Source of the DNA: Clostridiales bacterium
Lineage (GTDB): Bacteria > Bacillota > Clostridia > Oscillospirales > Oscillospiraceae
Reading direction: 5' to 3'
Length of the DNA stretch: 64,000 bases
Assembly (NCBI GenBank): GCA_022774865.1
Contig: JALFLH010000031.1
Span: 26,225-90,224, forward strand
Positions 1 to 64,000 of the stretch are shown here, piece by piece. The notes below the pieces were generated by a model that ran no database searches, was not told the origin of the DNA, and saw only the letters and a list, made by a program, of their open reading frames with translations. The translations under genes were made by a program, and so were the position numbers. Positions within the stretch are counted from its first letter, which is position 1. The number at the start of each line of letters is the position of its first letter.

Positions 1-159
1 CCGGAAACCCGGTACGAAGCGCACACATTGATTCTGCCCGGGGGTCGGTTCCCCCGGACTGGCCGCGATATGCGATGTTTTGAATTGTCAGCCGGGAGAT
101 ATTCTGGAGTACAGCGCGGAGGATAAGGATACGTAATCGCTGAAAGAAACAGAAACTGC

Positions 160-208
160 AAAAAAGGACTGCTGCAAAACTTTCATTTTGCAGCAGTCCC
201 ATTTTTTC
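160..208. terminator. bidirectional rho-independent terminator
   Basis: Perfect 14-bp stem GGACTGCTGCAAAA (166-179) / TTTTGCAGCAGTCC (186-199). A-run before and T-run after. Lies just downstream of the protease stop at 221. Confidence 0.7.
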
Positions 209-220
209 GGGTATTGCGGG

Positions 221-3200
221 TTACTTGCTCAATGTCATTGTCATAGGCTGGAGCGTGACGGAAGTCATTTCCACAGCAGCCTGCGCGTTGGCCAGCTCAG
301 CAAAGCGGGCGGCTACAGCGGACTCGCCGCTGGGCTGCAGCTCAATCAAACCGCCGACGGGCCATACGCCGTCCGCAAAGGAACCGAGCTTGAATACGGA
401 GCCGCTGACCTCGCTGTCAATGGCGTACAGCGTCACCGCGTTTTTGCTCTGGTTGAAGCAGCTTGCGTAGGTGTATTCACCGTCAAAGTACAATGACTGG
501 AAGTAGGGTGTGTCACAGGTGATGCCGGTTGCAATCAGCAGACCCTTTTCTTCACCAAAGAAGCTAAAATACTCACCGTCCAGTTCGATGAAGGCTTCCA
601 TATACAGATTACCCTTTGCATCCAGCAGGTAATAGAAATCCATATACGCGCCGTAGTTGTCATTCATCATGGAGCCGGCGTAGGTAATGCCAACCAGATT
701 GTTGCTGCACCAATCCCATACGCCCGCATACTCACCGGTGGAAGGATCTACCATCAAAATATAGTTGAAGTAGGTCGCCAGCAGGTAGCCGCCCAGATGG
801 GGGGCGGAGGCAAGATCGGTGTAAGCGATGGACGAGGCGCCAACGGGAGTCACGGCGAAGGTGGCAGGATCCACGGTGTACAGCGTGGAGATAGCTTCGT
901 TGGTGTCCAGATCGCAAGCGAAGAGCGTGCCGTCAGCGCCATAGGCCATGGCATTGAGGGGCAGCTCGCTGGAGGTTTCGGTCAGCTTGGTGTAGTTGGG
1001 CAGGTTAGCGGTGTTAAACTGGCTGAACCAAACCTCTCCATTTTCGTCCCACACAAAGCCGTTGAGGTCTGTGGAGATTTCGACGACGGTAACCAGGCAT
1101 TCGGCCACCATCTCCGGATTTGCGGTAGCTGCGGCAGTGATGACACAGGTGCCTTCGCCGAGCGCGGTGACGATACCATTTTCGTTCACGGTTGCGACAG
1201 ACGCATCGTCGGAAGACCAGGTAACGCTCCGGTCGGCCAGCGTCTTGGGATTGGCCTGTGCCGTAAGCTTGGCGGTGTTGTTCTTGACCAGATACAGGGT
1301 ATCCTCACTGATGCTGACGCTCTCAACCTCGTTCGTCGGCTCGATGTTCAGGAACAGGCGGTAGGTGGAGATGTTGCCGGCATAGTCAATGACCTGAATC
1401 AGGTAGACATCCGCGTCCATCTCGGTGGCAAGCAGGCCGGTGGCGCTGGGCGCACCCACGGAGTATGTGGCCAGCAGTTCCTCACCGTCTTCCGCGTAGA
1501 GCAGGATGGCGGCGACGTTCTCGTTGTCGCTGACAGCCACGGCGATGCTGCCGGACTCATCGGAAACGGCGGTTACAACGGGAGCGGTGTTGTCGATGGT
1601 GAGCTGGGTGGTGAAGTAGGCGCCCTCGCCCAGACCGGACAGATCATAGGTTCCGTCCGCGGTGCGGTAATACTCGGGAGCCGCGGTGAAGGTCAGGTTG
1701 ACAGTGGTGCCCTCGGGCAACGGATTGCCGGAGGCATCGGTGCCGGCCCAGTTCAGTCCGATGGAAAACTGGGTATTTTTCCAGGATTCACTCTTGGTGT
1801 GGTAGTACGCGGCATACTGGGCATCCAGCGTACCGCCCAGGTATGTCTCGCCGGTTTCGGCATCGGTAATGGTCATGGATCGGATGCCGGCGTTCCGGAT
1901 CAGTGCGTAGTAGACGGCGTTGATGTAGTCGCCCTTCTGGTTGTTCATGGCGTTGCGGGCGGGATCATAGTCCTTTTCGTTGGCGTACAGATTGCCGCCG
2001 AAGAAATACTCACCGCTGTCTCCGGCGAAGCTGATGGAATAAGCGTTGCCGTAAACATAATTCTCGTTGACTAGGTAAGGAAGCCGTGTTTCCGTACCGT
2101 ACAGGTACTCCAGATAGGAGCCCTTGTCCAGCATGGAAGGATCGGTCCAGTTGCCGTAGTAAGCCAGAACCGGGATCGAGTGCGCGGAGGACTCACCTGT
2201 GGGCTTTGCGTAGACGTACGCTTCCACATACGCGCCGTCGGCGTAGTATTCATCCAGATATGCCTTGGTCTCATCGGTCAGGGCAATGGTGACGTTAACG
2301 ACGGCGGTCTTTCCCCTTCCAACGGTAACGGAGCTGGCAGTTCTGCCGTTCACCTTGAAGGAAATCTTCGCGTCAATCGGGGCTGTGCTGCCATAAAGGA
2401 GTGCTCCGTTCGTGTCCTGCGTGAACACATCCGCGCTGAGCTTGTAGGTTTCACTGCGCTTGGCAATATTGGTCATGGTAAAGCTGAAGCTGTAGACACC
2501 GGTTTTTTCGGGGTCATCTCCCAGTTCCGCCTTTACCTTACCATCCGCAGCGGAAGCGGTGGCATCGCTTCCCATCAGAATATATGTAGCGGCATTCATG
2601 GCATCGCTGACATTGGCAAGGCCGGCGCCCTGCTGCATGGGAGAGTAAATATAGCCGCCGGGCACTACCATGGGAGTAGCGGTAGACATCAGCAAAGACT
2701 GTGCCAGTGCGCGGTCAGTCAGACCATATTTGGACAGGCGGCTCAGATCGAGGGAGCCACTCAGCCCGACATTGGCGGCGGTATACAGCGACGAAATCCC
2801 GGAAGTTCCGCCCAGCAACCCCAGAATACCGCTGGGCAGTTTCCTGATTGTCAGGCGGTTCTGCTCAATGTAGCGCTTCAGCACCGCAGTCATGCCGGTG
2901 ATCTGAGGCGCGGCCATAGAGGTGCCGCTCATCAGCTCGTACTGATCCGTGCCACCGGCCAGGCTGCTTCCGGTATTATAGGTACCGGCTACTGAGTAGA
3001 CATTGCCGCCGGGGGCGGTGATCTCCGGCTTCAGAGACAGATCCCCGGGAACACCCCAGGAACTGAAGGAGCTCATGGTGTACCGCTCGGCGTTCTCGGG
3101 CAGGGGAGTAATCTCATCGCTGATTACGACGGAACCAGTGAAGTATTCGCTGCCCACATCAGTGGTTGCAGGGGTACTGGCGTCCAGGATGGCCGCGGCC

Positions 3201-4906
3201 ACATCCTGGGTGATGGAAACGCAGGGAGCGGTATACGCGTAGTTGCTCAGATCCATGGCGAACACACCGGTGAGGTTGTTGTACACAATGACCGCTGCCG
3301 CGCCCTTGGAGGCGGCGATGTTCGCTTTTTCGGAGAAGGTGATCGCGCCGCGGATACAGAATACAACCTTGCCGGTCAGATCAATGCCTTCGTAATCGGC
3401 CTCTTCACCGATGCCTTCAACAAAAACGTATTCATACGCATCGTCGGATGCCAGCGTGGTCAGAGGCAGATTGGTGTATTTGTTGCCGTTGGCACCTTCG
3501 GTGCTTTCGGTGTAGCTGTAGCTCTTGCCGTTGACCTGGAAACTGTAACCTACCACACCGTCATTATTGACGGAAGCAACCGTCAGACCGTTGGGATAGC
3601 TTCCGGGGCTGCCGCCGGTCTGGAAATTCACATCGTCACTGTACAGGTTGCCAGACTTGGTTTCATCAGCCCATGCGCCGTTGTTGCCGCCGGACATGAC
3701 CACTACGGTATTGGTGTTGGACAACCGATCCATCACATCCTGGTACAGCGTACTGGTGGTCATACCCGCGAAACCGGAACCCAGGGACAGGTTCACGGAA
3801 TCACAGCCCAGCAGAATCGCATCCTCGATGGCTGCCATGTAATCGGAATCATAGGCGCCGCCGTTCTGACCGAACACCTTCATCACCAGAACCTGAGCAT
3901 CCGGCGCGTTACCGGCCACACAGACGGAAGCAATGGCGTCTACATATCCATCCTCGGTCTTGATATAGCGGTTTGCCGCGGCGATACCGGCAACGTGGGA
4001 ACCGTGCTCGCCCGCCGTGTCATGAAGGTGGGTAACATCGGTGTTGATATCCACATAGTTGAACGCGAACGGAATCTTGTCGGAGATCACCAGATCCTCT
4101 GCGGTCAGATCACTGCCGTACAGAGCGGCGGCATTCAGATACTTCAAAGCCAGGGAAACCTTGCGGGCATTCAGCAGATCCAGTGTGGTGACATAGGGAA
4201 GCCACTTTTTCCCTGCCGCAGCGGCATCCTGCTTCAGCGCATACAGAAACGCGTCGTTGTCAAAAGACTGGTGGTCAATGTCCAGGCCGGTATCGATGAT
4301 GGCGATTCTGCTGCCCGCACCGGTATAGCCCTCCGCCCAGGCCTGCGCGGCACCGGTCATATTCCCGGCGGAGATGGCCATGTTGGGATCGGCGGAGGAT
4401 ACGGTGCCGCAGGGATTGTACTGGGTTTCCACCACGACCTCGTCAACGCCGCTGACGGACGCAATGGTGTCGAGGTCGCCGTAAACAATGTTGGCGGAGA
4501 TGATGTTGGCGGCCAGTCCCAGGTTCCACTGCACATTCAGATTCTTTCCGATCGCCTTGGAGATTTTCTTCTCCATGGACTTCTGATTGCTCTTGATGTT
4601 CTCCAAATACTTCAGTGCGGAAGCATTGTTGAGAATATCCGAGGTGGAATATCCAGCCTCAATGACGGAGTCGCCCTCCAGAACAATGGATACACGAACG
4701 GTATCTTTACTGTCGAACTGCTGGACAGGTGCCGTCGTCTGGACGGTTTCCCGTTGAATGGGGGAGCCCTTGATTGCGCTGTTATCAATCTGCTCAAAAC
4801 CAATGCTTTCATTGTCCGCCGCCATGGCGGGAACGGCAAAAGAAATCAGCATACAAAGAACCAGTGCAAACGAGAGCGTCTTTCTGAAAAGCGGGTGTTT
4901 TTTCAT
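221..4906 (-). CDS. secreted subtilisin-like (S8) cell-envelope serine protease, 1561 aa
   Basis: Catalytic motifs IAIIDTGLDIDH (Asp), HGSHVAGIAA (His) and SGTSMAAPQITG (Ser). Signal peptide MKKHPLFRKTLSFALVLCMLISFAVPAMA. Big_2-like segment (TAKLTAQANP...VTALGEGTCVITA). Start moved to the internal ATG at 4906, which has AAGGAG (4914-4919) upstream; the ORF-track start at 4981 lacks an RBS. Confidence 0.9.
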   Translation of the reverse strand: MKKHPLFRKTLSFALVLCMLISFAVPAMAADNESIGFEQIDNSAIKGSPIQRETVQTTAPVQQFDSKDTVRVSIVLEGDSVIEAGYSTSDILNNASALKYLENIKSNQKSMEKKISKAIGKNLNVQWNLGLAANIISANIVYGDLDTIASVSGVDEVVVETQYNPCGTVSSADPNMAISAGNMTGAAQAWAEGYTGAGSRIAIIDTGLDIDHQSFDNDAFLYALKQDAAAAGKKWLPYVTTLDLLNARKVSLALKYLNAAALYGSDLTAEDLVISDKIPFAFNYVDINTDVTHLHDTAGEHGSHVAGIAAANRYIKTEDGYVDAIASVCVAGNAPDAQVLVMKVFGQNGGAYDSDYMAAIEDAILLGCDSVNLSLGSGFAGMTTSTLYQDVMDRLSNTNTVVVMSGGNNGAWADETKSGNLYSDDVNFQTGGSPGSYPNGLTVASVNNDGVVGYSFQVNGKSYSYTESTEGANGNKYTNLPLTTLASDDAYEYVFVEGIGEEADYEGIDLTGKVVFCIRGAITFSEKANIAASKGAAAVIVYNNLTGVFAMDLSNYAYTAPCVSITQDVAAAILDASTPATTDVGSEYFTGSVVISDEITPLPENAERYTMSSFSSWGVPGDLSLKPEITAPGGNVYSVAGTYNTGSSLAGGTDQYELMSGTSMAAPQITGMTAVLKRYIEQNRLTIRKLPSGILGLLGGTSGISSLYTAANVGLSGSLDLSRLSKYGLTDRALAQSLLMSTATPMVVPGGYIYSPMQQGAGLANVSDAMNAATYILMGSDATASAADGKVKAELGDDPEKTGVYSFSFTMTNIAKRSETYKLSADVFTQDTNGALLYGSTAPIDAKISFKVNGRTASSVTVGRGKTAVVNVTIALTDETKAYLDEYYADGAYVEAYVYAKPTGESSAHSIPVLAYYGNWTDPSMLDKGSYLEYLYGTETRLPYLVNENYVYGNAYSISFAGDSGEYFFGGNLYANEKDYDPARNAMNNQKGDYINAVYYALIRNAGIRSMTITDAETGETYLGGTLDAQYAAYYHTKSESWKNTQFSIGLNWAGTDASGNPLPEGTTVNLTFTAAPEYYRTADGTYDLSGLGEGAYFTTQLTIDNTAPVVTAVSDESGSIAVAVSDNENVAAILLYAEDGEELLATYSVGAPSATGLLATEMDADVYLIQVIDYAGNISTYRLFLNIEPTNEVESVSISEDTLYLVKNNTAKLTAQANPKTLADRSVTWSSDDASVATVNENGIVTALGEGTCVITAAATANPEMVAECLVTVVEISTDLNGFVWDENGEVWFSQFNTANLPNYTKLTETSSELPLNAMAYGADGTLFACDLDTNEAISTLYTVDPATFAVTPVGASSIAYTDLASAPHLGGYLLATYFNYILMVDPSTGEYAGVWDWCSNNLVGITYAGSMMNDNYGAYMDFYYLLDAKGNLYMEAFIELDGEYFSFFGEEKGLLIATGITCDTPYFQSLYFDGEYTYASCFNQSKNAVTLYAIDSEVSGSVFKLGSFADGVWPVGGLIELQPSGESAVAARFAELANAQAAVEMTSVTLQPMTMTLSK

Positions 4907-5377
4907 ATTCTTACTCCTTTGCGTCGGATTTGCCGCTTTCCGCTTTCCGGAGCGCACATCCTTCAGAAATTGGCACGGCATGATGATGATACTATATCAT
5001 GGCTTTGTAAGAAATACAAGTGTTTTTGAGCAAAATACATTCCGGAATCTGTTTATGGTGGCATTGCCCCCAATTGGTTGGAACGCCAGGATTCCGTTCT
5101 CCGCATCGATCCATTGCATAATCACAGCGCTAATGAAAGAGGACAAGGCAGGAAGCCGTGAATCGGTTTCCTGCCTTGTGGCATATGCGCATGATGGGCA
5201 TCATTCGGGGGAGTGAAAGTCCTGAGTCAACCTGATGGTGGAAAGAGAATCATACCCCCTCATGTAGGTTTCTTATCCTACATAAGGGGGTGTTTTGTCT
5301 ATTGTCCAGTTTTACTGGTTCGGTTCATTCAGACGGGGCATCGGTGCTATATAGGGGGTCACCCAAAATCGGGTTGA

Positions 5378-8008
<2,631 letters not shown>

Positions 8009-8181
8009 CTCTAAAATACCCCTTTCAAATGTTTCGGATGCTCCAACGGCACCTGATTGTTTTTTGCAGAGATTTACTTTATTGCCCAAATAGTATAGCA
8101 TGGGCACCGCCTAAAATCAAATCTTTTTGTGGTATATTTCATCATTTTTCCTGTTTTGGGGTAGATTCACAAAAGTAAAAG

Positions 8182-8208
8182 AAAAAAGGCCCCACGTTGG
8201 GGCCTTTT
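8182..8208. terminator. rho-independent terminator downstream of lexA
   Basis: Stem GGCCCCA / TGGGGCC (8188-8194 / 8198-8204) flanked by an A-run and a T-run. Confidence 0.6.
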
Positions 8209-8264
8209 ATGGGCAAAATAGCAAAAGAAAATGGTACAAAAAAGATCGAAAGTGGTAAAGCTGC

Positions 8265-8843
8265 TCAATATTCCCGGACGACTGCCTTCACAAGGCCGAT
8301 GATTTCCGCCTCGCTGCCGTCGATGGGGGCATAATTGTCGTTTTCCGGCATCAGCCAGATTTCGCCGTTCCGGCGGCGCAGGCGCTTGACCGTAGCCTCG
8401 TCTCCGATGCGGGCGACCACTATCTGCCCATCGTCGGCGGTGGACTGGGGGCGTACAACCACCCTGTCACCGGAGAGAATCCCCGCGCCAATCATGCTGT
8501 CACCCCGCACCCGCAGGGCAAAGCAGCCCGGTTCGCCGTCCCAAACCATGGTTCCCTCCTGATTCTCCACAGCCAGAATGGGCAGGCCGGCCGTGACCAC
8601 GCCCACCACCGGAATCTGCCCGGGGCGGACGGCGGTGACGATGGCGCGCTTGCGTCCCTTGGCGCCGGGGGATTGCAGCAGTCCCTTTTCCTGAAGCGCC
8701 TGCAGATGATAGCTAACCGAGGCGGTGGAGCGCAGACCGACCGCTTGGCCAATCTCCCGGACAGAGGGAGAATAGCCGTTCTCCTGAATAAACTGGTTTA
8801 CATAATCAACAATCATTTGAGCCTTGTTACTGGTTCTGGGCAT
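8265..8843 (-). CDS. lexA: LexA repressor (S24 self-cleaving)
   Basis: Winged-helix N-terminus (SVREIGQAVGLRSTASVSYHLQALQEKGLL). S24 motifs VRGDSMIGAGI (Ser) and ATVKRL (Lys). RBS AGGAGGGAG. Confidence 0.93.
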   Translation of the reverse strand: MPRTSNKAQMIVDYVNQFIQENGYSPSVREIGQAVGLRSTASVSYHLQALQEKGLLQSPGAKGRKRAIVTAVRPGQIPVVGVVTAGLPILAVENQEGTMVWDGEPGCFALRVRGDSMIGAGILSGDRVVVRPQSTADDGQIVVARIGDEATVKRLRRRNGEIWLMPENDNYAPIDGSEAEIIGLVKAVVREY

Positions 8844-9032
8844 AGGACTCCCTCCTGAATCGAATGATAGATAACAGCATGGTACCGTAGAAACATTTGA
8901 TTACTTTCATAATAGCACAAATGGCCGAAAAACGGAAGCGAAATTTTTACTTTTTGTCCGTCCCGTTTCGACTTTATCCGCATTTGACGGGGCATATACT
9001 GAAATGAACACGCAGGAAAGGAGGGATAAACC

Positions 9033-9494
9033 ATGAACAGAATCGATCCGCAGAAGGAAGCCCGGGTCTGGGAGCGGGTAAAAGGCGCTCAGATGGAATC
9101 ATCGTCCCCGGAAGCGGGAATCCAAAATCTGCTGGCAAATGAATGGGCCTCAGCCTCGGCCTATCTGCAGATCGCCCGGCAGATGTCCTCCAGGGAAGCC
9201 GCAATTCTGCAGCGTCTGGCGCGGGAGGAGCAGACACACGCTGCCTGCCTGAAGGGAATTTTCGCCCTGATTACCGGGGAGCGCCCTGCGGTTCAGGCGG
9301 TACCGCCCCCCAGAGAGGCGCCGGCGCTGGCGCTTCGGAGGTGCTACGGCGCGGAAATGCGCAGCCTGAAGGAATACGAGTCCCGCAGTCAGGATCCGGA
9401 GTATGGCCCGGTATTTGCCCGCCTGGCCGAGCAGGAGCGGGAACACTGCAGGACGGTGCTGGAGCTGCTGGGATCGCTGCATCAGAATCCATAG
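9033..9494 (+). CDS. ferritin-like / rubrerythrin-like four-helix-bundle protein
   Basis: Repeated E..H-type helices (LAREEQTHAACL, LAEQEREHCRTVL). RBS AGGAAAGGAGGG. Divergent from lexA. Confidence 0.45.
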   Translation: MNRIDPQKEARVWERVKGAQMESSSPEAGIQNLLANEWASASAYLQIARQMSSREAAILQRLAREEQTHAACLKGIFALITGERPAVQAVPPPREAPALALRRCYGAEMRSLKEYESRSQDPEYGPVFARLAEQEREHCRTVLELLGSLHQNP

Positions 9495-9515
9495 AAAGTC
9501 GTCAGGCTTTCCGAG

Positions 9516-9551
9516 AAAAATGCCGCGCTGGATGAACAGCGCGGCATTTCA
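9516..9551. terminator. bidirectional terminator between the ferritin-like gene and galE
   Basis: Stem AAATGCCGCGCTG (9518-9530) / CAGCGCGGCATTT (9537-9549). Confidence 0.65.
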
Positions 9552-9560
9552 GCGTGATTG

Positions 9561-10577
9561 TTAATCGGCGAAGCCGTTGGGGTTTTTGCTCTGCCAGTTC
9601 CAGGAGTCCCGGCACATATCGGCCAGGGTGTGCTCTGCCTTCCAGCCCAGAACCTTTTCGCTTTTGGCGGGGTCGGCATAGCAGGTGGCGATGTCGCCGG
9701 GACGTCGCGCCACGATCTCATAGGGAACGGAAACACCGTTGACAGTCTGGAAGGTGTTGACCATATCCAGCACGGAGTAACCCACGCCGGTGCCCAGATT
9801 GAATACCTCACAGCCCTTGTGCGCGGTAATGTACTTCACCGCCGCCACATGACCTCTCGCCAGATCAACCACGTGGATATAGTCCCGGACGCCGGTGCCG
9901 TCGGGGGTATCATAGTCGTTGCCGAACACGCTCAGATGATCCCGGCGGCCGATGGCCACCTGGGTGATATAGGGCATCAGGTTGTTGGGAATACCCCGGG
10001 GGTCCTCGCCGATCATGCCGCTTTCGTGGGCGCCGATGGGGTTGAAGTAGCGCAGCAGCACCACGCTCCACGCCGGATCGGCGTGGGAAATGCCGGATAG
10101 AATCTGCTCGGTCATGTACTTGGTCCAGCCGTAGGGGTTGGTACAGTTGCCGGTGCGGCTGGTTTCCTTCAGGGGCATCTCGTTGTCGGCGGTGTAGACC
10201 GTGGCGGAGGAGGAGAAGATGATGTTCTTCATGCCCACTTCCTTCATGACCTTGGTCAGCACCAGCGTGGAATTCAGGTTGTTGTCGTAATATTCCCAGG
10301 GCATGGCGACGGACTCGCCCACGGCTTTGAGTCCCGCGAAGTGGATCACGCAGCCGATTTCGTTTTCCGCGAAGATTTTGCGCAGCAGCGCCTCATCCCG
10401 CACATCGCCCTCGTAGAATTTCAGGGTCTTGCCGGCAAGCTCCTGCACCCTGTCCAGACTTTTGGGGTTGGAATTACACAGATTGTCAATGACCACCACG
10501 CCATAGCCGCTCTCCAGCAGTTCCAGACAGGTGTGGCTGCCAATATACCCGGCGCCGCCGGTTACCAGTACGTTCAT
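9561..10577 (-). CDS. galE: UDP-glucose 4-epimerase
   Basis: Rossmann motif VLVTGGAGYIGSH, catalytic Y..K (PYGWTKYM), 338 aa, RBS AAGGAGG. Confidence 0.92.
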   Translation of the reverse strand: MNVLVTGGAGYIGSHTCLELLESGYGVVVIDNLCNSNPKSLDRVQELAGKTLKFYEGDVRDEALLRKIFAENEIGCVIHFAGLKAVGESVAMPWEYYDNNLNSTLVLTKVMKEVGMKNIIFSSSATVYTADNEMPLKETSRTGNCTNPYGWTKYMTEQILSGISHADPAWSVVLLRYFNPIGAHESGMIGEDPRGIPNNLMPYITQVAIGRRDHLSVFGNDYDTPDGTGVRDYIHVVDLARGHVAAVKYITAHKGCEVFNLGTGVGYSVLDMVNTFQTVNGVSVPYEIVARRPGDIATCYADPAKSEKVLGWKAEHTLADMCRDSWNWQSKNPNGFAD

Positions 10578-10748
10578 AAAAATATCCTCCTTGAAGATGC
10601 ATTTGCTTGATGTTTTTTCAATTTTATTTTATATCAGGTTCCGCGAATTTGCAATACCGTGGGGAATGATCCGGGTGCATATTTTAACCCTGTATGCGAT
10701 GCGGGAATCTGGACTGCGATTGCGTGGAAGAATCGAAGGATTTGAACC

Positions 10749-10777
10749 GCATAATCCGCCAATTCCTGCAAACAATA
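10749..10777 (+). promoter_or_regulatory. possible forespore (sigma-G/F-type) promoter of spoVT
   Basis: GCATA (10749-10753), 18 nt spacer, then ACAATA (10772-10777), about 35 nt upstream of the spoVT ATG. Only a partial match to GnATA-N17-18-CATnnTA. Confidence 0.25.
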
Positions 10778-10810
10778 CCATTGGAAACTGGGCACAAGGA
10801 GAGAAACGAA

Positions 10811-10996
10811 ATGAAAGCAACAGGAATCGTCCGCCGGGTCGACGACCTTGGCAGAATTGTGATCCCCAAAGAAATTCGCAGGACACTGCGCATCCGGGAA
10901 GGCGACCCGTTGTTAACATCATTGACACGGTGGGAAATTTTCAGCTTCGCAATGCTGGATCTGTCAAAAAGGAACCGCTGGGATGGTACATACTGA
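10811..10996 (+). pseudogene. spoVT: spoVT 5' fragment: 33 authentic SpoVT codons (10811-10909) plus a 28-codon tail encoded by the element
   Basis: MKATGIVRRVDDLGRIVIPKEIRRTLRIREGDP is near-identical to the AbrB-type N-terminus of SpoVT. After GDP the sequence (LLTSLTRWEIFSF...) loses all similarity. RBS AAGGAGAG at 10797-10804. Confidence 0.9.
10880..10927 (+). repeat. attL: 9-bp core GGCGACCCG (10901-10909) plus element-side inverted-repeat arm TTGTTAACATCATTGACA (10910-10927)
   Basis: The core is repeated exactly at 35648-35656. The arm is the reverse complement (16/18) of the arm at 35629-35647. Confidence 0.85.
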
Positions 10997-11124
10997 CGAA
11001 AAATGAAGTTTAACGGTATGTATTCGGGAAGGTAAAAATTGGGCATCTGCTATTCAAAGCAGATGCCCGGTTTTGTTGTTGGGGAACTTTTTGTTTAGAA
11101 TGTCGAAGAAATATTCCCTACAAA

Positions 11125-12033
11125 TCAAAATGTGCGCCAGCACTTGGTACGCATGAACTCCACGATCTCGCCGTTGTCCCGGTCCTCGTAATAGGCCACC
11201 AACAGCCGCTTGAACTCCGGTACATGGCTCTCGGGAATGACGATCAGGCCTTGCCCTTTGGAGATCATGTAGTGGTTAGCGAAAATCACCGATGCCCGCT
11301 TGTTGCCATCGTTGAAAATCTGAGTTTTCATGCAATACAAGCACAGCCGGATAGCGGTGTCCACCGGGTCAGTGCCGTCCGAAAGAATGGCATCGATGTT
11401 CTCTTTTACGCTGGTTTCGATGGGCAGGGGCGGAACATAGCTGGTGCCGCCGATGGCAACCGGCACACCCCGGATCCGGCCGCCGTCGGTATAGAAGCCC
11501 TCGTTGACCAGCTTGGCGATGTGGCAGAGGATGTAATAATCCGTAGGATAGCTCAGCACATCCTTGTCCAGAATGAACTCCCAGGCGTGTTTCAAATTCA
11601 GAATTTTCTGCACGTCGGTAGCGGTCATGCCGGATACAATACCGTTTTCGATGATGGTTTCCGTCTGGGGATAGGTGGTGGCCACACCCTCCAGAACAGC
11701 CTGATCATAGATGTTGGCTTTCATATTCGCCCGGGCGAAATCCAGATTCAGCATGACCCGGGGGGAGAGTTCCGTCTCCTCGTAACCCAGCGCAGCCAGT
11801 TCTCTTTCTACACGGCGGATGTGCTTGCGCAGCTCCCGGGATTCTCTGGCATTGCGGAGCAGAAGCTGGTACAGCTCGTCGGAATAGGCATCCACATAGG
11901 TAGAGGTCAGGCGGCTGCCCACCCGCTTGCGGACATAGAGATATTTCTGACCCTCCCGGTCCTTGATCTCCGGGGAGCCATCATAGGGAATCAGATTCAA
12001 CCGCGCCTGAAAGTCTGCCTTGACACAACCCAA
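11125..12033 (-). CDS. Fic-domain protein with a degenerate active-site motif, possibly 5'-truncated
   Basis: Fic core helix region with QIFNDGNKRAS (11290-11322) in place of HxFx(D/E)GNGR. The only in-frame start upstream of the conserved N-region is a TTG at 12033 with no RBS, and it overlaps the MFS ORF. Confidence 0.6.
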   Translation of the reverse strand: MGCVKADFQARLNLIPYDGSPEIKDREGQKYLYVRKRVGSRLTSTYVDAYSDELYQLLLRNARESRELRKHIRRVERELAALGYEETELSPRVMLNLDFARANMKANIYDQAVLEGVATTYPQTETIIENGIVSGMTATDVQKILNLKHAWEFILDKDVLSYPTDYYILCHIAKLVNEGFYTDGGRIRGVPVAIGGTSYVPPLPIETSVKENIDAILSDGTDPVDTAIRLCLYCMKTQIFNDGNKRASVIFANHYMISKGQGLIVIPESHVPEFKRLLVAYYEDRDNGEIVEFMRTKCWRTF

Positions 12034-13228
12034 GAGCGACCGTCTGGGTCATGCTGTTAATGGAGGCGCTAAAACCATCTGCGCGGATTCCGTCCTTTTC
12101 TTCCACATGATCCAGAACTTCAGCCAAATAGGAAGCCATCACATAGGTGGGAAGGCTTCCGGTGGATCGGATCAACAAACCGATAAGTACCGGAATCATC
12201 CGGTTTCCCGCGAAGAGTACAACACAGCTTCCAATAGCAGCAAGGGTGAATCCTACAATGGTTACTTTTTTCTTGCCGAATTTTCGAACCAGAGGCCAGA
12301 GCAGGGCAATGCCATAGCCCATGGGAGCCTGCCCGATCACATTGACCAGAATCTGCTTGGAAGCACCGGATTCCACAGAATTACCCAGAACCCAGTTGCA
12401 GTAGTAGATCATGGAACTGTGACTCATGGAATTGCACACATGCAGGATCATCGTAAAGGCTATGACCAGCAACCAGTACTTGTTGCGAAAGCATGCCCGA
12501 ATCTGGGCTGCGAAAGAGATCTGTTCCTGGCGGCCACTCAGTTCTTCGGTAACCCGTTCTTTGGTGAAATAGTATTCGATCAGAGTGGCAGGAATGGCAA
12601 CAACTGAGAGGCATCCCATCACGGTCAGCCAATTGCCCCGGGCGGCTTCACCCACGCCGATGAACCGAACCAGCAGGGGCATGACAACGGTGGTCAAAGC
12701 ACCGGGGAGCATGGAAATTGCCATAGAAGACAGCATAGCCAGACTGTCCCGTTGCTTGGTGTCCCGGGTGGACAGGGGGACCATCATGGCATGGCTAAGG
12801 GAATAGGTGGAGAATGCAAGAGAGAAAAACAGATTATAACTGATCACAACCCAGGCAATCTGGATACCATAGGATGCTCTGGGGACCGCATATAGCCCAA
12901 TGCCGCAGACGGTTAGTAAAACACCGGAGCAAAAAATCCATGGCCGGGCTTTGCCCTGGGCTGTTCTTGTTTTGTCGATCATACGGCCGATCCAAAGGCC
13001 TACCAGACTGCTGATGATTTTGGAGATCAAGGGCATCCATGTCAGAATGATACCAGTAATGCCCAAAACATCTGTATAGAACTGAGTCAGATAGGTTCCG
13101 GCAAGGCCATTGTAGACCATATACGCAAGGCACGGGCCAACAAAATATCCCAGAATACGCTCTGTCTTTGTGACATCTTCGGACTGGATCAGTGATTGCA
13201 GCGTTTTTCCTGAAAAGAAAGGTTTCAT
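11981..13228 (-). pseudogene. MFS / glycoside-pentoside-hexuronide-type symporter, apparently 3'-truncated
   Basis: Multi-TM GPH-like sequence (GRMIDKTRTAQGKARPWIF motif). At 415 aa it ends soon after ...INSMTQTVALGL, where a final TM helix would be expected. The tail overlaps the Fic ORF. Confidence 0.6.
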
Positions 13229-13370
13229 GGGTGATCCCCTTTCTGCAATGATGAATAGAACAAATTTGGCAACATGTGTTGAAAAACTGTTCTGCCCATA
13301 TTATAATTAGAGAAAAGGCGAAAAACAACCAACAAATCTTTTTTGAGTGTTGCCAAAAGGGGAGAAATAC

Positions 13371-13925
13371 ATGGATATCCGCAGCCAACGAACCAGACAG
13401 AATATATGTGATTGTTTCATCCATTTGCTGAATGAAAAAACTGTAGCGAAAATCACGGTAACAGAGATTTGTGAAATGGCACATATCAACCGTGCCACCT
13501 TTTACAAGCACTTTCTTGATGTGCCTGACCTGTTGGAAAACCTGACGCAGCAGGTGCTTGCCGAACTGCAGCAATTTCTGGAACAGCATCCGCAGAGACA
13601 ATTTGAGGAAATGATATTGGACATCCTGTGCTACATGAAGCAAAACGGTCAACGGTATCTGGCACTGGGTTCTGAAAAAGCCGATCCCAACCTGGCTGCC
13701 AAAACTTTCGCCATGTGTTATCAAAGTGTATTTCCTGTTTTGGAAAAGCAGCTGCCCCGGCAGAATCCAGAGCAAAAGAAGCTTCTGTATTACTATTTAT
13801 CTCAGGGCTGCGGCGGAGTACTCTCCCACTGGCTCAGCAGTGGTATGAAACAGGAACCGCAGGAAATTGCGAACTTTATTATGCGTGCCAGCATCCATAC
13901 CGTCCGTGGATTTCAGGAAGAATAA
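13371..13925 (+). CDS. TetR/AcrR-family transcriptional regulator
   Basis: N-terminal HTH (ITVTEICEMAHINRATFYKHF). Divergent from the MFS gene. Start at ATG 13371 with an AAAGGGGAG RBS. Confidence 0.85.
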   Translation: MDIRSQRTRQNICDCFIHLLNEKTVAKITVTEICEMAHINRATFYKHFLDVPDLLENLTQQVLAELQQFLEQHPQRQFEEMILDILCYMKQNGQRYLALGSEKADPNLAAKTFAMCYQSVFPVLEKQLPRQNPEQKKLLYYYLSQGCGGVLSHWLSSGMKQEPQEIANFIMRASIHTVRGFQEE

Positions 13926-13995
13926 GAAAGACCGCCGAAAGCGTGTGCGCCAGAGTGTTAAACAGAATAACATTCGGTTGACACCGTCAAGCGGC

Positions 13996-14046
13996 AAAAA
14001 AGCAGCAGCCACATGGAATTGTTCCGTGTGGCCGCTGCTTTTTGCT
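13996..14046 (+). terminator. rho-independent terminator after the TetR gene
   Basis: Stem GCAGCAGCCACA / TGTGGCCGCTGC (one mismatch) followed by TTTTTGCTTTT. Confidence 0.6.
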
Positions 14047-14113
14047 TTTAGGTCTGGGCTTTTTCAGTTTTCGCTGGCTTGTTTGTTGTAACAAACGCAA
14101 GGAGGAAAACACA

Positions 14114-14449
14114 ATGACAATCGAAAAAGCAAACAAGGACTTCAACCAGCTCATTGAGAAGAACGGCTTCACTAACACCGGCGCCATGACGCCTACCGGC
14201 TGCGAGGTATACAGCCGCGAATGGAACTGCAAAGTGCAGGTCGCTTGGTACGGTGAGAGCACCGATACACTCGTGATCAAAATCTGGATCAGCTACGGCA
14301 TCCCAATGGTGTGGGTAATCCGAAACGGGCGGATCGAAGATCGCATCCGGGACTACAGCAGCCCGAAGCGGGCTATGAACGCCATCGCAGAAATCGTGAG
14401 ATATGCCGGATTTGAGATGCAAGCTGCAAAAGAGTTACATCGAGAGTAA
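14114..14449 (+). CDS. hypothetical small protein (111 aa)
   Basis: ATG 14114 preceded by AAGGAGGAAAA. Followed by the hairpin TTAGCCTAAT..ATTAGGCTAA (14471-14505) and a T-run. No family recognised. Confidence 0.5.
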   Translation: MTIEKANKDFNQLIEKNGFTNTGAMTPTGCEVYSREWNCKVQVAWYGESTDTLVIKIWISYGIPMVWVIRNGRIEDRIRDYSSPKRAMNAIAEIVRYAGFEMQAAKELHRE

Positions 14450-14519
14450 ACTCGGCTCAATATTAAATTGTTAGCCTAATTTGTCTACCAGACAGATTAG
14501 GCTAATTGCTTTTTGTAAA

Positions 14520-15255
14520 AAAGGCAACCACCGACGCCGGTGGACATAAAGAGTTCCACTTATGGATAGAAAAAGAAAACCTCCGATGATAGAGTAGTGT
14601 CAGGTTCGCCAACCGACAACAGACAAAATCAAAGGAGGTTATCCAAATGGATAAAGATAGTTTAGCACAAAGTAAGTGGAACTGCAAATACCATATTGTG
14701 TTTGCGTCGAAATACCGACGCCAGATAGGCTATAAGCAAATCTCAGCAGACATAGGGCAGATCATCCGCGCCCTGTGCGCAAGAAACGGGATAGAAATTC
14801 TCGAGGCAGCAGCAATGCCGGATCACATACACCTGTATGTGAAGATACCGCCAAAGTATAGCGTGTCAGAGGTAATGGGATATCTGAAAGGAAAGAGCAG
14901 TCTGATGATCTTCGACCGGCATGCGAATCTGAGGTACAAGTACGGAAACCGGCATTTCTGGTGCCGCGGCTACTATGTGGACACGGTAGGGCGTAATGAG
15001 AAGGCAATACAGGAATATGTACGGAATCAGTTGCAAGAGGATGTAGCCGCGGACCAGATCCGTCTGAAAGAATTTACCGACCCGTTTACAGGTGAGCCAG
15101 TAAGCAAGGGCAAATAAAGAGCCGCCCCCCTAGAAGGGGGCAGCCCGTAATAGTGCTGCGATTGGCGAACTTTTTTCATGCGCCTTGAGGCGCGGTTGTC
15201 CTACGCCCTTATAGGGCTTGTGCAAGCCACCGGCTACGCTGGTGGTCTTGACCTA
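14520..15255 (+). mobile_element. IS200/IS605-family insertion sequence (tnpA only); boundaries approximate
   Basis: Y1 transposase flanked by short subterminal hairpins: CCACCG..CGGTGG at about 14528-14545, and CCCCC..GGGGG, GCGCC..GGCGC, CCACC..GGTGG at 15125-15245. Confidence 0.6.
14647..15117 (+). CDS. tnpA: IS200/IS605 family Y1 (HUH) transposase TnpA
   Basis: HUH motif PDHIHLYV, catalytic Tyr region FWCRGYYVDTVG, 156 aa, RBS AAAGGAGG. Confidence 0.92.
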   Translation: MDKDSLAQSKWNCKYHIVFASKYRRQIGYKQISADIGQIIRALCARNGIEILEAAAMPDHIHLYVKIPPKYSVSEVMGYLKGKSSLMIFDRHANLRYKYGNRHFWCRGYYVDTVGRNEKAIQEYVRNQLQEDVAADQIRLKEFTDPFTGEPVSKGK

Positions 15256-15265
15256 TGCAGGCGGA

Positions 15266-16090
15266 TCAGTCGTTGTGTTCCTTCCGGTATTCGGCAACAA
15301 CTTCCATGAAGTCTTTGACGCGCTGCGGGTCGATGTGATTTTCAAAAACGCCGTCCACCTTGAACGTTGTCCCAACAAGCGCACCGTCAGAAATGTCGAG
15401 CTTTTGCTTGATGTTGTCACGGCGGCAGCCGGTGGCAGCAAAAACTGGAACACCCCGGCCTTTGATCGCCTCACGCACATCTTCGATCAGCGTGCTGTTC
15501 GCCTCGATCCCGGCATGGGCGCCGGTCATGCAGAAGGCGTCCGGCTTGCAGTCAAAAATGATGGCCTTAGCCAGTTCCGGATATTTTACGGGTACAAGGT
15601 TGTCGTCCGATTCGTTGTTGAGAAAATAAAGAAGCCGGCAGTTGTCCAGACCGAGCGCCTTTTTGCGGCGGAGGATCTTGGAGGTATCGATATCCGAGAT
15701 GCCCTCCACGCCAACGTAAGCGCCGGTAAAAGTACCGCGGATAAAGCTCGCGTCAACCGCGGCGGCAAGATCAAGCGCTGCCATGGGGTCGCACTCCAGA
15801 TCGATGCCGTAAGGCACAGTGATTTCGCTCATCAATTCGCCAATGACGCGAGCCATGCCGCACGGCTGAACCGGGTCAACATCGCTCTGATACGGCAGAC
15901 TGAATTCGTTGGAAAAAAGAATGCCGTCAACGCCGCCATCCTGCAGCGCGTGCAGATCGCGGCGGGCATCTTCCACGGTTTTTTTCATGGAATCGCCCTT
16001 TTTGTATAATGGATCGCCGGGGAATGCATTGAGATGCAGCAGCGCAATAACGGGTTTTTCGTGACCAAACAGCTCTTTGCACCAGCTCAT
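15266..16090 (-). CDS. BtpA/SgcQ-family TIM-barrel protein
   Basis: KPVIALLHLNAFPGDPLY N-terminus and overall BtpA/SgcQ family pattern, 274 aa. Last gene of the minus-strand operon. Confidence 0.75.
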   Translation of the reverse strand: MSWCKELFGHEKPVIALLHLNAFPGDPLYKKGDSMKKTVEDARRDLHALQDGGVDGILFSNEFSLPYQSDVDPVQPCGMARVIGELMSEITVPYGIDLECDPMAALDLAAAVDASFIRGTFTGAYVGVEGISDIDTSKILRRKKALGLDNCRLLYFLNNESDDNLVPVKYPELAKAIIFDCKPDAFCMTGAHAGIEANSTLIEDVREAIKGRGVPVFAATGCRRDNIKQKLDISDGALVGTTFKVDGVFENHIDPQRVKDFMEVVAEYRKEHND

Positions 16091-16229
16091 TTTCTATTCC
16101 TCCCTGTATAAATGCAAATAAGATAAACAATTTACGATCTCATTGTACCACTCTACGTACTATATGTCATTCGCCGAAGAGCTTAGCTGTTTGACGTGCG
16201 CTCCTCTTGTTGACCGATGCTTCCTATGT

Positions 16230-17102
16230 TCAATGCTCCGCATCGACCCAGCGGCAGCGGCGCAGCCATTCCGCCGTTTTCCTTGTCGCGGCATCGGGAT
16301 CATCAAAATACATTTGGTTGTTGATCTCCATGGTGATCGTACCGGTATAATTGTGCCGTACCAGCGTTTCGAGATATCCCTCTACATCGTTGGTTCCTTC
16401 ACCGGGAACCATGTGCCCCTCCGGGCAGCCGTCCGCCAGATGAAGGTGGTTGATCGTTCCAAACGTTTCAAAATAGGATTCAACCGTTTCGTTGCCTGCG
16501 GCGGCGGCAACGCAGTCAATGCATGCCGTGAGATTGGGTGAGCCGACGGCGTCGATTAGCCGTTTAAGCGTCGTTTTATCGTAGCACAGATTGGATTCAT
16601 AACGCTGCAGCTGCTCCATCACCATTTTAACGCCCAGTTTTTCCGCATAGGCATTAATCTCACGCAGCGATTCAATCGACCGGTCATATGCCGCCGCCTC
16701 GTCCTCGTCAAACAGGCAATAGCCCATCTGTGGGAAGAAATAGATCGCACCGAGTGCCTTGGTGTCCTCCAGATACCCTTTTACGATTTCCAGGCTGTTT
16801 CGCCGTACATATGGGTTGGAAGACGCGACATTGATGGGGTACAGGCAAATCTGCTCTGCGGTGAAAACCGAGACCTTCAGGCCGTTGTCGTCCAGCATGC
16901 GGCGGATCTCGCCGATGCGCCGGTCACGCTGCCCGGGGGCAGTGTCAAAATAGCTGTAGTGCGGTGCGCCGCCCCAGAGATCAACGTAGCGGAAGCCCGC
17001 TTTTGCGATGGATGCGAGCGCATATTCGAGACTATAGAGCTGATAGTTGACGCTCATTACGCCAAACTGCGAAAATTTCAGTTTATCCATCGTTCCCCTC
17101 AT
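16230..17102 (-). CDS. sugar-phosphate isomerase/epimerase (xylose-isomerase-like TIM barrel), FrlC-like
   Basis: VDLWGGAPH and HLHLADG..GHMVPGEG match the layout of fructoselysine 3-epimerase FrlC. ATGA overlap with the upstream gene. Confidence 0.8.
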   Translation of the reverse strand: MRGTMDKLKFSQFGVMSVNYQLYSLEYALASIAKAGFRYVDLWGGAPHYSYFDTAPGQRDRRIGEIRRMLDDNGLKVSVFTAEQICLYPINVASSNPYVRRNSLEIVKGYLEDTKALGAIYFFPQMGYCLFDEDEAAAYDRSIESLREINAYAEKLGVKMVMEQLQRYESNLCYDKTTLKRLIDAVGSPNLTACIDCVAAAAGNETVESYFETFGTINHLHLADGCPEGHMVPGEGTNDVEGYLETLVRHNYTGTITMEINNQMYFDDPDAATRKTAEWLRRCRWVDAEH

Positions 17103-17935
17103 TTCCAGAGCTGCTGCAGGACCTGCAGCGTTTTTTCATAGCTCTCATCCGGTGCATCCGCGTATTCCTCCATGGTGACTTCCAGCGTTATGGGGCCGGT
17201 GAAATCGTATTTCTCCATGGCTGCAAGGTGCGCGGCGATGTCCTGTGTGCCGTCGCCGAGGATGAACTGTTCGTCTTCGTCGTCGCTGTCAGAAAGCTGC
17301 ACAGCCCGTATCCGGGAGCCAAAGCGGCGGAAATAATCCTCCAGCGTTTCGCCGCCGGCTACTACGGCGCAGGTGTTCACGCTCAGCGCCAGACGCTCAT
17401 CTCCAACTCGCTCAAGTATCTCCGCCACCGCATTGCTGTTGGGCGTCATACCGGAAATGCAGGAGGAAACGTTTTGCAGCAGGATCGTCACGCCTTTTTC
17501 TCCGGCGTAGCCGCAAAGCTCACGCAGACACTCGCAGGCGTAGCTCAGCATTTCCTCATGCGGCTTGTCCATGGCGTTTTTGCCCGGATAGACCACCACC
17601 ATGCCGCAGCCGAGATATGGGGCACAGTCGATATAAAATTTCAGCTGCTCCATGCTCTTTTCACGCAGGAACGAGTCCGCGGAAGCAATATTGATCGGGA
17701 GAAAGTTCTGCTCCGGTTCGATGACCGGCACCGTGATGCCAGCCTCGCGGATCTGCCGGGCAAAAGCTGCGGGGTCGAAGCGCTCCTGCTCATAGATCGT
17801 GAAGTGCGGATGGCAGCCGCTCAGCTCAACTCTCGTCAGGCCGAGCCTTCGCACGGCGCGGAGAAAGTAGGAAAGGGAATACCGTCGGTAGGTCATATTG
17901 CTGATACCGACGCGCTCTTGAATCGTGCCTTTCAT
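17099..17935 (-). CDS. second sugar-phosphate isomerase/epimerase (xylose-isomerase-like TIM barrel)
   Basis: AP_endonuc_2-type pattern (VELSGCHPH, VQLSDSDDEDEQFILGDG), 278 aa. Confidence 0.8.
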   Translation of the reverse strand: MKGTIQERVGISNMTYRRYSLSYFLRAVRRLGLTRVELSGCHPHFTIYEQERFDPAAFARQIREAGITVPVIEPEQNFLPINIASADSFLREKSMEQLKFYIDCAPYLGCGMVVVYPGKNAMDKPHEEMLSYACECLRELCGYAGEKGVTILLQNVSSCISGMTPNSNAVAEILERVGDERLALSVNTCAVVAGGETLEDYFRRFGSRIRAVQLSDSDDEDEQFILGDGTQDIAAHLAAMEKYDFTGPITLEVTMEEYADAPDESYEKTLQVLQQLWK

Positions 17936-17952
17936 TTTTTCTTCCTTTCTTT

Positions 17953-18381
17953 TTATTCGCCCAGGATTACAAGAGAAATCGTGCGTTCCTGAGGACCGTC
18001 AAACTCTGCAAGGTATATTTCCTGCGCGCGGCCACAGACAATTTCTCCGTCTAAGATGGGGAGAACGCAGTGATTGCCAGAGAGCATGGATTTCAGATGT
18101 CCTGTCGGGTTTCCTGCCATGGCTCCGTATTCTCGAAGGAACCGCGCATGATAGTATTCACCATCCTCGGGGAAAAGCAGACCGAGCTGGCGGAGAATAT
18201 CGTCTTCCAGACATTCAAGTTTTTCGTTAATCATTATGCCGGTGGTCGTATGCTGCGTAATGACATACGCAACACCGTTGTCGACCCCCGACAGTCTCAC
18301 CTCCCGGCGGACATCCGCGCTTATGGGCAGGAGCTGGTTATATGCTTTGGTCATGTATTCCAGTGCAACATGCTTTACCAT
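17953..18381 (-). CDS. YjbQ/UPF0047 family protein (secondary thiamine-phosphate synthase-like)
   Basis: HTTTGIMINE and GHLKSMLSG motifs typical of YjbQ, 142 aa. Confidence 0.8.
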   Translation of the reverse strand: MVKHVALEYMTKAYNQLLPISADVRREVRLSGVDNGVAYVITQHTTTGIMINEKLECLEDDILRQLGLLFPEDGEYYHARFLREYGAMAGNPTGHLKSMLSGNHCVLPILDGEIVCGRAQEIYLAEFDGPQERTISLVILGE

Positions 18382-19232
18382 TACAGTGCCTCCCCAATAA
18401 ACTCCAACGCATTCCCGCCGAAAATCAGCTCTCGTGTGCTCTCACGCATATCCATATTCCGCAGTGCCTTTATCATACGCCGCTGTTCCAGCCGCGGGTC
18501 ATCCGAGCCGAACATAATCTGATGTCGCAGGCTGCGGTCAATCCACCCGGGGCCGATATCCACTTCCAGACACTGATGATAAAACTGGCGCGGATCGTCG
18601 AAATACAGCATGGCTGTGTCCGTATACACATTCGGATATTTGAGCATAAGCATGCACACCTCACGCACCCACGGCCAACCAAAGTGTGCAAGGCACATGC
18701 GGAGCTTTGGATACCGGAATGCCACCTCTTCAAATTCCAACGGATGTGAATGCTTTGTGAGTGTTCCCGGCTCCATGGATACGCCGGCATGGAATATGAT
18801 GGGCTTATCGTACCGCAGGCAGATCTCATAGAGCGGCGTGAGCAGCTCATCCGATGGGGAAAAATGCTGCTTGGACGGATGAAGCTTCAACCCTTTCAGG
18901 CCAAGCTGCGCAAAGGCGTACTCCAACTCCTCTGCCGCTGCGGCGGAATGCGGATCCACGCTGGCAAAGCCGACGAATTTCCCGGGACGCAGCCGCACAA
19001 GGTCTGCAATCTGGCAGTTTGTGACAAGTGCGCCACCGCGGCTCTCCGGCAACGCAAGCGGAAGAAGAAACAGCTTATCTATTCCGGATTCCGCCATATC
19101 CGCATCCCATTGCCGAAGACCAAAGGCTTCGGTTTTATAAAGTCCCATCTCCTGCGCGTTACGCCGGTACTTTTCTTCTCCGAGATTCAGCTCCTCTATG
19201 AATGCCGGATGGACGTGGGCGTCAATCAGCAA
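18381..19232 (-). CDS. amidohydrolase-2 family metal-dependent hydrolase
   Basis: LIDAHVHP metal-binding motif near the N-terminus. Start placed at TTG 19232, 10 nt after GGAAAGGAGG. The ORF-track start at 19328 would overlap the upstream kinase by 107 nt. Confidence 0.75.
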   Translation of the reverse strand: MLIDAHVHPAFIEELNLGEEKYRRNAQEMGLYKTEAFGLRQWDADMAESGIDKLFLLPLALPESRGGALVTNCQIADLVRLRPGKFVGFASVDPHSAAAAEELEYAFAQLGLKGLKLHPSKQHFSPSDELLTPLYEICLRYDKPIIFHAGVSMEPGTLTKHSHPLEFEEVAFRYPKLRMCLAHFGWPWVREVCMLMLKYPNVYTDTAMLYFDDPRQFYHQCLEVDIGPGWIDRSLRHQIMFGSDDPRLEQRRMIKALRNMDMRESTRELIFGGNALEFIGEAL

Positions 19233-20031
19233 CTTGCATCGGCCTCCTTTCCCAGGGATCAAAGATGGACACGACCTGAGCGGAGACGGCAGCGCCCTGT
19301 TCCAAGCATTTTTCGACCGACCAGCCACGCAGAACTCCGTTCATGAATCCCGCGATAAACGAATCGCCGGCGCCGACCGTGTTTTCCACTGTGGTCGGGA
19401 ACACACCAAAGCTGTGAAACTGTTCGCCGTCCCATGCGAGGCTGCCTTTGTCACCGAATGTGGCGACCGCAGTTTTCGCACCGCGCCGCACCTTGTCTTT
19501 CAGATACTCCTCCGTTTCCGCCGTGTGCTCCACGAAGGAAAAAAAGGCGTAGTCCACATAGGGGATCGTCTGCTCCACCAGCGGATCGGTCAGCTCGTCG
19601 GCATAATCAAAGCTGATTTTTGTTCCGGATTCGTGAATCTGCGGAAGATGCTCTGTGGCATTGCCCCATATTGCCGTATGCACGAGATCGTGATCACAGA
19701 CGAAACGGATATCCTCCGCGTCGAACTCCACGTTTTCCATGACGCCCTCGACATAGTCGCCGTAGGTGCGCTCCCGGTCGATGAGATCCATATATGAAAC
19801 GGCTGTCAGGCCGGGCGCAACTTTGAGATGGCTGGTATCAATATCCTCCATTTTAAGCTCCCGGACGAGCTGCCGGCCGAAAACGTCATCGCCCGTGGTA
19901 CTAATCACCGAGGTGGGTATGCCGAGCCGCTGCATATGCACGGCGAAGTCGACGACGTTGCCTGTGCAGTAATACCGGCCCAGGCGCGGGTAAATATCCA
20001 CGCAGTTATCGCCTAATGCTGCAACCTTCAT
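19222..20031 (-). CDS. PfkB-family kinase, fructoselysine 6-kinase (FrlD)-like
   Basis: MKVAALGDNCVDIYP, YGDYVEGVM, AIWG and TVGAGDSFIAGF line up with E. coli FrlD motifs. Start at ATG 20031 with a GAGAGGAGAG RBS. Confidence 0.8.
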   Translation of the reverse strand: MKVAALGDNCVDIYPRLGRYYCTGNVVDFAVHMQRLGIPTSVISTTGDDVFGRQLVRELKMEDIDTSHLKVAPGLTAVSYMDLIDRERTYGDYVEGVMENVEFDAEDIRFVCDHDLVHTAIWGNATEHLPQIHESGTKISFDYADELTDPLVEQTIPYVDYAFFSFVEHTAETEEYLKDKVRRGAKTAVATFGDKGSLAWDGEQFHSFGVFPTTVENTVGAGDSFIAGFMNGVLRGWSVEKCLEQGAAVSAQVVSIFDPWERRPMQVAD

Positions 20032-20044
20032 CTTTTCTCTCCTC

Positions 20045-20911
20045 TCAAACTCCATTGGCTTCTATAGCCGCTCCAAATCCGAACGCGCCCTCGGTCAGAC
20101 AGTTGTCCGCGGCAAAATCGGCGGCATAATCAAAGCATTCCTGCAGCGCGTCTTCACCGAGGCGCACACCGTGCTGCCAGCCTTTCCGGAGCATGGAAAC
20201 CATAAAGGCCGTAAAAAAGCTGTCTCCCGCGCCCATCGTGTCCACCGGCGTTATGGTCTTGACGCAGCCGTCGTAAAATCTGCTTCCATCATAGAGAAGC
20301 TGTCCGTGCATGCCCATGGTGGCCAGGACATAGGAAACGCCCTTTGCCGATACGCGGCTCAGCAGCTTCTCGATCTCGCCGCGGGTCATGTCCTCACAGG
20401 AAAAGAGCGCAAAATCCAACACCGGGCAGAGCGCGTTCAGATATTTCTCCGTGCGGAACTCGTCCTCCTCAGAAAAATCGAACGCCACCAGCGGCCCCAA
20501 TCCGAGCAGCTTTTGCAGCTCGTCCTCGGTCTCCGCATAGCAGCTGGAGTGGATAAGATCAAAGCCCGCCAGATACTTCAGCTCCTCCTCACCCAACGGC
20601 AGTGAGCCGTGGAGGTTTTCCCGCTCATCCTCGCCGCAGAAAACGCGCTCGCCATCGATGAGCTCCACATCGCAGTGCTCCGTCACGCTGCCAGGCTCCG
20701 CACGACAGTAGTCCGTGGAAACACCCAGCTTGTCCAGTGCGCCGCGAATCAGATCTGCTTCGGCGTCCTCGCCGAACGCGCCGAGATAAGCGCTTTCCGC
20801 GCCTGCGCGTTTGGCATATACTGCGAAATTGATGCAGTTTCCGCCGGGGAACATCCGGTTCTTGTTGACGTATCTGTCAACCACATTATCTCCGTAGCCA
20901 ACGACTCTCAT
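20045..20911 (-). CDS. second PfkB-family carbohydrate kinase
   Basis: MRVVGYGDNVVDRY..GGNCINFAV and DTMGAGDSFFTAF. Start at the internal ATG 20911; the long N-terminal extension in the track is Arg/Lys-rich junk. Confidence 0.8.
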   Translation of the reverse strand: MRVVGYGDNVVDRYVNKNRMFPGGNCINFAVYAKRAGAESAYLGAFGEDAEADLIRGALDKLGVSTDYCRAEPGSVTEHCDVELIDGERVFCGEDERENLHGSLPLGEEELKYLAGFDLIHSSCYAETEDELQKLLGLGPLVAFDFSEEDEFRTEKYLNALCPVLDFALFSCEDMTRGEIEKLLSRVSAKGVSYVLATMGMHGQLLYDGSRFYDGCVKTITPVDTMGAGDSFFTAFMVSMLRKGWQHGVRLGEDALQECFDYAADFAADNCLTEGAFGFGAAIEANGV

Positions 20912-20982
20912 AGTTTTCCTATTCCTTTCATTTTTGCGGCGCGGGACACCGATGCGCGCACCGGCGTTCCGTGGCCATTCGG

Positions 20983-22515
20983 TCAGAAACGGTTTTCCTC
21001 GTATACGGTTTTTCCGCCCACGACGGTTTTGATAACTTTTACGCTGCGGTATTCCTCCGGATTGCAGGAGAAAAGATCGCGGTCGAGCACGATCAGATCG
21101 GCCCACTTTCCCTCCGTCAGCGTCCCCGCCTGTTCGAGCGAGCGCTGCGCGGCATACCCATTGCGGCTCCAGCAGTACAGCACCTCGCCGGGCGTCAAAG
21201 CGTTCTGCTTCTGATAGCCTCCCTCTGGTTTTCTGTCCGGGAAGCGCCGGTTGCAGGCAAACTCCAGCGACGTTCCGAGATCGGGTACGTCCAGCGGGAG
21301 ATCGGTGCCGAAGCTGAGCAGCACGCCGTCACGGATCATGTCTTTATACGGCCAGATCGTCTTCTGCCGCTTCTCGTCGAAGCGCGTCAGCCCATAGTAG
21401 CCGTCGTACTCCGGGTAGCAGTTCATGATCTGCACATAGCACACGGCCGCCGTTTTCTGTGCCGCCATGCGGCGGCGGTCCGCCGGATCGATCAGCTCAA
21501 CATCTGTGATCACGTGGTTTCCCTTGCAGGTGTCATAAATATCCAGCACGTGGCGCACAGCGGCGTCGCCTTCGGCATGCATATAGCAGCGCAGACCGCG
21601 CTTATCTGCCGCACGGACTACCGCCTCGAGCGCGGAATAATCCACCTCCGCGTTCTCTTGTCCTTCCGGCCAGGGAGGCAGAAGATCGGCCTCATAGCTT
21701 TCGGCATCGCCGTCCACCATGATGTTGAAGCCCATGAAGCGAAGCATATCGCCGGTGAACCGGCGGCGGCATGCCTCGGCAAAGTCCATATCCGCCGGCG
21801 CTTTTACCGGCTGGGAAACGAGAAAGGAGCGGTGCTTCAGCTCGCCCTGCTGCTCCATTACAGCCAATTCCTCCAGAAATCCGCTGTAATCGTCAAAGCC
21901 GATCTCCTTGATGGCGGTCACGCCCTTGGATGCGAGCAGGTTCTGAAACTCCTCATACCAGCGGCGCACCTCGGCCTTATCCTGCAAAAACTCTTCCAAA
22001 AGATGGCAGCATACCTCGGCATAGCATTCCGTGCCGTCAAACCCATAACGCCCGCGCGCCGCATCGTTCATCCAGCAGCGGCTGCGCTCGTCGTTGAACA
22101 CGCAGACCGGCCGATCGGGAAACGCCGCAGTGAGCGCGCCGGGCGCTAAGTCTTCCTCGCTCCAGTCTTCAAAGTCCGCGCCGTGGCCGCATACAGTGCC
22201 TTCCGTATGCTCCGCCGCCGCCCGGACGAGCGAGAGCATTTGCTGCGCATTTTCTGCCCCGGAAGCGTCAAAGCCCTTATGCTGCCAGATATAGCCCGTG
22301 AAAAACACATGGTTGTCCACCAAACCACAGCTCACCGTCCGGCTGCCGACATCCGTGACGAGCGTGTTTTCCCCCAGCAGCTCGCCGTACTCGTCACCGT
22401 CGCCCACCCCGACGATCTTATCCCCGCGCACGGCGACGAAGCCGTCGCGGACATCCTGCGGCGTAATGCCAGTGAAAATGGACCGGGAACGAAGGATCCA
22501 ATCGGCTCTTTCCAT
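20983..22515 (-). CDS. amidohydrolase-3 (YtcJ-like) family protein
   Basis: 510 aa. N-terminal beta-sandwich (GFVAVRGDKIVGVG), GLVDNHVFF metal-site region, C-terminal GTDLPLD and ADLIVLDRD motifs. Confidence 0.7.
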   Translation of the reverse strand: MERADWILRSRSIFTGITPQDVRDGFVAVRGDKIVGVGDGDEYGELLGENTLVTDVGSRTVSCGLVDNHVFFTGYIWQHKGFDASGAENAQQMLSLVRAAAEHTEGTVCGHGADFEDWSEEDLAPGALTAAFPDRPVCVFNDERSRCWMNDAARGRYGFDGTECYAEVCCHLLEEFLQDKAEVRRWYEEFQNLLASKGVTAIKEIGFDDYSGFLEELAVMEQQGELKHRSFLVSQPVKAPADMDFAEACRRRFTGDMLRFMGFNIMVDGDAESYEADLLPPWPEGQENAEVDYSALEAVVRAADKRGLRCYMHAEGDAAVRHVLDIYDTCKGNHVITDVELIDPADRRRMAAQKTAAVCYVQIMNCYPEYDGYYGLTRFDEKRQKTIWPYKDMIRDGVLLSFGTDLPLDVPDLGTSLEFACNRRFPDRKPEGGYQKQNALTPGEVLYCWSRNGYAAQRSLEQAGTLTEGKWADLIVLDRDLFSCNPEEYRSVKVIKTVVGGKTVYEENRF

Positions 22516-22537
22516 TGGGTATGCCCTCCTGTAAAAA

Positions 22538-23551
22538 TCAGTATTCCATCACACGGTAGTAGCGGCGGATGTCGAGCGAATGGCCGCGCTTATCCTCCAG
22601 CTGAATGCTGAGCCGGTCGAGAATGGCCGTCATAACGATGGGCGAGAGCAGATGGCGGTATTTCTCATCAATGCCGGGCAGCTCATAATCTTTCGTATCG
22701 AACACCGTGAGATGCTCCGTGATGCGCTGGGCAAAGCTCTGCACGCGCTCACACATGGCGCGACTCGCGTCCTCGCCCATGATCAGCATGACGCTCGTGT
22801 CCTTATCCACGATCTCCAGCGTGCCGTGGAAGAATTCGGCGGCGCGCACCGTTTTGGTGCGGATCCACTGCATTTCCTCCATGACGCACATGCCGTAGGA
22901 ATACGTCTCGCCCCACAGACTGCCGGAGCCGATGAGCAGATGATATGTCTCATCCTTGTACTGCTCGGCGAAGGCCTCGCAGAAGGCGTCGCTGTGCTCT
23001 TTTACCGAAACGAGCGCTTCGGGCATTCTGGCAAGATTCGCGCAGAAGTCCTCGTAATCGTCGAAATCGCCCGCGGCATGCATCAGCGCAAATGTCAGCA
23101 TATAAAGGAGCAGATAGTCTGCGTCCGACGCGGAAAAGTCGTCCATCTTATTGATGATGGCATAATCGGCGTTTTTGGCGTAGGGCACCTGGTCGTTGCC
23201 GGAAATGCAGATCGTCACAGCGCCCTTGCTGCGGCAGTACTCCGCCGCCGCCACCGTCTCCTTTGTAGTGCCGGAGGTAGAGGTGAAAATGCAGACCGAT
23301 TCCGCGCCGAGCTGGTTGTGTCCCGTCGCCATCAACTCCGCGGCGATCACGCAGTAGGTCTGAATGCGTGACTGTGTGGTGAGATAATACTCAAATGGGA
23401 TAAACATGGCGTAAGAGCCGCCGGAGCCGATGAGAAATACGTTCTTAAAGCCCTTCTTGCTCACCTCGTCCACGATCTCATCCACACGGGACTTAAGCGC
23501 GACGGTGTTTTTGCCGATTCGCAGGTAACTTTCTTCGTTGAAATTTTTCAT
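22538..23551 (-). CDS. SIS-domain fructoselysine-6-phosphate deglycase (FrlB)-like
   Basis: Two SIS domains (FLIGSGGSY, TSTSGTTKE). C-terminus RRYYRVMEY resembles FrlB's RRYYGGLVEY. Start at ATG 23551 with AAGGAGGG. Confidence 0.8.
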   Translation of the reverse strand: MKNFNEESYLRIGKNTVALKSRVDEIVDEVSKKGFKNVFLIGSGGSYAMFIPFEYYLTTQSRIQTYCVIAAELMATGHNQLGAESVCIFTSTSGTTKETVAAAEYCRSKGAVTICISGNDQVPYAKNADYAIINKMDDFSASDADYLLLYMLTFALMHAAGDFDDYEDFCANLARMPEALVSVKEHSDAFCEAFAEQYKDETYHLLIGSGSLWGETYSYGMCVMEEMQWIRTKTVRAAEFFHGTLEIVDKDTSVMLIMGEDASRAMCERVQSFAQRITEHLTVFDTKDYELPGIDEKYRHLLSPIVMTAILDRLSIQLEDKRGHSLDIRRYYRVMEY

Positions 23552-23596
23552 GGGAAACCCTCCTTGAAGTATACAAAGTATCCAATTGCGGTTTTT

Positions 23597-23625
23597 AATA
23601 TACCACCAACTTTTCAGCGTGTCAA
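23597..23625 (-). promoter_or_regulatory. sigma-A-type promoter of the frl-like operon
   Basis: On the minus strand: TTGACA (23625-23620), 17 nt, TATATT (23602-23597). The spacer/-10 contains TGGTATAT, half of the GGTATACC operator motif. Confidence 0.6.
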
Positions 23626-23722
23626 GCCTGCAAGTACACAAAAATTCTCCGGAAGAAATGTGCATATTATACAGAGGCGGTGTGTTTGTTCGCCGCGAGC
23701 AGCAGCGAAAGAATAGTTTTTA

Positions 23723-23750
23723 TTGCAAAGGAAAAAAAATTGTGTATAAT
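23723..23750 (+). promoter_or_regulatory. sigma-A-type promoter of the GntR-GntR-HAD operon
   Basis: TTGCAA (23723-23728), 16 nt, TATAAT (23745-23750). Overlaps the imperfect palindrome ATTGTGTATAATAGTACATAAT. Confidence 0.5.
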
Positions 23751-23816
23751 AGTACATAATAAAAAATTGGCACAGGTCAGTCTTTCTCGCCGGATGAGTC
23801 GGCAACGCAGGAAACC

Positions 23817-24581
23817 GTGCAGATGGAGGCACATGTGGGAAAACACATTCTCGTGCGAAGCGAAGAGCTTCGGGAGCGGATTGAAGAATACATCGATAAA
23901 AGTGGCCTCAAGCCGGGCGACAAGCTGCCCTCTGAGCGCGCCTTTGCGGAAGCGCTTGGCACAAGCCGCGTTACGCTACGCGACGCGCTGATGCGCATGC
24001 AGGACGAGGGTCTGATTGAGACGCGGCACGGCAAGGGCAGCTTCATTGCGCCGCCCAAATTCGAGGAGGATGCGCGCAGCTTTCTCTCCTGCACCTCCGG
24101 CTGGGAGGCCGACGGCTTCAAAGTATCGAGTGAGGTGCTGAGCTTTCTGGAAAAGGAAGCGGGCGCCAAGGCCGCCCGGATGCTGAACATCCCCATCGGT
24201 GAGTCAGTGTTCGAGCTCAAGCGGGTGCGCCGTCTTGACGGTGTTCCGGTGTTCATTGAAACATCGAACATCCCCTCCTGCCGCGTACCGGGGCTGAAGA
24301 AATACGATTTTTCCAGTTGCTCTCTGTACACGGTCCTGGAAAAGGATTACGGCATCGTCCTCACCCAGCAGATGCAGACGTTCTCCATCACGCATCTTTC
24401 CGAGAAGGAAGCACGCTGGCTGGGCGTGGATCAGGACACGCCGGCGTTTTATATCTGCGGCACGACCTTTGATGCCGCCGGAACGCCCACGGAGTTCACC
24501 GTCAGCATCAACCGTGCCGACCGCTACAACGTTTCCGCATGGCTTACCCGCCAGACACCTGCCATGGACAGTGAGGGATAA
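23817..24581 (+). CDS. GntR/HutC-family regulator (wHTH + UTRA)
   Basis: LPSERAFAEALGTSRVTLRDALMRMQDEGLIETRHGKGSF, then a UTRA-like C-terminal domain. Confidence 0.85.
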   Translation: MQMEAHVGKHILVRSEELRERIEEYIDKSGLKPGDKLPSERAFAEALGTSRVTLRDALMRMQDEGLIETRHGKGSFIAPPKFEEDARSFLSCTSGWEADGFKVSSEVLSFLEKEAGAKAARMLNIPIGESVFELKRVRRLDGVPVFIETSNIPSCRVPGLKKYDFSSCSLYTVLEKDYGIVLTQQMQTFSITHLSEKEARWLGVDQDTPAFYICGTTFDAAGTPTEFTVSINRADRYNVSAWLTRQTPAMDSEG

Positions 24582-24584
24582 CGC

Positions 24585-25292
24585 ATGATATCTCAGCCAA
24601 TTTACGTACAGATCGCCGATACGATCCGCCGTAAGGTAGAGCTCGGCGTATACGCCTACGGTTCCCGTCTACCAACGGAGCGGGAGTTTTCCGAAAACTT
24701 CGGTGTAAACCGCATCACCGTCCGCAAGGCGCTGAAGCTGCTCGTGGATGAAGGGTTGCTCATCAGCAGTCAGGGTCGCGGTACCTTTGTTTCCCAGCCA
24801 AAGATCAGCTCGGGCATGGATACGATTCAGGGCACATCCAGCTTCCTCACCGACATGGGCTTTACGCCGAGCTCCAAAATGCTGCACACGCTGCGCCGCA
24901 AGGCAGGATATTACTTTGCGAAAAAGCTGGGCATTCCGGAAGAGGACGACGTTTACCAGATCATCCGTCTGCGGCAGGGCGACGGCGATCCGCTTTCTCT
25001 GGAATACACCACCATCCCGTTCTCGCTGATCCCCAACATCGAAAACTACGACTTTTCGGTCTTCTCCCTCTCCGAGCTGTACGAACGCAACGGAATCACG
25101 CTCTGCAAGGTAAAGCAGGTGCTGTCCATCGTCAAGCTGCATGAGCCGCAGGTCACATTTCTGCGATGCAAGGAGGGAGACTACGGCTTCATCTCCGAAG
25201 AGGTCGTCTTCGGAGACGCCGGCCGGCCGATCGAGTTTTCCAAATCCTACTACAGCGGACGCAAATTCAATTTCACATCGGTTATGGAGTGA
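24585..25292 (+). CDS. second GntR/HutC-family regulator (wHTH + UTRA)
   Basis: LPTEREFSENFGVNRITVRKALKLLVDEGLLISSQGRGTFV plus a UTRA-like C-terminus. Starts 3 nt after the first regulator. Confidence 0.88.
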   Translation: MISQPIYVQIADTIRRKVELGVYAYGSRLPTEREFSENFGVNRITVRKALKLLVDEGLLISSQGRGTFVSQPKISSGMDTIQGTSSFLTDMGFTPSSKMLHTLRRKAGYYFAKKLGIPEEDDVYQIIRLRQGDGDPLSLEYTTIPFSLIPNIENYDFSVFSLSELYERNGITLCKVKQVLSIVKLHEPQVTFLRCKEGDYGFISEEVVFGDAGRPIEFSKSYYSGRKFNFTSVME

Positions 25293-25960
25293 TGGTTTTG
25301 AGCAAAACGGCGCCGCGCGGCGTTCTGTTTGATATGGACGGCGTGATTATCGACAGCGAAAGCTACAACTATGTGCTGGACCGGGACGCCTTTTCTCTGC
25401 AGGGATTCACTCTGGATTGGGATACGTTCCGCCATGTCATCGGAACGAACGAGGCCTTCATCCGGAGCTTTTACGAATCTCGTTACGGCAAGGCGTTTGA
25501 CTTTGACCGGCTTCGTCGTGACACCGACCGACTGTTCTTCGACTATATAGAGAAAAACGGCGTCTCACCCAAGCCCGGCGCCCTCGCCGCGCTTCGCTGG
25601 CTGAAGGATCAGGGCTACAAGCTCTGTCTCGCCACCTCCAACGACTACGGAGACGCCCGATTTCTCATGGAGCGGATCGGCGTGTGGGAGCTGTTTGACG
25701 TTGTCGTCACCGGCGACCGGGTCGGTCCAAGCAAACCCGCCCCGGACATTTATCTCGCCGCTGCCGCGGCGCTCGGTCTCGCTCCGGAGGAATGTCTTGC
25801 CGTGGAGGACAGCTATGCCGGGGTGAAAAGCGCGGCAGCTGCGCGTTGCCAGACCGTGATGGTACCCGATCTCCTGCCGCCGACGGACGAGATGCATGCG
25901 CTTGCCGACGCGATCATACCCAGTTTGGAAGCTCTTCCGGCTTATGTCTCTGCGCTGTAA
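25292..25960 (+). CDS. HAD-IA family phosphatase (beta-phosphoglucomutase-like)
   Basis: DMDGVIIDSE (motif I), LATSN (II), EDSYAGVKSAAAA (IV). Its ATG overlaps the upstream TGA by 1 nt. Confidence 0.85.
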   Translation: MVLSKTAPRGVLFDMDGVIIDSESYNYVLDRDAFSLQGFTLDWDTFRHVIGTNEAFIRSFYESRYGKAFDFDRLRRDTDRLFFDYIEKNGVSPKPGALAALRWLKDQGYKLCLATSNDYGDARFLMERIGVWELFDVVVTGDRVGPSKPAPDIYLAAAAALGLAPEECLAVEDSYAGVKSAAAARCQTVMVPDLLPPTDEMHALADAIIPSLEALPAYVSAL

Positions 25961-25982
25961 TTTTCCCAATAACCGTCCTTCC

Positions 25983-26018
25983 GGGCGTGCTGCCAACGAT
26001 CGCAGCACGCCCTTTTTT
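25983..26018 (+). terminator. rho-independent terminator
   Basis: GGGCGTGCTGC / GCAGCACGCCC stem followed by TTTTTT. Confidence 0.8.
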
Positions 26019-26204
26019 GCTCCGTAAATTTCTCAAATGCAGGTGGTATGAAAGATTCCGCTTCGTGGTATGGAAAAGTCCTATTGTTTCCCTACCCACT
26101 CACATTCGGAAATAGGCCCTGATTTTCACCGCATTTCTCGCAATTTATTCTATTTTCTCCGGTGAAACAACCAAATGTTTTTTCTCCTGTCCACCGTTCC
26201 CGCA

Positions 26205-26220
26205 AAACTGGTATACCTCG
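26205..26220. promoter_or_regulatory. candidate HutC/GntR operator copy 1 (AAAACTGGTATACCTCG)
   Basis: Contains the palindrome GGTATACC (26210-26217). 15/17 identical to copy 2. Confidence 0.45.
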
Positions 26221-26283
26221 CGCGCTCCATTTATTGTACATTTTAGACAAAATTCGTTGGGTTTTTTATGTGTTATCGCAATA

Positions 26284-26312
26284 TTGACACGGCATTTTTT
26301 AAGAGGTATGAT
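26284..26312 (+). promoter_or_regulatory. sigma-A promoter of the transporter/FGGY-kinase operon
   Basis: TTGACA (26284-26289), 17 nt, TATGAT (26307-26312). About 140-nt leader before the GTG start. Confidence 0.65.
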
Positions 26313-26319
26313 GATGGTG

Positions 26320-26336
26320 AAATTGGTATACCTTGA
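26320..26336. promoter_or_regulatory. candidate HutC/GntR operator copy 2 (GAAATTGGTATACCTTG)
   Basis: Palindrome GGTATACC (26325-26332) lies 12 nt downstream of the -10 hexamer, a position suited to repression. Confidence 0.45.
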
Positions 26337-26459
26337 CGAGATGTGACAGTATTTCCTTTCCACCGCCGGAGCCTTCGTCCAAACGGACTTCCGGCCCTCT
26401 CGCAGGGGAACCACAAAATGGAGACTGAGGGAGTCTCAGAAAAATAAGGAGGATTACAC

Positions 26460-28004
26460 GTGGAAACATTAAAGGAATTCTTTACCCCCAAGCGAATCAT
26501 AGCTTATGGGCTGATGATTCTCGCGTTCGTGGCCGTTGCGCTGTTTGCTCCGCACGAGCAGGTTGGCATTGGAGAGTATCAAGAGCTGATCGAGCTTAAC
26601 GACGGTGCTCTTCCGGAGGAGCTTTCGACCTTTTACGGTGCATGGACACTTGCCATACCCGCGCTGATGTTCGTATTTTGTATTCTGACGCACGGCTTCC
26701 TTGAAGCATTTATTTGGTCCACTGCACTCGTCACATTCATGCGCTTTCGTCTGGATTTTCTGCCCGCCATGGTCGAAACCCAGCTCGGCGCGATGATGGA
26801 CTATGACAACATCCGCATGATCGTTCTCTACCTGCTGATCGGCAGCGTTCTCGCCGCTATATCGAAGGGCGGCGGTGCAAGGGCTTTTGCTGAGATTGTC
26901 AGAAAAAAAGCCAAAAGCTCCAAGCTGGCGCTTGTCATCATGTGGATCATGGATGTCTTCCTGTCCATTGACGACGAGCTGTCCGCATTCACCACTGGCA
27001 CCGCCATCACCCCGCTCAACGACGGCTACGGTATTCCCCGTGAGAAATCTGCTGTCATGATTCGTCTGACCGCCGTTGCCCCGGCCAACCTCTGGCAGCT
27101 TGGCGCGTGGGTTGTGTTTGTCGCGGTTCTTCTGGAGCAGTCCGGCTTTGCCGCGTCGGGTCAGGGCGTCGTGGAATACATGAAGTGCGTTCCCTTCATG
27201 TTCTTCCCAATCATTGCCCTCATTCTCGCTCTTCTGTATGCACTCGGCATCGTACCCGACATCGGCCCGGTCAAGCGTGCTGTGAAGCGCGTCAAGGAAG
27301 GCGGTCCCATCGCCCCTGTTGCCTCCGACGGTTCTACCAAGAATGATGCTTCCGTCAGCAGCACGGAGATTTTTACCCATGTGAAGCCGCGCCTTATCAA
27401 TTTCATTCTTCCCGTTGTTGTCTTGGTTGGTGTCTCCTTCCTCTATGACTTTGATATCATGGTCGGCATCATTGCCTGTCTGGTTTTCACATTTATTCTC
27501 TTCGTCGCGCAGGGCGTCTGCACCCCGACCGAGTTCATCGAAGACGTATTTCTTGGCGGTATGCACGATATGCTGATGCTGACCGCGCTCTTTGCCATTG
27601 GCGTCAACTTCTGTACCCAGCTTGGCGAGATGGGCTTTGCTGAGTATATCATCAGCATCACCGCAAGCTTCCTCTCTCCCAAGATGTTCCCGTTCATCGT
27701 TTTTGTGGTGTTCTCCATCACAGAGTTCCTGTGCAGCTTCAACTGGACGCTTTACATGATGGCTCTGCCGATCATCGTCCCGATGTGCGGCATCATCGGC
27801 GCCAATCCCTACATCGCTGTTGCGGCTCTCATCTGCGCGGGCGTTTGGGGTTCCATGGGCTGCATGTACTCCGACGGCGCTCTCGTCGCCGCCGCCGCTA
27901 CCGACTGCGACGCGTATGAGGCGTCTTCCGCCGCTCTGCCCTATATGTTGATCTGCGAGGTCTTGAGCGCTATACTGTTCCTCGTCGCAGGCTTCATCTT
28001 CTGA
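26460..28004 (+). CDS. NhaC-family (Na+/H+ antiporter-like) membrane transporter
   Basis: Polytopic, 514 aa. The segment SIDDELSAFTTGTAITPLNDGYGIPREKSAVMIRLTAVAP resembles the conserved NhaC-family loop. GTG start 7 nt after AAGGAGG. Confidence 0.65.
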   Translation: METLKEFFTPKRIIAYGLMILAFVAVALFAPHEQVGIGEYQELIELNDGALPEELSTFYGAWTLAIPALMFVFCILTHGFLEAFIWSTALVTFMRFRLDFLPAMVETQLGAMMDYDNIRMIVLYLLIGSVLAAISKGGGARAFAEIVRKKAKSSKLALVIMWIMDVFLSIDDELSAFTTGTAITPLNDGYGIPREKSAVMIRLTAVAPANLWQLGAWVVFVAVLLEQSGFAASGQGVVEYMKCVPFMFFPIIALILALLYALGIVPDIGPVKRAVKRVKEGGPIAPVASDGSTKNDASVSSTEIFTHVKPRLINFILPVVVLVGVSFLYDFDIMVGIIACLVFTFILFVAQGVCTPTEFIEDVFLGGMHDMLMLTALFAIGVNFCTQLGEMGFAEYIISITASFLSPKMFPFIVFVVFSITEFLCSFNWTLYMMALPIIVPMCGIIGANPYIAVAALICAGVWGSMGCMYSDGALVAAAATDCDAYEASSAALPYMLICEVLSAILFLVAGFIF

Positions 28005-28107
28005 CCCACTATCAAAACCAACATGGCGGCGGTAAGTCTCTACTTGCCGCCGCCGTATTCTACACCGCCGGGCCGATCCCGGCGAGCCGATTGCGCAAGG
28101 AGGGCAT

Positions 28108-29625
28108 ATGGCAAAGTATTTTATGGGGATTGATGTCGGAACATACGAGAGCAAGGGCGTCATTATCAACGACAAGGCAGAAGTCGTCTGCTCCGCAGCC
28201 ACGCCGCACGGGCTGGAAAACCCCAAGCCGCATTACTTCGAGCACGACGCTGATACCGTCTGGTGGGGCGATATCTGCAAACTGACTAAGACGCTGTTGG
28301 AAACGTCCGGTCTCGCCAATACCGAGATCGCTGCTTTTGGATGCAGCACGCTTGCCGCCGACGTGCTGCCGGTCGATGAAAACTGCACGCCGCTGCGCAA
28401 AGGCATTCTGTACGGTATTGACTCCCGCGCCACAGAAGAGATCAAATATCTGGAAGAATACTACGGTGACCGTCTCGACGAGCTCTGGGGCGGCGAGGAA
28501 CTGTGTTCCTCCGACTGCATGCCCAAGGTGCTCTGGATCAAAAACAACGAGCCGGAAGTCTACGAGAAGACTTATAAATTCCTTACGGCTTCCTCCTACA
28601 TCACCGCCAAGCTCACCGGAAAATACGTCATCGACCGCTACCTCGCCGTTTCGTCCTTCATTCCCTGCTATCGTCCCGACCTCAGCATCGACGACAAGCT
28701 CGCACGTGAATGCTACTGCCGCGGCGATCAGCTGGCCGAGGGTCATGAGGTCACCGATGTTGTCGGCTACGTCACTGCCGAGGCCGCACGGGAGACTGGG
28801 CTCGCCGAAGGAACGCCGGTCATTACCGGTACCGACGATTCCGGCGCAGAGGCCATCAGTGCCGGGGTGTTGCAGCCCGGCGATCTGATGGTGCAGCTCG
28901 GCTCCACCTGCTATATTATTTACTGTTCCGATCAGCTCATCCACGACGACCGCATTTGGGAAGAGGACTCCCTGATCCCAGGCCGCTACAGCATCGACGG
29001 CGGCACGAACGCCGCCGGCGCGCTAACGAAGTGGATGCGTGACACCTTCTTTCCCGACCTTGTCCGGGAACAGGAAGCTGGCGGAGAAAACGCCTTCACC
29101 GCGCTCACAAAGCTCGCTGCCAACGTTCCGGCCGGTGCGGGCGGGCTGGTAGTTTTGCCGTACTTCTCCGGCGAGCGCACCCCGATCAACGACAGCGAAG
29201 CCAAGGGTATCATCTTCGGACTTCAGTTCCACCACACGCGCGATCAGATCTACCGCGCCGGGCTGGAGGGCGTCGCCTGCTCGGTAGCACAGCACATCGA
29301 CATTCTCGAAGAACACGGGCTGAAGATCAATAATCTCATGTGCACCGGCGGCGGCACGCGCAACCCGGTCTGGCTGCAGATCATTGCTGACATGACCGGT
29401 CACGAGGTCAAAACGCCGGAGGTGACGCTCGGCGCATCTTACGGTGACGCGCTCATGGCGGGCATTGGCGTTGGCTGCTTCCAAGGCTTCCCCGATCTGT
29501 CGCGGTATATCCGCGTCGGCAACGTGTACCGTCCCGACCCCGAAAAGGCCGGACTGTACGCCAAAATCAAGGATATCTACGGCAAGCTCTACGAAGCAAA
29601 CAAGGATCTCATGCACGAGCTGTAA
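28108..29625 (+). CDS. FGGY-family carbohydrate kinase (xylulokinase-like)
   Basis: MGIDVGTYESKGV N-terminus, GTDDSGAEAISAGV and GGGTRNPVWLQIIADM motifs, RBS AAGGAGG. Confidence 0.88.
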   Translation: MAKYFMGIDVGTYESKGVIINDKAEVVCSAATPHGLENPKPHYFEHDADTVWWGDICKLTKTLLETSGLANTEIAAFGCSTLAADVLPVDENCTPLRKGILYGIDSRATEEIKYLEEYYGDRLDELWGGEELCSSDCMPKVLWIKNNEPEVYEKTYKFLTASSYITAKLTGKYVIDRYLAVSSFIPCYRPDLSIDDKLARECYCRGDQLAEGHEVTDVVGYVTAEAARETGLAEGTPVITGTDDSGAEAISAGVLQPGDLMVQLGSTCYIIYCSDQLIHDDRIWEEDSLIPGRYSIDGGTNAAGALTKWMRDTFFPDLVREQEAGGENAFTALTKLAANVPAGAGGLVVLPYFSGERTPINDSEAKGIIFGLQFHHTRDQIYRAGLEGVACSVAQHIDILEEHGLKINNLMCTGGGTRNPVWLQIIADMTGHEVKTPEVTLGASYGDALMAGIGVGCFQGFPDLSRYIRVGNVYRPDPEKAGLYAKIKDIYGKLYEANKDLMHEL

Positions 29626-29714
29626 AAAAGCCCTTATTCACAGATGCAATACCGCCCTGGCAGGAATCCTGCCGGGGCGGTTGAGCATGTCAAAAAGGAT
29701 CTTTGACACGATCA

Positions 29715-29752
29715 CGCTGTGCGAACTTTCGTTTGCACAGCGTTTTCTTTTC
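29715..29752 (+). terminator. rho-independent terminator
   Basis: CGCTGTGCGAAC / GTTTGCACAGCG stem followed by TTTTCTTTTCT. Confidence 0.7.
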
Positions 29753-29759
29753 TATCGGT

Positions 29760-30146
29760 TTACCGGCAGACGAGCTCGTCGTTTTCGACGTCCACCGTGA
29801 GCGTGCTGCCCGCGGCGAGATCGCCGGAGAGAATGGCTCTTGCCAGCAGCGTTTCCACGCTGCTCTGGAGATACCAGCGCAGCGGACGCGCGCCGTAGAG
29901 CGGATCGTAGCCACGCTCGATGATAAGCTCCTTCGCCTTGTCGGTGATGCAGAGCTTGAGTGAGCGGTCGGCCAGGCGCTTCTTGAGCCCTTCGACCATG
30001 ATGTCGATGATGCCGGTGAAGTTGTCTTTCGTGAGCGGCTTGAAGAGGATCATCTCATCGAGACGGTTCAGAAACTCCGGGCGGAACGCGCGGTGCAGCT
30101 CGCCCATGACGGCGCTCTTCGCCGAATCGGTGATATTACCCTCCAT
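29760..30146 (-). pseudogene. clpB: 3' fragment of a clpB/clpA-type AAA+ chaperone gene (D2-small domain only)
   Basis: FRPEFLNRLDEMILFKPL and YDPLYGARPLRWYLQSSVE are the ClpB C-terminal signatures. The roughly 700 N-terminal residues are absent. The frame is open only to 30224, with no ClpB similarity upstream of about 30150. Confidence 0.8.
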
Positions 30147-30286
30147 ATCATCGAAGCTGGGCGGGTGCTGCTCGATGTGTGTTTTCAGGGTGTCAAAGAA
30201 TTGTTTTATAATATCACCGTCCTTTTAAGGTTTGGGTACAGGGAGGATGATTCCAATTAAGATTGCGTGTACAGGATTCTTCCGGT

Positions 30287-31114
30287 TCATTTCTGTTTCA
30301 ACTCCAAGGAGTATCTCAGAACATGACTCAGAAGTTTCCTCGGTGGAACGCCAAACTTTTCTGCCAGTCGGATTAGTTCCTCATCAATCTGATCCAGGTT
30401 ATCTTCCTCACATTGTAAAACAATCTCTTGGTTGGCAGTCCAGCCGACTGTAAGGCCGTCAGGAACCGCACCCAGTTTTTCAAACAGTCGTTGACTTGCC
30501 AAGTTTCGAGGTTCAATTCTGACACAAAAAACATGTACCCCCAAACGCGTCTGGATCTCCTTTAACATTGCAGATACCGCACGGTAACCGATTCCTCTCC
30601 TGGTCCACTCAGGCCGCAATTCGATGCCAATTTCCCATGGCTCCTGCAATAGATTGTTAATCCCACAGTAGCCGATATAGCTTCCGTCAGAATGAATCGA
30701 CAGAGTCAATCGTTTGCTTGCAATATGTTCTTCCCAGAGCATATTGCAGTAAGTCGGTTCCTTCAGCATATGTTTTGTGACCAGATATGCTCTTTTAATC
30801 TCCAGATAGCCTTCACGGTCAGATTCCTGCACCCGTCTCATGGTAATTCTATTCCCAGCAGATATCACATTGCCCGCTCCCCAGAATTTCTGGTTAAGAA
30901 TCTGACAACGCTGTTCCTCGCCGGCAATATCTGCAAGTGCATCTGCATGGGAATCCTCTGTGCAATTTCGTAGGTAATCGGTAAGTTCTTTCTTCTTTTC
31001 CTCGAACGGCTTGCCGTCATTAGCTTCCAATAATTCCAGTACATCCCTAAGAATTGCCTCGCGTATATACTTCTCAGCGTTTTGCGTAACAGTTTTCTTC
31101 TCTGTCTGTTCCAT
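30287..31114 (-). CDS. GNAT-family N-acetyltransferase with an extra N-terminal domain
   Basis: Acetyl-CoA loop RRGIGYRAVSAML and RimJ/L-like core. Start at ATG 31114 after GGAGGAGAAAAGG. Region is visibly more AT-rich than its surroundings. Confidence 0.75.
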   Translation of the reverse strand: MEQTEKKTVTQNAEKYIREAILRDVLELLEANDGKPFEEKKKELTDYLRNCTEDSHADALADIAGEEQRCQILNQKFWGAGNVISAGNRITMRRVQESDREGYLEIKRAYLVTKHMLKEPTYCNMLWEEHIASKRLTLSIHSDGSYIGYCGINNLLQEPWEIGIELRPEWTRRGIGYRAVSAMLKEIQTRLGVHVFCVRIEPRNLASQRLFEKLGAVPDGLTVGWTANQEIVLQCEEDNLDQIDEELIRLAEKFGVPPRKLLSHVLRYSLELKQK

Positions 31115-31396
31115 CCTTTTCTCCTCCGTAATAATCGTTTTCCTACCCTCATTGTAATCCATCCGGCAGCCGATAGCAATACACAAAGAAATAACCCTCT
31201 ACCTCTTGCCCACTCACTGCAACCGTAGAAGGTTATTCCTTTTGGGTGGTGGGTACCATGTCCATCATTGATGCTAGCGGCTTATCCCTCCTTCATTCAG
31301 GGATGGTGCTACATTCGCAGCGCCATCCCTCACCATCCTGTTCTTTTGTTTATAATTCGTTCATTTGACAAACCATCCTCCCATTGATATAATAAA

Positions 31397-31410
31397 CAAA
31401 CATATGTTTC
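31397..31410. promoter_or_regulatory. LexA (Cheo)-box-like palindrome CAAACATATGTTTC upstream of tnpV
   Basis: The 12-bp perfect palindrome AAACATATGTTT matches CGAACATATGTTCG at 11/14 positions. Lies between TTGATA and TATATT promoter-like hexamers. Confidence 0.3.
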
Positions 31411-31468
31411 TATATTATATCAGGTAAGCAAAACATAAAATCAAATTCGCCACAAAGGAGGAATGGCA

Positions 31469-31819
31469 ATGAAACCCAAGCTGACCTATATCCGAAGCGG
31501 AGACTACTGGATACCCGATCTCAAACTGAAAAGCACCGAACAGCATCCCCTGAATAAGTATGGGCGGATGCGCCGGACCTTCCTGCGGGAGCACAGACCC
31601 ATGCAATACAGCCTTTTGACGATGCAGCAGAAGCTGTTTCCCCATTTGTGGGAGGTTCAGGAAGCCGCTGAGCGCCGATTGGAGCAGATCATGGACGGAT
31701 TGTTGAAACAGAATCCGGGTCCGGACAAAGCAGATGACCAGCTTGGATGGGTACAGCATAGGAACTGCCTGAAAGCTCAGGCGGAAGAAATCATCTTTTC
31801 AGAGCTGATTTTTGCATGA
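31469..31819 (+). CDS. tnpV: TnpV-family transposon protein
   Basis: KLTYIRSGDYWIPDL...YGRMRRTFLREHRPMQYSLL...EEIIFSELIF fits the TnpV family pattern (Tn4451-type elements). GGAGG lies 7 nt before ATG 31469; an alternative ATG is at 31463. Confidence 0.8.
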   Translation: MKPKLTYIRSGDYWIPDLKLKSTEQHPLNKYGRMRRTFLREHRPMQYSLLTMQQKLFPHLWEVQEAAERRLEQIMDGLLKQNPGPDKADDQLGWVQHRNCLKAQAEEIIFSELIFA

Positions 31820-33223
31820 AAAAGCGGCGGGGGTGTAGTGAAACGGTGCTGTTGACAAATACCCCGAAAAAGCAGAATAACCTTTGAAAATAGCCCCCAA
31901 ACAATGGAAAAAGACCGCATTTGCGGCCTTTACCAGTCGTATTAAGTTCATAGCGCAGGCAGACAAGAGGCATTGTTCGGTTACTCGTTCAATGCCTCGT
32001 TTGTATGTCCGCCTTAAATTGTGCTCTGCTTTCTGGTGGGAGAAATTGCCCTCGCACCAGATCTTCCGCAGCCTCAGCGCAGCAAAGTATTCCGGCGTAT
32101 TCCGGTTCTTCGCCTGTTCCTGTCTGGCTTCTTCATGCAACAGCCGCTCCACCATGCGGCTGTTTTTGGAGCTGCCTACGCATTGCTGCCGACAGGGACA
32201 GTTGTTGCAGTCTTGCCGTGTTGCCTGATATCGTTTCTTATGCCCGTTCTTGTTGTAGCAGGAGTATGCCAGTGTTTTCCCTTGTGGACAGATATAGGCA
32301 TCTTCTTGCGGATCGTAGATGAATGCTTCCGGCTCGAAGCCTTCCGTGTAGGACGGCGCATTGTTCGGCTTCCTCTTTTTGGGGATATATGTCCGAATCC
32401 CACGCTTTAACATAGCATCGTAGACCTCGCTGTTGTCGTAACCGGCATCCGCGCAGACGGCTTCTGTTTCAAAGCCAAACTTGTCAATCTGTGTTTCCAA
32501 GCGACTGGCATGGGGCGTGCAGTCGTTTACATTCCCCGGCGTAACGAAAACATCCGTGATAATGCCCGATTCGGCATCACTGGTCTGGTGATTCAGATAG
32601 CAGAAAGCATTGGGTTTTCCGGGACGATTCATCAGCCCGGACTCCGGATCGGTGGTGCTTTTAGTAACTGTTTTCGTCTTTTCAGGATAGGTGACAGGTT
32701 CATCCAGCAGCCCTGCTTCCAGAGCTTCTCTGTCCAGCTTCTTCACATACTCAGAAGGCGTATCCGGAACCTCGATGACTTCCCGCTTTTCCTTTGCGGC
32801 ATTTGCCAGAATATGTGTGGAATCCGTCAGCAGAAGCTTTCCGGTTACCAGCCCTGCCGCCATACACTTGCGGACGACCTCGTCAAAAATATCCTGAAAC
32901 AGGGTTGTACCTCCGAATTTTCGGTGGCGAAGCTGGGAAATGGTAGAGTGATCCGGAACAGGCTCGTCAAAGTCAATGCCCAGAAACCAGCGGAACGCGA
33001 TATTGACCCGAACCTCCTGCTCCAGCTTCCGCTCGGATGGAATGCCGTAAAGGTATCCCAGAAGGAGCATTTTCACCAGAAGCACAGGATCGATGGAAGG
33101 CCGGCCGACTCTGGCATACAGCGGTTCAACGATATCGTAGATGAAGCTGAAATCTACACTCCGCTCCAGATCGCGAAGAAAATGCTTTTCCGGCATCAGT
33201 TCCTCCAGCGTCAGAAAAGTCAT
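31799..33223 (-). CDS. IS1182-family DDE transposase
   Basis: N-terminal GRPSIDPVLLVKMLLLGYLYGIPSERKLE, the DDE region (LTDSTH, ADAGYD) and a Cys-rich insert. Start at ATG 33223 (MTFLTLEEL). The ORF runs through the left IR and stops in flanking DNA. Confidence 0.88.
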   Translation of the reverse strand: MTFLTLEELMPEKHFLRDLERSVDFSFIYDIVEPLYARVGRPSIDPVLLVKMLLLGYLYGIPSERKLEQEVRVNIAFRWFLGIDFDEPVPDHSTISQLRHRKFGGTTLFQDIFDEVVRKCMAAGLVTGKLLLTDSTHILANAAKEKREVIEVPDTPSEYVKKLDREALEAGLLDEPVTYPEKTKTVTKSTTDPESGLMNRPGKPNAFCYLNHQTSDAESGIITDVFVTPGNVNDCTPHASRLETQIDKFGFETEAVCADAGYDNSEVYDAMLKRGIRTYIPKKRKPNNAPSYTEGFEPEAFIYDPQEDAYICPQGKTLAYSCYNKNGHKKRYQATRQDCNNCPCRQQCVGSSKNSRMVERLLHEEARQEQAKNRNTPEYFAALRLRKIWCEGNFSHQKAEHNLRRTYKRGIERVTEQCLLSACAMNLIRLVKAANAVFFHCLGAIFKGYSAFSGYLSTAPFHYTPAAFSCKNQL

Positions 33224-33341
33224 TTTCAACTGCTTGCCGCCATCTCGCTTCAGCATACACTTCAACCCCGTTTTTCTTTTATTGTACCATAATTCCGGTG
33301 AAAAATCGAGATTTCAGAGTTTGTCAACAGCACCGAAACAC
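31838..33341 (-). mobile_element. IS1182-family (IS5-like DDE) insertion sequence, about 1.5 kb
   Basis: Perfect 16-bp terminal inverted repeats CGGTGCTGTTGACAAA (31844-31859) and TTTGTCAACAGCACCG (33320-33335) enclose the transposase gene. Confidence 0.8.
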
Positions 33342-33591
33342 GACATCCCCACCTATGAAAGGTGATGAAACAATAACCATCTGATATCATACAGGAACCC
33401 ACAATTTTATATCCCGAATTGAATATTGAACGAGCTTTGAAGCCGCAGCACCCGGCATATCCGGTAAACGAATCCATTGAAATGGGCGAGTAAATTCACA
33501 AAAGCAAGACGATTGTGAGGCTGCGAAATGGAACACCAGAGAATAATCACAGAAGTATTGGAAAATACTGTAAGAAAGGAGATGACCTGAG

Positions 33592-33855
33592 ATGCGGATT
33601 CACATGGACGAAGAAAAGAAGATCGCGGAGATCTGGCTGACCAAAGCGGAAAGCGATGACCCGGCAGTGGATGCCAGATTGAAACCCTTCTACAAGGAAT
33701 GTAAGGATCACAAGTATCTGGCGGTAGTGTACCGCTCCGGCAGGGAAGACCTTCTGGAAACCACCAAAGATCTGCTCCGGCACAACTTGAGCAGCTATGT
33801 GCATCCGCAGCCGGTTAGAAAACCAAGAACAAGAAGTTATGACATGGGGCACTGA
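33592..33855 (+). CDS. small conserved-looking hypothetical protein directly upstream of the recombinase
   Basis: 87 aa, RBS AAAGGAG. Same strand as the recombinase and 88 nt upstream of it. No family recognised. Confidence 0.5.
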   Translation: MRIHMDEEKKIAEIWLTKAESDDPAVDARLKPFYKECKDHKYLAVVYRSGREDLLETTKDLLRHNLSSYVHPQPVRKPRTRSYDMGH

Positions 33856-33879
33856 TGCGCCCCTGTCAGGAAATAACGC

Positions 33880-33908
33880 TTGCATTTTCCGAAATCACGA
33901 TATACAAT
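33880..33908 (+). promoter_or_regulatory. candidate promoter of the recombinase gene
   Basis: TTGCAT (33880-33885), 17 nt, TACAAT (33903-33908). The -10 region TATACAAT also resembles the mother-cell sigma-E -10 element CATACAnT. Confidence 0.5.
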
Positions 33909-33943
33909 GTTATTATATATACACAGCAAGGAAGTGAACAACA

Positions 33944-36100
33944 TTGGAAGTATTTGGTTACACAAGAATCTCCGTTGACCTGGATGAGGACAGCCGGGAG
34001 AATACCAGTATCGAAAACCAGAAGAAAATCATTACGGATTTCGTGGCGTCCACCTTCCCGGATGCCCACCTGACGCTGTTTGAGGACCGGGACCGTTCCG
34101 GCTACACCTTCTCCCAGCGAGAGAGCTACCAGAAAATGCGGGATCGAATGATGTCTGGGGAGTGCACCATTCTGGTGGTCAAGGACTTCTCCCGGTTTTC
34201 CAGAAGAAACAGCTTGGGACTGCTGGAGCTGGAAACCCTGCGGGATGCGGGGATCCGGATTATTTCCATCGGTGACGGCATTGACTATCCCACCAAGGAC
34301 GACTGGATGTTGATTCAGTTCAAGTTTCTGATGAATGAGATGCCGGTTACGGACACCTCCCGAAAGATCAAGCAGATCATCCAGAGCCGCCAGAAGGACG
34401 GCAAATGGGTCTGCGCCGTTCCCTATGGCTACCGGATCATCAACACCAAGGCCATGACCTATGAGATTGACCCGCCCGCCGCGGAGGTGGTGCGGGAAAT
34501 CTTCCGGCTGTACAACAACGGCTGGGGCTACAAGAAGATTGCCAATTACCTGACGGACAACGGCGTTCCCACCCCCCGGGCCAACGAAATTTCCCAGAAG
34601 GAAGCTGCCGGAATCCCCACCAAAATCCGCAGCAGCACCGTTTGGAATACCGCCACGCTCTGCGGCTTGCTGGCAAATGACTTCTACATCGGCACCCTGC
34701 GGCAGAAGAAGTATGTCCGCAAGGGAATCAACGGAAAAGACCAGAAGGTGGGGGACGAGGAGCATATTGTCATCGAAAACGCCCACACCCCCATCATTGA
34801 CCCCCGCACCTTTGCCTATACTCAGGAGCAGATGAAGCTGCGCACCAAAAGCAACTACCGGGGCGAGAAGAAGTATGCTACGGACTACTCCGGCTTCCTG
34901 TTCTGTGGGGACTGCGGAAGTCCCATGTTCTCCCTGTCCCGGCCGGATATCCCTGCCGCCTATACCTGCGGCACTTACCACCGCAGAGGACTGAAGGGCT
35001 GCACCTCCCACCACATCCGGGTGGATACCCTGGACGATCTGCTGAAACGCTATCTCCGGCAGGTTCGGGACAATTCTTCTGCCATGCTGGAGGAGCTGGA
35101 AACCGCCATCCGGGAGCAGCCCCAGCGGGAGGAGGAGATCGGCAAAACCATCGACTCCGTTCAGGTTCAGCTGGTGCAGGCCAAGGAGCAGCTCAAGAAT
35201 ACCCTGAAGCGCAAGCTGTTGGACACCATGGGGAAGGCGCCGGAAACTGCCGCCATCATTGAGGAAACCTACACGGAAATTGAAGACGAGTTGACCCAGC
35301 GGATTGCCGGTCTGGAAAAGCAGATTGATGCCGGGAATACCCTGCGGAACAATATGCTCAAGGTTAACCGGTCTGCGAAAACCGTCATCGATGTGTTTGA
35401 CGACATTCTCAGCAAGCCCACCCTGGACAAACGGGATATTTCCTTCTTGGTAGAGCGCATCAGTGTGTATACCGACCATCTGGATGTGAAGCTGAAGCCG
35501 GACATTGATACCCTGCTGAATCTGACCCCCGATCATGAGGACTCCATAAATTTTTCGACGGACAGTAAGGATATCGCATCCATAACCATCGTCCAGAGGT
35601 CCACGCACCAGAAGGACAAGGTCTTTACTGTCAATGTTGTTAACGAGGGCGACCCGCTGGAAATTTATACGGAAAAGGACGGGGGCGTCATTTTCCGCAA
35701 GTATTCCCCGATGGGGGATTTGCAGGAATTCGCTGCACAGATGTGCGAATCCATCGGCACGGCCACCGGCCGGATTGCCGCGATATCGGATCGGGATACC
35801 ATCATCGCGCTGGCGGGCGCACCCAAGCGGGAGCTGGTGGATAAGCCCAATTCGCAGGCGCTGGACAAGCTGATGGAGCAGCGCAAGAATTACCGCTATC
35901 AGGACGGGGACACGCCCATCCGCGCATCCGACACTACGGAAAAGTATCATCTGGGCGTGGCGGCACCCATTCTCAGTCAGGGTGATCTGATGGGGTGCGT
36001 CATGCTGCTGCTGCAGGAGAATGACAAGCCGCTGGCCGAATCCGACCAGTATCTGGCGCAGACGGCCGCCGGCTTCCTGGGCAGGCAGATGGAGAACTGA
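33944..36100 (+). CDS. large serine recombinase (568 codons) fused in frame, across attR, to the 3' 150 codons of spoVT
   Basis: Resolvase catalytic domain (GYTRISVD, VVKDFSRFSRR), recombinase domain, Cys zinc ribbon (CGDCGSPM...CGTYHRRGLKGC) and a coiled coil. No stop codon before the junction at 35648. TTG start at 33944. Confidence 0.9.
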   Translation: MEVFGYTRISVDLDEDSRENTSIENQKKIITDFVASTFPDAHLTLFEDRDRSGYTFSQRESYQKMRDRMMSGECTILVVKDFSRFSRRNSLGLLELETLRDAGIRIISIGDGIDYPTKDDWMLIQFKFLMNEMPVTDTSRKIKQIIQSRQKDGKWVCAVPYGYRIINTKAMTYEIDPPAAEVVREIFRLYNNGWGYKKIANYLTDNGVPTPRANEISQKEAAGIPTKIRSSTVWNTATLCGLLANDFYIGTLRQKKYVRKGINGKDQKVGDEEHIVIENAHTPIIDPRTFAYTQEQMKLRTKSNYRGEKKYATDYSGFLFCGDCGSPMFSLSRPDIPAAYTCGTYHRRGLKGCTSHHIRVDTLDDLLKRYLRQVRDNSSAMLEELETAIREQPQREEEIGKTIDSVQVQLVQAKEQLKNTLKRKLLDTMGKAPETAAIIEETYTEIEDELTQRIAGLEKQIDAGNTLRNNMLKVNRSAKTVIDVFDDILSKPTLDKRDISFLVERISVYTDHLDVKLKPDIDTLLNLTPDHEDSINFSTDSKDIASITIVQRSTHQKDKVFTVNVVNEGDPLEIYTEKDGGVIFRKYSPMGDLQEFAAQMCESIGTATGRIAAISDRDTIIALAGAPKRELVDKPNSQALDKLMEQRKNYRYQDGDTPIRASDTTEKYHLGVAAPILSQGDLMGCVMLLLQENDKPLAESDQYLAQTAAGFLGRQMEN
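35629..35656 (+). repeat. attR: inverted-repeat arm TGTCAATGTTGTTAACGAG (35629-35647) plus core GGCGACCCG (35648-35656)
   Basis: Exact repeat of the 10901-10909 core. The arm is complementary (16/18) to 10910-10927. Confidence 0.85.
35657..36100 (+). pseudogene. spoVT: spoVT 3' segment (codons 34-180, rest of the AbrB fold plus the GAF-like domain)
   Basis: LEIYTEKDGGVIFRKYSPMGDLQEF...TAAGFLGRQMEN is colinear with SpoVT residues about 34 to the end. No independent start or RBS. Confidence 0.9.
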
Positions 36101-36153
36101 CGTAAGATATGCACGGGAGCGGAACCCCATCCGCACATTTTCGAAAGCTCCTG

Positions 36154-36405
36154 TTATCTGGCGTATTTCTCCCGGTATTCCGTGGGTTCCCGCCCGATGT
36201 ACTATTTGAATACCTGAGAAAAGTGGCTTAACGTAGCGGAAGCAAGATAGGAGCCAATTGTTGTGAATGACTTGTCGCAATAGCGGAGGAGGCGTCCTGC
36301 CTCTTCCGTTTTTCTTTCGGAACAGAACCGTTCATATTTCGCCCGCTTTCTCTTTAAATTTTGCAGACTGTATTTTCCCAATGACTTGCAAATCAGATCC
36401 GGCGT
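36154..36405 (-). pseudogene. AraC-family HTH remnant with an in-frame stop
   Basis: Minus-strand reading gives ...LKRKRAKYERFCSERKTEEAGRLLRYCDKSFTTIGSYLASATLSHFSQVFK*YIGREPTEYREKYAR*. This is the typical AraC C-terminus, interrupted by TAG, with no N-terminal domain. Confidence 0.45.
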
Positions 36406-36414
36406 TGCTATAAT
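36386..36414 (+). promoter_or_regulatory. sigma-A promoter of the aminotransferase operon
   Basis: TTGCAA (36386-36391), 17 nt, TATAAT (36409-36414). Confidence 0.6.
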
Positions 36415-36515
36415 GCAGATACAGGGACACGATGGAGGCGGCGGCCGGTGTGCGGCTGGCTCGTTTTTTGTATACGGCCTGTAAGACTGACAAAACGCGG
36501 AAAGGGGTTATCAGA

Positions 36516-37373
36516 ATGAGAGCACTTGCCTATTACGATGGCAGAATCGGTACGCCGGAGGAACTGACGGTTCCTTTTAATGACCGGGTGCATTTCTTCG
36601 GGGACGGCTGCTATGAAGCCAGCATCGGTGGAAACGGAAAGATCTATCTGCTTCAGGATCATCTGGATCGGTTCTACACCAGCGCGGGTATGTTGGACAT
36701 TCAGATTCCCATGGAAAAACAGGCATTGGGGGAACTGCTGACCCGGCTTCTGGCCAAGGTGGACAGCAGGATCAACTTCGTCTACTGGCAGGTGACCCGG
36801 GGCGTGGAGGAACGCACCCACACCTATTCGGAGAATCTGCCCGGAAAGCTGTGGGTGCTGATCCGGCCGCAGAAGCTCAATGATCCGCAGAAGCCCATCC
36901 GGCTGAACGATGAGGAGGATACCCGGTTCTTCCACTGCAATATCAAAACGCTGAACCTGCTGCCCAGTGTGATGACCGCGCAGCGCGCCAAGCGCGCCGG
37001 TTTTACGGAGACGGTGTTTCACCGGGGTGAAGTGGTGACAGAGTGCTCCCACTCCAATGTGTCCGTTCTGAAGGACGGAATTCTCTATTCCCACCCCAAT
37101 GATGAGCTGATTCTGCGGGGAATTGCCAAAACCCACATGATTCAGGCCTGTTATCGGCTGGGAATCCCGGTGCTGGAAAAAGCATTCACGCTGGATTTCC
37201 TGAAAAACGCGGATGAGATTATCGTAACTTCTTCCTCCAATTTCTGCCTGAACGCCTGCGAATTCAACGGAATGCCGGTGGGTGGCGGAGATCCCGAGAC
37301 GCTGGGGCGAATCCGGCGCGCGGTGCTGGAGGAATTCTATTGCTACACCGGCTGTACCAGTCTCTGGGATTGA
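36516..37373 (+). CDS. class IV aminotransferase (D-amino-acid / branched-chain type)
   Basis: FNDRVHFFGDGCYE, catalytic Lys region (FFHCNIKTLNLLPSV) and the HSNVSVLKDG motif. Start at ATG 36516. Confidence 0.8.
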   Translation: MRALAYYDGRIGTPEELTVPFNDRVHFFGDGCYEASIGGNGKIYLLQDHLDRFYTSAGMLDIQIPMEKQALGELLTRLLAKVDSRINFVYWQVTRGVEERTHTYSENLPGKLWVLIRPQKLNDPQKPIRLNDEEDTRFFHCNIKTLNLLPSVMTAQRAKRAGFTETVFHRGEVVTECSHSNVSVLKDGILYSHPNDELILRGIAKTHMIQACYRLGIPVLEKAFTLDFLKNADEIIVTSSSNFCLNACEFNGMPVGGGDPETLGRIRRAVLEEFYCYTGCTSLWD

Positions 37374-37391
37374 CGAAAGGAGTGCGATGCC

Positions 37392-38693
37392 ATGACGCAG
37401 TATTCCATTTCTGATTTGGTTACTTACTTTTTTCTGTATGCCTTGCTGGGCTGGGTGATTCAGGTGGTTTGCATTGCTTTGAAGGATAGGCGTTATGTAA
37501 ACCGCGGATTGCTGAATCTTCCCTTCTCGGTTCCCTGCGGCATTACCGCCGTGATTCTTCTGCTGGCGCTGCCCACCCTGGATGGGTATCTGCTGCTCCA
37601 GCTCGTGGTATGCTGGGTGATCATGGGGATCGTTAACCGGCTGACAGAGGAGTTTGTGCGCAGCATTGCCCGGCGCAGCGCAATGACAGAGCCGCAGCGT
37701 CAAAAGCTGCCGTTCTGGGCGGAACTGCTTCTGAGCTTGCTGGAAGCGCTGGCCTATCTGGTGGCCTATCTGGTCATACACCCGTTTGTCTATGCGATGG
37801 TGACCTGGCTTCCGAATTGGCTGGTCATGGCAGCGGCGATTACCCTGCCCGTGCTGACACTGGCGGATTATTTGGGCGTCCGGTATACCCTGCGCACCAA
37901 CCGGACAACCAAAGGCGCGCAGGAATGCAAAGTGTGGACCCAGCGTCTCGCGGACTGGATGGGCAACCATGTCTGGAAGCGTTTGGAAAAGGCATATCCC
38001 GGCGTGACAAAGATGGAGCCGGAAAACCGAAACCGCTATGTCTTTGCCAAGGGCATCTGCTTTGACAAACTGGTCTGGGTTTTTCTGGTGACCTCTTTTC
38101 TGGGCGCGCTGATTGAGATGGTTTTCTGCTTCGTTACCGGCGGCAAGTGGATGAGCCGTTCCAGCGTCCTGTATGGCACTTTCAGCTTTGTGTGGGGCTT
38201 TGGCGCGGTTGTGTTGACCGTGGTGCTTCAGCGTCTGGCGGGCAAGGAGGATCGAAAGGTGTTTCTGGCCGGCTTTGTGGTGGGCGGCGCCTATGAGTAC
38301 CTGTGCAGCGTATTCACAGAGCTGGTATTCGGAACCGTGTTCTGGGACTACAGTGATATGCCTCTGAACATCGGCGGACGAACCAATGTTCTCTACTGCA
38401 TTTTCTGGGGGCTGCTGGCCGTGGTGTGGATTAAGGTGCTGTATCCGCCCATGTCCAGGGAAATTGAAAAAATACCGCCGCTGCTTGGCAAGATTATCAC
38501 ATGGGTGATCGTTTTTGTGATGCTGTGCGACGGCCTGCTGACGGTCTGCGCCATGTGCCGCTATACCGAGCGGCAGACAGATCCCAATCCCTCCAACTTC
38601 ATCGAGTCGTTTCTGGACCGGCGATACCACGACGACTGGATGGAAAAGCGCTGGCCGAATATGGAGATTACCGCTTCCGACGGGGGAATGTAG
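37392..38693 (+). CDS. polytopic membrane protein with two PF06541-like (putative ABC-transporter type IV / DUF1113) repeats
   Basis: Two copies of the F..LG..IE/Q......G......G-type N-terminal pattern (FLYALLGWVIQVV.., SFLGALIEMVF..). Confidence 0.55.
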   Translation: MTQYSISDLVTYFFLYALLGWVIQVVCIALKDRRYVNRGLLNLPFSVPCGITAVILLLALPTLDGYLLLQLVVCWVIMGIVNRLTEEFVRSIARRSAMTEPQRQKLPFWAELLLSLLEALAYLVAYLVIHPFVYAMVTWLPNWLVMAAAITLPVLTLADYLGVRYTLRTNRTTKGAQECKVWTQRLADWMGNHVWKRLEKAYPGVTKMEPENRNRYVFAKGICFDKLVWVFLVTSFLGALIEMVFCFVTGGKWMSRSSVLYGTFSFVWGFGAVVLTVVLQRLAGKEDRKVFLAGFVVGGAYEYLCSVFTELVFGTVFWDYSDMPLNIGGRTNVLYCIFWGLLAVVWIKVLYPPMSREIEKIPPLLGKIITWVIVFVMLCDGLLTVCAMCRYTERQTDPNPSNFIESFLDRRYHDDWMEKRWPNMEITASDGGM

Positions 38694-38776
38694 CGGAATC
38701 GGGCAATTTCCCCTTTCCGCTGCCGGGGAAACAATGGGGTGCTCTGGGGAATAGCATGATTCTGAGGTGATGGAGG

Positions 38777-38944
38777 ATGAACACCTGCGAATTGACGGCG
38801 GCCATTACAGCGGCCGCGAATGCGCTCTCCTGCGGGCGATCCGTCGATGAAATCAACCTGCTGGGCGCGGTTCTGACGCAGCTTGGCGACACACTGATTA
38901 CCATCGCGACACAGAAAAGCATCTGCGAACCCCATTCTTCCTGA
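38777..38944 (+). CDS. unannotated small ORF (55 aa), below the ORF-track cutoff
   Basis: MNTCELTAAITAAANALSCGRSVDEINLLGAVLTQLGDTLITIATQKSICEPHSS. GAGGTGA lies 6 nt upstream and a terminator follows immediately. Confidence 0.45.
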   Translation: MNTCELTAAITAAANALSCGRSVDEINLLGAVLTQLGDTLITIATQKSICEPHSS

Positions 38945-38956
38945 CAAAAGAAGCAT

Positions 38957-38996
38957 ACCCCGCCGTGTTCTAACCCGGCGGGGTGTTGATTTTGTT
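38957..38996 (+). terminator. rho-independent terminator
   Basis: ACCCCGCCG (38957-38965) / CGGCGGGGT (38976-38984), then GTTGATTTTGTT. Confidence 0.6.
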
Positions 38997-39014
38997 CCAT
39001 CCTTACGGTATAAT
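38986..39014 (+). promoter_or_regulatory. sigma-A promoter of the moa operon
   Basis: TTGATT (38986-38991), 17 nt, TATAAT (39009-39014). The leader is too short for a Moco riboswitch. Confidence 0.6.
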
Positions 39015-39038
39015 TAAGAAAAACGCAAGAGGTAGCCT

Positions 39039-39992
39039 ATGACTGATGGATTTGGCCGCAATGTGAATTATCTTCGGATGTCCGTGACGGAGCTGTGCAA
39101 TCTCCGCTGCCGGTATTGTATGCCGGCGGAAGGCGTGTGCAAAAAGGAGCACGCCGAGATGCTGACGGAGGAAGAGATGATCACAGCCGTGGAAGCGGCG
39201 GCCTCTCTGGGCATCACCAAGCTGCGCATCACCGGCGGGGAACCGTTGGTGAAAAAGAATATCCTTTCCATCTGCCGCCGGGCGGCGCAGGTGGCGGGAA
39301 TCCGGGAGCTTGCGCTGACGACCAACGGCGTGCTCCTGCCCCAATTTGCCCGGCCGCTGCGGGAAGCCGGGGTGGAGCGGGTGAACATCAGTCTGGATAC
39401 CCTGAATCCGGAGAAATATTCCTATATTACCCGCATCGGCACGTTGTCGGATGCCCTGGCCGGAATCCAGGCGGCGTTGGATGCGGGATTTCAAAAGGTG
39501 AAAATCAACGCCGTGCTGATCGGCGGCTTTAACGATGACGAGATCCTGCCGCTGGCATTGCTGACGAAGCAGTACCCGGTGGACGTGCGGTTTATTGAGC
39601 TGATGCCCATGTACGACAGCGGTGACTTTGATCAGAGCGCCTATATTCCCGGCTCGGTGGTGCTGGAGCGGCTGCCTGAGGCGGTTCCTGTTTCGGGGGA
39701 TGGGGGCGTTGCGAAACGCTACCGGCTACCGGATGCCATGGGCTGCATTGGCCTGATCAACCCGGTCAGTGCCCAGTTCTGCGGTACGTGCAGCCGAATT
39801 CGCCTGACCGCCGACGGAAAACTGAAGCCCTGCCTGCACAGCCCGGAGGAATACCCAATCAAGGGGCTGAGCTTTCCGGAAATGCGGGCGCAGATGGAAC
39901 GGGCAATTTTATGGAAACCTAAGTGGCACGGAAACCTGAACGCGGCGCACCGCAGCCGGGCTGGGCGGGACATGAACCGGATTGGAGGGTGA
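39039..39992 (+). CDS. moaA: GTP 3',8-cyclase (radical SAM)
   Basis: CNLRCRYC radical-SAM cluster, GGEPL, and a C-terminal Cys cluster (CGTCSRIRLTADGKLKPCL). Confidence 0.93.
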   Translation: MTDGFGRNVNYLRMSVTELCNLRCRYCMPAEGVCKKEHAEMLTEEEMITAVEAAASLGITKLRITGGEPLVKKNILSICRRAAQVAGIRELALTTNGVLLPQFARPLREAGVERVNISLDTLNPEKYSYITRIGTLSDALAGIQAALDAGFQKVKINAVLIGGFNDDEILPLALLTKQYPVDVRFIELMPMYDSGDFDQSAYIPGSVVLERLPEAVPVSGDGGVAKRYRLPDAMGCIGLINPVSAQFCGTCSRIRLTADGKLKPCLHSPEEYPIKGLSFPEMRAQMERAILWKPKWHGNLNAAHRSRAGRDMNRIGG

Positions 39993-39994
39993 AT

Positions 39995-40498
39995 ATGGAA
40001 GATTTTACCCATTTTAATGACCAGGGCCGGGCGAAGATGGTGGACGTGGGCGAGAAGCCCCACTCCCACCGTACCGCCGTAGCCGGCGGGCGTGTGCTGG
40101 TGAGCCGGCAGACCTTTGATTTGATCCGCTCCGGTGGGGTGAAGAAGGGCGATGTGCTGACCGTGGCGCAGATTGCCGGGATCATGGGGGCAAAGCATAC
40201 GCCGGACCTGATTCCCATGTGCCATCCCATTGTGATGGACGGCATTGATTTGCGGCTGTGGCTGGACGAGCCAAGGCTGTCCGTGGAGATTCAGGCCGCC
40301 GTGTCCTGCGACGGGCGCACCGGCGTGGAGATGGAGGCGTTGACCGCCGTATCCGCGGCCGCCCTGACGGTGTATGATATGTGCAAGGCTGTCCAGAAGG
40401 ACATGGTCATTTCGGACATCCGCCTGCTCAGCAAGACCGGCGGTGTCCACGGAGATTATACGAAGGAGGAAGCGGAATGGGCTACACAGCGGCGGTGA
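39995..40498 (+). CDS. moaC: cyclic pyranopterin monophosphate synthase
   Basis: THFNDQGRAKMVDVGEK, IPMCHP and GVEMEALTAVSAAALTVYDMCKA. Start at ATG 39995 after GGAGGG. Confidence 0.92.
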   Translation: MEDFTHFNDQGRAKMVDVGEKPHSHRTAVAGGRVLVSRQTFDLIRSGGVKKGDVLTVAQIAGIMGAKHTPDLIPMCHPIVMDGIDLRLWLDEPRLSVEIQAAVSCDGRTGVEMEALTAVSAAALTVYDMCKAVQKDMVISDIRLLSKTGGVHGDYTKEEAEWATQRR

Positions 40499-40971
40499 TT
40501 ACCGTCAGTGACAAGGGTTTCCGGGGCGAACGGGTGGATACCAGCGGCCCGAACCTGTGTGAGATTCTGAAGGACAGGGGCTTCGAGGTGGTATATTCCG
40601 CCCTTGTTCCAGATGAATCGGAGAGAATTCAGGCGGAGCTTCGCAAGTGCGCCGACGCGCTGGGAATCGCGCTGGTGCTGACCACCGGCGGCACCGGCTT
40701 TTCACCCCGGGATATCACCCCTGAGGCTACGTTGGCGGTGGTGGAGCGGCTGGCGCCCGGTATTCCGGAGGCCATGCGCGCCGAGAGCATGAAGATCACA
40801 CCCAAAGGCTGCCTGTCCCGGTCTGTGGCCGGAATCCGCGGCCGCACGCTGATCATCAACCTGCCCGGGAGCAGAAAGGCATCTGCCGAGAATATTCTGG
40901 CGGTGATTGACCCCGTGCAGCATGGATTGGAAATCCTGCTGGGCGAGGGCAGCGCCGACTGCGCGAAATAA
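40477..40971 (+). CDS. MogA/MoaB-family molybdopterin adenylyltransferase
   Basis: AVITVSDKG and LTTGGTGFSPRD motifs. Start at ATG 40477 after GAAGGAGGAAG. Confidence 0.85.
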   Translation: MGYTAAVITVSDKGFRGERVDTSGPNLCEILKDRGFEVVYSALVPDESERIQAELRKCADALGIALVLTTGGTGFSPRDITPEATLAVVERLAPGIPEAMRAESMKITPKGCLSRSVAGIRGRTLIINLPGSRKASAENILAVIDPVQHGLEILLGEGSADCAK

Positions 40972-40977
40972 AACAGA

Positions 40978-41003
40978 CAAGGCCATCCGAAAGGATGGCC
41001 TTG
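40978..41003. terminator. bidirectional terminator
   Basis: CAAGGCCATCC-GAAA-GGATGGCCTTG perfect hairpin between convergent genes. Confidence 0.75.
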
Positions 41004-41007
41004 CGTT

Positions 41008-41409
41008 TTAATACAGCTCTGTTTCCGTGACGCACTCGGATTTGATGCGGCTGACCAGATATTGCAGACCGTCTATCACATGGGGGCGAATATCGCCGCC
41101 GAGCAGCACGTACATGATGTCGTCCCCCGGCTCCAACAGCCCTTCATTGAGCCATACCCGAATGTAATAGATCCCTTCCATCCGGTAGGTGTCGGCTATG
41201 ACGGCATCCAGCTTTTCCCGGTCGTAGGAAAAGCGCATCCCGGTCACGGGCTTGGCGGACGTGTCCCCCTGGCGCACCCGTGCCCGGGCGGTCTGACGGA
41301 CGGTGCCGTTGTGGGTCAGATACATACCGATTTTCGGAGCGCTTTCGTGGGCTTTGGCTTCTTTCAGCCAGACGTCCATGGAGGGAGGCGTTTGTCTGCT
41401 GCTGCTCAT
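41008..41409 (-). CDS. MoaE-like (molybdopterin synthase large-subunit fold) protein
   Basis: THNGTVRQ... and IRVWLNEGLLEPGDDIMYVLLGGDIRPHVIDGLQYLVSRIK follow the MoaE pattern. Similarity is weak and judged by eye. Confidence 0.45.
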   Translation of the reverse strand: MSSSRQTPPSMDVWLKEAKAHESAPKIGMYLTHNGTVRQTARARVRQGDTSAKPVTGMRFSYDREKLDAVIADTYRMEGIYYIRVWLNEGLLEPGDDIMYVLLGGDIRPHVIDGLQYLVSRIKSECVTETELY

Positions 41410-42122
41410 ACGGACTCCGTTTCCCGGCAGGCGGCGACAAAGGCGTCAAACACCTTTTGCTGAACGGCATTGCGGCGGCTCAGGTGTTCGGGGTGCCACT
41501 GCAGGCCGATGCAGAACCGGTGAGACGGCATTTCCAGCGCTTCGATAAAGCCATCGCTGCTGACGGCGGCCACGGTCAGATCCTTGCCCGGCTTGTCCGC
41601 CGCCTGATGGTGCATACTGTTGACCTGCAATTCGGATTCGCCCAGAATGCGGTGAAGTTGGGTGCCCTCTGTGATGGTGATGCCGTGAACGCCCTGCGCG
41701 CGGTGCTTGAAATCCGAATGCCGGCAGGTCTGAATGCCCTTGATATCCTGATACAGGGTGCCGCCGCAGAACACATTCAGCACCTGAATGCCCCGGCAGA
41801 TGCCCAGAATGGGCTTGCCTGTGGGGAGAAAGTCTTTCAGCATCTGCAGTTCCAAAGTGTCCCGCACAAAATCCGGCTCATTGCATTCCGGCGTCTTGAT
41901 CTGGCCGTAAAACGCGGGGTCCACATCCCCGCCGCCGGGCAGCAGCAGACCGTCGCAGGTGAGCATGGCTTTGATGGCTTTCTCGGGATCGCCCAGTTCA
42001 ATCCAGCGTACCTTCGCGCCGGCACGCCGCAGACTCTGCACATATTTGCTGTTCATGTACCGGCGGAACAGGTCTTTCCCCGCCAGCGTCATGGCAATGA
42101 CAGGTTTCTTCATATAATTCAT
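41406..42122 (-). CDS. class I glutamine amidotransferase / peptidase C26 (gamma-glutamyl-GABA hydrolase-like)
   Basis: LLLPGGGDVDP, nucleophile elbow GICRGIQVLN and QWHPE. Alternative start at ATG 42113. Confidence 0.85.
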   Translation of the reverse strand: MNYMKKPVIAMTLAGKDLFRRYMNSKYVQSLRRAGAKVRWIELGDPEKAIKAMLTCDGLLLPGGGDVDPAFYGQIKTPECNEPDFVRDTLELQMLKDFLPTGKPILGICRGIQVLNVFCGGTLYQDIKGIQTCRHSDFKHRAQGVHGITITEGTQLHRILGESELQVNSMHHQAADKPGKDLTVAAVSSDGFIEALEMPSHRFCIGLQWHPEHLSRRNAVQQKVFDAFVAACRETESV

Positions 42123-42198
42123 CGCCTCCAGTTACTTCGACCATGCTATCAAAAATATGCGGGCGTGTCAATGGGGGAACCCGCACGCCCGTGTATTT

Positions 42199-43578
42199 TT
42201 ACCGTAAAAAAAGGTGAATCAATTTGTCGTAGATTTTCTGGTAGGGCTGGTAACGCATGGGCAGATCCAGCCACGTTTTTTTATCCACCATGCTCTTGTA
42301 ATGGGTGAAGGTGTCAAAGCCGGTTTTGCCATGGTAGGCACCCATCCCGCTTTCGCCCACGCCTCCATAACCCATGGCGCTGGTGGCCAGATGGATGATG
42401 ACATCGTTGATACAGCCGCCGCCGAAGACGCACCGGCTTGTCACGTCCCGGATGACCTGCTGATCCCGGGCGAAGATATAGAGGGCCAGGGGCTTGTCGT
42501 GGCTGTTCACGGCATCAATAACCTCGTCCATGCTGCCAAAGGTCAGCACCGGGAGCACCGGCCCGAAGATCTCCTCGCCCATCACAGCGTCGTCCCAGGT
42601 GACGTTGTCCATGACGGTGGGTTCTATTTTCAGGGTATGGGCGTTGCTTCGGCCGCCGATGATTACCTTTTCGGGGTCAATCAGCCCGGTGACCCGGGCA
42701 AAGTGCCTGGAGCTGATGAGGTTGCCGTAGGCCTGGTTGGACAGGCAGTCGCTGCCAAACTGCCGGACGATTTCCGCTTTCAGAGCACTCAGAAACGGCG
42801 CTTTCACCGCGGCGTCGCACAGAATATAGTCCGGGGCGACACAGGTTTGACCGCAGTTCAAAAATTTCCCGAACACAATTCGCCGGGCAGCCAGCTTCAG
42901 ATCGGCGCTCCGGTGGATAATACAGGGGCTTTTGCCGCCCAACTCCAGTGTCACGGGGGTCAGATGGGCGGAGGCGCGCTCCAGAACCGTCCGACCCACG
43001 GCTTTGCTGCCGGTGAAGAAAATGTAATCGAATTTCTGCTCCAGCAGGCAACTGTTTTCCGCCCGGCCGCCGGTGACGACGGCCACGTATTCGGGCGGGA
43101 AAATGGAACCGATCAGCTTTTCCAGCAGGGCGCTGGTGGCGGGGGAGTAGGCGCTGGGCTTGATGACCGCTGTATTGCCGGCTGCCAGCGCGTCCGCCAG
43201 CGGGTCCAGCGTCAGCAGCAGGGGATAATTCCAGGGGCTCATGATCAGGGTTACACCATAGGGGCTGGGCTTGCGGTAGCTATGGGAGGCAAACTGGGAA
43301 AGGGGTGTGGGGACGGTTTTTTCTTTGGCGTAGCTACGGATATGCCGCAGTAGATAGCTGATTTCGCTGATAACCAGCCCGGTTTCGCACATATAGCTCT
43401 CTTCGGGGGATTTCCCCAGATCCGCCCGGATGGCCTGCGCGATGGCATCTTCATGATCGGCCAGCGCCTGCCGCAGCTTTTTCAGTGCGGCAATCCGGGT
43501 TTTGACAGGCAGCGTGGCGCCGGAGGCAAAATAGGCGCGCTGCTTTTCCATAACAGCGGTGATTTCCTGCGCGGTCAT
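42199..43578 (-). CDS. NAD(P)-dependent aldehyde dehydrogenase (ALDH3-like)
   Basis: ELGGKSPCII, FTGSKAVG and the catalytic Cys region FLNCGQTCVAPDY. ATGA overlap with the upstream ADH. Confidence 0.9.
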   Translation of the reverse strand: MTAQEITAVMEKQRAYFASGATLPVKTRIAALKKLRQALADHEDAIAQAIRADLGKSPEESYMCETGLVISEISYLLRHIRSYAKEKTVPTPLSQFASHSYRKPSPYGVTLIMSPWNYPLLLTLDPLADALAAGNTAVIKPSAYSPATSALLEKLIGSIFPPEYVAVVTGGRAENSCLLEQKFDYIFFTGSKAVGRTVLERASAHLTPVTLELGGKSPCIIHRSADLKLAARRIVFGKFLNCGQTCVAPDYILCDAAVKAPFLSALKAEIVRQFGSDCLSNQAYGNLISSRHFARVTGLIDPEKVIIGGRSNAHTLKIEPTVMDNVTWDDAVMGEEIFGPVLPVLTFGSMDEVIDAVNSHDKPLALYIFARDQQVIRDVTSRCVFGGGCINDVIIHLATSAMGYGGVGESGMGAYHGKTGFDTFTHYKSMVDKKTWLDLPMRYQPYQKIYDKLIHLFLR

Positions 43579-44783
43579 TTGGATTCCTCCATTACATCGT
43601 AGTAGAATTGTTCCAGTTCCTTCCGGTTCATCAGAACGGGGACGGGATACAGCGGGTTGGCTTCCTTTGCGGCATAGGCGGCCAGACGGGGGATGTCCGC
43701 TTCCTGAATGCCGGGCAGCTTGGCGGGGATTCCCATGGCCCGGTTCATCCGGCGGATTTCCGCAATCAGAAGTCTGGCAGCAGTTTCCGGTGGTGTACTG
43801 GCATCAGAAATGCCCATAGCCACGGCGATATCCTTTGCCTTCCCGTCAATGGAGGAACCGTAGGCTTCCAGCACGTAGGGCAGAAGTACGGCGTTGGCCA
43901 GACCGTGGGGCGTATGGTACTTGCCGCCCAGAGAATGAGCCACCGCGTGGCAGTAACCCACGTAGGACTTGGAGAAGGCGCCGCCGGCCAGAAACGCGGC
44001 GGTGAGCATATTGGTACGGGCGGTCATGTCGTTGCCGTCCCGGTAGGCTTTTTCCAGATTTCCGGCGATCAGGCTTGCGGCTTTCAGGGCATCCCGACGG
44101 GTGGTTTTCGTGGTAGAACGGCCGATGTAGGCCTCAATGGCATGGGTCAGAGCGTCCATGCCGGTGGTGGCGGTCATGTTTTTGGGGAGAGAGCGGGTCA
44201 TTTCCGGGTCCAGAACGGCCACCCGGGGAATCAGGGGAAAGTCATTGATGGGAAATTTGTGGGCAGTTTTGTCGTCGGTGATGACCGTGGCCAGGGTGGT
44301 TTCGCTGCCGGTGCCGGCGGTGGTCGGCACGGCGATCAGAAAGGGGATGGGTTTGAGAATTTTCAGAATGCCCCGCATTTTGGAGATCGGCTTGTTCGGG
44401 CGGGCGATGCGGGCACCGACCGCTTTGGCGCAGTCGATGGCGGAGCCGCCGCCGAACCCAATCAGACCCTGGCAGTTGTCCGCCAGATAGCGTTCCCGTG
44501 CCAGTTCCACATTCCAGACGGTGGGATTGGGGACGGTTTCGTCAAATACGGTATAGCCGATCCCGTTCCGGGTCAGGGCGCTTTTCAGCGGTTCCAACAT
44601 TCCGGACAGGTGGAGAAAGCCGTCCGTGACAATCAGAACCTGCCCGATGCCCTGCTCGTGCAGAATACCGGGCACTTCCTGCACGGAGCGAATGACTTTG
44701 GGTGAGCGGTAAGGCAGAAAGGGGAGCGCCAGACGCAGGACGGTTTGAAAAACACGGCAACAGGCTGTTTGCAAGAAATTCAT
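43575..44783 (-). CDS. iron-containing alcohol dehydrogenase
   Basis: GFGGGSAIDCAKA and metal-binding His motifs (HAIEAY, GYCHAVAHSLGG). RBS AAAGGAG. Confidence 0.9.
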   Translation of the reverse strand: MNFLQTACCRVFQTVLRLALPFLPYRSPKVIRSVQEVPGILHEQGIGQVLIVTDGFLHLSGMLEPLKSALTRNGIGYTVFDETVPNPTVWNVELARERYLADNCQGLIGFGGGSAIDCAKAVGARIARPNKPISKMRGILKILKPIPFLIAVPTTAGTGSETTLATVITDDKTAHKFPINDFPLIPRVAVLDPEMTRSLPKNMTATTGMDALTHAIEAYIGRSTTKTTRRDALKAASLIAGNLEKAYRDGNDMTARTNMLTAAFLAGGAFSKSYVGYCHAVAHSLGGKYHTPHGLANAVLLPYVLEAYGSSIDGKAKDIAVAMGISDASTPPETAARLLIAEIRRMNRAMGIPAKLPGIQEADIPRLAAYAAKEANPLYPVPVLMNRKELEQFYYDVMEESK

Positions 44784-44975
44784 TTGGATACTCCTTTAAA
44801 ATATTGTTGATTACTCAACATCTTGGAAAAAGGAATCATCCGCGCCGCCTCCCCACGGGGAAGAAGATCGGATGCCTGAAACGACATTGCTATTGTAGTT
44901 CGCATTTCCGGTTTTGTCAATATCGGTGAAAAAGGGAAAAGGCTGCGGCAATGGATTTGCCGCAGCCCTGCCGGG

Positions 44976-46277
44976 TCAGTCAAAAAGTTCAATTCCCAGC
45001 GCGGTCAATTCCGCCTGGAGTGCCTTGACGTTCAGATTTCTGGGCGTGCAGCCCTGCCTGGCGCACATGGCGGCGGCTACGCCCACAGCCTGCCCCATGG
45101 CCATGCAGATGGACATGACCCGGTAGGAGGCGTGCGCCCGGTGGGTGCCGGAAATGCAGCGGCCTGCGGTCAGGATGCCGTCAATCTTCTTGGGGACGAA
45201 GCAGCCGTAGGGCAGGTCATAGGGGGTCACATACTGAATCTTTTCTTCGGCCTGTCCCGCGCCGGCGGGATTGTGAATGTCCACGATGAACTCGGCCTTG
45301 TGTACGATTACATCGTCGAACCGCTTGCCTTCGGCCAGCTCCTCCGCGGTGATGTGGTATTCGCCCACCACCCGGCGGGATTCCCGGATGCCGGTGGTGG
45401 TGCCCGAAGAGATGTATTTGCAGTTTTCGTAGCCGGGCAGGTTTTCCCGCAGGAAACTGACCAGAAGATCAATCTGACGGCGAAGTTCCAGCTCTGCGGT
45501 GTACATGGTCTCCACCTTGGTGCTGTCCACACCGTTGACCTGAGTGGTATTCACCTGACGCTCCCCTTTGTGAATGGTGGGGTGCAGCCGGACAGCGGCA
45601 AGATTTTCAGGCAGCAGCCCCGCATCGGCGCAGTCCTTGCAGTAATCCAGAAACCGTTTGCCGTTGAATTGCACCTCGTCCACGTCGCCGATGCAGATTA
45701 CGGCGCGGCTTTCATCCACGTTGTCCAGCGTAAACTCCAGGGTAACGGGCTGCATCAGGCCGTCCTCCCGGCCTTTTTCGATCTCGCAGCCGGCAAAAGC
45801 GGCCACATCCCCGTCGCCGGTGGCGTCGATAACCACTTTCCCGCCCAGCGCTTTCAGCCCCTCCTTGGTGGAGATAATGACGCCCGTAATGGTATTGCCG
45901 TCCATCAGCGCGTCGGCGACCATGGTCTGCAGATAAACGTCGATGTTCTCGTGATGTATGAATTCGGTCATGACGGTTTTTGCCTTCTGCATATCATGGG
46001 CCACACCGATGCGGCCGATCATGTCGTTTTCAGGCACGCCCAGCAGCGCCATCAGCTCGTCCCGCATGGTTCCTTTGCCAACCATGCCCAGAATGGGACC
46101 CACATGGCCGCAGGTCAGATTGCCGCCGGGTACACCGTAACGCTCTACCAGGGCAACCTTCGCGCCCTGACGCGCGGCGGCAACGGCGGCGCAGCTCCCG
46201 GCGGGGCCGGAGCCGCAGACAATCACGTCATAGGTTCGATAGAGGGGAATCTCCCGCGTAAAGGAAATGGTATCCAT
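44976..46277 (-). CDS. FAD-dependent oxidoreductase (PF12831-like), paralog 1
   Basis: YDVIVCGSGPAGSCAAVAAARQGAKVALVERYGVPGGN dinucleotide-binding fold. RBS AAGGAGA. Confidence 0.8.
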   Translation of the reverse strand: MDTISFTREIPLYRTYDVIVCGSGPAGSCAAVAAARQGAKVALVERYGVPGGNLTCGHVGPILGMVGKGTMRDELMALLGVPENDMIGRIGVAHDMQKAKTVMTEFIHHENIDVYLQTMVADALMDGNTITGVIISTKEGLKALGGKVVIDATGDGDVAAFAGCEIEKGREDGLMQPVTLEFTLDNVDESRAVICIGDVDEVQFNGKRFLDYCKDCADAGLLPENLAAVRLHPTIHKGERQVNTTQVNGVDSTKVETMYTAELELRRQIDLLVSFLRENLPGYENCKYISSGTTTGIRESRRVVGEYHITAEELAEGKRFDDVIVHKAEFIVDIHNPAGAGQAEEKIQYVTPYDLPYGCFVPKKIDGILTAGRCISGTHRAHASYRVMSICMAMGQAVGVAAAMCARQGCTPRNLNVKALQAELTALGIELFD

Positions 46278-46292
46278 TGTATTGTCTCCTTA

Positions 46293-46892
46293 TCAGTTCC
46301 GGGTGTCAGCCGACCCGGTTTCATTCCATTTCACCAGCGACCAATGCGCCTGGGAAAACCTGAACACACAGACCCCGCAGTTGGATACGTCGGCGGCGTT
46401 CCGTTCCGGTCTGCATCCCAGCACATGGCAGAGCATGGCAAAGGCAGTACCGGCGTGGCAGACCGCTGCGATTCTGGCATCGGACGGCGCTCCTTGCAGG
46501 CTTTCCATAAATTCCACCACGCGGTGCAACAGTTGATCCAGATTTTCACCGCCATAGGGGGTAAAATCCTGAGCGGTGCGATTTTGCACGTAGGATTTTC
46601 CGAGAGTGGCCTGACATTCGGAGGTGGAACGCCCCGCCAGAGTTCCCACGCTGATTTCCCGCAGGCGCGGATCTGATTCAAAGACACGGCCGGGAAATAC
46701 AGTCCGCGCCGTCTGAACCGCCCGCAGCAAATCACTGACGAGAATCCGGTCAAACCGGATGGACTGGAGAAACCGGCCGGTTTGCCGTGCCTGGGCAATA
46801 CCGGCTTCGGTCAAAGGTACCTGCGCCCAGCCTGCGTGCGTCCGGGTCGCATTGGCCAAGGATTGTCCGTGCCGGATCACGTAAAGCTCCAT
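46293..46892 (-). CDS. histidine phosphatase (phosphoglycerate-mutase) family protein
   Basis: RHG motif (LYVIRHGQSLAN) and the second catalytic His (AAVCHAG). Start at the internal ATG 46892. Confidence 0.85.
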   Translation of the reverse strand: MELYVIRHGQSLANATRTHAGWAQVPLTEAGIAQARQTGRFLQSIRFDRILVSDLLRAVQTARTVFPGRVFESDPRLREISVGTLAGRSTSECQATLGKSYVQNRTAQDFTPYGGENLDQLLHRVVEFMESLQGAPSDARIAAVCHAGTAFAMLCHVLGCRPERNAADVSNCGVCVFRFSQAHWSLVKWNETGSADTRN

Positions 46893-46914
46893 GCTGTCTC
46901 CCTGATGTTGTTGG

Positions 46915-48759
46915 TCAATAGGCACGTACTTCGTAGATTCTGGCGGTTTCGTAACCGTGAGTGGCGGTAACGGTAATCCGGATTGTGTCGCAGGTGACGG
47001 GAGCATCCAGATCCAAAACGTTCAGACGGTGTCCGTTGTTCTCAACCGCCCGGTTCCAGACCACCTGACCGTCCCGCAGAGCCTCCACGGTATAATCCTT
47101 TACCAATTCGGGGGGCAGCCCTTTTACCTGACGGTTCCGAACGTTCCGGGTCATGGAGGGCATAATTTCCCGGGTCAGGTTGGGATCAAAGGTCAGCCGG
47201 ATCTGACTGACAGGCGCGGCTTTCCCCAGCGTCAAAGTCAGTTGGGCGTTGGTCAGATCTTGGGACTCCCAGGCGTTTTCCTGCTTGCCCACCCGGCGGG
47301 CCACACCGTTGATGACGTTGGCGGGCTCACAGCCCGCTTTCCACGAGGAAGCGGTAACGAATGCGCTGCGGCACAGGTCACCGGGATCATGGTTGGAAAA
47401 GCCGGGAATGTAGCAGTCGTCCTTCAGCAGGGTTTGCTGCAGCTCGTCGATGTGGGCGCCCATTTCCCGGGGCTCGCAGCCGTGCTGGATGGCCAACGCC
47501 GCGGCAGTACCGGCAGCCTGACCGCCCACCGCGCAGGTGCCCATGACACGGGTGGAGCCGAACGCGGTTTTGGTGGTGCTGATATCCCGGCCGGCCATCA
47601 TCAGATTCGGTACGTCCTTGCTGTAGAAGCAGCGGTAGGGAATGGTGTAGCAGCCGTCATAATTCAGAATCCGGCTGGGTACTTTATCGAAGTCGAAAAT
47701 ACCTTTGACAGTGTGCTGATCCATTTGCCACCCGCCGTATGCCACGGCGTCATCAAAGACGCGGTTTGCGCGAACGTCGTTTTCATTCAGCAGATAGTCG
47801 CCCTCCAGACGGCGGCTTTCCCGGTAGCCGGGCACCATACCCACCCAATCCAGATCCAGATTGTCGACGCCATGGTCGCCCTGATTTTTCAGATGATCCC
47901 ACACACCGTAAACGCATTTGATCAGTTCGTCCCGGATGTCCTCTCCCTGGCGGATGATGTCGTCCCAGTCGCCGCCGACCTCAATCCACCAGTAGCCGTT
48001 GTCCACGTTGGAAAAATGGGGCAGACGGCCGGAGCCTTCCTCAAACGCGATCAGCGCGCCACCGTCGGCGTGGGAGCCGATGGAATTGCTGTGCTCCCGG
48101 TATTTGAGCTGCTCTTCGGTAAAGGTGTAGGCCCATTTCGGCTTTTCAAAGACGACCTTTTCACCCCGGTCAATGGCGCTGAACATCACGGTATTGCCCA
48201 TGGTGTCGGTGTTGGCCATATCGGGCGCGTCCGGCTCGTTGAATTCCGACCTGCTTTCGGTGCCCAGACGGCTGCCGCACCCGGCCATCACACCCAGCGT
48301 GCCGTGTCCCGTGGCATCGATGAAGATTTTGCCGCTGAGCCGGATCTCGGTTTCCGTGGTGTTCTGGTGGCAGATGATGGTCTGAATACGGCCATCCTCC
48401 ATTACCACGTCATCCATGTTGGTATTCAGATAGGTGTCCAGATTCTCCTGATACCGGACGGTTTCCCAGAGAATGGAGTCAAAAACCGGGAAGGAAGCAT
48501 AGGGATTGCGGCGCTTGTTTTCCAGCAGCATTTCCATCAGGATGCCGGTTTCGGCCAGGTCGGGCTTGGCGGCATGGGAGCTGGCGCCCACAATATGCAT
48601 CCGGATTTCCGAGCTGGCGTTTCCGCCGAATACGCTCCGGTTCTGGACAATGGCGGTTTTTGCGCCGTGCCGGGCGGCAGCAATGGCGGCGCACATCCCG
48701 CTGAGACCGCCGCCGACAACAACAACCTCATAGGTTTTTGTAATCAGGTTGATGGACAT
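46915..48759 (-). CDS. FAD-dependent oxidoreductase with C-terminal beta-sandwich extension, paralog 2
   Basis: YEVVVVGGGLSGMCAAIAAARHGAKTAIVQNRSVFGGNASSE. Colinear with the 55971-57875 paralog, including the roughly 150-aa C-terminal domain (ARIYEVRAY versus IRVFEVRAY). Confidence 0.8.
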   Translation of the reverse strand: MSINLITKTYEVVVVGGGLSGMCAAIAAARHGAKTAIVQNRSVFGGNASSEIRMHIVGASSHAAKPDLAETGILMEMLLENKRRNPYASFPVFDSILWETVRYQENLDTYLNTNMDDVVMEDGRIQTIICHQNTTETEIRLSGKIFIDATGHGTLGVMAGCGSRLGTESRSEFNEPDAPDMANTDTMGNTVMFSAIDRGEKVVFEKPKWAYTFTEEQLKYREHSNSIGSHADGGALIAFEEGSGRLPHFSNVDNGYWWIEVGGDWDDIIRQGEDIRDELIKCVYGVWDHLKNQGDHGVDNLDLDWVGMVPGYRESRRLEGDYLLNENDVRANRVFDDAVAYGGWQMDQHTVKGIFDFDKVPSRILNYDGCYTIPYRCFYSKDVPNLMMAGRDISTTKTAFGSTRVMGTCAVGGQAAGTAAALAIQHGCEPREMGAHIDELQQTLLKDDCYIPGFSNHDPGDLCRSAFVTASSWKAGCEPANVINGVARRVGKQENAWESQDLTNAQLTLTLGKAAPVSQIRLTFDPNLTREIMPSMTRNVRNRQVKGLPPELVKDYTVEALRDGQVVWNRAVENNGHRLNVLDLDAPVTCDTIRITVTATHGYETARIYEVRAY

Positions 48760-48760
48760 T

Positions 48761-49792
48761 TCAGTTCCCCTCCGCCGCTACAAGCACTTTGATGGATTCG
48801 GCGCTGGTCTGCATTTTGATGGCATCCTCCAGCCGGGATACGGGAAACCGGTGGGTAATCAGCGGCTTCAGCTTCAGCCGGCCGGAGGCGATCAGAGCCA
48901 CAGCCCGGCTGTGGGTATCCGGATTCACAAAGGAACCAAGGATGGTCAGTTCTTTCTGGTAAATGGCGTACAGGCTGGTTTGCAGCAGCGCCTCGGGGTG
49001 GGGAACACCAAAGAGGACAATGCGGCCGCAGCGCCGGGCCGCGTCAATGGCCTGGGCGGCGGTGCGGGGGGAACCGACGCATTCAATGACCACATCGGCG
49101 CCGTCAGTCCCCAGAATCTCGGAAAGCCGCTGGTTCAGGTTTTCGTTCAGCGGATCAATAGCACCGTCGGCGCCCAGTTCCAGCGCCAGCTTCCGGCGCA
49201 TTTCCACCGGCTCACTGAGCACTGCCTTTGCCGCGCCCGCGGCCTTTGCAAGCTGAAGCATCATCTGTCCGATGGTGCCGCCGCCCACAACCAGTACGTT
49301 TTCACCGGGGCGGATACCTGCCCGGTCGATGCCGTGCAGGCAGCAGGCCAGCGGCTCGGTCAGCGCGGCCAGCTCCGGGTCGACGCCTTCCGGGACGGGA
49401 ACGCACTGTTCATAGGGCACCAGACAGTAGTCGGCAAACCCGCCGTCCATGGTAACGCCAACGGCCTTCATATGCAGACAGGTCTGCTTCTGACCCTGAC
49501 GGCAGGAAGGACAGGTTCCGCAATAAATGTTGGGGTCCACGGTCACAAGCTGGCCGGGCTTCAGACCACTGACACCCGGGCCAATCTGCTCCACAACGCC
49601 GGAAAATTCGTGACCCAGAATCACCGGCGGCGTGACATCGGCGGAGCCTTTGCCGCCTTGATAGATGTGGACGTCTGTTCCGCACACGCCACAGGCGGCA
49701 ACGCGCAGCAGAACCTGCCCCGCGCCCGGCGCGCCAAGATGCAGCGGACGGACTTCTATTGTTTGATTTCCAAGAAAATAAGCGCCAATCAT
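48761..49792 (-). CDS. zinc-dependent alcohol/polyol dehydrogenase (MDR family)
   Basis: GVCGTDVH, GHEFSG, the structural-Zn Cys cluster CGTCPSCRQGQKQTC and GGGTIG. Confidence 0.9.
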   Translation of the reverse strand: MIGAYFLGNQTIEVRPLHLGAPGAGQVLLRVAACGVCGTDVHIYQGGKGSADVTPPVILGHEFSGVVEQIGPGVSGLKPGQLVTVDPNIYCGTCPSCRQGQKQTCLHMKAVGVTMDGGFADYCLVPYEQCVPVPEGVDPELAALTEPLACCLHGIDRAGIRPGENVLVVGGGTIGQMMLQLAKAAGAAKAVLSEPVEMRRKLALELGADGAIDPLNENLNQRLSEILGTDGADVVIECVGSPRTAAQAIDAARRCGRIVLFGVPHPEALLQTSLYAIYQKELTILGSFVNPDTHSRAVALIASGRLKLKPLITHRFPVSRLEDAIKMQTSAESIKVLVAAEGN

Positions 49793-49805
49793 TGGAATTT
49801 CCTCC

Positions 49806-50633
49806 TTATTCTGAAGCGGAATCCTGGGGATTCAGCAGGTATTTCTCAATCATGGGCTGCGTCAGAAACGCAGCGGAAAACGCTACGAAGCTGTAAAGAA
49901 AGCAGGGAACCAGAACCAGATCCGCCAGCATACACCCAATGCCCAGCACGGCTGCGATCAGAATGACCAACAGCGGCCGCCAGGGCTTCAGCAGGGCGAG
50001 TGAAAGGCAATTGCGCAGCAGCGCGCCGAAGGGTAGCTCAACCGTGACCATGACGGGGTAGAGATAGACCCGTACCATGGCATAAATCAGGACGAGAAAC
50101 AGCCACAGAATCCGAAGAACCGCCCCCAGATTTCCGAAGGCTGTTACGCCGTCCACCAGATAGTAGAGCGTGGAAAAGCAGACAACGGCATCCGCAAGCC
50201 CAATGGGCAGAGCCTGTTTCCAGTTTTCTTTCCATGCCTGCCGGAATCCGGGCCAGAACAGCCCCGGCCGATCCCAGGCACAGTTCAACGCCGCGTAGCT
50301 CAGCGCTGCGGTTGCCGGGCCGAGCAGCACAACGGACACCCCTACCAGCAGCGCCAGCAGCCAGCTCGGCCAGCTCATCACCGCGTAGAGCAGAACAGAA
50401 CCCAGCAGGGAAACTACGCTGCCCGTGGCCTGCGCCAGCACACCGTTGATCAGAGACATCATCCATACATAGATGGGAAGGGTAAGAACGGCATATACCA
50501 GATTGAGCTGAAGCAGCTTCAAAAAGTTACGCCCATATCGTTTCCAGAACCGGACAAAGGGATGATAACGGCTGTCGTCCACGCAGTCGTTTCCCGGCCG
50601 GGTAAAATCCAAAAAGCCTGGCAAATCGCCCAA
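49806..50633 (-). CDS. YesL-family (DUF624) membrane protein
   Basis: FWKRYGRNFLKLLQLNLVYAVLTLP pattern and 5-6 TM helices. TTG start 8 nt after AAGGAGG. Confidence 0.75.
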   Translation of the reverse strand: MGDLPGFLDFTRPGNDCVDDSRYHPFVRFWKRYGRNFLKLLQLNLVYAVLTLPIYVWMMSLINGVLAQATGSVVSLLGSVLLYAVMSWPSWLLALLVGVSVVLLGPATAALSYAALNCAWDRPGLFWPGFRQAWKENWKQALPIGLADAVVCFSTLYYLVDGVTAFGNLGAVLRILWLFLVLIYAMVRVYLYPVMVTVELPFGALLRNCLSLALLKPWRPLLVILIAAVLGIGCMLADLVLVPCFLYSFVAFSAAFLTQPMIEKYLLNPQDSASE

Positions 50634-50696
50634 ACCAAACGCCTCCTTTTTTGCGGATAAGCCGCCGGGAGCGGGAAACTCCCGGCGGTAGGATTG

Positions 50697-52067
50697 TCAG
50701 TCGCCGACGAACGCGCCCTGCGCGGTCAATGTCCGGCGCAACGCGGCAACGTCCACATCTCTGGGGCAAATGCCCGCGGCTGCGGCCATGGCGGCGGCTG
50801 TTCCGGCAGCCTGACCGAAAGCCATGCAGCTCGGCATCATGCGGATGGCGGAGCCGGCCATGGCGTCGGCGGAGATCGCCCGGCCTGCGACCAGAAGATT
50901 GTCCACGCCCTTTGCCACCAGACAGGGGTAGGGAACGGTAAAGTAGGGGCCGGCGGTGGGCACGTGCAGTGTCCCGCCGGGATTGTCCTTGTTGTGGGTA
51001 TCCATGTTGGTGGCCATGCAGGCGATGGCATTGTCATGCACCTTGCAGGCAAATACTTCCGCGCCGGTGAGCCGGTATTCGCCCTCAATGTGGCGGGTTT
51101 CCCGGATGCCGATGGTGTCGCCGGTTTCCACCAGCACCGCATTCTGGAAACCGTCGGCGTGCTTTTTCAGGAAGTTGAATACATGATAGCACTGTTCCTG
51201 CCCGATTCTGGTGGCGCGGGTCAGATCCGCGGCTTTTGTGCCGTCCACATTCAGAATCCGGGAGCAGTTCAGGCGGCAGAAGCCTTTCTCAACATCGGCA
51301 TAGACGCCGATTTCAGCGCGGGGGAAGTCGCCCCAATCTTCCGGGTATTGCTTGATCAGCCAGCTATAAGGGCCATAGAAGGGGCGGATTTCTTCCCGGT
51401 GGCGGCGCATTTCAGCACTGACCCGGTCAAAATCCACATTGGCCAGCCGGACGAACATGGAGGCGGGCTGGATATTTCCGTCCTCTTCGTTGCCGGTGAC
51501 AAACCGGACGCCTGAACGGGCAGCCACATCGGCATCGCCGGAGCAATCCACCACAACGTTGGCCTCCACGCAGGACAGCCCGTCCTTGTTGGCGATGACC
51601 ACGCCGGTAATCCGGTCGCCGTCCTTGATAACGTCCACAAACTGGGTGTGCAGCAGCAGCTCGGCGCCGGATTCTTCGATCATCCGCATACCGATCAGCT
51701 TGAAAGCGCTGGCATCGAAAGGCGTCACATTGTTGTGGCCGATGCGGTAGTAGCTGGAATAAGGTTGCTCATTGCGGACAAGGCCGGGCTGAACAGCCCC
51801 GCCGATATCCGCCATCCGGTTGACCAGCTCCTTAAAAATGCCCCGGATGACCATGTGCCTGGCGGGGGCGTCATAGCTCGTCATAAACGGGCCGACCAGA
51901 CCTGCGGTGGCCATGCCGCCGATACAGCCGCCGGCGTCAAACACCAATGCCTTTGCCCCGTTCCGGGCGGCGGAAACCGCTGCACCCAGTCCGGCAGGGC
52001 CGGCTCCAACCACCACCACGTCTACCCGGCGGCGGACAGGTAGTTCTTGCTGAAAATGTACGGACAT
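50697..52067 (-). CDS. FAD-dependent oxidoreductase (PF12831-like), paralog 3
   Basis: VDVVVVGAGPAGLGAAVSAARNGAKALVFDAGGCIGGM. RBS GGGAGGA. Confidence 0.8.
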   Translation of the reverse strand: MSVHFQQELPVRRRVDVVVVGAGPAGLGAAVSAARNGAKALVFDAGGCIGGMATAGLVGPFMTSYDAPARHMVIRGIFKELVNRMADIGGAVQPGLVRNEQPYSSYYRIGHNNVTPFDASAFKLIGMRMIEESGAELLLHTQFVDVIKDGDRITGVVIANKDGLSCVEANVVVDCSGDADVAARSGVRFVTGNEEDGNIQPASMFVRLANVDFDRVSAEMRRHREEIRPFYGPYSWLIKQYPEDWGDFPRAEIGVYADVEKGFCRLNCSRILNVDGTKAADLTRATRIGQEQCYHVFNFLKKHADGFQNAVLVETGDTIGIRETRHIEGEYRLTGAEVFACKVHDNAIACMATNMDTHNKDNPGGTLHVPTAGPYFTVPYPCLVAKGVDNLLVAGRAISADAMAGSAIRMMPSCMAFGQAAGTAAAMAAAAGICPRDVDVAALRRTLTAQGAFVGD

Positions 52068-52140
52068 TGAGAAAATTCCTCCCGTTTTTCAGAGAAGGCG
52101 GGATTCCGAGGAATCCCGCCTTGTAAAGTTTGTGAATGAA

Positions 52141-53730
52141 TCAGCCGTAGAACTCGTCGTACCAGGTCTGCAGATCGTTGCGGACATCCTCGCCGCCGGC
52201 ATTCTTCCAGTCGGCCATGAAGGTATCCAGATCATCAATGGTGCGGGTTCCGGACATGACCTGAAGGATGTAATCCTGCAGGCTGTTGAACAGCGTGGTG
52301 TTGTAGGTGGTGTAATTCTCCTTGGCAGGCATGAAGGCGAAGGTGTTGGGCACGAAGATGCTCTGATCGGCGTTCATGGTGACAGCGGAGAACGCGTGCC
52401 ACTGACCCTCGGACTTACGGACACGGGCGGGCCACTCATATTCGAATTCCTTCTGGTTGGTGACATCGACATACCAGTAGGAGTTGCCGCGCTCCTGTGC
52501 GAAAATCGGGTTGATAGGCGCAATCTGGTGGTTCTCGTCGTAGTTGAAGTGTACGCCCTCTTCACCGATCATGATGTAAAGCTGATCCTTAATACGCAGG
52601 TTCCACCAGTTCACAACGTCGGCGGCATTCTGAGAGGACTTGGGGATGCAGGCGACCATGTTGAAAGCTTCGGTGCTCTGATAGGTGCAGGTGCCGTCGG
52701 AGCCCTTCAGCGCGGAGATGTAACCCAGATCGTCCCAATCCAGACCCAGGTTCTCGATCAGGGCGGCGGAGCAGAAGTCGGACAGCGCGCGGTTGCCGCA
52801 GGTGATGATGGCCTTGCCGGAGGTGAACTTCTCTTTCAGGGTGGAATCAGTGTTGATGGCCCAGTCGGGATCGATCAGACCTTCATTATACAGCTTCTGC
52901 AGGAACGCGATCATGTCGGGGAAGCCTTCGGCCTCGGTCATGTAGTAAACCTTGCCATTCTCATCGACCATCCAGTCGTTGTAGATGCCGAATGCGCAGG
53001 CGAGGGTCTTGGGGATGACCCAGTTTTCGTTGCCCTCAGAGGCGGGTCTGAAGGGACCGGCCAGAATGATGTACTCGTCGCCGTAGTACTGCTTCAGCGT
53101 AACCAGGCAGTCATAGAACTCATCAATGGTGGTGGGGACTTCGGTAATGCCGGCGGCCTTCAGCAGATCCATACGGGCGATCATGAACATGGCGATTTCC
53201 TTGGAATGGGGGTACATATAGGGAACGCCGTAGATGTGGCCGTCATCGCCGCGGACGGCATTCCAGACGGTCTCAGAGTTGCCGGCCAGAATGTCCTGAC
53301 CATAGACCTCCAGCAGATCGTCCAGAGGCTGCAGGGCGCCCTGGGCAACCAGCGTACGCCACTGGTTGACGGAGGCACTGACAACGTCGTAATCGGCACC
53401 GCCGGAGATGTCCATCAGCAGCTTCTCGTCCGCGTTCTCAGCGGGGAGCATATAATACTCAGCGTGATAACCGGTGGATTCTTCCAGAACCTGCGCGTTG
53501 ATGTCGGTATTGGGATCAAACGCAACGTTGTAGCCCAGACGCTTCAGGGTAACGTTGCCGGGGCCCTTCAGGGCGGGGACATTGGGCTGCTCGGAGGAGC
53601 TTCCTTCTGTGCCGGCGCTGTTGTCTTTGACGGGGGACTTGGGATCGGTTGCGGCGGGGGCCTTTGTGCCGCAGGCGGCAAGGCTCAGTACCATAACCAG
53701 ACAGAGGAACAGTGCGAATACCTTTTTCAT
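52141..53730 (-). CDS. extracellular solute-binding lipoprotein of a carbohydrate ABC transporter (LplA-like)
   Basis: Lipobox signal MKKVFALFLCLVMVLSLAAC, 529 aa. Confidence 0.85.
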   Translation of the reverse strand: MKKVFALFLCLVMVLSLAACGTKAPAATDPKSPVKDNSAGTEGSSSEQPNVPALKGPGNVTLKRLGYNVAFDPNTDINAQVLEESTGYHAEYYMLPAENADEKLLMDISGGADYDVVSASVNQWRTLVAQGALQPLDDLLEVYGQDILAGNSETVWNAVRGDDGHIYGVPYMYPHSKEIAMFMIARMDLLKAAGITEVPTTIDEFYDCLVTLKQYYGDEYIILAGPFRPASEGNENWVIPKTLACAFGIYNDWMVDENGKVYYMTEAEGFPDMIAFLQKLYNEGLIDPDWAINTDSTLKEKFTSGKAIITCGNRALSDFCSAALIENLGLDWDDLGYISALKGSDGTCTYQSTEAFNMVACIPKSSQNAADVVNWWNLRIKDQLYIMIGEEGVHFNYDENHQIAPINPIFAQERGNSYWYVDVTNQKEFEYEWPARVRKSEGQWHAFSAVTMNADQSIFVPNTFAFMPAKENYTTYNTTLFNSLQDYILQVMSGTRTIDDLDTFMADWKNAGGEDVRNDLQTWYDEFYG

Positions 53731-53789
53731 TTTGCGATCTCCTTTTTTAGATTTTTTTATTTATACTGCATCGTGCAGCAAAATACGGA

Positions 53790-54689
53790 TTAGCCCTTGA
53801 CGGAGCCGATGGTGATGCCTTTAATCAGGAAACGCTGGACAAAGGGGTAGAGCAGAATAATGGGGATGATGGACAGGGTGACCGCCGCGGCAGTCAGACC
53901 TTCGGGGGTAATGTTGCTGGTCAGGGTGCCGCCTGCCATGTTTTCCAGATAACCGGACCCGCTCTGAATCAGGTTGTACAGGTAAACCTGCAGCGTCTGC
54001 ATACTGGGGGACTGGGTGTACATCATGGCGTGAAAGTAGTTGTTCCAGTAGTTGATGGCGTACAGCAGGGCGACCGTGGCGATCACGGGGGTGGACATGG
54101 GGCAGACAATGGAAACCAGAATTCTCAAATCACCTGCGCCGTCAATGCGGGCGGACTCTTCGATGGTTTCCGGCAGACCCTCAAAATAGTTCTTCACAAT
54201 GAACATATTAAATTGCACAATCGCAAAGGGAAGAATCATGGCGGCGTAGGTGTCCTTGATGCCGAGCATCTGAATCACCATGTAGGCGGGAATCATGCCG
54301 CCGAAGAAAACCATGGAAAACACGTACAGAAGGGTAATGACCTTGCGGCCCTTGAATTGGGGCTTGGACAGGGGATAGGCGGTGGTGACGCTGGCGATCA
54401 CGCTGACGGCCGTACCGACAATGGTGACGATCAGTGTGTTTTTCAGGGCGTTGAAGAAATCGGTCTGGAAGAGGATGTACTTGATGGTTTCCAACTGGAA
54501 GCCCTTCGGCCAGAAATTGACCAGACCGGCGGTGACGTAGGTGCCTTTGCTGAATGCCTTACTGACCACGTGCAGACAGGGAAGAATGGCAACCAGGGCG
54601 AAGACCGTCATCAGGATGTAGGCGAATATGGTTACAAATTTTTCACTGGCATCCATTGCGATGCCGTGACCAATGTGTTTCTTTTTCAC
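53790..54689 (-). CDS. carbohydrate ABC transporter permease (LplC-like)
   Basis: BPD_transp_1 EAA-type loop (ESARIDGAGDLRI). Start placed at GTG 54689, 8 nt after AAGGAGG; the track start at 54722 overlaps the upstream gene. Confidence 0.85.
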   Translation of the reverse strand: MKKKHIGHGIAMDASEKFVTIFAYILMTVFALVAILPCLHVVSKAFSKGTYVTAGLVNFWPKGFQLETIKYILFQTDFFNALKNTLIVTIVGTAVSVIASVTTAYPLSKPQFKGRKVITLLYVFSMVFFGGMIPAYMVIQMLGIKDTYAAMILPFAIVQFNMFIVKNYFEGLPETIEESARIDGAGDLRILVSIVCPMSTPVIATVALLYAINYWNNYFHAMMYTQSPSMQTLQVYLYNLIQSGSGYLENMAGGTLTSNITPEGLTAAAVTLSIIPIILLYPFVQRFLIKGITIGSVKG

Positions 54690-54702
54690 GTTGCCGGCCT
54701 CC

Positions 54703-55695
54703 TTACCAAATGCTTCGGCCAAGAGTCTTTTTGCTTACGGTGTTCGCCCCAACGATCAGGATGAAGGCGATAACCGCGTTGAACAGACCCAGAGCTGTTG
54801 CCAGTGAGAAGTCTGCCTGACCCATGCCGATTCGGTAGACATAGGTTTCGATGATGTCTGCCACGTCGTAGACGGCGGGGCTGTAGAAAACCAGAACCTG
54901 CTCAAAGCCGGTGGTCAGGATGTAGCCGACCTTCATAATGAGCATCAGGATGATGGTGGGAAGCAGCCCAGGAAGAGTAATGCTCCAGATCTGCTGGAAT
55001 TTGTTGGCGCCGTCGACCCGCGCGGCTTCATACAGCGTGACGTCGATGCCGGTGATGGCGGCCAGATAAATCACGGTATTGTAGCCGACTTCCTTCCAGC
55101 CTTCCGTAAAGACCAGCACACTGCGGAACACGCTTTGATCGCCAAAGAAATTGATCCGGGAGCCGCCGAGCGCGGTGATGACGGTGTTAATGATACCGTA
55201 GGAGCCGAGCAGAGAATAGAAGATACCGAAGATCAGAACCCAGGAGAAGAAATAGGGAACGTAGATCAGAGTCTGGCACAGCTTCTGGTAGAGCTTATTG
55301 CGGATTTCGTTGAGAAGAATGGCACACAGAATGGGGATTGGGAACAGCCACAGGATTTTCAGGAAATTGATTTCCAGCGTGTTCAATAGAACTTTTATAA
55401 ACTGGGAACTGCCGAACAGCCGCTTGAAATGCTTGAGGCCAACCCACTTGCTGGCTGCGATTGCGCTCCACGGGTCGCTTGCGGCAAAGATTTTGTAATC
55501 CTTAAAGGCGATTTGCAGACCCCACAGAGGAAGCAGCTTATAGATGAACAGGAAGAACAGACCGGGGATCAGCATCACATACAAAACCCAGTGCTGCCGC
55601 AGATAGTACCCGAGACTGCGCATTTTCTGGGCAAGAAGAGAACCGGTCGTGGGTGCGGCTTTGCTTGTCAGAGCGTTTTGGGGAGGTGTGGTCAT
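54703..55695 (-). CDS. carbohydrate ABC transporter permease (LplB-like)
   Basis: YLMLIPGLFFLFIYKLLPLWGLQIAFKDY N-terminus and EAA loop (EAARVDGANKFQ). RBS AAGGAG. Confidence 0.88.
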   Translation of the reverse strand: MTTPPQNALTSKAAPTTGSLLAQKMRSLGYYLRQHWVLYVMLIPGLFFLFIYKLLPLWGLQIAFKDYKIFAASDPWSAIAASKWVGLKHFKRLFGSSQFIKVLLNTLEINFLKILWLFPIPILCAILLNEIRNKLYQKLCQTLIYVPYFFSWVLIFGIFYSLLGSYGIINTVITALGGSRINFFGDQSVFRSVLVFTEGWKEVGYNTVIYLAAITGIDVTLYEAARVDGANKFQQIWSITLPGLLPTIILMLIMKVGYILTTGFEQVLVFYSPAVYDVADIIETYVYRIGMGQADFSLATALGLFNAVIAFILIVGANTVSKKTLGRSIW

Positions 55696-55970
55696 AGAGC
55701 TCGCTCCTTTTCTATTGAGGATCTGCTTGGAATTTGTACTGATATCGTACCATCAAAAATGCACAGAGTAAATATCTCGATATTTTGATTTGTTGTTCAA
55801 AATTTAAAAGATGTTCACATATCCGTTAAACGACGTCAAAATTATATTTCAGAAATAGTGCATATTGAACAAAATCTGGCTGGGATTTGCGCTATCCCGG
55901 ACGGAAGGGTGCCCCAACTTTCGACAGAATAGCAACTGCGGCGGAATGCCTCTTCCGCCGCAGTGCGTTT

Positions 55971-57875
55971 TCAGTAAGCGCGAACCTCGAAAACCCGAAT
56001 GTCGGGACAGCCGTTGGTTGCCTGTGCCAGAATCTCCAGACGGTCGGCCAGCACCGGGTTATCCAGATTCAGAACGTTCAGCCGCTGGTAATTTCCTGCC
56101 ACCTTCTGCTCCCACACCTGCTCACCGGCGCGGAACGCCCGGGCGGTATAATCCCGCAGCAGCGACTTCGGAACGCCGACGGGCTCTTTTTCCAGAAACG
56201 CCTTGGAGACGGAGATGCACCGCTCCTCGGACAGGTCTGGGTCCAGCGTCAGGCGTACCTGATGAAGCTCCACCGGGGCATCCCAGGACAGTTGCAGCCA
56301 TTCCCCACCGGCCCGCAAGCCATCGGAGCACCACAGGTTGGTATCGCCGCCTTCTTCGGTACGGGCAATGCCGCTGATGACCTTCACCGCTTCATAGCCG
56401 GGCTTCTCGGAGGAAGCGGTGACGGCGGCTTTGCGGGCGTGGTCCGCCTCATCACAGTTTTGAATCCCGGGGATATAGCAGTCATTTTTCAGGAGCCGCT
56501 GCTGCAGCTCGTGGATATGCGCCTTGCCAAAGGCCCGGGGAGACAGCCCCCGGGCAACAGCCATGGCGGCAGCGGTGCCCACGGCCTCGCCGCCCACAGC
56601 GCAGGTGGCCATGACCCGGGTGGAGCCCATGGCCAGCTTGGAGGCGCTGATGTCCCGGCCGGCCATCATCAGATTGGAGATGTTGGAGGAACAGTAGCAG
56701 CCGTAGGGAATGGTGTAGAGCCCCGGGAAGCTGCGCACCCGGGAGGGGATGGAGCCTTTGGCCCTGAAGCCGCCGGCCACGTGTTCGTCCATGGGCCAGC
56801 CGCCGTAGGCAACGGCATCGGGATGACGGCTGTTGGCCAGTATTTCCTGCTCGGTGAGAACGTGGTCGCCCAGCAGGCGGCGGCTTTCCCGGGTGCCGGG
56901 CATATTGCCGACCCAGACCAGCTCATAGTTCTCCGCACCGTGGTCACCGCCGTTTTTGATGTGATCCCAAACTCCGTAGATGGTTTTGTACAGTTCATAG
57001 CGGATTTCCTCGGCCTGACCGATGATGTCCTTCCAGTCGCCGCCCAGCTCAATCCACCAGTAGCCCGATTTTACATCGTATTTTTCCACCAACTGATCGG
57101 CGTGGTCAGAATAGTCCTCGCCCGGCTTCAGCACCACCACGTCATCCGCGTCGTGGTAGACGACGATATCGCCGTGATAGCGGTGAACGAAATCGCTTTC
57201 ATCGAAAGTGTAGGCCCAGGAGGGTTTCGTAAATTTGACGGGATGGCCCCGGTCCTCGGCCACGAAGTAGATGGTGTTGCCCATGGTTTCACCGTCCGGG
57301 ACGTCGGGCGCGTCCTTTTCGCCGTAGGTGGATTTGTCCTCACGGCCGATGGCGTATTCCGCACCGGCGAAGTAACCCAGCGTGCCGTTGCCGGTGCAGT
57401 CCAGATAGATTTTGCCGTCCAGCCGGAATCGGCGCTCGGTTGTCATCTGGTAGCAGTCCACACACTGAATCTGCTTGCCGTTGGAGAAAACCCGCTCCAT
57501 GGTGGTGTTCATATAGACGGTCAGATTCTCCGTCTGCATGGCGGCGGACCAGAGGACGCCGTCCCAGATGGAATAGTTATAGCTGTCGTTGAGATATTTG
57601 TTTTCCAGTTGCAGCTCCATCAGAATGCCTGTTTCCGAGGCGTTTTTCTTGCCCCAGTGGCAGGATGCGCCGGAGATGTGCATTCTGGTTTCCGAACTGG
57701 CGTTCCCGCCGAATACGCTCCGATCCTGCACAAGAACGGTTTTGGCACCCTCACGGGCGGAAGCAATGGCGGCGCACAGGCCGCTCATGCCGCCGCCGAT
57801 GACAACCACGTCAAAGCTCTGCGCAATGGGGGGATTCTGAGAGGCCGTGGGAATTTCCTGAATAAATCGCTCCAT
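55971..57875 (-). CDS. FAD-dependent oxidoreductase with C-terminal beta-sandwich extension, paralog 4
   Basis: FDVVVIGGGMSGLCAAIASAREGAKTVLVQDRSVFGGNASSE. Colinear with 46915-48759. Confidence 0.8.
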   Translation of the reverse strand: MERFIQEIPTASQNPPIAQSFDVVVIGGGMSGLCAAIASAREGAKTVLVQDRSVFGGNASSETRMHISGASCHWGKKNASETGILMELQLENKYLNDSYNYSIWDGVLWSAAMQTENLTVYMNTTMERVFSNGKQIQCVDCYQMTTERRFRLDGKIYLDCTGNGTLGYFAGAEYAIGREDKSTYGEKDAPDVPDGETMGNTIYFVAEDRGHPVKFTKPSWAYTFDESDFVHRYHGDIVVYHDADDVVVLKPGEDYSDHADQLVEKYDVKSGYWWIELGGDWKDIIGQAEEIRYELYKTIYGVWDHIKNGGDHGAENYELVWVGNMPGTRESRRLLGDHVLTEQEILANSRHPDAVAYGGWPMDEHVAGGFRAKGSIPSRVRSFPGLYTIPYGCYCSSNISNLMMAGRDISASKLAMGSTRVMATCAVGGEAVGTAAAMAVARGLSPRAFGKAHIHELQQRLLKNDCYIPGIQNCDEADHARKAAVTASSEKPGYEAVKVISGIARTEEGGDTNLWCSDGLRAGGEWLQLSWDAPVELHQVRLTLDPDLSEERCISVSKAFLEKEPVGVPKSLLRDYTARAFRAGEQVWEQKVAGNYQRLNVLNLDNPVLADRLEILAQATNGCPDIRVFEVRAY

Positions 57876-57914
57876 AGTTCCGGTTCCTTTCTCGTCTGAA
57901 GATGAAGGACAGCT

Positions 57915-59315
57915 TTATTTCTGCGGGTACATTTCCTTCGCGTTGGGGTCGGGGTGCAGCATGACACCGTCGCGGGAGAGAATGGAACGCAATTCCTGCA
58001 CATCCACCTGACCGGGGGTGCAGCCGTGTCTGACTGCCAGCGCGGCGCCCACACCGGCGCCCTGTCCCATGGCCATCAGCGGCGGCATGACCCGGCAGGA
58101 GGACAGAGCCACTGCATCCATGGAGGCACAGCGGCCGCTGAACATCAGGTTGGAAATATCCCGGGAGACCGTACAGCCGTAGGGAATGCCGTAGGGCTTG
58201 ACCTTCTTGACGATGGTGCCCGCGCCGTTGCCGTCGTGGATGTCGATGATGTAGGAGCCAAGGCCGATGGTGGTGTCGCCGATCACGCCGTTCAGCAGAT
58301 CGTCCTCGGTCAGCGTGTCAATTCCGTGGAAACGGCGGCTTTCCCGGATGCCGATGAAGGGGTAGATCCGGGTCAGCGTGGCGTTTTCAAAGCCGGGCAG
58401 ATACTTGCGGAGGACTTCAATCAGCTTCAGATTCTGAATGTGACCCTCAATCTCGGCCCGGGTCAGATCCCGTACATCGCTGCCGTCCACACCCAGATGG
58501 CGGGTGCAGTTCAGATTGACACGGCCGGGAGTCAGGGTTTGAATGGAGATCAGCGTGTCCCGATCCACAGGCAGAATTCCGTCGGCTTTCAACTCGGTAA
58601 AGAGCTTGCGGAATGCCACAATGACATGGTGGTTGGGGTTGGAGCGGTAGTAGCTGGCGTCGTAGCCCGGATAGGTTTCCACGGTTGGAGCCAACTGGGT
58701 CTGCTCGGGATGGGCTTCCAGATAGGCGATTACCTTTTCCTCGTCCACGCCGTCCACGGTGCACATCAGCGTGGGAGGCTGGAGGGTTCCGGTGCCCTTC
58801 TGCCCTTTTTCAAAGGTCGCGCCGGCCATATACCCCACATCGCCATCGCCGGTGGCATCAATGAACACCTTGGCGCTGACCTCCATCCGGCGGCCTTTGC
58901 CGAAGAGGGTAATGGATTGGAGCGTTCCGTTTTCCACGTTGGTGTCGATAACCTGTGTGTGCAGCAGAAGTTCGACTCCGGCGTCCAGGCATTTTTCAAA
59001 TGCCACGATTTTGAATACCTCGTCATGATAGATCGTGACGGAGTCGTGCATGGGACACCAGTGGTGGGGACTGCAGGCACCTTTTTCAGTCAGCGCATCC
59101 ACAAATTCCTGGGCGATTCCCCGGATGACCTGATTGCCGTCCTTGTCCAGATAGCCCAGCAGCGGCAGCCCGATGGTCAGATTGCCTCCCAGATACCCGT
59201 TTTTCTCCACCAGAAGAACCCGGGCGCCCTGACGGGCGGCGGCGATGGCAGCGGGCAGGCCGCCGGGGCCTCCGCCGACAACGACCACGTCATATTGCAG
59301 CGTTTCCAGTTTCAT
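57915..59315 (-). CDS. FAD-dependent oxidoreductase (PF12831-like), paralog 5
   Basis: [38 protein letters not shown]. Start at ATG 59315, 8 nt after GGAGG; the track start at 59330 lies inside the RBS. Confidence 0.8.
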
Positions 59316-59541
59316 GATGATTACCTCCATGGTGATTTGAGGAATGAAATAAACCCGGTTTGTTTTGTAGACATTCTACATAACTATGTTATCCTGCGGT
59401 TGAAAAACTGTCAATGTTCCTAATTTCTGGTTTCTTGTTCAATTTTATAATTTTCATTTCCCCGGTGGCTGCGGGAGTTGACAATTTTTCGGCCATGCGG
59501 TATGCTGAACATACAGCGACCCAACAGAGAAGGAGAAAACC

Positions 59542-61152
59542 ATGTACAAGGCAATTATCATCGACGATGAAGAGACGGTCAGAACCGGCCTGCGCCAGCA
59601 TTTTGACTGGGAAATGCACGGCGTGACCGTGGTGGAGGAATTTCCGGATTGCGCCAAGGCATATGCCTATGTGCAGGAAAACCCGGTTGATCTGGTGATT
59701 ACGGATGTGATTACACCCTATATGGACGGAATTACATTTGCGAAAAAACTCCAGAAGGAGTATCCCTCCATTCAGATTGTGTTCATCAGCGGTCACGCGG
59801 ATGTCCAGCTTCTGCGGGAAGCGCTGAAGAGCGACGCGTTCGACTACATTTTGAAATCGGTTGATCTGGAGGAGCTGTCCGTGACCATCACCCGGGTGGT
59901 CAAGCTGCTGGACAGCCGAAACAAGGAGAAACAGCGCGTGATGGACATGGAGGATAAGCTCCATGAACTGCTCCCGCTGCATCGGGAACGTCTGCTGCAA
60001 ACACTGCTGGAAGGGGACTATGACGCGGTCTGCGCGCCCTATTTGGGGTTGAACCTGGACACCATGGCCAAATATGTGTGTATGGTGATCCGGCTGACCA
60101 ATAAATGGCACGTCTGCAAAAATCTGACCGGCACCCAGCGGCTGACGCTGGGTATGGAGTGCGAGCGGCACTGCAACGAGGCAATCGCGGACAAGCCGAA
60201 CAGCGTTTCCTTCAAAAATCGGGTTTCGGAATACGTGGTGATTCTGAAATGCGAGTCGGCGGATTATGAGCAGGATGTGCTGGAGGTGTCCAACCGGATT
60301 CAGAAAGCCCTGCTGGATAATCTGGAGCTGGAGACTTCCATCGGCATCAGTGAACCGGCCATGCTGTCAAACTTCAAGGATGCCTATGAGGAAGCCTGTG
60401 AGGCCATTGAGCAGCGGTATTATCTGGCGGAAAACACATCGATCGCCGTGAAGAAGTACATGGAGGTTGATGATCTGAAAGCCGCCAGGGAATACGCGGA
60501 GAAACAGCTTCCGGAGGCGATACTCAGCGGCCAGACTGCTCAGGTGGATGAGGTGCTGAATCATTCGTTCGCCTGCATCCGCTCCATGCCTCAGGAGGAA
60601 CAGGAAAACTATACGCTGTTTCTTCTGATGCTCCCGGTACGGACCCTGCCCGGCCTGAAAGCCCGGGAGGACAGCCCCTACCGCAATCAGCGGCGTCTGG
60701 TGGAGCACTGGCTGAGCTGCCCGTCCCATGTGGAGCAGGAGCAGTTTATCAGGCAGATTATGACAGATACCACCGAACTGCTCCAGCAAAGCAACGAGCC
60801 GGGCACCAGTTCTCTGGTGCGGCAGATCATGGCGATCATTGACGAGCAGTACATGGAGCAGATTTCCGTGGCCAGTCTGGCTGACCAGGTGCATCTGACG
60901 CCGACTTATCTGTGTGTGCTGTTTAAGCAGTCCACGGGAAAGACAATCAATGAATACCTGACCTCCGAACGGATTCGCCACGCCAAGGAACTGCTGCGGG
61001 ATCCGGCCGTGCGGCTTTATGATGTGTGCTATCAGGTGGGCTATCTGTCCCCCAGCTACTTTTCCCGCCTGTTCAAGAAGCAGACCGGTATGCCGCCCGG
61101 AGAGTACCGTTTCAAGGCGCTCAGCGACAATCCGCCGAAAGGAAATGCGTGA
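59542..61152 (+). CDS. two-component response regulator with AraC-type output (YesN-like)
   Basis: Receiver domain (IIIDDE, phospho-acceptor LVITDVITPYMDG) and a C-terminal AraC HTH (YQVGYLSPSYFSRLFKKQTGMPPGEYR). Confidence 0.9.
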   Translation: MYKAIIIDDEETVRTGLRQHFDWEMHGVTVVEEFPDCAKAYAYVQENPVDLVITDVITPYMDGITFAKKLQKEYPSIQIVFISGHADVQLLREALKSDAFDYILKSVDLEELSVTITRVVKLLDSRNKEKQRVMDMEDKLHELLPLHRERLLQTLLEGDYDAVCAPYLGLNLDTMAKYVCMVIRLTNKWHVCKNLTGTQRLTLGMECERHCNEAIADKPNSVSFKNRVSEYVVILKCESADYEQDVLEVSNRIQKALLDNLELETSIGISEPAMLSNFKDAYEEACEAIEQRYYLAENTSIAVKKYMEVDDLKAAREYAEKQLPEAILSGQTAQVDEVLNHSFACIRSMPQEEQENYTLFLLMLPVRTLPGLKAREDSPYRNQRRLVEHWLSCPSHVEQEQFIRQIMTDTTELLQQSNEPGTSSLVRQIMAIIDEQYMEQISVASLADQVHLTPTYLCVLFKQSTGKTINEYLTSERIRHAKELLRDPAVRLYDVCYQVGYLSPSYFSRLFKKQTGMPPGEYRFKALSDNPPKGNA

Positions 61153-62963
61153 TGAAAGGGAAAAAGCTCCAATTCTCCAAAATCCGTGAGAAAATCACCA
61201 CAAAACAGAGTCCAAGGCGGATCTGGAGCAAAACCATGCTGATCATGGTGCTGATGGTGCTGCTGACACTGATTTCCGTTTTCGTCCTGTTCCGGTTCTC
61301 CGCCGGAAGCATGGAGAATCATCTGAGCAGCTCTCTGCAGCAATCCGTCCAGCAGCGTAAGCTGAATATGGATTTCCGCTTGCGCAGCCTCAGTCAGACC
61401 GCGGAGGATCTGATTTCCATGATCTATCCCTATATGAGCGTGGGGGGCGACCGGGGGGAGCAGCTTCAGGAGTTTGCGGAGCTGAATTCGATTCTCTCCG
61501 CATATACGGGCAATGAGAACATATCCAGTGTCCGCCTGTTTGTACCGGAGAGTAAAATCTACAGCAATCAGGGCGGAACCTTTTACTCCATGTCCGTGCT
61601 GGAAAATGACCCGGACGCGGAATGGATGCCCTATCTGCACAACAGCGGCCTGAGCTGGATCGAAACCCGTTCCGTCTCTATGATCGACAGCGCCAGGGGA
61701 ATTCTGGTTCCGAAGGATGTGCTGACCTGCGCCTATTCCATGCGCCTGCGCTCAAACTATGACCGCATGGCCTGCGTTCTGATGCTGGATGTGGAGGTGG
61801 CAGATTTCAACGAACTGCTCGGCACGGATGAGCCGGATTCACAGTTTGGATACCTGGTCAACGGCGAGGGAAAATGCTTGGCAAGCCCGGATCGCACCCG
61901 GCTGCTTCAGAATGTGATTGACGCCGGCCTGATGGAGCAGATCCGCCAGAATGAATCCGGGTGCCTGAAAAAGAGCAGACGGATTTACGTTTATCAGAAG
62001 CTGGAGGCCAATGACTGGTATATTGTGATGGACTACCCGGCCAGCGTGCTCTCCGTGCTGAACAGCACCCAGGGCAGCCTGCTTCAGGTGATGGTAGTGG
62101 TGGTTCTTGCGGTGGTGCTGACGCTGGTGTTCATTCTTGCCTACAATTTCACGGTCAATATCACGCTTGCCCGCATCAATACCTCGCTGGACGCGCTGAA
62201 CACCGGTCAGGACAGTCAGTTGGAGGAAAAACCGGAATTTCTGGACCCGCTGCATCGGCTGGAGCGCAATGCCGACCAGATGGTGCTGACCGTAAAGGAT
62301 CTGATGGAGGAGCGCTACCGGGACCAGATTGCCATTGCCGAGTCGCAGATGAAATCCCTTCAGGCGCAAATCAAGCCCCATTTCCTTTACAATACGCTGG
62401 ATACCATCAAGTGGATGATTCTGGGGCAGAAAACCGAGGACGCAGCCTGGATGGTCAATGCGCTGTCCCGGTATCTGCGCCAGAGCATCAACAAGGGCCC
62501 GTCCATCATCCCGCTGCGGGAGGAGCTGGAACTGTCCCGCACCTATCTGGAAATCATGCAGAAGCGGTTTGAAAACCGCTTTACCGTCAATTTCGAGATT
62601 GAGGACGCTGCGGCGGATTACATGATCCCCAAGCTGTCCCTCCAGCCCCTGCTGGAAAATGCCCTGCTGCATGGAATCCTCTACTGTGAGAAGCCGGAAA
62701 AGGAACTGACCGTTCGCGCGTGGGCAGGAAAGGACAGTGTTCACATCGAAGTGGAGGACAATGGCAACGGAATGCCGGAGGAAACCAGGCAGAAACTGGA
62801 AAACGGTTCCATCGGTTACGGACTGACCAATGTGCGAAAGCGGCTGAGTTTGTTCGGTATGGAAAAGAGCGAGTTCCAGATTTTTTCCCGGGAAGGGGTG
62901 GGAACCTGCATTGCAATCCGCATTCCCGCCGTTCAGCCGGAGCAGGCGAAGCAGACAACCTGA
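61152..62963 (+). CDS. sensor histidine kinase (YesM-like, His_kinase PF06580 + HATPase_c)
   Basis: TM, sensor domain, TM and HAMP. H-box QIKPHFLYNTLD. N and G boxes (LQPLLENALLHG, DNGNGM, GYGLTNV). The ATG overlaps the regulator's TGA. Confidence 0.9.
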   Translation: MKGKKLQFSKIREKITTKQSPRRIWSKTMLIMVLMVLLTLISVFVLFRFSAGSMENHLSSSLQQSVQQRKLNMDFRLRSLSQTAEDLISMIYPYMSVGGDRGEQLQEFAELNSILSAYTGNENISSVRLFVPESKIYSNQGGTFYSMSVLENDPDAEWMPYLHNSGLSWIETRSVSMIDSARGILVPKDVLTCAYSMRLRSNYDRMACVLMLDVEVADFNELLGTDEPDSQFGYLVNGEGKCLASPDRTRLLQNVIDAGLMEQIRQNESGCLKKSRRIYVYQKLEANDWYIVMDYPASVLSVLNSTQGSLLQVMVVVVLAVVLTLVFILAYNFTVNITLARINTSLDALNTGQDSQLEEKPEFLDPLHRLERNADQMVLTVKDLMEERYRDQIAIAESQMKSLQAQIKPHFLYNTLDTIKWMILGQKTEDAAWMVNALSRYLRQSINKGPSIIPLREELELSRTYLEIMQKRFENRFTVNFEIEDAAADYMIPKLSLQPLLENALLHGILYCEKPEKELTVRAWAGKDSVHIEVEDNGNGMPEETRQKLENGSIGYGLTNVRKRLSLFGMEKSEFQIFSREGVGTCIAIRIPAVQPEQAKQTT

Positions 62964-62969
62964 AAGACA

Positions 62970-63004
62970 ACACCCCTGTTTCCCAATGGCGGAAACAGGG
63001 GTGT
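62970..63004. terminator. bidirectional terminator
   Basis: ACACCCCTGTTTCC / GGAAACAGGGGTGT perfect 14-bp stem between convergent genes. Confidence 0.75.
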
Positions 63005-63052
63005 AATCATGGAACAAGGAGCGGCTGCGGCAGAGCCGGTTATCGGATTTTC

Positions 63053-64000
63053 TCACACGATGACATTCTGCTGCTGGCCGCCGATCCAGGCGGCCAGATT
63101 GTCGAATACAATCTGCGCCCGCAGGCTCATGGATTCCCGGGTCGCAAAGGCAACATGGGGCGTGACCAGACAGTTCTTACAGTTCAGAAGCGGCTCATCC
63201 GGATTCAGGGGAGGCTCCGTGTCGAACACATCAATTGCCGCACCGGCAATGACACCCCGGTTCAGCGCGTCCGCCAGATCCCGCGAGACGACCACCGGCC
63301 CCCGCGCCACATTGATCAGCAGGGCGGTGGGCTTCATGAGCGCCAGCTTCGCGGCGTTGATCATCCCCCGGGTGGAGTCGTCCAGCGGGCAGTGGAGCAC
63401 CACGATATCCGCGTGTCTGAGCAGTTCGTCCTGAGATACCTGCTGGATATATGCCGGAAGATCGTCGTGCTTTGTGCGGCATTGCGCCAGAATTTCTGCG
63501 CCGAACGCATGGAAAATTTCCGCGGAGCGACGGCCGATTTTGCCCAGACCGATGATGCCCACGGTTTTTCCCCTTAGTTCTCCGCCCACCAGACCATCCT
63601 TGGTTGCGCCGGCGCGGCAGCGGTCTTCCACCGCGCGCAGGTTGCGAAGCAGGGACAGCACCATGCCGAGCACCAGCTCAGAAACGGCCTCATTGGAATA
63701 GCCGGAGGCGTTGCTCACGGCGATACCTTTTGCTCTGGCCGCGTCCAGACCCACATGATCCACACCCGTAAAAGCCACATCGATGAATTTCAGATGTTCG
63801 CAGGCGGAGATGACCTCGCCGGGCATGGGCATATTCGCCAGAATCATGACCTCAGCGTCCCTTGCCTCCTGAATCAGGGTCTCCCTGTCCGTGGTTCTGG
63901 CGTAATCCCGGAAAACCCAGCCCTGTTCTTCGAAGGGCTTCTTACGCGCGGCCAGTTCCTCCGCGCTGATGCCCAGCGGCTCCATAATTGCGATTTCTTT
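63053..64000 (-). CDS. D-isomer-specific 2-hydroxyacid dehydrogenase (PGDH-like), 5' end outside the window
   Basis: NAD motif GIIGLGKIGRR and catalytic R/E/H regions (LINVARGPVV, TPHVAF). The frame stays open upstream of the first ATG (..KEIAIMEPLG) to the window edge. Confidence 0.85.
   Translation of the reverse strand, partial: KEIAIMEPLGISAEELAARKKPFEEQGWVFRDYARTTDRETLIQEARDAEVMILANMPMPGEVISACEHLKFIDVAFTGVDHVGLDAARAKGIAVSNASGYSNEAVSELVLGMVLSLLRNLRAVEDRCRAGATKDGLVGGELRGKTVGIIGLGKIGRRSAEIFHAFGAEILAQCRTKHDDLPAYIQQVSQDELLRHADIVVLHCPLDDSTRGMINAAKLALMKPTALLINVARGPVVVSRDLADALNRGVIAGAAIDVFDTEPPLNPDEPLLNCKNCLVTPHVAFATRESMSLRAQIVFDNLAAWIGGQQQNVIV

What the first reader, a model, noticed from the sequence alone, without database searches (positions are those of the whole stretch)
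10749..10996. The interrupted gene is a forespore regulator, not a mother-cell gene
- **The usual logic.** Known sporulation intervening elements (sigK/skin, spsM/SPbeta, spoVFB, spoVR, gerE types) interrupt mother-cell-expressed genes. Excision there happens in a terminal cell, so the germline copy keeps the element.
- **Why spoVT differs.** In Bacillus and Clostridioides, spoVT is transcribed in the forespore under sigma-F/G. Restoring it where it is needed would remove the element from the inherited chromosome.
- **Where the break falls.** It sits at residue 33, inside the AbrB-type DNA-binding fold, so neither fragment should work alone.
- **Possible explanations.**
  - Reversible excision and reintegration, a phage-regulatory-switch type of behaviour.
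  - SpoVT-independent or defective sporulation in this strain.
  - A second spoVT copy elsewhere in the genome.
- The sigma-G-like promoter I mark at 10749-10777 is only a weak match.
Basis: inference. Interest (0 to 1): 0.85.

Follow-up and report, generated by a model that had tools for sequence, protein, structure and literature searches.

The report
Mobile island splits forespore gene spoVT
A 24.7-kb mobile DNA island carried by a serine recombinase sits inside spoVT, a regulator needed in the future spore rather than in the disposable mother cell; the same insertion recurs across many gut Clostridia, and in related islands the recombination genes carry forespore-type promoters, which suggests a gene cut and rejoined in the bacterial germ line.

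Summary
spoVT is split inside codons 31-33. Its first 34 codons lie at 10811-10912 behind a promoter at 10749-10777. The remaining 146 codons lie at 35657-36097, fused in frame to a large serine recombinase (LSR, 33944 onward).

Between them is a 24,747-bp island that is not a phage. It carries sugar-catabolism cargo, two IS elements and tnpV. Natural empty sites from the same species match my predicted attB exactly.

This is not a one-off:
- 109 of the 120 closest LSR protein clusters are fused to SpoVT_C.
- 66 of 68 informative metagenome loci show the same fusion.
- Near-identical LSRs sit in hosts whose SpoVT is only about 41% identical.

It occurs in 46 of 67 orthologous loci, against about 1 expected.

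A small conserved gene lies just upstream of the LSR. It carries the same forespore-type motif in 12 of 26 independent groups (0.36 expected). The window's own copy is degenerate.

I found no second spoVT and no published report of this insertion.

Best reading (about 45%): excision triggered in the forespore, followed by reintegration. Main rival (about 38%): unregulated insertional knock-out.

The parts
10749..10777 (+). sigmaF/G-type (forespore) promoter of spoVT: GCATA-N17-AACAATA
   Evidence: The same motif lies 58-92 nt upstream of spoVT in most of the 46 of 67 orthologous loci that carry it (shuffles: mean 1.1, max 4). It is one of only 2 hits in the window on both strands.
10811..10996 (+). 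5' fragment of spoVT (codons 1-34, to 10912), read through into 27 element-encoded codons and a stop; 61-aa ORF
10901..10909 (+). attL core GGCGACCCG (codons G31-D32-P33), with a central GA at 10904-10905
   Evidence: Identical 9 bp at attR. The empty sites L008-L010 overlap both flanks here.
10912..10927 (+). Left-end inverted repeat GTTAACATCATTGACA (P' arm of attP)
   Evidence: Reverse complement of the right-end repeat with one mismatch. The two arms lie symmetrically, 6 nt either side of the central GA.
11041..11078 (.). G+C-rich hairpin followed by a T-run, just inside the left end
   Evidence: Read from the sequence. It would stop read-through from the spoVT promoter; that role is inferred.
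11125..13925 (.). Cargo: Fic-domain protein (11125-12033, minus), MFS_2 transporter (11981-13228, minus), TetR regulator (13347-13925, plus)
   Evidence: Pfam.
14647..15117 (+). IS200-like Y1 transposase
   Evidence: Pfam Y1_Tnp, E 1.5e-39.
15266..29625 (.). Cargo: carbohydrate or amino-sugar catabolism cluster (BtpA, two xylose-isomerase-like TIM barrels, UPF0047, amidohydrolases, two PfkB kinases, SIS, two GntR/UTRA regulators, HAD, transporter, FGGY kinase)
   Evidence: Pfam.
29760..31186 (-). ClpB C-terminal fragment (29760-30146) and a GNAT acetyltransferase (30287-31186)
   Evidence: Pfam.
31463..31819 (+). tnpV homologue
   Evidence: Pfam TnpV, E 1.2e-31.
31845..33338 (-). IS (DUF772 + DDE transposase ORF 31799-33265) inserted into a hairpin downstream of tnpV; boundaries are approximate
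   Evidence: Pfam. It is absent from the otherwise identical element on L011.
33541..33570 (+). Degenerate forespore-type promoter upstream of the accessory gene: GAATA and GAAAATA with a 15-nt spacer, or an 18-nt spacer with the last base wrong
   Evidence: Exact versions occur at the same position in 12 of 26 related groups.
33592..33855 (+). 87-aa accessory gene; candidate recombination directionality factor or regulator
   Evidence: Homologues (33-49% identical) lie next to the LSR in nearly all family loci. No Pfam or PDB match.
33880..33908 (+). sigmaA-like promoter of the LSR: TTGCAT-N17-TACAAT
   Evidence: A cTTGc-N17-TACAATGTT block is conserved upstream of about 10 of 15 diverged relatives. 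It scores only 8 of 12 and was not called by the consensus scan.
33944..35647 (+). Large serine recombinase (Resolvase + Recombinase + Zn_ribbon_recom), reading in frame across attR
   Evidence: Pfam. R8, S10 and Q26 are invariant in the family alignment.
35629..35644 (+). Right-end inverted repeat TGTCAATGTTGTTAAC (P arm)
35648..35656 (+). attR core GGCGACCCG
35657..36100 (+). 3' part of spoVT (codons 35-180 plus stop), translated as the C-terminal 146 aa of a 718-aa LSR-SpoVT_C fusion ORF

Best explanation
SHOWN. A 24,747-bp genomic island that is not a phage has integrated into the only detectable spoVT gene. It is carried by a large serine recombinase (LSR). Integration was conservative site-specific recombination at a 9-bp core, inside codons 31-33. 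This cuts the AbrB-type DNA-binding domain in two and fuses the LSR reading frame to the SpoVT C-terminal domain. The island belongs to a large, horizontally mobile family whose LSR is dedicated to this one site. The same species also exists with the site empty.

INFERRED. The island behaves as an intervening element of the forespore line. The LSR is made from a housekeeping-type promoter. The small gene immediately upstream of it sits where the directionality factor sits in the known attL-rdf-int-attR units. In much of the family this gene has a sigmaF/G-type promoter like spoVT's own. Its product would switch the LSR to attL x attR excision in the forespore. That would rebuild spoVT just as the spoVT promoter becomes active.

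The excised circle cannot be lost by segregation inside a non-dividing spore. After germination the accessory protein is no longer made. The LSR, now with its native 27-residue tail instead of SpoVT_C, would then carry out attP x attB integration and restore the split state.
For: Split and junctions.

Empty site in the same species, identical to the predicted attB.

Not a phage. No phage structural genes on the related IMG/VR contigs. No close relative among 50,697 phage records.

A family dedicated to spoVT:
- 109 of the 120 best LSR clusters carry PF15714.
- All 107 full-length fusions have an intact 146-147-aa SpoVT_C.
- 66 of 68 informative metagenome loci are fused.
- 9 of the 80 closest species representatives are split.

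Mobility: 136 protein pairs have LSR parts at least 95% identical but SpoVT_C parts at most 80% identical, down to 41%.

Forespore expression of the target: conserved motif in 46 of 67 loci against 1.1 expected. The same motif lies before spoVAC. C. difficile data: PMC3738446, PMC3789822.

Recombination module:
- The accessory gene is conserved beside the LSR.
- A forespore-type motif lies 49-67 nt upstream of it in 21 of 48 unique sequences, or 12 of 26 independent groups. Shuffles give a mean of 0.36 and a maximum of 4. Control ORF upstream regions give 1 of 362. No sigmaE or sigmaK pattern hits.
- A conserved sigmaA-like promoter lies before the LSR.
- This mirrors SPbeta (sprA plus a sporulation-controlled sprB; PMC4191935, PMC6957869) and skinCd (PMC5025042).

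The need for SpoVT: a C. difficile spoVT mutant gives no heat-resistant spores (PMC3789822).
Against: - No excision product was observed. An exact search for this element's attP in JGI metagenome contigs found nothing. The joined-end junctions seen for relatives sit in long contigs and may be tandem arrays.
- In the window's own clade (LSR at least 96% identical) the forespore motif before the accessory gene is degenerate: a 15-nt spacer, or the last base wrong.
- Some family members lack the accessory gene within 10 kb (L103) or carry it inverted (L001, L105).
- The accessory protein has no detectable similarity to any known directionality factor. Its structure model was unusable, with pLDDT 54.
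- The promoter assignments are pattern matches, not mapped transcription start sites.
- Reintegration after germination is pure inference.
- Some spore formers lack spoVT altogether (bioRxiv 10.1101/2022.02.25.481979), so rebuilding it may not be required.
Confidence: 0.45

Rival explanations
1. Plain insertional inactivation. The LSR family uses the highly conserved spoVT sequence as a broad-host-range landing site that is dispensable during growth. Excision is only sporadic and is not tied to development. Carriers are impaired in sporulation. The gut tolerates or favours this, or the cost is offset by the cargo.
For: - The LSR promoter looks housekeeping-type and shows no sporulation motif.
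- The window's own accessory-gene promoter is degenerate.
- The element is polymorphic and moves between hosts, so intact spoVT halves need not reflect selection.
- In I. butyriciproducens the intact allele is far commoner: 1721 index blocks against a handful.
- Other LSR elements also cut spoVT at codon 11 and cut spoVAC. That fits 'sporulation genes are safe harbours'.
- The targeted stretch (IREGDPLEI) is the most conserved part of the gene.
Against: - This reading does not explain why a sigmaF/G-type promoter sits in front of the LSR-linked accessory gene in 12 of 26 independent groups, against 1 of 362 control genes.
- None of 107 fused alleles shows a decayed SpoVT_C.
- Some fused clusters are very abundant (P0033: 1738 members). 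That is unexpected if carriers cannot transmit by spores.
- In C. difficile, loss of SpoVT abolishes heat-resistant spores (PMC3789822).
Confidence: 0.38
2. The host does not need this copy. Either a second intact spoVT or a functional paralogue exists elsewhere in the genome, or this lineage sporulates without SpoVT or does not sporulate at all.
For: - Only 64 kb of the genome is visible, and no other sporulation gene lies in the window.
- At least one spore former (E. ramosum) lacks spoVT (bioRxiv 10.1101/2022.02.25.481979).
- The host genus (Faecousia-like Oscillospiraceae) is uncultured.
Against: - The closest intact SpoVT proteins (99-100% identical) all come from the empty orthologous site, not from a second context.
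- In I. butyriciproducens, spoVT occurs in a single context across complete genomes, and that locus is the one split in CP159998.1.
- None of the nine split species representatives gave a second locus (the scan was truncated, so this is weak).
- spoVT and its forespore promoter are conserved across the genus and family, which argues that sporulation is maintained.
Confidence: 0.1
3. spoVT is expressed in the mother cell in this lineage, so the element follows the classical mother-cell logic.
For: There are no experimental data for Oscillospiraceae. The compartment is inferred only from promoter sequence.
Against: - The promoter motif upstream of spoVT is the forespore type and is conserved in 46 of 67 loci.
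- The same motif precedes spoVAC.
- No sigmaE or sigmaK pattern was found before the accessory gene.
- spoVT depends on sigmaF/sigmaG in both Bacillus and C. difficile (PMC3738446, PMC3789822).
Confidence: 0.03

Closest known systems
gin element in gerE of Bacillus cereus ATCC 10987 (PMC5595907)
   Same: A non-phage island of similar size (28.6 kb against 24.7 kb) splits a small sporulation transcription factor inside its coding sequence. It shares a 9-bp core with the target and has flanking inverted repeats. It is moved by a serine recombinase plus a small accessory factor (GirC/GirX).
   Different: gerE is a mother-cell (sigmaK) gene, so gin stays in the spore genome. Here the target carries a forespore promoter. 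The LSR reads in frame into the target gene. The recombinases are not close relatives: the best solved relative of this LSR is SprA, at E 4e-21. Excision of gin is shown experimentally; here it is not.
SPbeta in spsM (SprA/SprB) and skin in sigK (SpoIVCA/Skr; skinCd with its RDF) (PMC4191935, PMC5499854, PMC6957869, PMC5025042)
   Same: The recombination-unit layout is attL ... small gene - LSR - attR. The recombinase can be expressed generally, while a small factor with a sporulation-sigma promoter decides the timing of excision.
   Different: Those elements are prophages or prophage remnants in mother-cell genes, and their factors use sigmaE/sigmaK promoters. Here the island is not a phage, the target is a forespore gene, and the promoter motif is the sigmaF/G type. 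The classical rule that the element survives because the mother cell dies cannot apply.
LSR-mobilised transposons Tn4451/Tn4453 (TnpX, TnpV) and Tn5397 (TndX); from my own knowledge, not re-checked here
   Same: A non-phage element carries an LSR at one end and a tnpV homologue. The inverted-repeat ends are centred on a GA dinucleotide, as I recall for the TnpX/TndX crossover. A circular intermediate is expected.
   Different: No mobilisation gene was found. The LSR has no relative above about 30% identity in 72,556 plasmid records, so orthology with TnpX is not supported. This family is strictly site-specific for spoVT.
Integration-dependent immunity phages with attP inside a gene (mycobacteriophage BPs type); from my own knowledge
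   Same: attP lies inside a coding sequence, so integration swaps the C-terminus of the encoded protein.
   Different: In those phages the affected gene is the repressor and the integrase is a tyrosine recombinase. Here it is the LSR's own 3' end, which gains a 146-aa SpoVT_C domain. Any functional consequence is untested.
Heterocyst nifD, fdxN and hupL elements of cyanobacteria (mentioned in PMC6957869)
   Same: Programmed excision rebuilds a gene during differentiation.
   Different: Excision there also occurs in a terminally differentiated cell, not in the germ line.

Membership tests
SpoVT (the interrupted gene) | AbrB-type N-terminal domain plus a SpoVT_C (GAF-like) domain, about 180 aa | tested here: met
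   The rejoined protein aligns 1-179 with 2W1T (E 6e-45). Pfam SpoVT_C covers 1-128 of 128. Intact 180-aa alleles 99-100% identical to it exist.
Large serine recombinase | N-terminal resolvase catalytic domain with the nucleophilic serine, a recombinase domain, and a zinc-ribbon domain | tested here: met
   Pfam Resolvase 5e-16, Recombinase 2e-23, Zn_ribbon_recom 3e-12. R8, S10 and Q26 are invariant across 16 relatives. The best solved relative is SprA/YokA.
Sporulation gene-intervening element (attL-rdf-int-attR unit) | Interrupts the coding sequence of a sporulation gene at a precise site, with a short shared core, such that excision would restore the reading frame | tested here: met
   The 9-bp core lies at both junctions. 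The predicted attB equals the natural empty site.
Sporulation gene-intervening element (attL-rdf-int-attR unit) | Own site-specific recombinase next to one end | tested here: met
   The LSR at 33944-35647 abuts attR.
Sporulation gene-intervening element (attL-rdf-int-attR unit) | A small directionality factor under a sporulation-specific promoter | tested here: inconclusive
   A conserved 87-aa gene sits in the rdf position. A forespore-type motif precedes it in 12 of 26 related groups, but it is degenerate in the window's clade. The protein has no similarity to known RDFs.
Sporulation gene-intervening element (attL-rdf-int-attR unit) | Target gene expressed in the mother cell, so the spore genome keeps the element | tested here: not met
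   The target has a conserved sigmaF/G-type promoter. spoVT depends on sigmaF/G in C. difficile (PMC3789822).
Sporulation gene-intervening element (attL-rdf-int-attR unit) | Excision during sporulation rebuilds a functional gene | not testable with these tools
   This needs DNA from sporulating cells. Only static assemblies are available, and the exact attP search found nothing.
Prophage or prophage remnant | Phage structural, packaging or lysis genes | tested here: not met
   All ORFs were scanned with Pfam and none is phage-like. PHROGs hits on related IMG/VR contigs are only integrase, primase and ParB.
Tn4451/Tn5397-type LSR transposon | A TnpX/TndX-like recombinase together with tnpV, a mobilisation gene and a GA crossover | tested here: inconclusive
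   tnpV is present. GA lies at the centre of the inverted repeats. No Mob gene was found. The LSR has no relative above about 30% identity in the plasmid collection. It was not compared directly with TnpX.

The most novel reading that the evidence does not exclude
Gut Oscillospiraceae harbour a class of 'germ-line' intervening elements. These are LSR islands that split forespore-line sporulation genes: spoVT at codons 31-33, spoVT at codon 11, and spoVAC. A sigmaF/G-driven accessory factor would excise the island inside the forespore. The gene would be rebuilt, the non-replicating circle would ride inside the dormant spore, and the LSR alone would reintegrate it at germination. The recombinase's own C-terminus, swapped between SpoVT_C and a 27-residue tail by the recombination itself, might help set directionality. 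Every sporulation cycle would then include an excise-and-reintegrate round in the inherited chromosome.
Probability: 0.3. Interest if true: 0.92.

Novelty: new variant of a known kind. Interest (0 to 1): 0.8.

Why it matters
Every characterised sporulation intervening element (skin, SPbeta, vfbin, vrin, gin) is explained by one rule. It sits in a mother-cell gene, is excised in a cell that dies, and is inherited through the untouched spore genome.

A widespread, horizontally mobile element family dedicated to a forespore regulator breaks that rule. Two outcomes are possible:

- These islands are programmed to leave and re-enter the germ-line chromosome. That would be a new developmental DNA rearrangement, and a natural example of tightly switched LSR directionality of interest to genome engineers.
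- They are common sporulation knock-outs. In that case mobile elements would be a major and reversible cause of the loss of sporulation, and hence of changes in transmission mode, seen in gut Firmicutes.

The question is directly testable, because a cultured carrier with a closed genome exists (Intestinimonas butyriciproducens CP159998.1) alongside many element-free strains.

Tried and rejected
- Prophage reading. Pfam on all island ORFs showed none that is phage-like. The IMG/VR scan with the single LSR found nothing. With the alignment it found 8 contigs carrying only integrase, primase and ParB hits. The INPHARED phage collection gave only two unannotated virome fragments at 50-56% identity. 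Rejected.
- Orthology with TnpX. The plasmid collection gave nothing above about 30% identity. A literature search for 'TnpX' plus 'GA dinucleotide' found no paper in the library. This stays a recollection, not a membership.
- Excised circle. The exact attP pattern was absent from JGI metagenome contigs. This is uninformative, because the element is rare there. Joined-end junctions (P0019 on L001-L007; P0003 and L122) lie in contigs of 37-87 kb with different neighbours and a mutated core. They are more likely tandem arrays, so I did not count them as evidence for circles.
- Function of the accessory gene. No Pfam hit. No PDB profile hit better than E 0.08. The single-sequence AlphaFold model had pLDDT 54, so I ran no fold search.
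- Sporulation-sigma promoter before the LSR itself. None found; only a sigmaA-like block.
- Other sporulation genes in the window, to judge whether the host sporulates. None found.
- Selection on the split halves. I did not attempt this, because horizontal transfer makes intact halves uninformative.

Full report
**1. The observation**

tblastn with B. subtilis SpoVT finds residues 1-34 at 10811-10912 (94% identical). It finds residues 28-177 at 35639-36094 on the same strand. The 5' ORF leaves spoVT after Leu34 and stops at 10996. The 3' part is a complete Pfam SpoVT_C domain (E 6e-39). The rejoined 180-aa protein aligns over its full length with the SpoVT crystal structure 2W1T.

**2. Junctions and empty site**

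attL reads ...CGGGAA-GGCGACCCG-TTGTTAACATCATTGACA. attR reads TGTCAATGTTGTTAAC-GAG-GGCGACCCG-CTGGAA.

The two junctions share a 9-bp core. The element ends are 16-nt inverted repeats. The 14 nt between the repeats in the inferred attP are centred on GA. The element measures 24,747 bp from core to core.

A protein search with my reconstructed SpoVT returned intact alleles that are 99-100% identical. Their contigs (L008-L010) match the window up to 10909 and again from 35645. L009 and L010 carry exactly the predicted attB; L008 differs only at two flank bases outside the core. This is therefore a clean LSR insertion that is polymorphic within one species.

**3. Content of the element**

Pfam scans show:
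- a Fic protein, an MFS transporter and a TetR regulator;
- an IS200-type transposase;
- a 14-kb sugar or amino-sugar catabolic cluster;
- a ClpB fragment and a GNAT acetyltransferase;
- tnpV;
- a DDE insertion sequence, which is missing from the otherwise identical element on L011;
- an 87-aa gene with no family match;
- the LSR.

Nothing is phage-like. The LSR ORF (33944-36100) runs in frame through attR into the SpoVT C-domain, giving 718 aa. After excision it would instead end with the 27 codons now attached to the spoVT 5' fragment, giving 599 aa.

**4. A whole family does this**

- Of the 120 best LSR relatives (68-98% identical), 109 are LSR-SpoVT_C fusions of 711-729 aa. All 107 full-length ones have an intact 146-147-aa SpoVT_C.
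- In JGI and ENA metagenome contigs, 66 of 68 loci with enough downstream sequence show the same fusion.
- Among the 80 species-representative genomes with the closest SpoVT (Faecousia and other Oscillospiraceae), nine match only from residue 22-31 onward. Those with enough upstream sequence carry an LSR 49-57% identical to the window's.
- 136 fusion pairs have LSR parts at least 95% identical but SpoVT_C parts at most 80% identical, down to 41%. The module therefore moves between distant hosts and always lands in the same codons.
- A subgroup (P0069, P0082, P0084) reads into the antisense of the spoVT 5' part, which means insertion at the same site in the other orientation.
- The cargo differs between members: a TRAP transporter and transketolase genes in one, a Schlafen/AlbA protein in another.

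**5. Is the target really a forespore gene here?**

In C. difficile, spoVT depends on sigmaF and sigmaG, and its mutant yields no heat-resistant spores (PMC3738446, PMC3789822).

That pattern occurs upstream of spoVT in 46 of 67 orthologous loci, mostly 58-92 nt before the ATG. Shuffled sequences give 1.1 on average, with a maximum of 4. The pattern hits only twice in the 64-kb window on both strands. It also sits about 55 nt before spoVAC in Intestinimonas, and spoVAC belongs to the forespore spoVA genes.

Forespore expression is thus well supported by inference. It has not been measured.

**6. Ways out of the paradox**

Second copy:
- In I. butyriciproducens the intact gene (P0361) occurs in one context only (DUF815, then spoVT, then spoVAC) across complete genomes.
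- The closed genome CP159998.1 has the LSR fusion in that very context.
- No second locus turned up for the nine split representatives, but that scan was truncated.

Asporogeny cannot be judged from the window, which holds no other sporulation gene. However, spoVT and its promoter are conserved across the genus.

**7. The recombination module**

Upstream of the LSR lies TTGCAT-N17-TACAAT (33880-33908). A cTTGc-N17-TACAATGTT block is conserved in about 10 of 15 diverged relatives. It is sigmaA-like and shows no sporulation motif. The generic consensus scan did not call it.

The 87-aa gene just upstream (33592-33855) has homologues beside the LSR in nearly all family loci. This is the position of the directionality factor in SPbeta-type units (PMC6957869).

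The forespore pattern lies 49-67 nt before the start of this small gene:
- in 21 of 48 unique sequences, or 12 of 26 independent groups;
- against a shuffle mean of 0.36 and maximum of 4;
- against 1 of 362 for other ORFs in the same loci.

No sigmaE or sigmaK pattern hits were found there.

In the window's own clade the two promoter boxes are present but are spaced 15 nt apart. Read with an 18-nt spacer, the last base is G instead of A (33541-33570). For this particular element the evidence is therefore weaker.

**8. Mechanism**

I commit, at about 45%, to forespore-triggered excision followed by reintegration at germination, as set out under the best explanation.
- Shown: the insertion, the site specificity, the mobility, the promoter patterns and the module layout.
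- Inferred: the compartment of expression, the RDF role of the small protein, retention of the circle, and reintegration.

The main rival, at about 38%, is unregulated knock-out of a gene that is dispensable during growth.

**9. Comparison with known systems**

The closest is gin in gerE: a non-phage element with a 9-bp core and a serine recombinase plus a small factor (PMC5595907). Next are SPbeta in spsM and skin in sigK. All of these sit in mother-cell genes. The field's own summary is that 'almost all' such elements do (PMC6957869).

Full-text searches found no paper that reports an interrupted spoVT.

The presence of tnpV and the central GA recall Tn4451 and Tn5397. The LSR, however, has no close relative in the plasmid or phage collections.

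**10. Further observations**

- In I. butyriciproducens, a different element carrying three LSR genes cuts spoVT at about codon 11.
- Another element carrying two LSR genes cuts spoVAC after about residue 106.

Forespore-line genes are therefore recurrent LSR targets in this lineage.

**11. Verdict**

The finding widens from one locus to a large element family. Whether excision is programmed is still untested.

Noticed in passing
L111 5117-6893 and L113 5117-7042 (Intestinimonas butyriciproducens): spoVT is intact here, but the neighbouring spoVAC is cut. Only residues 107-147 remain, followed by two LSR genes. This is a second forespore-line sporulation gene interrupted by an LSR element.
   Followed up: partly
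L118-L120, 571-6495 (I. butyriciproducens metagenome contigs): A different element carrying three full LSR genes (554, 564 and 530 aa) plus a 128-aa resolvase fragment splits spoVT at about codon 11. Homology to the intact locus starts at spoVT nt 31. Gene callers report the remainder as a 164-aa 'SpoVT' (P0363, P0364; 81 index blocks).
   Followed up: partly
window 33944-36100 and 10910-10996: attP lies inside the 3' end of the LSR gene. Integration therefore swaps the recombinase's last 27 residues for the 146-aa SpoVT_C domain, always in frame. The 27-residue tail is conserved in relatives (P0019 ends ...FSFAMLDLAKRQGWN). Any effect on activity or directionality is unknown.
   Followed up: partly
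L001-L007 (P0019) and L122 4640-4800 (P0003): These are joined-end, attP-like junctions in which the LSR end abuts a homologous left end of another island, within contigs of 20-87 kb. L122 has a mutated core (GGGTGTCCG). They are probably tandem arrays at spoVT, but circular forms are not excluded.
   Followed up: partly
P0069, P0082, P0084 (proteins): In these LSR relatives the ORF continues into the antisense translation of the spoVT 5' part (...RIRMVLRISLGMTTRPKSSMRRTIPVAFI...). The same site is therefore used in the opposite orientation.
   Followed up: no
window 31845-33338: A DDE insertion sequence (DUF772/DDE_Tnp_1_6) has inserted into the hairpin downstream of tnpV. It is absent from the otherwise identical island on L011, so it is a recent event.
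   Followed up: yes
L118 about 7564 (minus strand) and L103 about 13235 (minus strand): The forespore-type promoter pattern used for spoVT also lies about 55 nt upstream of spoVAC (GCATG-N18-GAAAACTA). This is an independent check that the pattern marks forespore genes in this clade.
   Followed up: yes
L015 about 2627: A homologue of the 87-aa accessory gene lies immediately next to an intact spoVT in a Faecousia MAG. The element it belongs to was not examined.
   Followed up: no
window 29760-30146: An isolated ClpB D2-small domain fragment (128-aa ORF) lies inside the island. It is probably a gene remnant.
   Followed up: no
window 44976-59330: The host flank carries five paralogous FAD_oxidored (PF12831) genes, two of them with DUF7402 or F5/8-type-C tails. 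They surround an ABC sugar-uptake system and a sensor kinase. The cluster looks like an unusual glycan or sugar oxidation locus.
   Followed up: no
MT839487.1 and MT836658.1 (human faecal virome contigs): Two short unannotated 'Bacteriophage sp.' records encode LSRs 50-56% identical to this family. They could be island DNA carried over into virus-like-particle preparations, or packaged circles.
   Followed up: no

What the first reader, a model, noticed from the sequence alone, without database searches (positions are those of the whole stretch)
10811..36100. spoVT is split into two halves 24.7 kb apart by an integrated element
- **5' half.** 10811-10909 encodes MKATGIVRRVDDLGRIVIPKEIRRTLRIREGDP. 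From memory, this is almost identical to the first 33 residues of SpoVT (B. subtilis MKATGIVRRIDDLGRVVIPKEIRRTLRIREGDP|LEIFVDRDGEVILKKYSP...).
- **3' half.** The continuation LEIYTEKDGGVIFRKYSPMGDLQEF...TAAGFLGRQMEN is at 35657-36100.
- **Junctions.** Both carry the same 9-bp sequence GGCGACCCG (10901-10909 and 35648-35656), which encodes the shared Gly-Asp-Pro.
- **Rejoining.** Joining at this repeat is in frame and gives 33 + 147 = 180 aa; B. subtilis SpoVT is about 178 aa.
- **Precedent.** The architecture matches the skin element in sigK and SPbeta in spsM. I do not know of spoVT being reported as the interrupted gene.
Basis: partly seen in the sequence, partly recalled or inferred. Interest (0 to 1): 0.95.

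Follow-up and report, generated by a model that had tools for sequence, protein, structure and literature searches.

The report
Mobile island splits sporulation gene spoVT
A 24.7-kb mobile DNA island sits precisely inside the forespore regulator gene spoVT; its recombinase gene itself spans the joining site, so insertion swaps the tails of the recombinase and SpoVT, and relatives of the island do the same in many gut Clostridia.

Summary
Window 10811-10909 encodes SpoVT residues 1-33 and 35657-36100 encodes residues 34-180. The join is in frame and aligns end to end with B. subtilis SpoVT. Four independent metagenome contigs carry the uninterrupted site at 98.4-99.1% identity.

The intervening 24,747 bp is a non-phage, non-conjugative cargo island. 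It is mobilised by a large serine recombinase (LSR, 33944->) and also carries tnpV.

New beyond the finding:
- **attP lies inside the LSR reading frame.** Integration moves the LSR's last 28 codons to the far end of the island, fused to SpoVT(1-33). The LSR then reads in frame into SpoVT(34-180), giving a 718-aa fusion.
- **The design is family-wide.** 108 of the 120 closest protein clusters are such fusions. LSRs only 40-57% identical show the same junction, and hosts include a complete Intestinimonas butyriciproducens genome.
- **One relative was found in three junction states.** attP, attL and attR copies match at 98.8-99.99% identity. Crossover maps to a GA dinucleotide.

All published sporulation-gene-splitting elements that I found interrupt mother-cell genes. 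spoVT is a forespore gene, so skin-like terminal-cell excision cannot apply directly. I found no evidence of developmental control: the element's promoters look vegetative. The biological consequence is unresolved. I classify it as a new variant of a known kind.

The parts
10749..10778 (+). Putative forespore-type (sigmaF/G-like) promoter of spoVT: GCATA, 18 nt, ACAATA
   Evidence: The motif is conserved upstream of spoVT in the window and in related Oscillospiraceae loci. Assigning it to sigmaF/G rests on remembered B. subtilis consensus sequences, so it is an inference.
10811..10909 (+). spoVT 5' fragment, codons 1-33 (first half of the AbrB-type DNA-binding domain)
10901..10909 (+). attL core GGCGACCCG; inferred crossover dinucleotide GA at 10904-10905
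   Evidence: locates the core. The GA assignment comes from secondary-site junctions: attL copies keep only GACCC... and an attR copy keeps ...GGCGA. GA is also the centre of the attP inverted repeat.
10811..10996 (+). Chimeric 61-aa ORF created by integration: SpoVT(1-33) plus the recombinase's native 28-aa C-terminal tail (LLTSLTRWEIFSFAMLDLSKRNRWDGTY), driven by the spoVT promoter
   Evidence: One search gives the translation. The best 120 clusters found with the chimera are almost all such short chimeras (57-63 aa, some called with N- or C-terminal extensions up to 100 aa) with a conserved tail. AlphaFold2 predicts the tail as an alpha helix, residues 40-54.
10910..10996 (+). Displaced 3' end of the recombinase gene (28 codons plus stop) at the left end of the element; includes the attL-side arm GTTAACATCATTGAC (10912-10926)
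   Evidence: It is homologous to the contiguous C-terminus of the attP-form recombinase P0018. Invariant tail residues use several synonymous codons.
11041..11068 (.). 11-bp-stem hairpin, terminator-like. It follows the displaced recombinase stop codon and also faces the Fic gene
   Evidence: An analogous hairpin follows the stop codon in L009.
10905..35651 (.). Integrated element, 24,747 bp measured core to core. Cargo, left to right: Fic; MFS_2 transporter; TetR; IS200 transposase; BtpA; two xylose-isomerase-like TIM barrels; UPF0047; Amidohydro_2; two PfkB kinases; Amidohydro_3; SIS; two GntR; HAD; Na+/H+ antiporter; FGGY kinase; ClpB fragment; GNAT. No phage structural or conjugation genes were found.
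31365..31819 (+). tnpV (PF14198, E 1e-31; ORF 31463-31819) with a perfect sigma-70-type promoter TTGACA-17-TATAAT at 31365-31393
31845..33334 (-). IS1182-like insertion (DDE transposase; DUF772, DDE_Tnp_1_6) between tnpV and orf87. It is absent from the otherwise 99% identical locus L001
33592..33855 (+). orf87, a small ORF just upstream of the recombinase. It is conserved in L001-L004 and L262-L264, has no Pfam hit, and its function is unknown
33905..33946 (+). att-like inverted repeat CAATGTTATT-22 nt-AACAACATTG. It overlaps the -10 box (TACAAT) and the TTG start codon of the recombinase; probable autoregulatory operator
   Evidence: The same composite is present in L009 and L099. Function is inferred.
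33944..35656 (+). Large serine recombinase, codons 1-571 (Resolvase, Recombinase and Zn_ribbon_recom domains; Ser10, Arg8). The ORF has no stop codon before attR
35630..35656 (+). attR: arm GTCAATGTTGTTAAC (35630-35644) plus core GGCGACCCG (35648-35656; GA at 35651-35652)
35657..36100 (+). spoVT 3' fragment, codons 34-180 plus stop (second half of the AbrB domain and the GAF-like SpoVT_C domain). It is read in frame as the C-terminus of a 718-aa recombinase-SpoVT fusion ORF (33944-36100)

Best explanation
**What it is.** A 24,747-bp integrative cargo island, neither prophage nor conjugative. A large serine recombinase (LSR) inserted it into codons 31-33 of spoVT.

**How it recombines.**
- The element's attP is a roughly 50-bp site: two inverted arms, CAATG(T/A)TGTT, around a 20-bp spacer centred on GA.
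- attP lies inside the 3' end of the LSR gene itself.
- Recombination is with attB, the conserved GGCGACCCG (Gly-Asp-Pro) of spoVT.

**What integration does.** It cuts both genes and exchanges their C-termini in frame.
- The LSR loses its native 28-aa amphipathic helix and gains SpoVT(34-180).
- SpoVT(1-33) gains the LSR helix, stop codon and terminator.
- While the element is integrated, spoVT is functionally null, because half of the AbrB DNA-binding fold is removed.
- Precise excision restores both genes.

**Shown.** The anatomy, the precise empty site, the family-wide conservation, the existence of attP, attL and attR states for one relative, horizontal spread, and the GA crossover.

**Inferred.**
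- The LSR is transcribed from a vegetative sigma-A-type promoter and represses itself through an att-like operator.
- The C-terminal swap makes LSR activity depend on integration state. This would stabilise integration, as with archaeal 'suicidal' integrases and, from memory, Mx8 IntP/IntX.
- Excision is sporadic rather than programmed, so spoVT, and with it spore maturation, becomes a reversible on/off locus.
For: **Anatomy and empty site.**
- Coordinates, translations and the joint.
- The empty site exists at 98.4-99.1% identity in four contigs.

**Recombinase.**
- It has the Resolvase, Recombinase and Zn_ribbon_recom domains, with Ser10 and Arg8 invariant.
- The nearest solved structure is SPbeta SprA.

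**attP inside the ORF.**
- The attP-form protein P0018 (596 aa) ends GDP|SQITLALWQRFSFAMLDLAKRQGWN*. This is homologous to the window's left-end reading frame.
- The tail is conserved across the best 120 chimera clusters.
- Invariant tail residues use several synonymous codons.

**Same element in three states.**
- attP copy L009 matches attR copy L265 at 98.8% over 10,054 bp, ending at the core.
- L009 matches attL copy L164 at 99.99% over 8,018 bp, starting at the core.

**GA crossover.**

**Family-wide design.**
- 108 of the 120 best clusters are fusions.
- LSRs 53-57% identical in GTDB genomes show the same junction.
- So do IMG/VR and GenBank records at 50-56% identity.
- About 16 of the 150 best 50%-identity representatives also span the junction.

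**Horizontal transfer.** 164 pairs have LSRs at least 95% identical while their SpoVT_C halves are 51-79% identical.

**Gene content.** No phage or conjugation genes were found, and there are no close IMG/VR or plasmid relatives.

**Promoters and operator.**
- Vegetative-type promoters precede the LSR in six relatives.
- A perfect TTGACA-17-TATAAT precedes tnpV.
- An att-like operator overlaps the LSR promoter.

**Integrated state dominates.** Among 120 metagenome hits to the tail, 89 are attL and 2 are attP.

**The tail does not repair the AbrB fold.** AlphaFold2 predicts a helix, not the missing beta hairpin.
Against: - **No expression or excision data exist.** 'Sporadic, vegetative' excision is inferred from promoter consensus only. 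The window's own -35 box (TTGCAT) is weak, and the scanner did not call it.
- **Prevalence is high for an insertion that should cripple spore maturation.** About 9 of the 80 best species representatives carry the split. The fused cluster has 469 member sequences against about 29 for the intact alleles of the same species.
- **Nothing has decayed.** All 108 fusions keep an intact spoVT 3' half down to the native stop. All 89 attL copies keep an intact tail ORF. Both facts fit frequent cycling or selection for restorability.
- **In SPbeta the integrase is not the sporulation-controlled component either.** There, sporulation-specific excision is driven by a mother-cell-specific promoter on the directionality factor sprB (PMC4191935). 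A vegetative LSR promoter therefore does not exclude developmental control through an unidentified factor.
Confidence: 0.6

Rival explanations
1. **Developmentally programmed rearrangement in the germ line.** In this model excision is triggered in the forespore when the spoVT promoter fires. One possible trigger is the SpoVT(1-33)-tail chimera, the only element-derived product placed under a forespore promoter. It could supply the missing C-terminal helix in trans to the tail-less LSR fusion. Alternatively the fused GAF-like domain could sense a forespore signal. Intact spoVT is restored for spore maturation. The excised circle, now carrying a restored full-length LSR gene, is retained in the spore and re-integrates at germination.
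For: - The target is a forespore gene with a conserved forespore-type promoter, and that promoter now drives the chimera (PMC3738446).
- The tail is strongly conserved even in integrated copies.
- All split halves remain intact.
- High prevalence suggests a low cost to spore formers.
- attP forms with an intact LSR are common for one relative: 177 index blocks.
- Excision restores both genes by design.
Against: - No sporulation-type promoter was found on the LSR, tnpV or orf87.
- No conserved accessory gene sits next to the LSR across the family.
- attL outnumbers attP by 89 to 2 in gut metagenome contigs. Spores are admittedly under-extracted in such samples.
- There is no precedent for excision in the forespore. 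All known cases are in the mother cell.
- Re-integration of a non-replicating circle at germination is purely hypothetical.
Confidence: 0.2
2. **Skin-like excision outside the forespore.** In this model excision occurs in the mother cell or the predivisional cell. This would imply that SpoVT has a mother-cell or early role in these Oscillospiraceae, unlike in Bacillus and C. difficile.
For: It shares the general architecture of skin, SPbeta and gin: an LSR at the element edge, a short core and a precise in-frame restoration.
Against: - spoVT is sigmaG/sigmaF-dependent and not sigmaE/sigmaK-dependent in C. difficile.
- The upstream motif here is of the forespore type.
- Excision in the mother cell would not supply SpoVT to the forespore.
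Confidence: 0.05
3. **The fusion products themselves are the point.** In this model the LSR-SpoVT_C fusion, the SpoVT(1-33)-helix peptide, or both have a selected function while the element is integrated. Examples would be a ligand-gated recombinase, a dominant regulator of forespore genes, or a deliberate block of host sporulation that benefits the element.
For: - The in-frame fusion is retained across LSRs down to about 40% identity.
- The fusion ORF is expressed from the LSR promoter in vegetative cells (inferred).
- PGAP annotates it as a single protein.
Against: - In-frame read-through follows automatically from a single ancestral attP-in-ORF design, so it counts as one evolutionary event rather than many independent ones.
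- The fusion carries an orphan half of the AbrB domain.
- The chimera's tail is helical and does not rebuild the DNA-binding fold.
- Near-identical LSRs are fused to very different SpoVT_C sequences.
Confidence: 0.1
4. **Assembly or annotation artefact, or a decayed pseudogene with no mobile element behind it.**
For: The 9-bp repeat alone is within chance expectation.
Against: - The junctions were assembled independently many times.
- Precise empty sites exist.
- A real attP is found in relatives.
- The LSR is intact with its catalytic residues.
Confidence: 0.01

Closest known systems
Sporulation gene-intervening elements: skin in sigK, SPbeta in spsM, vfbin in spoVFB, vrin in spoVR, gin in gerE, yin in yabG
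   Same: - A large serine recombinase element splits a sporulation gene at a short core.
- Precise excision restores an in-frame ORF.
- Like gin, this element carries no phage genes (PMC5595907).
   Different: - All published cases that I found interrupt mother-cell-expressed genes and excise in the terminal mother cell. spoVT is a forespore (germ-line) gene.
- Here attP is inside the recombinase ORF, so both proteins exchange C-termini.
- No sporulation-specific promoter or directionality factor was identified.
Tn4451/Tn4453 family of integrative mobilisable elements (TnpX, TnpV), and Tn6104-like elements of C. difficile
   Same: - An LSR at the element end plus a TnpV homologue (PF14198).
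- A 2-bp crossover (PMC3158075). That the TnpX and TndX dinucleotide is GA is from memory.
- Clostridial hosts, and excision as a circle.
   Different: - No Mob/TnpZ gene was found.
- Targeting is highly site-specific for one gene (89 of 120 tail hits are in spoVT), rather than loose target choice.
- The LSR reads outward across the element end.
- The cargo is 20 kb of metabolic genes.
- Direct sequence relatedness to TnpX was not tested.
Archaeal 'suicidal' SSV-type tyrosine integrases (att site inside the int gene); from memory, also Myxococcus phage Mx8 IntP/IntX
   Same: - The att site lies within the recombinase ORF.
- Integration partitions or alters the recombinase gene, giving a compact int-att module that can be exchanged between elements with different cargo (PMC8371274).
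   Different: - Those are tyrosine recombinases. The review describes suicidal integrases as exclusive to Archaea.
- Here the enzyme is a bacterial serine recombinase.
- Only the last 25-28 codons are displaced, and they are replaced in frame by a host protein domain.
Integration-dependent immunity of mycobacteriophages such as BPs and Brujita (from memory, not checked here)
   Same: attP lies inside an element-encoded ORF, so integration changes that protein's C-terminus and hence its behaviour. This is the concept of a state-dependent protein.
   Different: - There the split gene is the repressor and the enzyme is a tyrosine integrase.
- The C-terminus removed is a degradation tag.
- No host gene is interrupted.

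Membership tests
Large serine recombinase (LSR) integrative elements | N-terminal resolvase catalytic domain with a serine nucleophile | tested here: met
   PF00239 is recorded on the ORF. Ser10, Arg8 and Tyr6 are invariant in a 16-sequence alignment.
Large serine recombinase (LSR) integrative elements | Recombinase domain plus zinc-ribbon C-terminal DNA-binding region | tested here: met
   PF07508 and PF13408. Weak full-length matches to the CcrB and XisF models. Match to SPbeta SprA, PDB 9dxh, E 4e-21.
Large serine recombinase (LSR) integrative elements | Simple att sites with imperfect inverted arms and a 2-bp crossover | tested here: met
   The attP arms CAATGTTGTT and AACATCATTG flank a 20-bp spacer centred on GA. 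Secondary-site junctions share only GA. No biochemical test was done.
Sporulation gene-intervening elements (skin, SPbeta, gin type) | The element interrupts the ORF of a sporulation gene, and precise excision restores it | tested here: met
   The joint equals full-length SpoVT. Empty sites exist at 98-99% identity.
Sporulation gene-intervening elements (skin, SPbeta, gin type) | The interrupted gene acts in the terminal mother cell, so excision does not remove the element from the germ line | tested here: not met
   spoVT is sigmaG/sigmaF-dependent in C. difficile (PMC3738446). A forespore-type promoter motif is conserved upstream here. This rests on homology and motif only, with no expression data for this organism.
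Sporulation gene-intervening elements (skin, SPbeta, gin type) | Excision is developmentally regulated through a sporulation-specific recombinase or directionality factor | not testable with these tools
   Only sigma-A-like promoters were recognised on the LSR and tnpV. No conserved candidate directionality factor was found. Cultures are needed.
Tn4451/Tn4453 (TnpX) integrative mobilisable elements | A TnpV homologue accompanies the LSR | tested here: met
   PF14198 TnpV, E 1.2e-31, at 31463-31819.
Tn4451/Tn4453 (TnpX) integrative mobilisable elements | A mobilisation gene (TnpZ/Mob) and oriT | tested here: not met
   No Mob or relaxase domain appears among the ORFs scanned or in the precomputed Pfam lists. 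Small ORFs and oriT were not searched exhaustively.
Tn4451/Tn4453 (TnpX) integrative mobilisable elements | The LSR is orthologous to TnpX | not tested
Plasmid-borne relatives are all below 31% identity.
Recombinases with the att site inside their own gene ('suicidal' or partitioned integrases) | attP lies within the recombinase ORF, and integration partitions the gene | tested here: met
   The native stop codon and terminator are at the opposite end of the integrated element.
Recombinases with the att site inside their own gene ('suicidal' or partitioned integrases) | Tyrosine recombinase of the archaeal SSV type | tested here: not met
   The enzyme is a serine recombinase in a bacterium.

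The most novel reading that the evidence does not exclude
The attP-inside-the-gene design is a developmental switch acting in the germ line.
- Integration places the recombinase's essential C-terminal helix under the forespore-specific spoVT promoter, as the SpoVT(1-33)-helix peptide. It also tethers a GAF-like sensor domain to the enzyme.
- The element would therefore excise in the forespore exactly when SpoVT is needed.
- It would ride in the spore as a circle carrying a restored recombinase gene, and re-integrate at germination.

If true, this would be the first programmed DNA rearrangement in the heritable compartment of a sporulating cell. It would also be a new way to set serine-integrase directionality without a separate directionality factor.
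Probability: 0.12. Interest if true: 0.95.

Novelty: new variant of a known kind. Interest (0 to 1): 0.78.

Why it matters
- **It breaks the known pattern.** The sporulation-gene-splitting elements described in the papers I read sit in mother-cell genes, where excision is harmless to inheritance. A widespread element family that targets a forespore regulator poses a concrete, testable question: do carriers sporulate, and if so where and when is the element removed and how is it kept?
- **It shows a recombinase design I did not find described for serine recombinases.** The attP site is inside the ORF, with reciprocal in-frame exchange of C-termini with the host protein. This could be a built-in, state-dependent control of integrase activity, which is relevant to the use of LSRs as genome-engineering tools.
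- **It matters for gut-microbiome genomics.** The family is common in gut Oscillospiraceae and other Clostridia, moves 20-40 kb of metabolic or defence cargo between genera, and may toggle spore formation and hence transmission.
- **Annotation pipelines hide the split.** The fusion is currently labelled 'stage V sporulation T C-terminal domain-containing protein'.

Tried and rejected
- **The displaced tail rebuilds the AbrB fold of SpoVT(1-33).** Rejected. AlphaFold2 with a 27-sequence alignment predicts an alpha helix at residues 40-54 and not the beta3-beta4 hairpin (mean pLDDT 72).
- **Prophage.** Rejected for this copy. There are no phage structural, lysis or packaging domains. A single-protein scan of IMG/VR found nothing. 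A profile scan found only relatives at 64% identity or less; those whose 3' end is on the contig (L096-L099) read into spoVT, and the flanks examined in L096 and L098 carry a second recombinase, a D5-like primase and RhuM rather than virion genes.
- **Conjugative or mobilisable element, or plasmid origin.** No relaxase, Mob or T4SS domains were found. Plasmid relatives are all below 31% identity.
- **Sporulation-type promoter on the recombinase.** Upstream regions of six relatives share TTGxxx-17-TACAAT, a vegetative type. The resemblance of the window's GCATT...ACAAT to the spoVT promoter is not conserved in relatives.
- **Second spoVT copy that would make the split harmless.** None appeared among the 80 best genome loci.
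- **The 9-bp repeat as evidence in itself.** It is not significant.
- **Co-occurrence of attB or attP with attL or attR in the same sample, as a sign of excision.** The samples holding the window's fused form and those holding the intact allele do not overlap. The empty-site contigs extend hundreds of bases past the junction on both sides, so they look like element-free strains rather than minor excision products.
- **dN/dS on the spoVT 3' halves to test for continued selection.** Not run. It would be uninformative, because near-identical elements occur in very different hosts, so the insertions may be recent.
- **Odd C-termini of unfused close relatives.**
  - P0004 (L262, L264) is a decayed attP-form copy with a mutated core (GGTGTCCG), a frameshift and an N-terminal truncation.
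  - P0008 (L261) is a truncated copy at a secondary site.

Full report
**1.
- Window 10811-10909 translates to MKATGIVRRVDDLGRIVIPKEIRRTLRIREGDP. Window 35657-36100 translates to LEIYTEKDGG...FLGRQMEN*.
- GGCGACCCG occurs only at 10901-10909 and 35648-35656.
- The joined 180-aa product aligns from residue 1 to 179 with B. subtilis SpoVT (PDB 2w1t, E 6e-45), with no discontinuity at the junction.
- It spans all 180 positions of TIGR02851 at 214.8 bits. The curated cut-off is 235.9, so it is a slightly divergent SpoVT.
- The 9-bp repeat by itself is not beyond chance: 27 of 100 shuffles give at least two copies. The case rests on coding continuity and on comparative data.

**2. The empty site exists.**
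- A protein search with the joint found intact SpoVT proteins 99-100% identical to it (P0121-P0124).
- Their contigs (L005-L008, four different samples) align colinearly with the conceptual deletion product at 98.4-99.1% identity across the junction.
- The insertion is therefore precise and polymorphic within the species.
- The organism is an uncultured member of the Eubacteriales. One cluster member is named 'Eubacteriales bacterium'. Its SpoVT is closest (83%) to MAGs named Faecousia or Oscillospiraceae.

**3. What the insert is.**
- From core to core the element is 24,747 bp.
- Its right end carries a large serine recombinase (LSR) gene with a TTG start at 33944. The protein has the Resolvase, Recombinase and Zn_ribbon_recom domains, invariant Ser10 and Arg8, and SPbeta SprA as nearest solved relative.
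- Upstream lie orf87 and tnpV (PF14198). tnpV has a perfect TTGACA-17-TATAAT promoter.
- The remaining 20 kb or so is cargo. It comprises Fic, an MFS_2 transporter, TetR, BtpA, two TIM-barrel enzymes, UPF0047, two amidohydrolases, two PfkB kinases, SIS, two GntR regulators, HAD, an Na+/H+ antiporter, an FGGY kinase, GNAT, a ClpB fragment and two IS elements.
- No phage structural or conjugation or mobilisation domains were found. There are no close relatives in IMG/VR or in plasmids.
- Locus L001, 99% identical, lacks the IS1182-like insertion (31845-33334) and an 832-bp segment (29910-30741).

**4. The unexpected anatomy: attP is inside the recombinase gene.**
- The LSR ORF has no stop codon before attR. 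It runs in frame into the spoVT 3' half, giving a 718-aa ORF (33944-36100).
- Reciprocally, SpoVT(1-33) continues for 28 codons into the left end of the element (LLTSLTRWEIFSFAMLDLSKRNRWDGTY*). A strong hairpin follows (11041-11068).
- A relative of the LSR exists in unfused form. P0018 (596 aa) ends ...VFTVNVINSGDP|SQITLALWQRFSFAMLDLAKRQGWN*, which is homologous to the window's left-end frame.
- In its contigs (L009-L015) the DNA after the core matches the window's left end, and element genes lie on both sides. That is a real attP.
- The window's conceptual attP has the same structure: arms CAATGTTGTT and AACATCATTG around a 20-bp spacer.
- The 28-aa tail is therefore the native C-terminus of the recombinase, separated from the rest of the gene by integration.
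- The tail is conserved across the best 120 chimera clusters. The consensus is [LS][QL]T[TS]L..W..F[SC]FAMLDL[SA]KR..W.
- Invariant tail residues use several synonymous codons, which points to protein-level constraint. The DNA sample was selected with a pattern that fixes those residues.
- AlphaFold2 predicts the tail as an amphipathic helix.

**5. The same element in all junction states, and the crossover point.**
- The attP contig L009 is 98.8% identical over 10,054 bp to L265. In L265 the same LSR is fused to spoVT and is followed by host genes including cysS and recA. The match ends exactly at GGCGACCC.
- L009 is 99.99% identical over 8,018 bp to L164, an attL contig. That match starts exactly at the core.
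- Rare secondary-site copies keep only GACCC... on the attL side (L156, L165, L174, L244). They keep ...GGCGA on the attR side (L261).
- The exchanged overlap is therefore the GA dinucleotide, which is also the centre of the attP inverted repeat.

**6. It is a large family with one target.**
- Of the 120 closest LSR clusters (68-98% identity), 108 are fusions of 711-729 aa with the junction ...VFTVNV(I/V)xxGDP|LEI(Y/F)T.
- LSRs only 53-57% identical show the same junction in nine of the 80 best GTDB species representatives.
- Records in IMG/VR and a GenBank fecal 'Bacteriophage sp.' record, at 50-56% identity, do so as well.
- About 16 of the 150 best 50%-identity representatives also span the junction, down to about 40% identity.
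- A complete genome of Intestinimonas butyriciproducens (CP159998.1) carries one. PGAP names it 'stage V sporulation T C-terminal domain-containing protein'.
- Cargo differs between members:
  - TRAP transporter and transketolase genes, together with helicase and methylase genes;
  - a Schlafen-like ATPase;
  - RhuM and a D5-like primase.
- The conserved unit is therefore the compact LSR-attP module.
- Near-identical LSRs (at least 95%) are fused to SpoVT halves only 51-79% identical in 164 pairs. This indicates recent transfer between distant hosts.
- Among 120 metagenome hits to the tail motif, 89 are attL in spoVT, 2 are attP, 25 have too little readable frame upstream of the motif to classify, and a few are other sites.

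**7. Regulation: what can and cannot be said.**
- Upstream of the LSR in six relatives there is a TTGxxx-17-TACAAT promoter. The window's -35 box (TTGCAT) is weak and the scanner did not call it.
- Overlapping the -10 box and the start codon is an inverted repeat of the att arm motif, CAATGTTATT-22 nt-AACAACATTG (33905-33946). L009 and L099 have the same composite.
- The 11-mer CAATGWTRTTA occurs only at the two att arms and at this site in 64 kb, and none of 100 shuffles reach three copies. I read this as an autoregulatory operator. That is an inference.
- spoVT itself keeps a promoter motif conserved across Oscillospiraceae, GCATA-N18-ACAATA. It resembles forespore sigmaF/G promoters as I remember the B. 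subtilis consensus.
- In C. difficile, spoVT depends on sigmaG and sigmaF and not on sigmaE or sigmaK (PMC3738446).
- I found no sporulation-type promoter in the element and no accessory gene conserved next to the LSR.

**8. How it most likely works.**
- *Shown:* LSR-type site-specific recombination at GA between an attP inside the LSR ORF and attB in spoVT codons 31-33. The result is reversible and precise, with reciprocal in-frame exchange of C-termini.
- *Inferred:* while the element is integrated, spoVT is null. The AbrB fold is cut in half and the tail does not replace the missing hairpin.
- *Inferred:* the LSR is made in vegetative cells under self-repression.
- *Inferred:* loss of its C-terminal helix and gain of 147 foreign residues changes its activity and stabilises integration. 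This is analogous to archaeal 'suicidal' integrases (PMC8371274) and, from memory, to Mx8 IntP/IntX.
- *Inferred:* excision is occasional.
- I give this reading 0.6.
- The main rival (0.2) is programmed excision in the forespore, with retention of the circle and re-integration at germination. Points in its favour:
  - prevalence is high;
  - both halves are invariably intact;
  - the tail is conserved;
  - the only element product under a forespore promoter is the peptide carrying the LSR's missing helix.
- Mother-cell excision (0.05) does not fit a forespore gene. A selected function of the fusion proteins (0.1) is not excluded. An artefact is excluded for practical purposes.

**9. Comparison with known systems and novelty.**
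- The element works like the sporulation gene-intervening elements. It fails one of their defining features, the mother-cell target, and a second one, developmental control, could not be tested.
- It shares tnpV, the 2-bp crossover and clostridial hosts with Tn4451-type elements (PMC3158075). It lacks a Mob gene and is far more site-specific.
- The att-inside-the-gene arrangement is known for archaeal tyrosine integrases, which the review describes as exclusive to Archaea. I found no description of it for a serine recombinase.
- Four full-text searches found no paper treating spoVT as an attachment site. The library does not cover all journals.
- I classify it as a new variant of a known kind.

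Noticed in passing
window 33905-33946: An att-like inverted repeat (CAATGTTATT-22 nt-AACAACATTG) overlaps the recombinase's -10 box and TTG start codon. It is the only such composite in the window apart from the conceptual attP. It is also present upstream of the LSR in L009 and L099. It is probably an autoregulatory operator.
   Followed up: partly
L040 4933-10516; also L173, L203, L170, L215, L228, L250: A different element splits spoVT at about codon 10/11 (...LTQ(A/S)|D(S/D)LGRVV...). In L040 it carries three tandem serine-recombinase genes that are only about 27% identical to the window's LSR. In some metagenome contigs the same spoVT carries both this insertion and the codon-33 insertion. 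spoVT appears to be an insertion hotspot.
   Followed up: partly
L023 9217-10540 (Faecousia sp. MAG): A remnant attL chimera, SpoVT(1-33) plus a degenerate tail, lies 780 bp upstream of an intact spoVT. The spoVT ribosome-binding and upstream region and the first 33 codons are duplicated. It may be a decayed element, or an element variant that carries a replacement 5' end.
   Followed up: no
L262 about 7479-7600 and L264 about 2418-2540: This is an attP-form copy of an LSR 97% identical to the window's. It has a mutated core (GGTGTCCG instead of GGCGACCCG), a resulting frameshift and an N-terminally truncated LSR. It looks like an immobilised, decaying copy inside 33-80 kb contigs.
   Followed up: partly
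window 31845-33334 and 29910-30741: Both segments are absent from the otherwise 99% identical locus L001. One is an IS1182-like element between tnpV and orf87. The other is an 832-bp segment overlapping the 3' part of the GNAT gene (30287-31186) and the ClpB fragment. The island is still being remodelled.
   Followed up: partly
window 14647-15117 and 29760-30146: Inside the island there is an IS200-type Y1 transposase gene and an orphan fragment encoding only the C-terminal D2-small domain of ClpB, which is a pseudogene remnant.
   Followed up: no
window 15266-29625: The cargo looks like one catabolic locus for a sugar or amino-sugar derivative. It includes BtpA, two xylose-isomerase-like TIM barrels, two amidohydrolases, two PfkB kinases, a SIS protein, two GntR/UTRA regulators, HAD, an Na+/H+ antiporter and an FGGY kinase. 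The substrate was not identified.
   Followed up: no
L269 10001-12166 (Intestinimonas butyriciproducens CP159998.1): NCBI's pipeline annotates the LSR-spoVT read-through ORF as a single 721-aa 'stage V sporulation T C-terminal domain-containing protein'. Surveys of sporulation genes would therefore miscount spoVT in such genomes. Here the cargo next to the LSR is a 973-aa Schlafen/AlbA_2 protein.
   Followed up: partly
L261 about 7290-7330: A truncated copy of the window-type LSR is joined at ...GGCGA|TACCTC... to unrelated DNA next to sortase and pilin genes. This looks like a secondary-site insertion that shares only the GA dinucleotide with the normal target.
   Followed up: partly

What the first reader, a model, noticed from the sequence alone, without database searches (positions are those of the whole stretch)
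10890..10930. att-site architecture: 9-bp core within a near-palindromic attP, predicted GA crossover
- **Arms.** The element ends are inverted repeats. TTGTTAACATCATTGACA (10910-10927) matches the reverse complement of TGTCAATGTTGTTAACGAG (35629-35647) at 16 of 18 positions.
- **Predicted attP.** The excised circle would carry TGTCAATGTTGTTAACGAG-GGCGACCCG-TTGTTAACATCATTGACA.
- **Crossover.** The symmetry centre falls between G and A of the core (10904-10905 and 35651-35652), a non-palindromic GA dinucleotide.
- **Family link.** From memory, GA is also the crossover dinucleotide of the clostridial large serine recombinases TnpX (Tn4451) and TndX (Tn5397). The element also carries a tnpV homolog, which fits that family.
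Basis: partly seen in the sequence, partly recalled or inferred. Interest (0 to 1): 0.7.

Follow-up and report, generated by a model that had tools for sequence, protein, structure and literature searches.

The report
Serine-recombinase element splitting sporulation gene spoVT
A 24.7-kb mobile element has inserted into the sporulation regulator gene spoVT using a large serine recombinase that cuts at a central GA, and because the recombination site lies inside the recombinase's own gene, each insertion or excision swaps the enzyme's tail, a design found in hundreds of gut Clostridia species.

Summary
GGCGACCCG occurs at 10901-10909 and 35648-35656. The flanking inverted arms match 16/18, the only such case among 15,559 9-bp repeat pairs in the window.

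The repeats bound a 24,747-bp element that splits spoVT after codon 33. Three metagenome contigs carry the intact gene with exactly the predicted attB.

Related elements (at least 578 species-representative genomes) conserve both arms and show natural attP junctions. For one relative, attP, attL and attR were all recovered.

The predicted GA crossover (10904-5 / 35651-2) has five kinds of comparative support:
- It is the symmetry centre in four reconstructed attP sites.
- Matched attL/attR pairs share only GACCC.
- Same-lineage elements in different hosts diverge from core position 6.
- Secondary-site insertions keep only GA.
- An inverted insertion has a 3+2+3-nt geometry around TC.

The "9-bp core" is local, not a functional unit. 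The TnpX/TndX link is analogy, not membership: 31% identity, no DUF4368, and near-exclusive use of one site.

- attP lies inside the recombinase ORF, so integration replaces a conserved ~28-aa tail (pN/pS 0.24) with the SpoVT C-terminal domain.
- A conserved small ORF precedes the recombinase.

No paper describing spoVT as a recombinase target was found.

The parts
10811..10909 (+). 5' fragment of spoVT (codons 1-33, MKATGIVRRVDDLGRIVIPKEIRRTLRIREGDP), ending in the left copy of the core
   Evidence: Translation. Pfam MazE_antitoxin/AbrB-type hit on the called 61-aa product. Joined to 35657-36100 it gives an intact 180-aa SpoVT that is 99-100% identical to proteins P0121-P0124.
10885..10929 (+). 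attL: host half-site B (to 10904) plus element half-site P' (from 10905). Outer limits are approximate.
   Evidence: 116 homologous attL junctions were found in metagenomes.
10901..10909 (+). Left copy of the 9-bp direct repeat GGCGACCCG (Gly-Asp-Pro codons). The inferred crossover dinucleotide GA is at 10904-10905.
   Evidence: G4 and A5 are invariant in 73/73 attR junctions. They were fixed by the search pattern in the 116 attL junctions. Crossover mapping.
10910..10929 (+). Right arm (P') of attP: TTGTTAACATCATTGACACG
   Evidence: 16/18 complementary to 35629-35646. The family consensus read outward is ACCCGTcACAGAtAACATTGaCAC, and PL versus PR similarity is 0.75 at zero shift.
10910..10996 (+). 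Coding sequence of the recombinase's circle-form C-terminal tail (LLTSLTRWEIFSFAMLDLSKRNRWDGTY, then stop). In the integrated state it is fused to SpoVT(1-33) as a 61-aa ORF (10811-10996).
   Evidence: The homologous tail is on the natural attP-form recombinase P0008. Tail codons 10-24 have pN/pS 0.24 with pS 0.67 across 67 sequences. The 61-aa product is called in 73 collection blocks.
10910..35647 (.). Body of the integrative element (24,747 bp between equivalent core positions). Cargo is mainly sugar/Amadori-type catabolism and transport genes, plus Fic, TetR, an IS200-type Y1 transposase and GNAT. No relaxase was seen.
   Evidence: Gene calls and Pfam hits on near-identical contigs. Pfam on window ORFs. 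Absent from the empty-site contigs L102-L104.
31463..31819 (+). tnpV homolog (118 aa)
   Evidence: Pfam PF14198 TnpV, E=1.2e-31. 35% identical to the TnpV next to a TnpX-like gene. Not present in all family members.
31845..33334 (-). Strain-specific IS insertion (DDE transposase ORF 31799-33265; terminal inverted repeats 31826-31859 / 33320-33353) between tnpV and the small ORF
   Evidence: Absent from sibling contig L001.
33592..33855 (+). Conserved small ORF (87 aa) directly upstream of the recombinase. Candidate accessory or directionality factor, inferred from position and conservation only.
   Evidence: Homologs sit in the same position in at least 38 of 74 loci, with invariant S49, G50, T58, L61 and N65. 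No Pfam, PHROG or PDB match. The AF2 model is unusable at pLDDT 55.
33944..35656 (+). [quoted passage not shown] There is no stop codon before the junction.
   Evidence: PHROG 95 integrase, E=2.7e-88. The closest solved structure is SPbeta SprA.
33944..36100 (+). Integrated-state ORF: a 718-aa recombinase-SpoVT_C fusion that reads in frame across attR
   Evidence: The identical protein is called on 4 contigs with Pfam SpoVT_C. Hundreds of homologous fusion clusters exist. 73/73 attR loci are in frame and open to the normal spoVT stop.
35627..35647 (+). Left arm (P) of attP, inside the recombinase coding sequence: ACTGTCAATGTTGTTAACGAG
   Evidence: Positions -19 to -7 (TGTCAATGTTATC) are 89-100% conserved in 73 distinct attR, including third-codon positions, against 32-75% at other third positions.
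35648..35656 (+). Right copy of the 9-bp direct repeat. The inferred crossover GA is at 35651-35652.
35627..35671 (+). attR: element half-site P plus host half-site B'. Outer limits are approximate.
35657..36100 (+). 3' part of spoVT (codons 34-180 plus stop; SpoVT_C domain)

Best explanation
**What it is**
- Window 10901-35656 holds a 24.7-kb integrative element. A large serine recombinase (LSR, 33944 onward) inserted it into codon 32 (Asp, GAC) of the sporulation regulator gene spoVT.

**How it works**
- The element's attP is a near-palindrome of about 46-50 bp. Its left arm is the 3' end of the LSR coding sequence, and its right arm lies at the opposite end of the element.
- An LSR dimer on attP and another on the spoVT site (attB) synapse.
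- All four strands are cut with a 2-nt stagger at the central, non-palindromic GA, which forms codon positions 1-2 of Asp in both reading frames.
- The half-sites then rotate and are religated. This gives attL (10885-10929) and attR (35627-35671).
- The GA fixes the orientation of insertion. Excision is the exact reverse and restores an intact spoVT.

**Consequence of attP lying inside the LSR ORF**
- The excised (attP) form encodes the LSR with a conserved C-terminal tail of about 28 aa.
- The integrated form encodes the LSR fused in frame to the 147-aa SpoVT C-terminal domain.
- In the integrated form the tail is attached to SpoVT residues 1-33, downstream of the spoVT promoter.

**Shown**
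- The site anatomy, the precise empty site, natural attP/attL/attR sets, horizontal spread to one conserved target, and the position of strand exchange by comparative mapping.

**Inferred**
- The chemistry (from LSR family knowledge), current activity of this particular copy, and what controls excision.
For: **Enzyme**
- It matches PHROG integrase family 95 and SPbeta SprA among solved structures.

**Boundaries**
- Empty-site contigs L102-L104 equal the predicted attB base for base.
- Chance expectation for the repeat-plus-arms arrangement is about 0.001.

**attP is real**
- Contiguous P-core-P' junctions occur in L011-L017 and L116, colinear with the prediction.
- For one relative all three sites were recovered: L011 attP (GGCGACCCA), L199 attL (GGCGACCCA, followed by 8,018 nt that are 99.99% identical to L011), and L227-231 attR (GGCGACCCG). 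L011-L227 homology ends at the core.
- The LSR of that element occurs with both C-termini: 98% identical up to ...GDP, then different.

**Arms**
- The left arm is 89-100% conserved even at synonymous positions across LSRs that are only 54-96% identical to the window's.
- Across the family, the P and P' half-site consensus sequences agree at 0.75.

**Crossover = GA**
1. The symmetry centre lies between G4 and A5 in four reconstructed attP sites: 18-20 of 25 pairs, against 10 or fewer for the other centres tested.
2. attL/attR identity within single genomes is 1-9, 4-8, 1-11 and 4-10, so the intersection is GACCC.
3. The attR cores of L035, L059 and L063 read GTT-GA, although SpoVT needs Gly there. 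Positions 1-3 therefore come from the element.
4. Same-lineage attR pairs in different hosts are identical from -30 to +5 and first differ at position 6 (L061/L065, L065/L079, L096/L101).
5. Insertions into a T2SSE ATPase gene (L044, GGC GA G ACG) and a DUF6506 gene (L031, GGC GA C AGG) keep GA but not the CCC that follows it at the spoVT site.
6. L226 joins the P arm to the reverse complement of the spoVT 5' half as GGG-TC-ACC. That 3+2+3-nt geometry is possible only if both halves end at positions 4-5.
7. G4 and A5 are invariant in 73/73 attR.

**Mobility**
- LSRs that are 93-98% identical sit in hosts whose SpoVT_C is only 42-55% identical.
Against: - No wet-lab junction exists. The exact circle junction of this very element was not found.
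- The attP-type contigs of relatives could be internal junctions of tandem arrays and not free circles. That was not resolved.
- Core position 3 varies in 20% of attR pairs that have identical 24-nt left arms. This is compatible with a wobble polymorphism in the element, but it is also what a crossover left of position 3 would give. That alternative is rejected only by lines 1, 3 and 6 above.
- The mutual-information test of which flank positions 3 and 9 follow fits GA in attR. It is mixed in attL.
- The expected 5-bp inward shift of the zinc-ribbon motif in attB relative to attP was not clearly detected.
- An IS lies between tnpV and the small ORF/LSR pair in this copy and could affect expression.
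Confidence: 0.85

Rival explanations
1. Strand exchange occurs elsewhere in the shared 9 bp, for example at GG (core positions 1-2) or within CCC (positions 6-8), and not at GA.
For: - In the window itself all 9 bp are identical in attL and attR, so this pair alone cannot tell.
- Position 3 is polymorphic among attR with identical left arms (20%), as a host-derived wobble base would be.
- The attL association test is mixed.
Against: - GG is excluded because three attR cores read GTT at positions 1-3.
- GG would also put the cut 3 bp off the symmetry axis and would predict 2 nt, not 8, between the arm and CTCACG in L226.
- CC and CG are excluded because same-lineage attR pairs already differ at positions 6-7.
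- L044 and L031 share only GA with attP.
- Hosts with GAT TCT (L065) still carry insertions.
Confidence: 0.06
2. The element is a developmentally excised 'intervening element' like skin or SPbeta. A directionality factor, perhaps the conserved small ORF, is induced during sporulation. The LSR then excises the element so that spoVT is rebuilt when needed. Otherwise the insertion is stable.
For: - The target is a sporulation gene.
- Both spoVT halves stay intact and in frame in 73/73 attR and 116 attL junctions.
- A conserved small ORF precedes the LSR.
- The closest solved relative, SprA, works this way with SprB (plus established knowledge of SPbeta).
- Empty sites exist in the same populations.
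Against: - Known intervening elements interrupt mother-cell genes, where excision is not inherited. In Bacillus subtilis and Clostridioides difficile, spoVT is forespore-expressed (established knowledge), so excision there would remove the element from the germ line unless it re-integrates.
- The elements are clearly horizontally mobile, and some carry a relaxase. Intact halves may therefore simply reflect recent insertion.
- No sporulation promoter was identified.
Confidence: 0.25
3. The LSR is a TnpX/TndX-type bidirectional transposase. It carries out both insertion and excision alone, with relaxed target choice, as in Tn4451 and Tn5397.
For: - The central dinucleotide GA is the same as in TndX targets (PMC4430133).
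- A tnpV homolog is present.
- Rare secondary sites exist.
- TnpX and TndX need no accessory factor (PMC2475636).
- Some relatives are mobilizable elements with a relaxase, like Tn4451.
Against: - Only 31% identity to a TnpX-like protein.
- No DUF4368 even at E<=10, while the TnpX-like protein has it. That domain marks the multi-targeting clade and is found in 0.73% of site-specific LSRs.
- 73 of the 76 readable junctions among the 80 loci are at one codon of one gene.
- tnpV is not conserved in the family.
- The gene order and the position of the LSR at the element end differ.
Confidence: 0.15
4. This copy is an immobilised remnant. The sites look intact, but the element no longer excises, and spoVT is permanently inactivated in this strain.
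For: - An IS and an 832-bp insertion are specific to this copy.
- The exact circle junction was not found in metagenomes.
- Decayed relatives exist: L018-21 have the core mutated to GT with a 1-bp deletion and an N-truncated LSR.
Against: - The LSR ORF, both arms, the core and both spoVT halves are intact.
- Empty sites with 99% identical flanks occur in the same kind of samples.
- Sibling copies differ only by the two insertions.
Confidence: 0.1

Closest known systems
Large serine recombinase (serine integrase) attP/attB systems, e.g. Listeria A118/LI integrase, phiC31, Bxb1, SPbeta SprA
   Same: - The three-domain LSR architecture.
- An imperfectly palindromic attP of about 50 bp.
- A non-palindromic central dinucleotide shared by attP and attB that sets orientation.
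- Conservative, precise exchange.
- A target inside a conserved coding sequence.
- SprA is the best-matching solved structure. The half-site model is in PMC3783163.
   Different: - attP lies inside the recombinase ORF, so the enzyme's C-terminus changes with the state of the DNA.
- The target is spoVT.
- The elements are cargo islands or mobilizable elements, not phages.
- The 5-bp shift of the zinc-ribbon motif between attP and attB could not be shown.
TnpX (Tn4451/Tn4453) and TndX (Tn5397), clostridial LSR transposases
   Same: - A GA central dinucleotide. For TndX this is documented (PMC4430133). For TnpX it rests on my own recollection of Crellin & Rood 1997.
- A Clostridia host range.
- A tnpV homolog in the window's element.
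- Some relatives carry a relaxase, like the mobilizable Tn4451.
- Tn5397 also prefers a conserved coding motif (the Fic domain).
   Different: - 31% identity to a TnpX-like protein.
- No DUF4368.
- Near-exclusive use of one site.
- The LSR sits at the element's right end and reads outward across the junction.
- tnpV is not a core gene.
- Whether an accessory factor is needed is unknown.
Sporulation-gene intervening elements (skin in sigK with SpoIVCA; SPbeta in spsM with SprA/SprB; skinCd)
   Same: - An LSR-bearing element splits a sporulation gene, and precise excision rebuilds it.
- A small gene next to the LSR could be the directionality factor.
   Different: - Those interrupt mother-cell genes and are excised in the terminally differentiated mother cell. 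spoVT is a forespore gene in model species (established knowledge).
- This family is highly mobile between distant hosts.
- I found no paper naming spoVT as a target.
attP inside the integrase gene of tyrosine-recombinase elements (Myxococcus phage Mx8 intP/intX; fusellovirus SSV1). This is from my own knowledge and was not retrievable in the held library.
   Same: Integration changes or splits the recombinase ORF, so the protein differs between the free and integrated states.
   Different: - A different recombinase superfamily and a different chemistry.
- Here the new C-terminus is a folded host domain (SpoVT_C), and the displaced tail ends up behind the host gene's promoter.
Engineered integrase-RDF C-terminal fusions (phiC31 Int-gp3; SprA-SprB fusion chains in PDB 9dxd)
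   Same: A C-terminal appendage on an LSR can switch it to the attL x attR direction (PMC6511857; fusion chain listed).
   Different: - Those are synthetic constructs.
- There is no evidence that SpoVT_C or the natural tail has any such effect.

Membership tests
Large serine recombinase att-site system | Recombinase with an N-terminal resolvase catalytic domain (nucleophile Ser), a recombinase domain and a zinc-ribbon domain | tested here: met
   Pfam Resolvase (E=5e-16), Recombinase (1.4e-23) and Zn_ribbon_recom (2.5e-12). YTRIS aligns with YERLS of the TnpX-like protein.
Large serine recombinase att-site system | attP is an imperfect palindrome of about 50 bp centred on the crossover | tested here: met
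   16/18 in the window. 18-20 of 25 pairs in four reconstructed attP sites, with a unique centre. Family-wide P/P' consensus agreement is 0.75.
Large serine recombinase att-site system | A 2-bp non-palindromic central dinucleotide, identical in attP and attB, that fixes orientation | tested here: met
   GA is invariant in 73/73 attR, all in one orientation and frame. The one lineage in the opposite orientation has TC on the LSR strand.
Large serine recombinase att-site system | Conservative, precise exchange: the empty site equals attL-left plus attR-right with one core copy | tested here: met
   L102-L104 match the predicted attB and flanks without gaps.
Large serine recombinase att-site system | Zinc-ribbon-domain motif about 5 bp closer to the centre in attB than in attP (PMC3783163) | tested here: inconclusive
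   Position-weight comparison: a shift of 5 is among the best for the B' half (0.39-0.41) but not for the B half.
Large serine recombinase att-site system | Catalytic activity on these sites, and whether excision needs a directionality factor | not testable with these tools
   This needs in vitro or in vivo recombination assays.
TnpX/TndX (Tn4451/Tn5397) multi-targeting LSR clade | GA central dinucleotide | tested here: met
   See the crossover mapping. The TndX GA is in PMC4430133.
TnpX/TndX (Tn4451/Tn5397) multi-targeting LSR clade | DUF4368 domain (63% of the clade, 0.73% of site-specific LSRs, per Durrant et al. preprint) | tested here: not met
   No DUF4368 hit at E<=10. The TnpX-like control has it at E=3e-19.
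TnpX/TndX (Tn4451/Tn5397) multi-targeting LSR clade | Close sequence relationship to TnpX/TndX | tested here: not met
   31% identity over 405 aa to a protein that is 95% identical to the TnpX catalytic domain. The TnpX catalytic domain 2mhc scores 27-31 bits, no better than unrelated LSR N-domains. No phylogeny was made.
TnpX/TndX (Tn4451/Tn5397) multi-targeting LSR clade | Insertion into many different targets | tested here: not met
   73 of the 76 readable junctions among the 80 loci are in spoVT codon 32. Only L031 and L044 are confirmed insertions into other genes, and L033 runs into another site.
TnpX/TndX (Tn4451/Tn5397) multi-targeting LSR clade | tnpV as a companion gene | tested here: inconclusive
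   Present in the window (PF14198; 35% identity). Absent from the 10.6-kb L090 element.
Sporulation-gene intervening elements (skin/SPbeta type) | The element splits a sporulation gene that is rebuilt by precise excision | tested here: met
   Rebuilding is shown as a sequence outcome, not as a developmental event.
Sporulation-gene intervening elements (skin/SPbeta type) | Excision is triggered during sporulation, in the mother cell, by a developmentally expressed factor | not testable with these tools
   No expression or time-course data. The target is a forespore gene in model organisms (established knowledge), which argues against the classical scheme.

The most novel reading that the evidence does not exclude
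**Proposal.** Recombination itself rewires the recombinase.
- In the free (attP) form the LSR carries a conserved amphipathic tail of about 28 aa and acts as an integrase.
- Integration replaces that tail with the SpoVT C-terminal (GAF-like, oligomerising) domain.
- Integration also moves the tail-coding segment behind the forespore-specific spoVT promoter, as a SpoVT(1-33)-tail peptide.

**What this could do.** The swap could be a built-in directionality and timing switch. For example, the fused domain or the promoter-captured tail peptide could favour attL x attR synapsis when the cell tries to express spoVT. The element would then leave, and perhaps later re-enter, a forespore gene without a classical mother-cell scheme.

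**Why it is not excluded.**
- The tail is under purifying selection (pN/pS 0.24).
- The in-frame fusion is universal (73/73).
- The same LSR occurs with both C-termini.
- C-terminal Int-RDF fusions are known to reverse LSR direction.

**What is missing.** Nothing here shows that either C-terminus changes activity.
Probability: 0.15. Interest if true: 0.9.

Novelty: new variant of a known kind. Interest (0 to 1): 0.66.

Why it matters
- **Annotation.** A very large family of LSR elements in gut, rumen and other anaerobic Clostridia, found in at least 578 species-representative genomes, all targets one codon of spoVT. These elements are currently mis-annotated as "stage V sporulation T C-terminal domain-containing protein".
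- **Sporulation.** Each insertion disrupts a key sporulation regulator and does so reversibly. This could affect spore formation, and hence transmission, of gut commensals.
- **Enzymology.** A natural serine recombinase changes its own C-terminus on recombination. That offers a new way to study how directionality is controlled in this enzyme class.
- **Genome engineering.** The family supplies many orthologous LSR, attP and attB sets with a defined GA core and a highly conserved target.
- **Cargo.** The elements move metabolic islands between distant hosts. In the window the cargo is an Amadori/sugar-type catabolic cluster.

Tried and rejected
- **Exact circle junction.** A 29-mer spanning the window element's predicted circle junction gave no match in metagenome contigs.
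- **IMG/VR scan with the LSR.** No relatives were found.
- **Plasmid collection.** Nothing above 32% identity.
- **Literature.**
  - spoVT with serine recombinase, and spoVT with intervening element: nothing relevant.
  - Mx8 intX: not retrievable.
  - The primary TnpX/TndX papers are not held, so the TnpX GA rests on my memory.
- **Mutual-information test.** I tested whether wobble positions 3 and 9 follow the host or the element flank. attR fits the GA model and attL is mixed, probably because hosts and elements are co-structured. I do not rely on it.
- **5-bp zinc-ribbon motif shift.** Inconclusive.
- **More matched attL/attR pairs.** None were found in the 120 metagenome loci, which are too short.
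- **Small upstream ORF.**
  - Pfam, PHROGs and a PDB profile search gave nothing.
  - The AlphaFold model has pLDDT 55, so no fold search was run.
  - The homolog search found only unnamed close relatives.
- **Promoter and terminator scans at both junctions.** Nothing above background.
- **Arm pN/pS.** I did not use the arm codons as evidence, because the search pattern fixed those bases.
- **Prophage reading.** Considered and rejected, because neither the window element nor the small relatives carry phage structural genes.
Full report
**1. The observation**

Both copies of GGCGACCCG are present at 10901-10909 and 35648-35656, and the identity stops exactly at their edges. The sequence just inside the left copy (10910-10927) is complementary at 16 of 18 positions to 35629-35646, just inside the right copy. 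One extra G (35647) sits before the core, so the axis of symmetry falls between G and A of the core (10904|10905, 35651|35652).

A 9-bp repeat by itself is worthless: the window contains 15,559 such pairs. This is the only pair with flanking complementarity above 13/18. About 0.001 are expected, and 20 shuffles never exceeded 14.

**2. What the repeats bound**

The left flank encodes the first 33 codons of an AbrB-type regulator. The right flank continues with the rest. Joined through one core copy, they give an intact 180-aa SpoVT.

Proteins 99-100% identical to that reconstruction exist. Their contigs (L102-L104) align without gaps at about 99% across the predicted empty site, with attB exactly as predicted.

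The element is therefore 24,747 bp, inserted at the Gly-Asp-Pro codons 31-33 of spoVT.

Its content is as follows:
- sugar and Amadori-type catabolic and transport genes;
- Fic, TetR and GNAT genes, and an IS200-type Y1 transposase;
- a tnpV homolog;
- a strain-specific IS;
- an 87-aa ORF;
- at the right end, a large serine recombinase (LSR).

There are no phage structural genes and no relaxase.

**3.

The LSR ORF (33944 onward) has no stop codon before the junction. It reads in frame through attR into the spoVT 3' part, giving a 718-aa Resolvase-Recombinase-Zn_ribbon-SpoVT_C protein.

In the excised form the same ORF would continue into the element's left end for 28 codons: LLTSLTRWEIFSFAMLDLSKRNRWDGTY. 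So attP lies inside the recombinase gene.

**4. Related sequences**

- The LSR has hundreds of homologous clusters at 68-98% identity, nearly all of them 711-721-aa SpoVT_C fusions. One NCBI names "stage V sporulation T C-terminal domain-containing protein" in Intestinimonas butyriciproducens.
The hosts span Oscillospiraceae, Ruminococcus, Acutalibacteraceae, Lachnospiraceae, Peptococcaceae and others.
- Of the 80 loci kept, 76 gave a readable junction and 73 of those show the same in-frame junction ...VNV[IV]xxGDP|LEI[YF]T.
- LSRs that are 93-98% identical sit in hosts whose SpoVT C-termini are only 42-55% identical. Near-identical hosts carry LSRs only 57% identical. The elements therefore move horizontally and land in the same place each time.

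**5. Natural attP junctions**

- Protein P0008 (596 aa, seen in 177 collection blocks) ends ...GDPSQITLALWQRFSFAMLDLAKRQGWN, which is homologous to the predicted tail.
- Its contigs (L011-L017) carry TGTCAATGTTATCAACAGT-GGCGACCCA-TCACAGATAACATTGGCA, colinear without gaps with the window's predicted attP.
- The same element is also seen integrated:
  - L199 has spoVT-5'/attL followed by 8,018 nt that are 99.99% identical to L011 downstream of attP.
  - L227-L231 have the same cargo and LSR running through attR into spoVT and host genes.
  - Its LSR is 98% identical in both states up to GDP, then differs.
- I could not decide whether the attP contigs are circles or internal junctions of tandem arrays.
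- The exact circle junction of the window's own element was not found.

**6. Conservation of the arms**

In 73 distinct attR, left-arm positions -19 to -7 (TGTCAATGTTATC) are 89-100% conserved, including five third-codon positions. Third positions elsewhere are 32-75% conserved. That is a DNA-level constraint, as expected of a binding site.

Family-wide, the P and P' half-sites read outward as CC(G)TCAC(T/A)GATAACATTGACA and agree at 0.75. All four half-sites share an inner CC[GC]TC. This explains why attP and attB look alike around the centre.

**7. Where the strands exchange**

The window pair cannot resolve this within its 9 bp. Comparative data can.

- (a) The symmetry centre is G4|A5 in four reconstructed attP sites.
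- (b) Four genomes with both junctions share positions 1-9, 4-8, 1-11 and 4-10. The intersection is GACCC.
- (c) Three attR read GTT at positions 1-3, where the host gene must encode Gly. Those bases therefore come from the element.
- (d) attR pairs of one element lineage in different hosts are identical through position 5 and first differ at position 6.
- (e) Two insertions into other genes share only GA, plus a downstream GGAAAT, with the normal site. One is a T2SSE ATPase gene and the other a DUF6506 gene.
- (f) In L226, and in proteins P0074, P0081 and P0094, the P arm is joined to the reverse complement of the spoVT 5' half as ...AAC GGG TC ACC CTC.... Three bases come from each half around a dinucleotide that reads TC on the LSR strand. 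Only a cut at positions 4-5 gives this geometry. It also shows that orientation follows the dinucleotide.
- (g) GA is invariant in all 73 attR junctions. In the attL set it was fixed by the search pattern.

Weak points:
- Position 3 varies in 20% of pairs that have identical left arms.
- An association test was mixed for attL.
- The 5-bp zinc-ribbon motif shift expected from the LI integrase model (PMC3783163) was not clearly seen.

I put the GA assignment at about 0.85-0.9.

**8. The tail and the small ORF**

Beyond the arm, tail codons 10-24 were not part of any search pattern. They have pS 0.67 and pN 0.16, so pN/pS is 0.24 over 67 sequences. Across divergent lineages they keep a motif of the form [FY]xx[AS][MVIL]xx[LI][AS]xR. 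The tail is a translated peptide under selection.

An ORF of about 65-95 aa with invariant S49, G50, T58, L61 and N65 precedes the LSR in at least 38 of 74 loci. It has no known relatives, and its structure model is not usable. Its role as an accessory or directionality factor is inference only.

**9. Comparison with the known**

The system works like a serine integrase att system and meets that family's testable features.

The TnpX/TndX link is a resemblance:
- TndX targets always contain a central GA (PMC4430133).
- TnpX uses a 2-bp target (PMC3158075). That the dinucleotide is GA is my recollection.
- Both enzymes are bidirectional without helpers (PMC2475636).

Membership is not supported:
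- The window LSR is 31% identical to a TnpX-like protein.
- It lacks DUF4368, which marks the multi-targeting clade.
- It is nearly single-site.
- tnpV is not conserved in the family.

The closest solved structure is SPbeta SprA, which also rebuilds a sporulation gene. The known intervening elements, however, sit in mother-cell genes, whereas spoVT is a forespore gene in model species (established knowledge).

An attP inside the recombinase ORF is known to me only for tyrosine recombinases (Mx8, SSV1), and that is from memory.

Engineered C-terminal Int-RDF fusions do reverse LSR direction (PMC6511857). This keeps open the idea that the natural C-terminal swap matters.

**10. Verdict**

- The GA prediction is supported in silico.
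- The "9-bp core" and the family assignment need correction.
- The att site itself is a new member of a known kind.
- Three things make it a new variant worth experimental follow-up:
  - the attP-in-ORF design with a selected tail;
  - the universal in-frame SpoVT_C fusion;
  - the size of this undescribed spoVT-targeting family.

Noticed in passing
window 31845-33334 (transposase ORF 31799-33265, minus strand; inverted repeats 31826-31859 / 33320-33353): An IS with a DUF772/DDE_Tnp_1_6 transposase lies between tnpV and the small ORF/LSR pair. It is absent from the otherwise 99%-identical sibling contig L001, so it is a recent, strain-specific insertion.
   Followed up: partly
window 29910-30741: An 832-bp segment is absent from sibling L001. 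It overlaps an ORF (29760-30146, minus strand) that matches only the C-terminal D2-small domain of ClpB, so this is a gene fragment.
   Followed up: partly
window ~15200-29700 (cargo of the element): The cargo looks like a catabolic island for Amadori or fructosamine-type sugars. It contains a SIS-domain protein, two PfkB kinases, two GntR/UTRA regulators, two AP_endonuc_2 (sugar isomerase/epimerase-type) proteins, BtpA, YjbQ, amidohydrolases, HAD, an FGGY kinase, and MFS and Na+/H+ antiporter-family transporters. The substrate was not investigated.
   Followed up: no
L226:419-2335 (also proteins P0074, P0081, P0094): In one lineage the element sits in spoVT in the opposite orientation. The LSR reads into the antisense of the spoVT 5' end, and the central dinucleotide is TC on the LSR strand. 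This is either a lineage whose attP core flipped or a wrong-orientation or inversion product. The other junction was not available.
   Followed up: partly
L018-L021 (junction near L018:11490-11520): An attP-type junction next to an LSR 97% identical to the window's. The core is mutated from GGCGACCCG to GGTGT-CCG (GA changed to GT, plus a 1-bp deletion), and the LSR lacks its N-terminus (506 aa). It looks like a decayed, locked junction, possibly inside a tandem array of two different spoVT elements.
   Followed up: partly
L044 (junction at 1808), L031 (junction at 4005), L033 (junction at 7746): These are rare insertions outside spoVT. L044 is in a type II/IV secretion ATPase gene (T2SSE profile positions 224-370 remain). 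L031 is in a DUF6506 gene. L033 lies upstream of an HhH-GPD glycosylase gene. The first two share GA-n-nnG-nnG-GAAAT with the spoVT half-site.
   Followed up: partly
L090:1069-11693 and L071:360-11714: Small family members of 10.6 and 11.4 kb carry quite different modules. L090 has a MobA/VirD2 relaxase, an AAA_25 protein, an AbiEii/AbiEi toxin-antitoxin pair, DUF6076 and a SWIM protein. L071 has a DEAD helicase, DprA, a PDDEXK_2 transposase, a partial second LSR and Cas4/Cas7/Csd1 fragments. Only the small ORF, the LSR and the tail are shared with the window.
   Followed up: partly
window 33592-33855: An 87-aa ORF of a conserved, unannotated family always sits immediately upstream of this LSR family. 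It has no match in Pfam, PHROGs or PDB, and the structure model had low confidence.
   Followed up: partly
window 11041-11068: A strong 11-bp-stem hairpin followed by a T-run lies on the minus strand, between the tail ORF stop (10996) and the convergent Fic gene (11125-12033). It might terminate transcription from both directions, including read-through from the spoVT promoter.
   Followed up: no
window 12020/12021, compared with L005:11211-11592: Sibling contig L005 has about 380 bp between the Fic and MFS genes that the window lacks. This is another indel polymorphism within the element.
   Followed up: no
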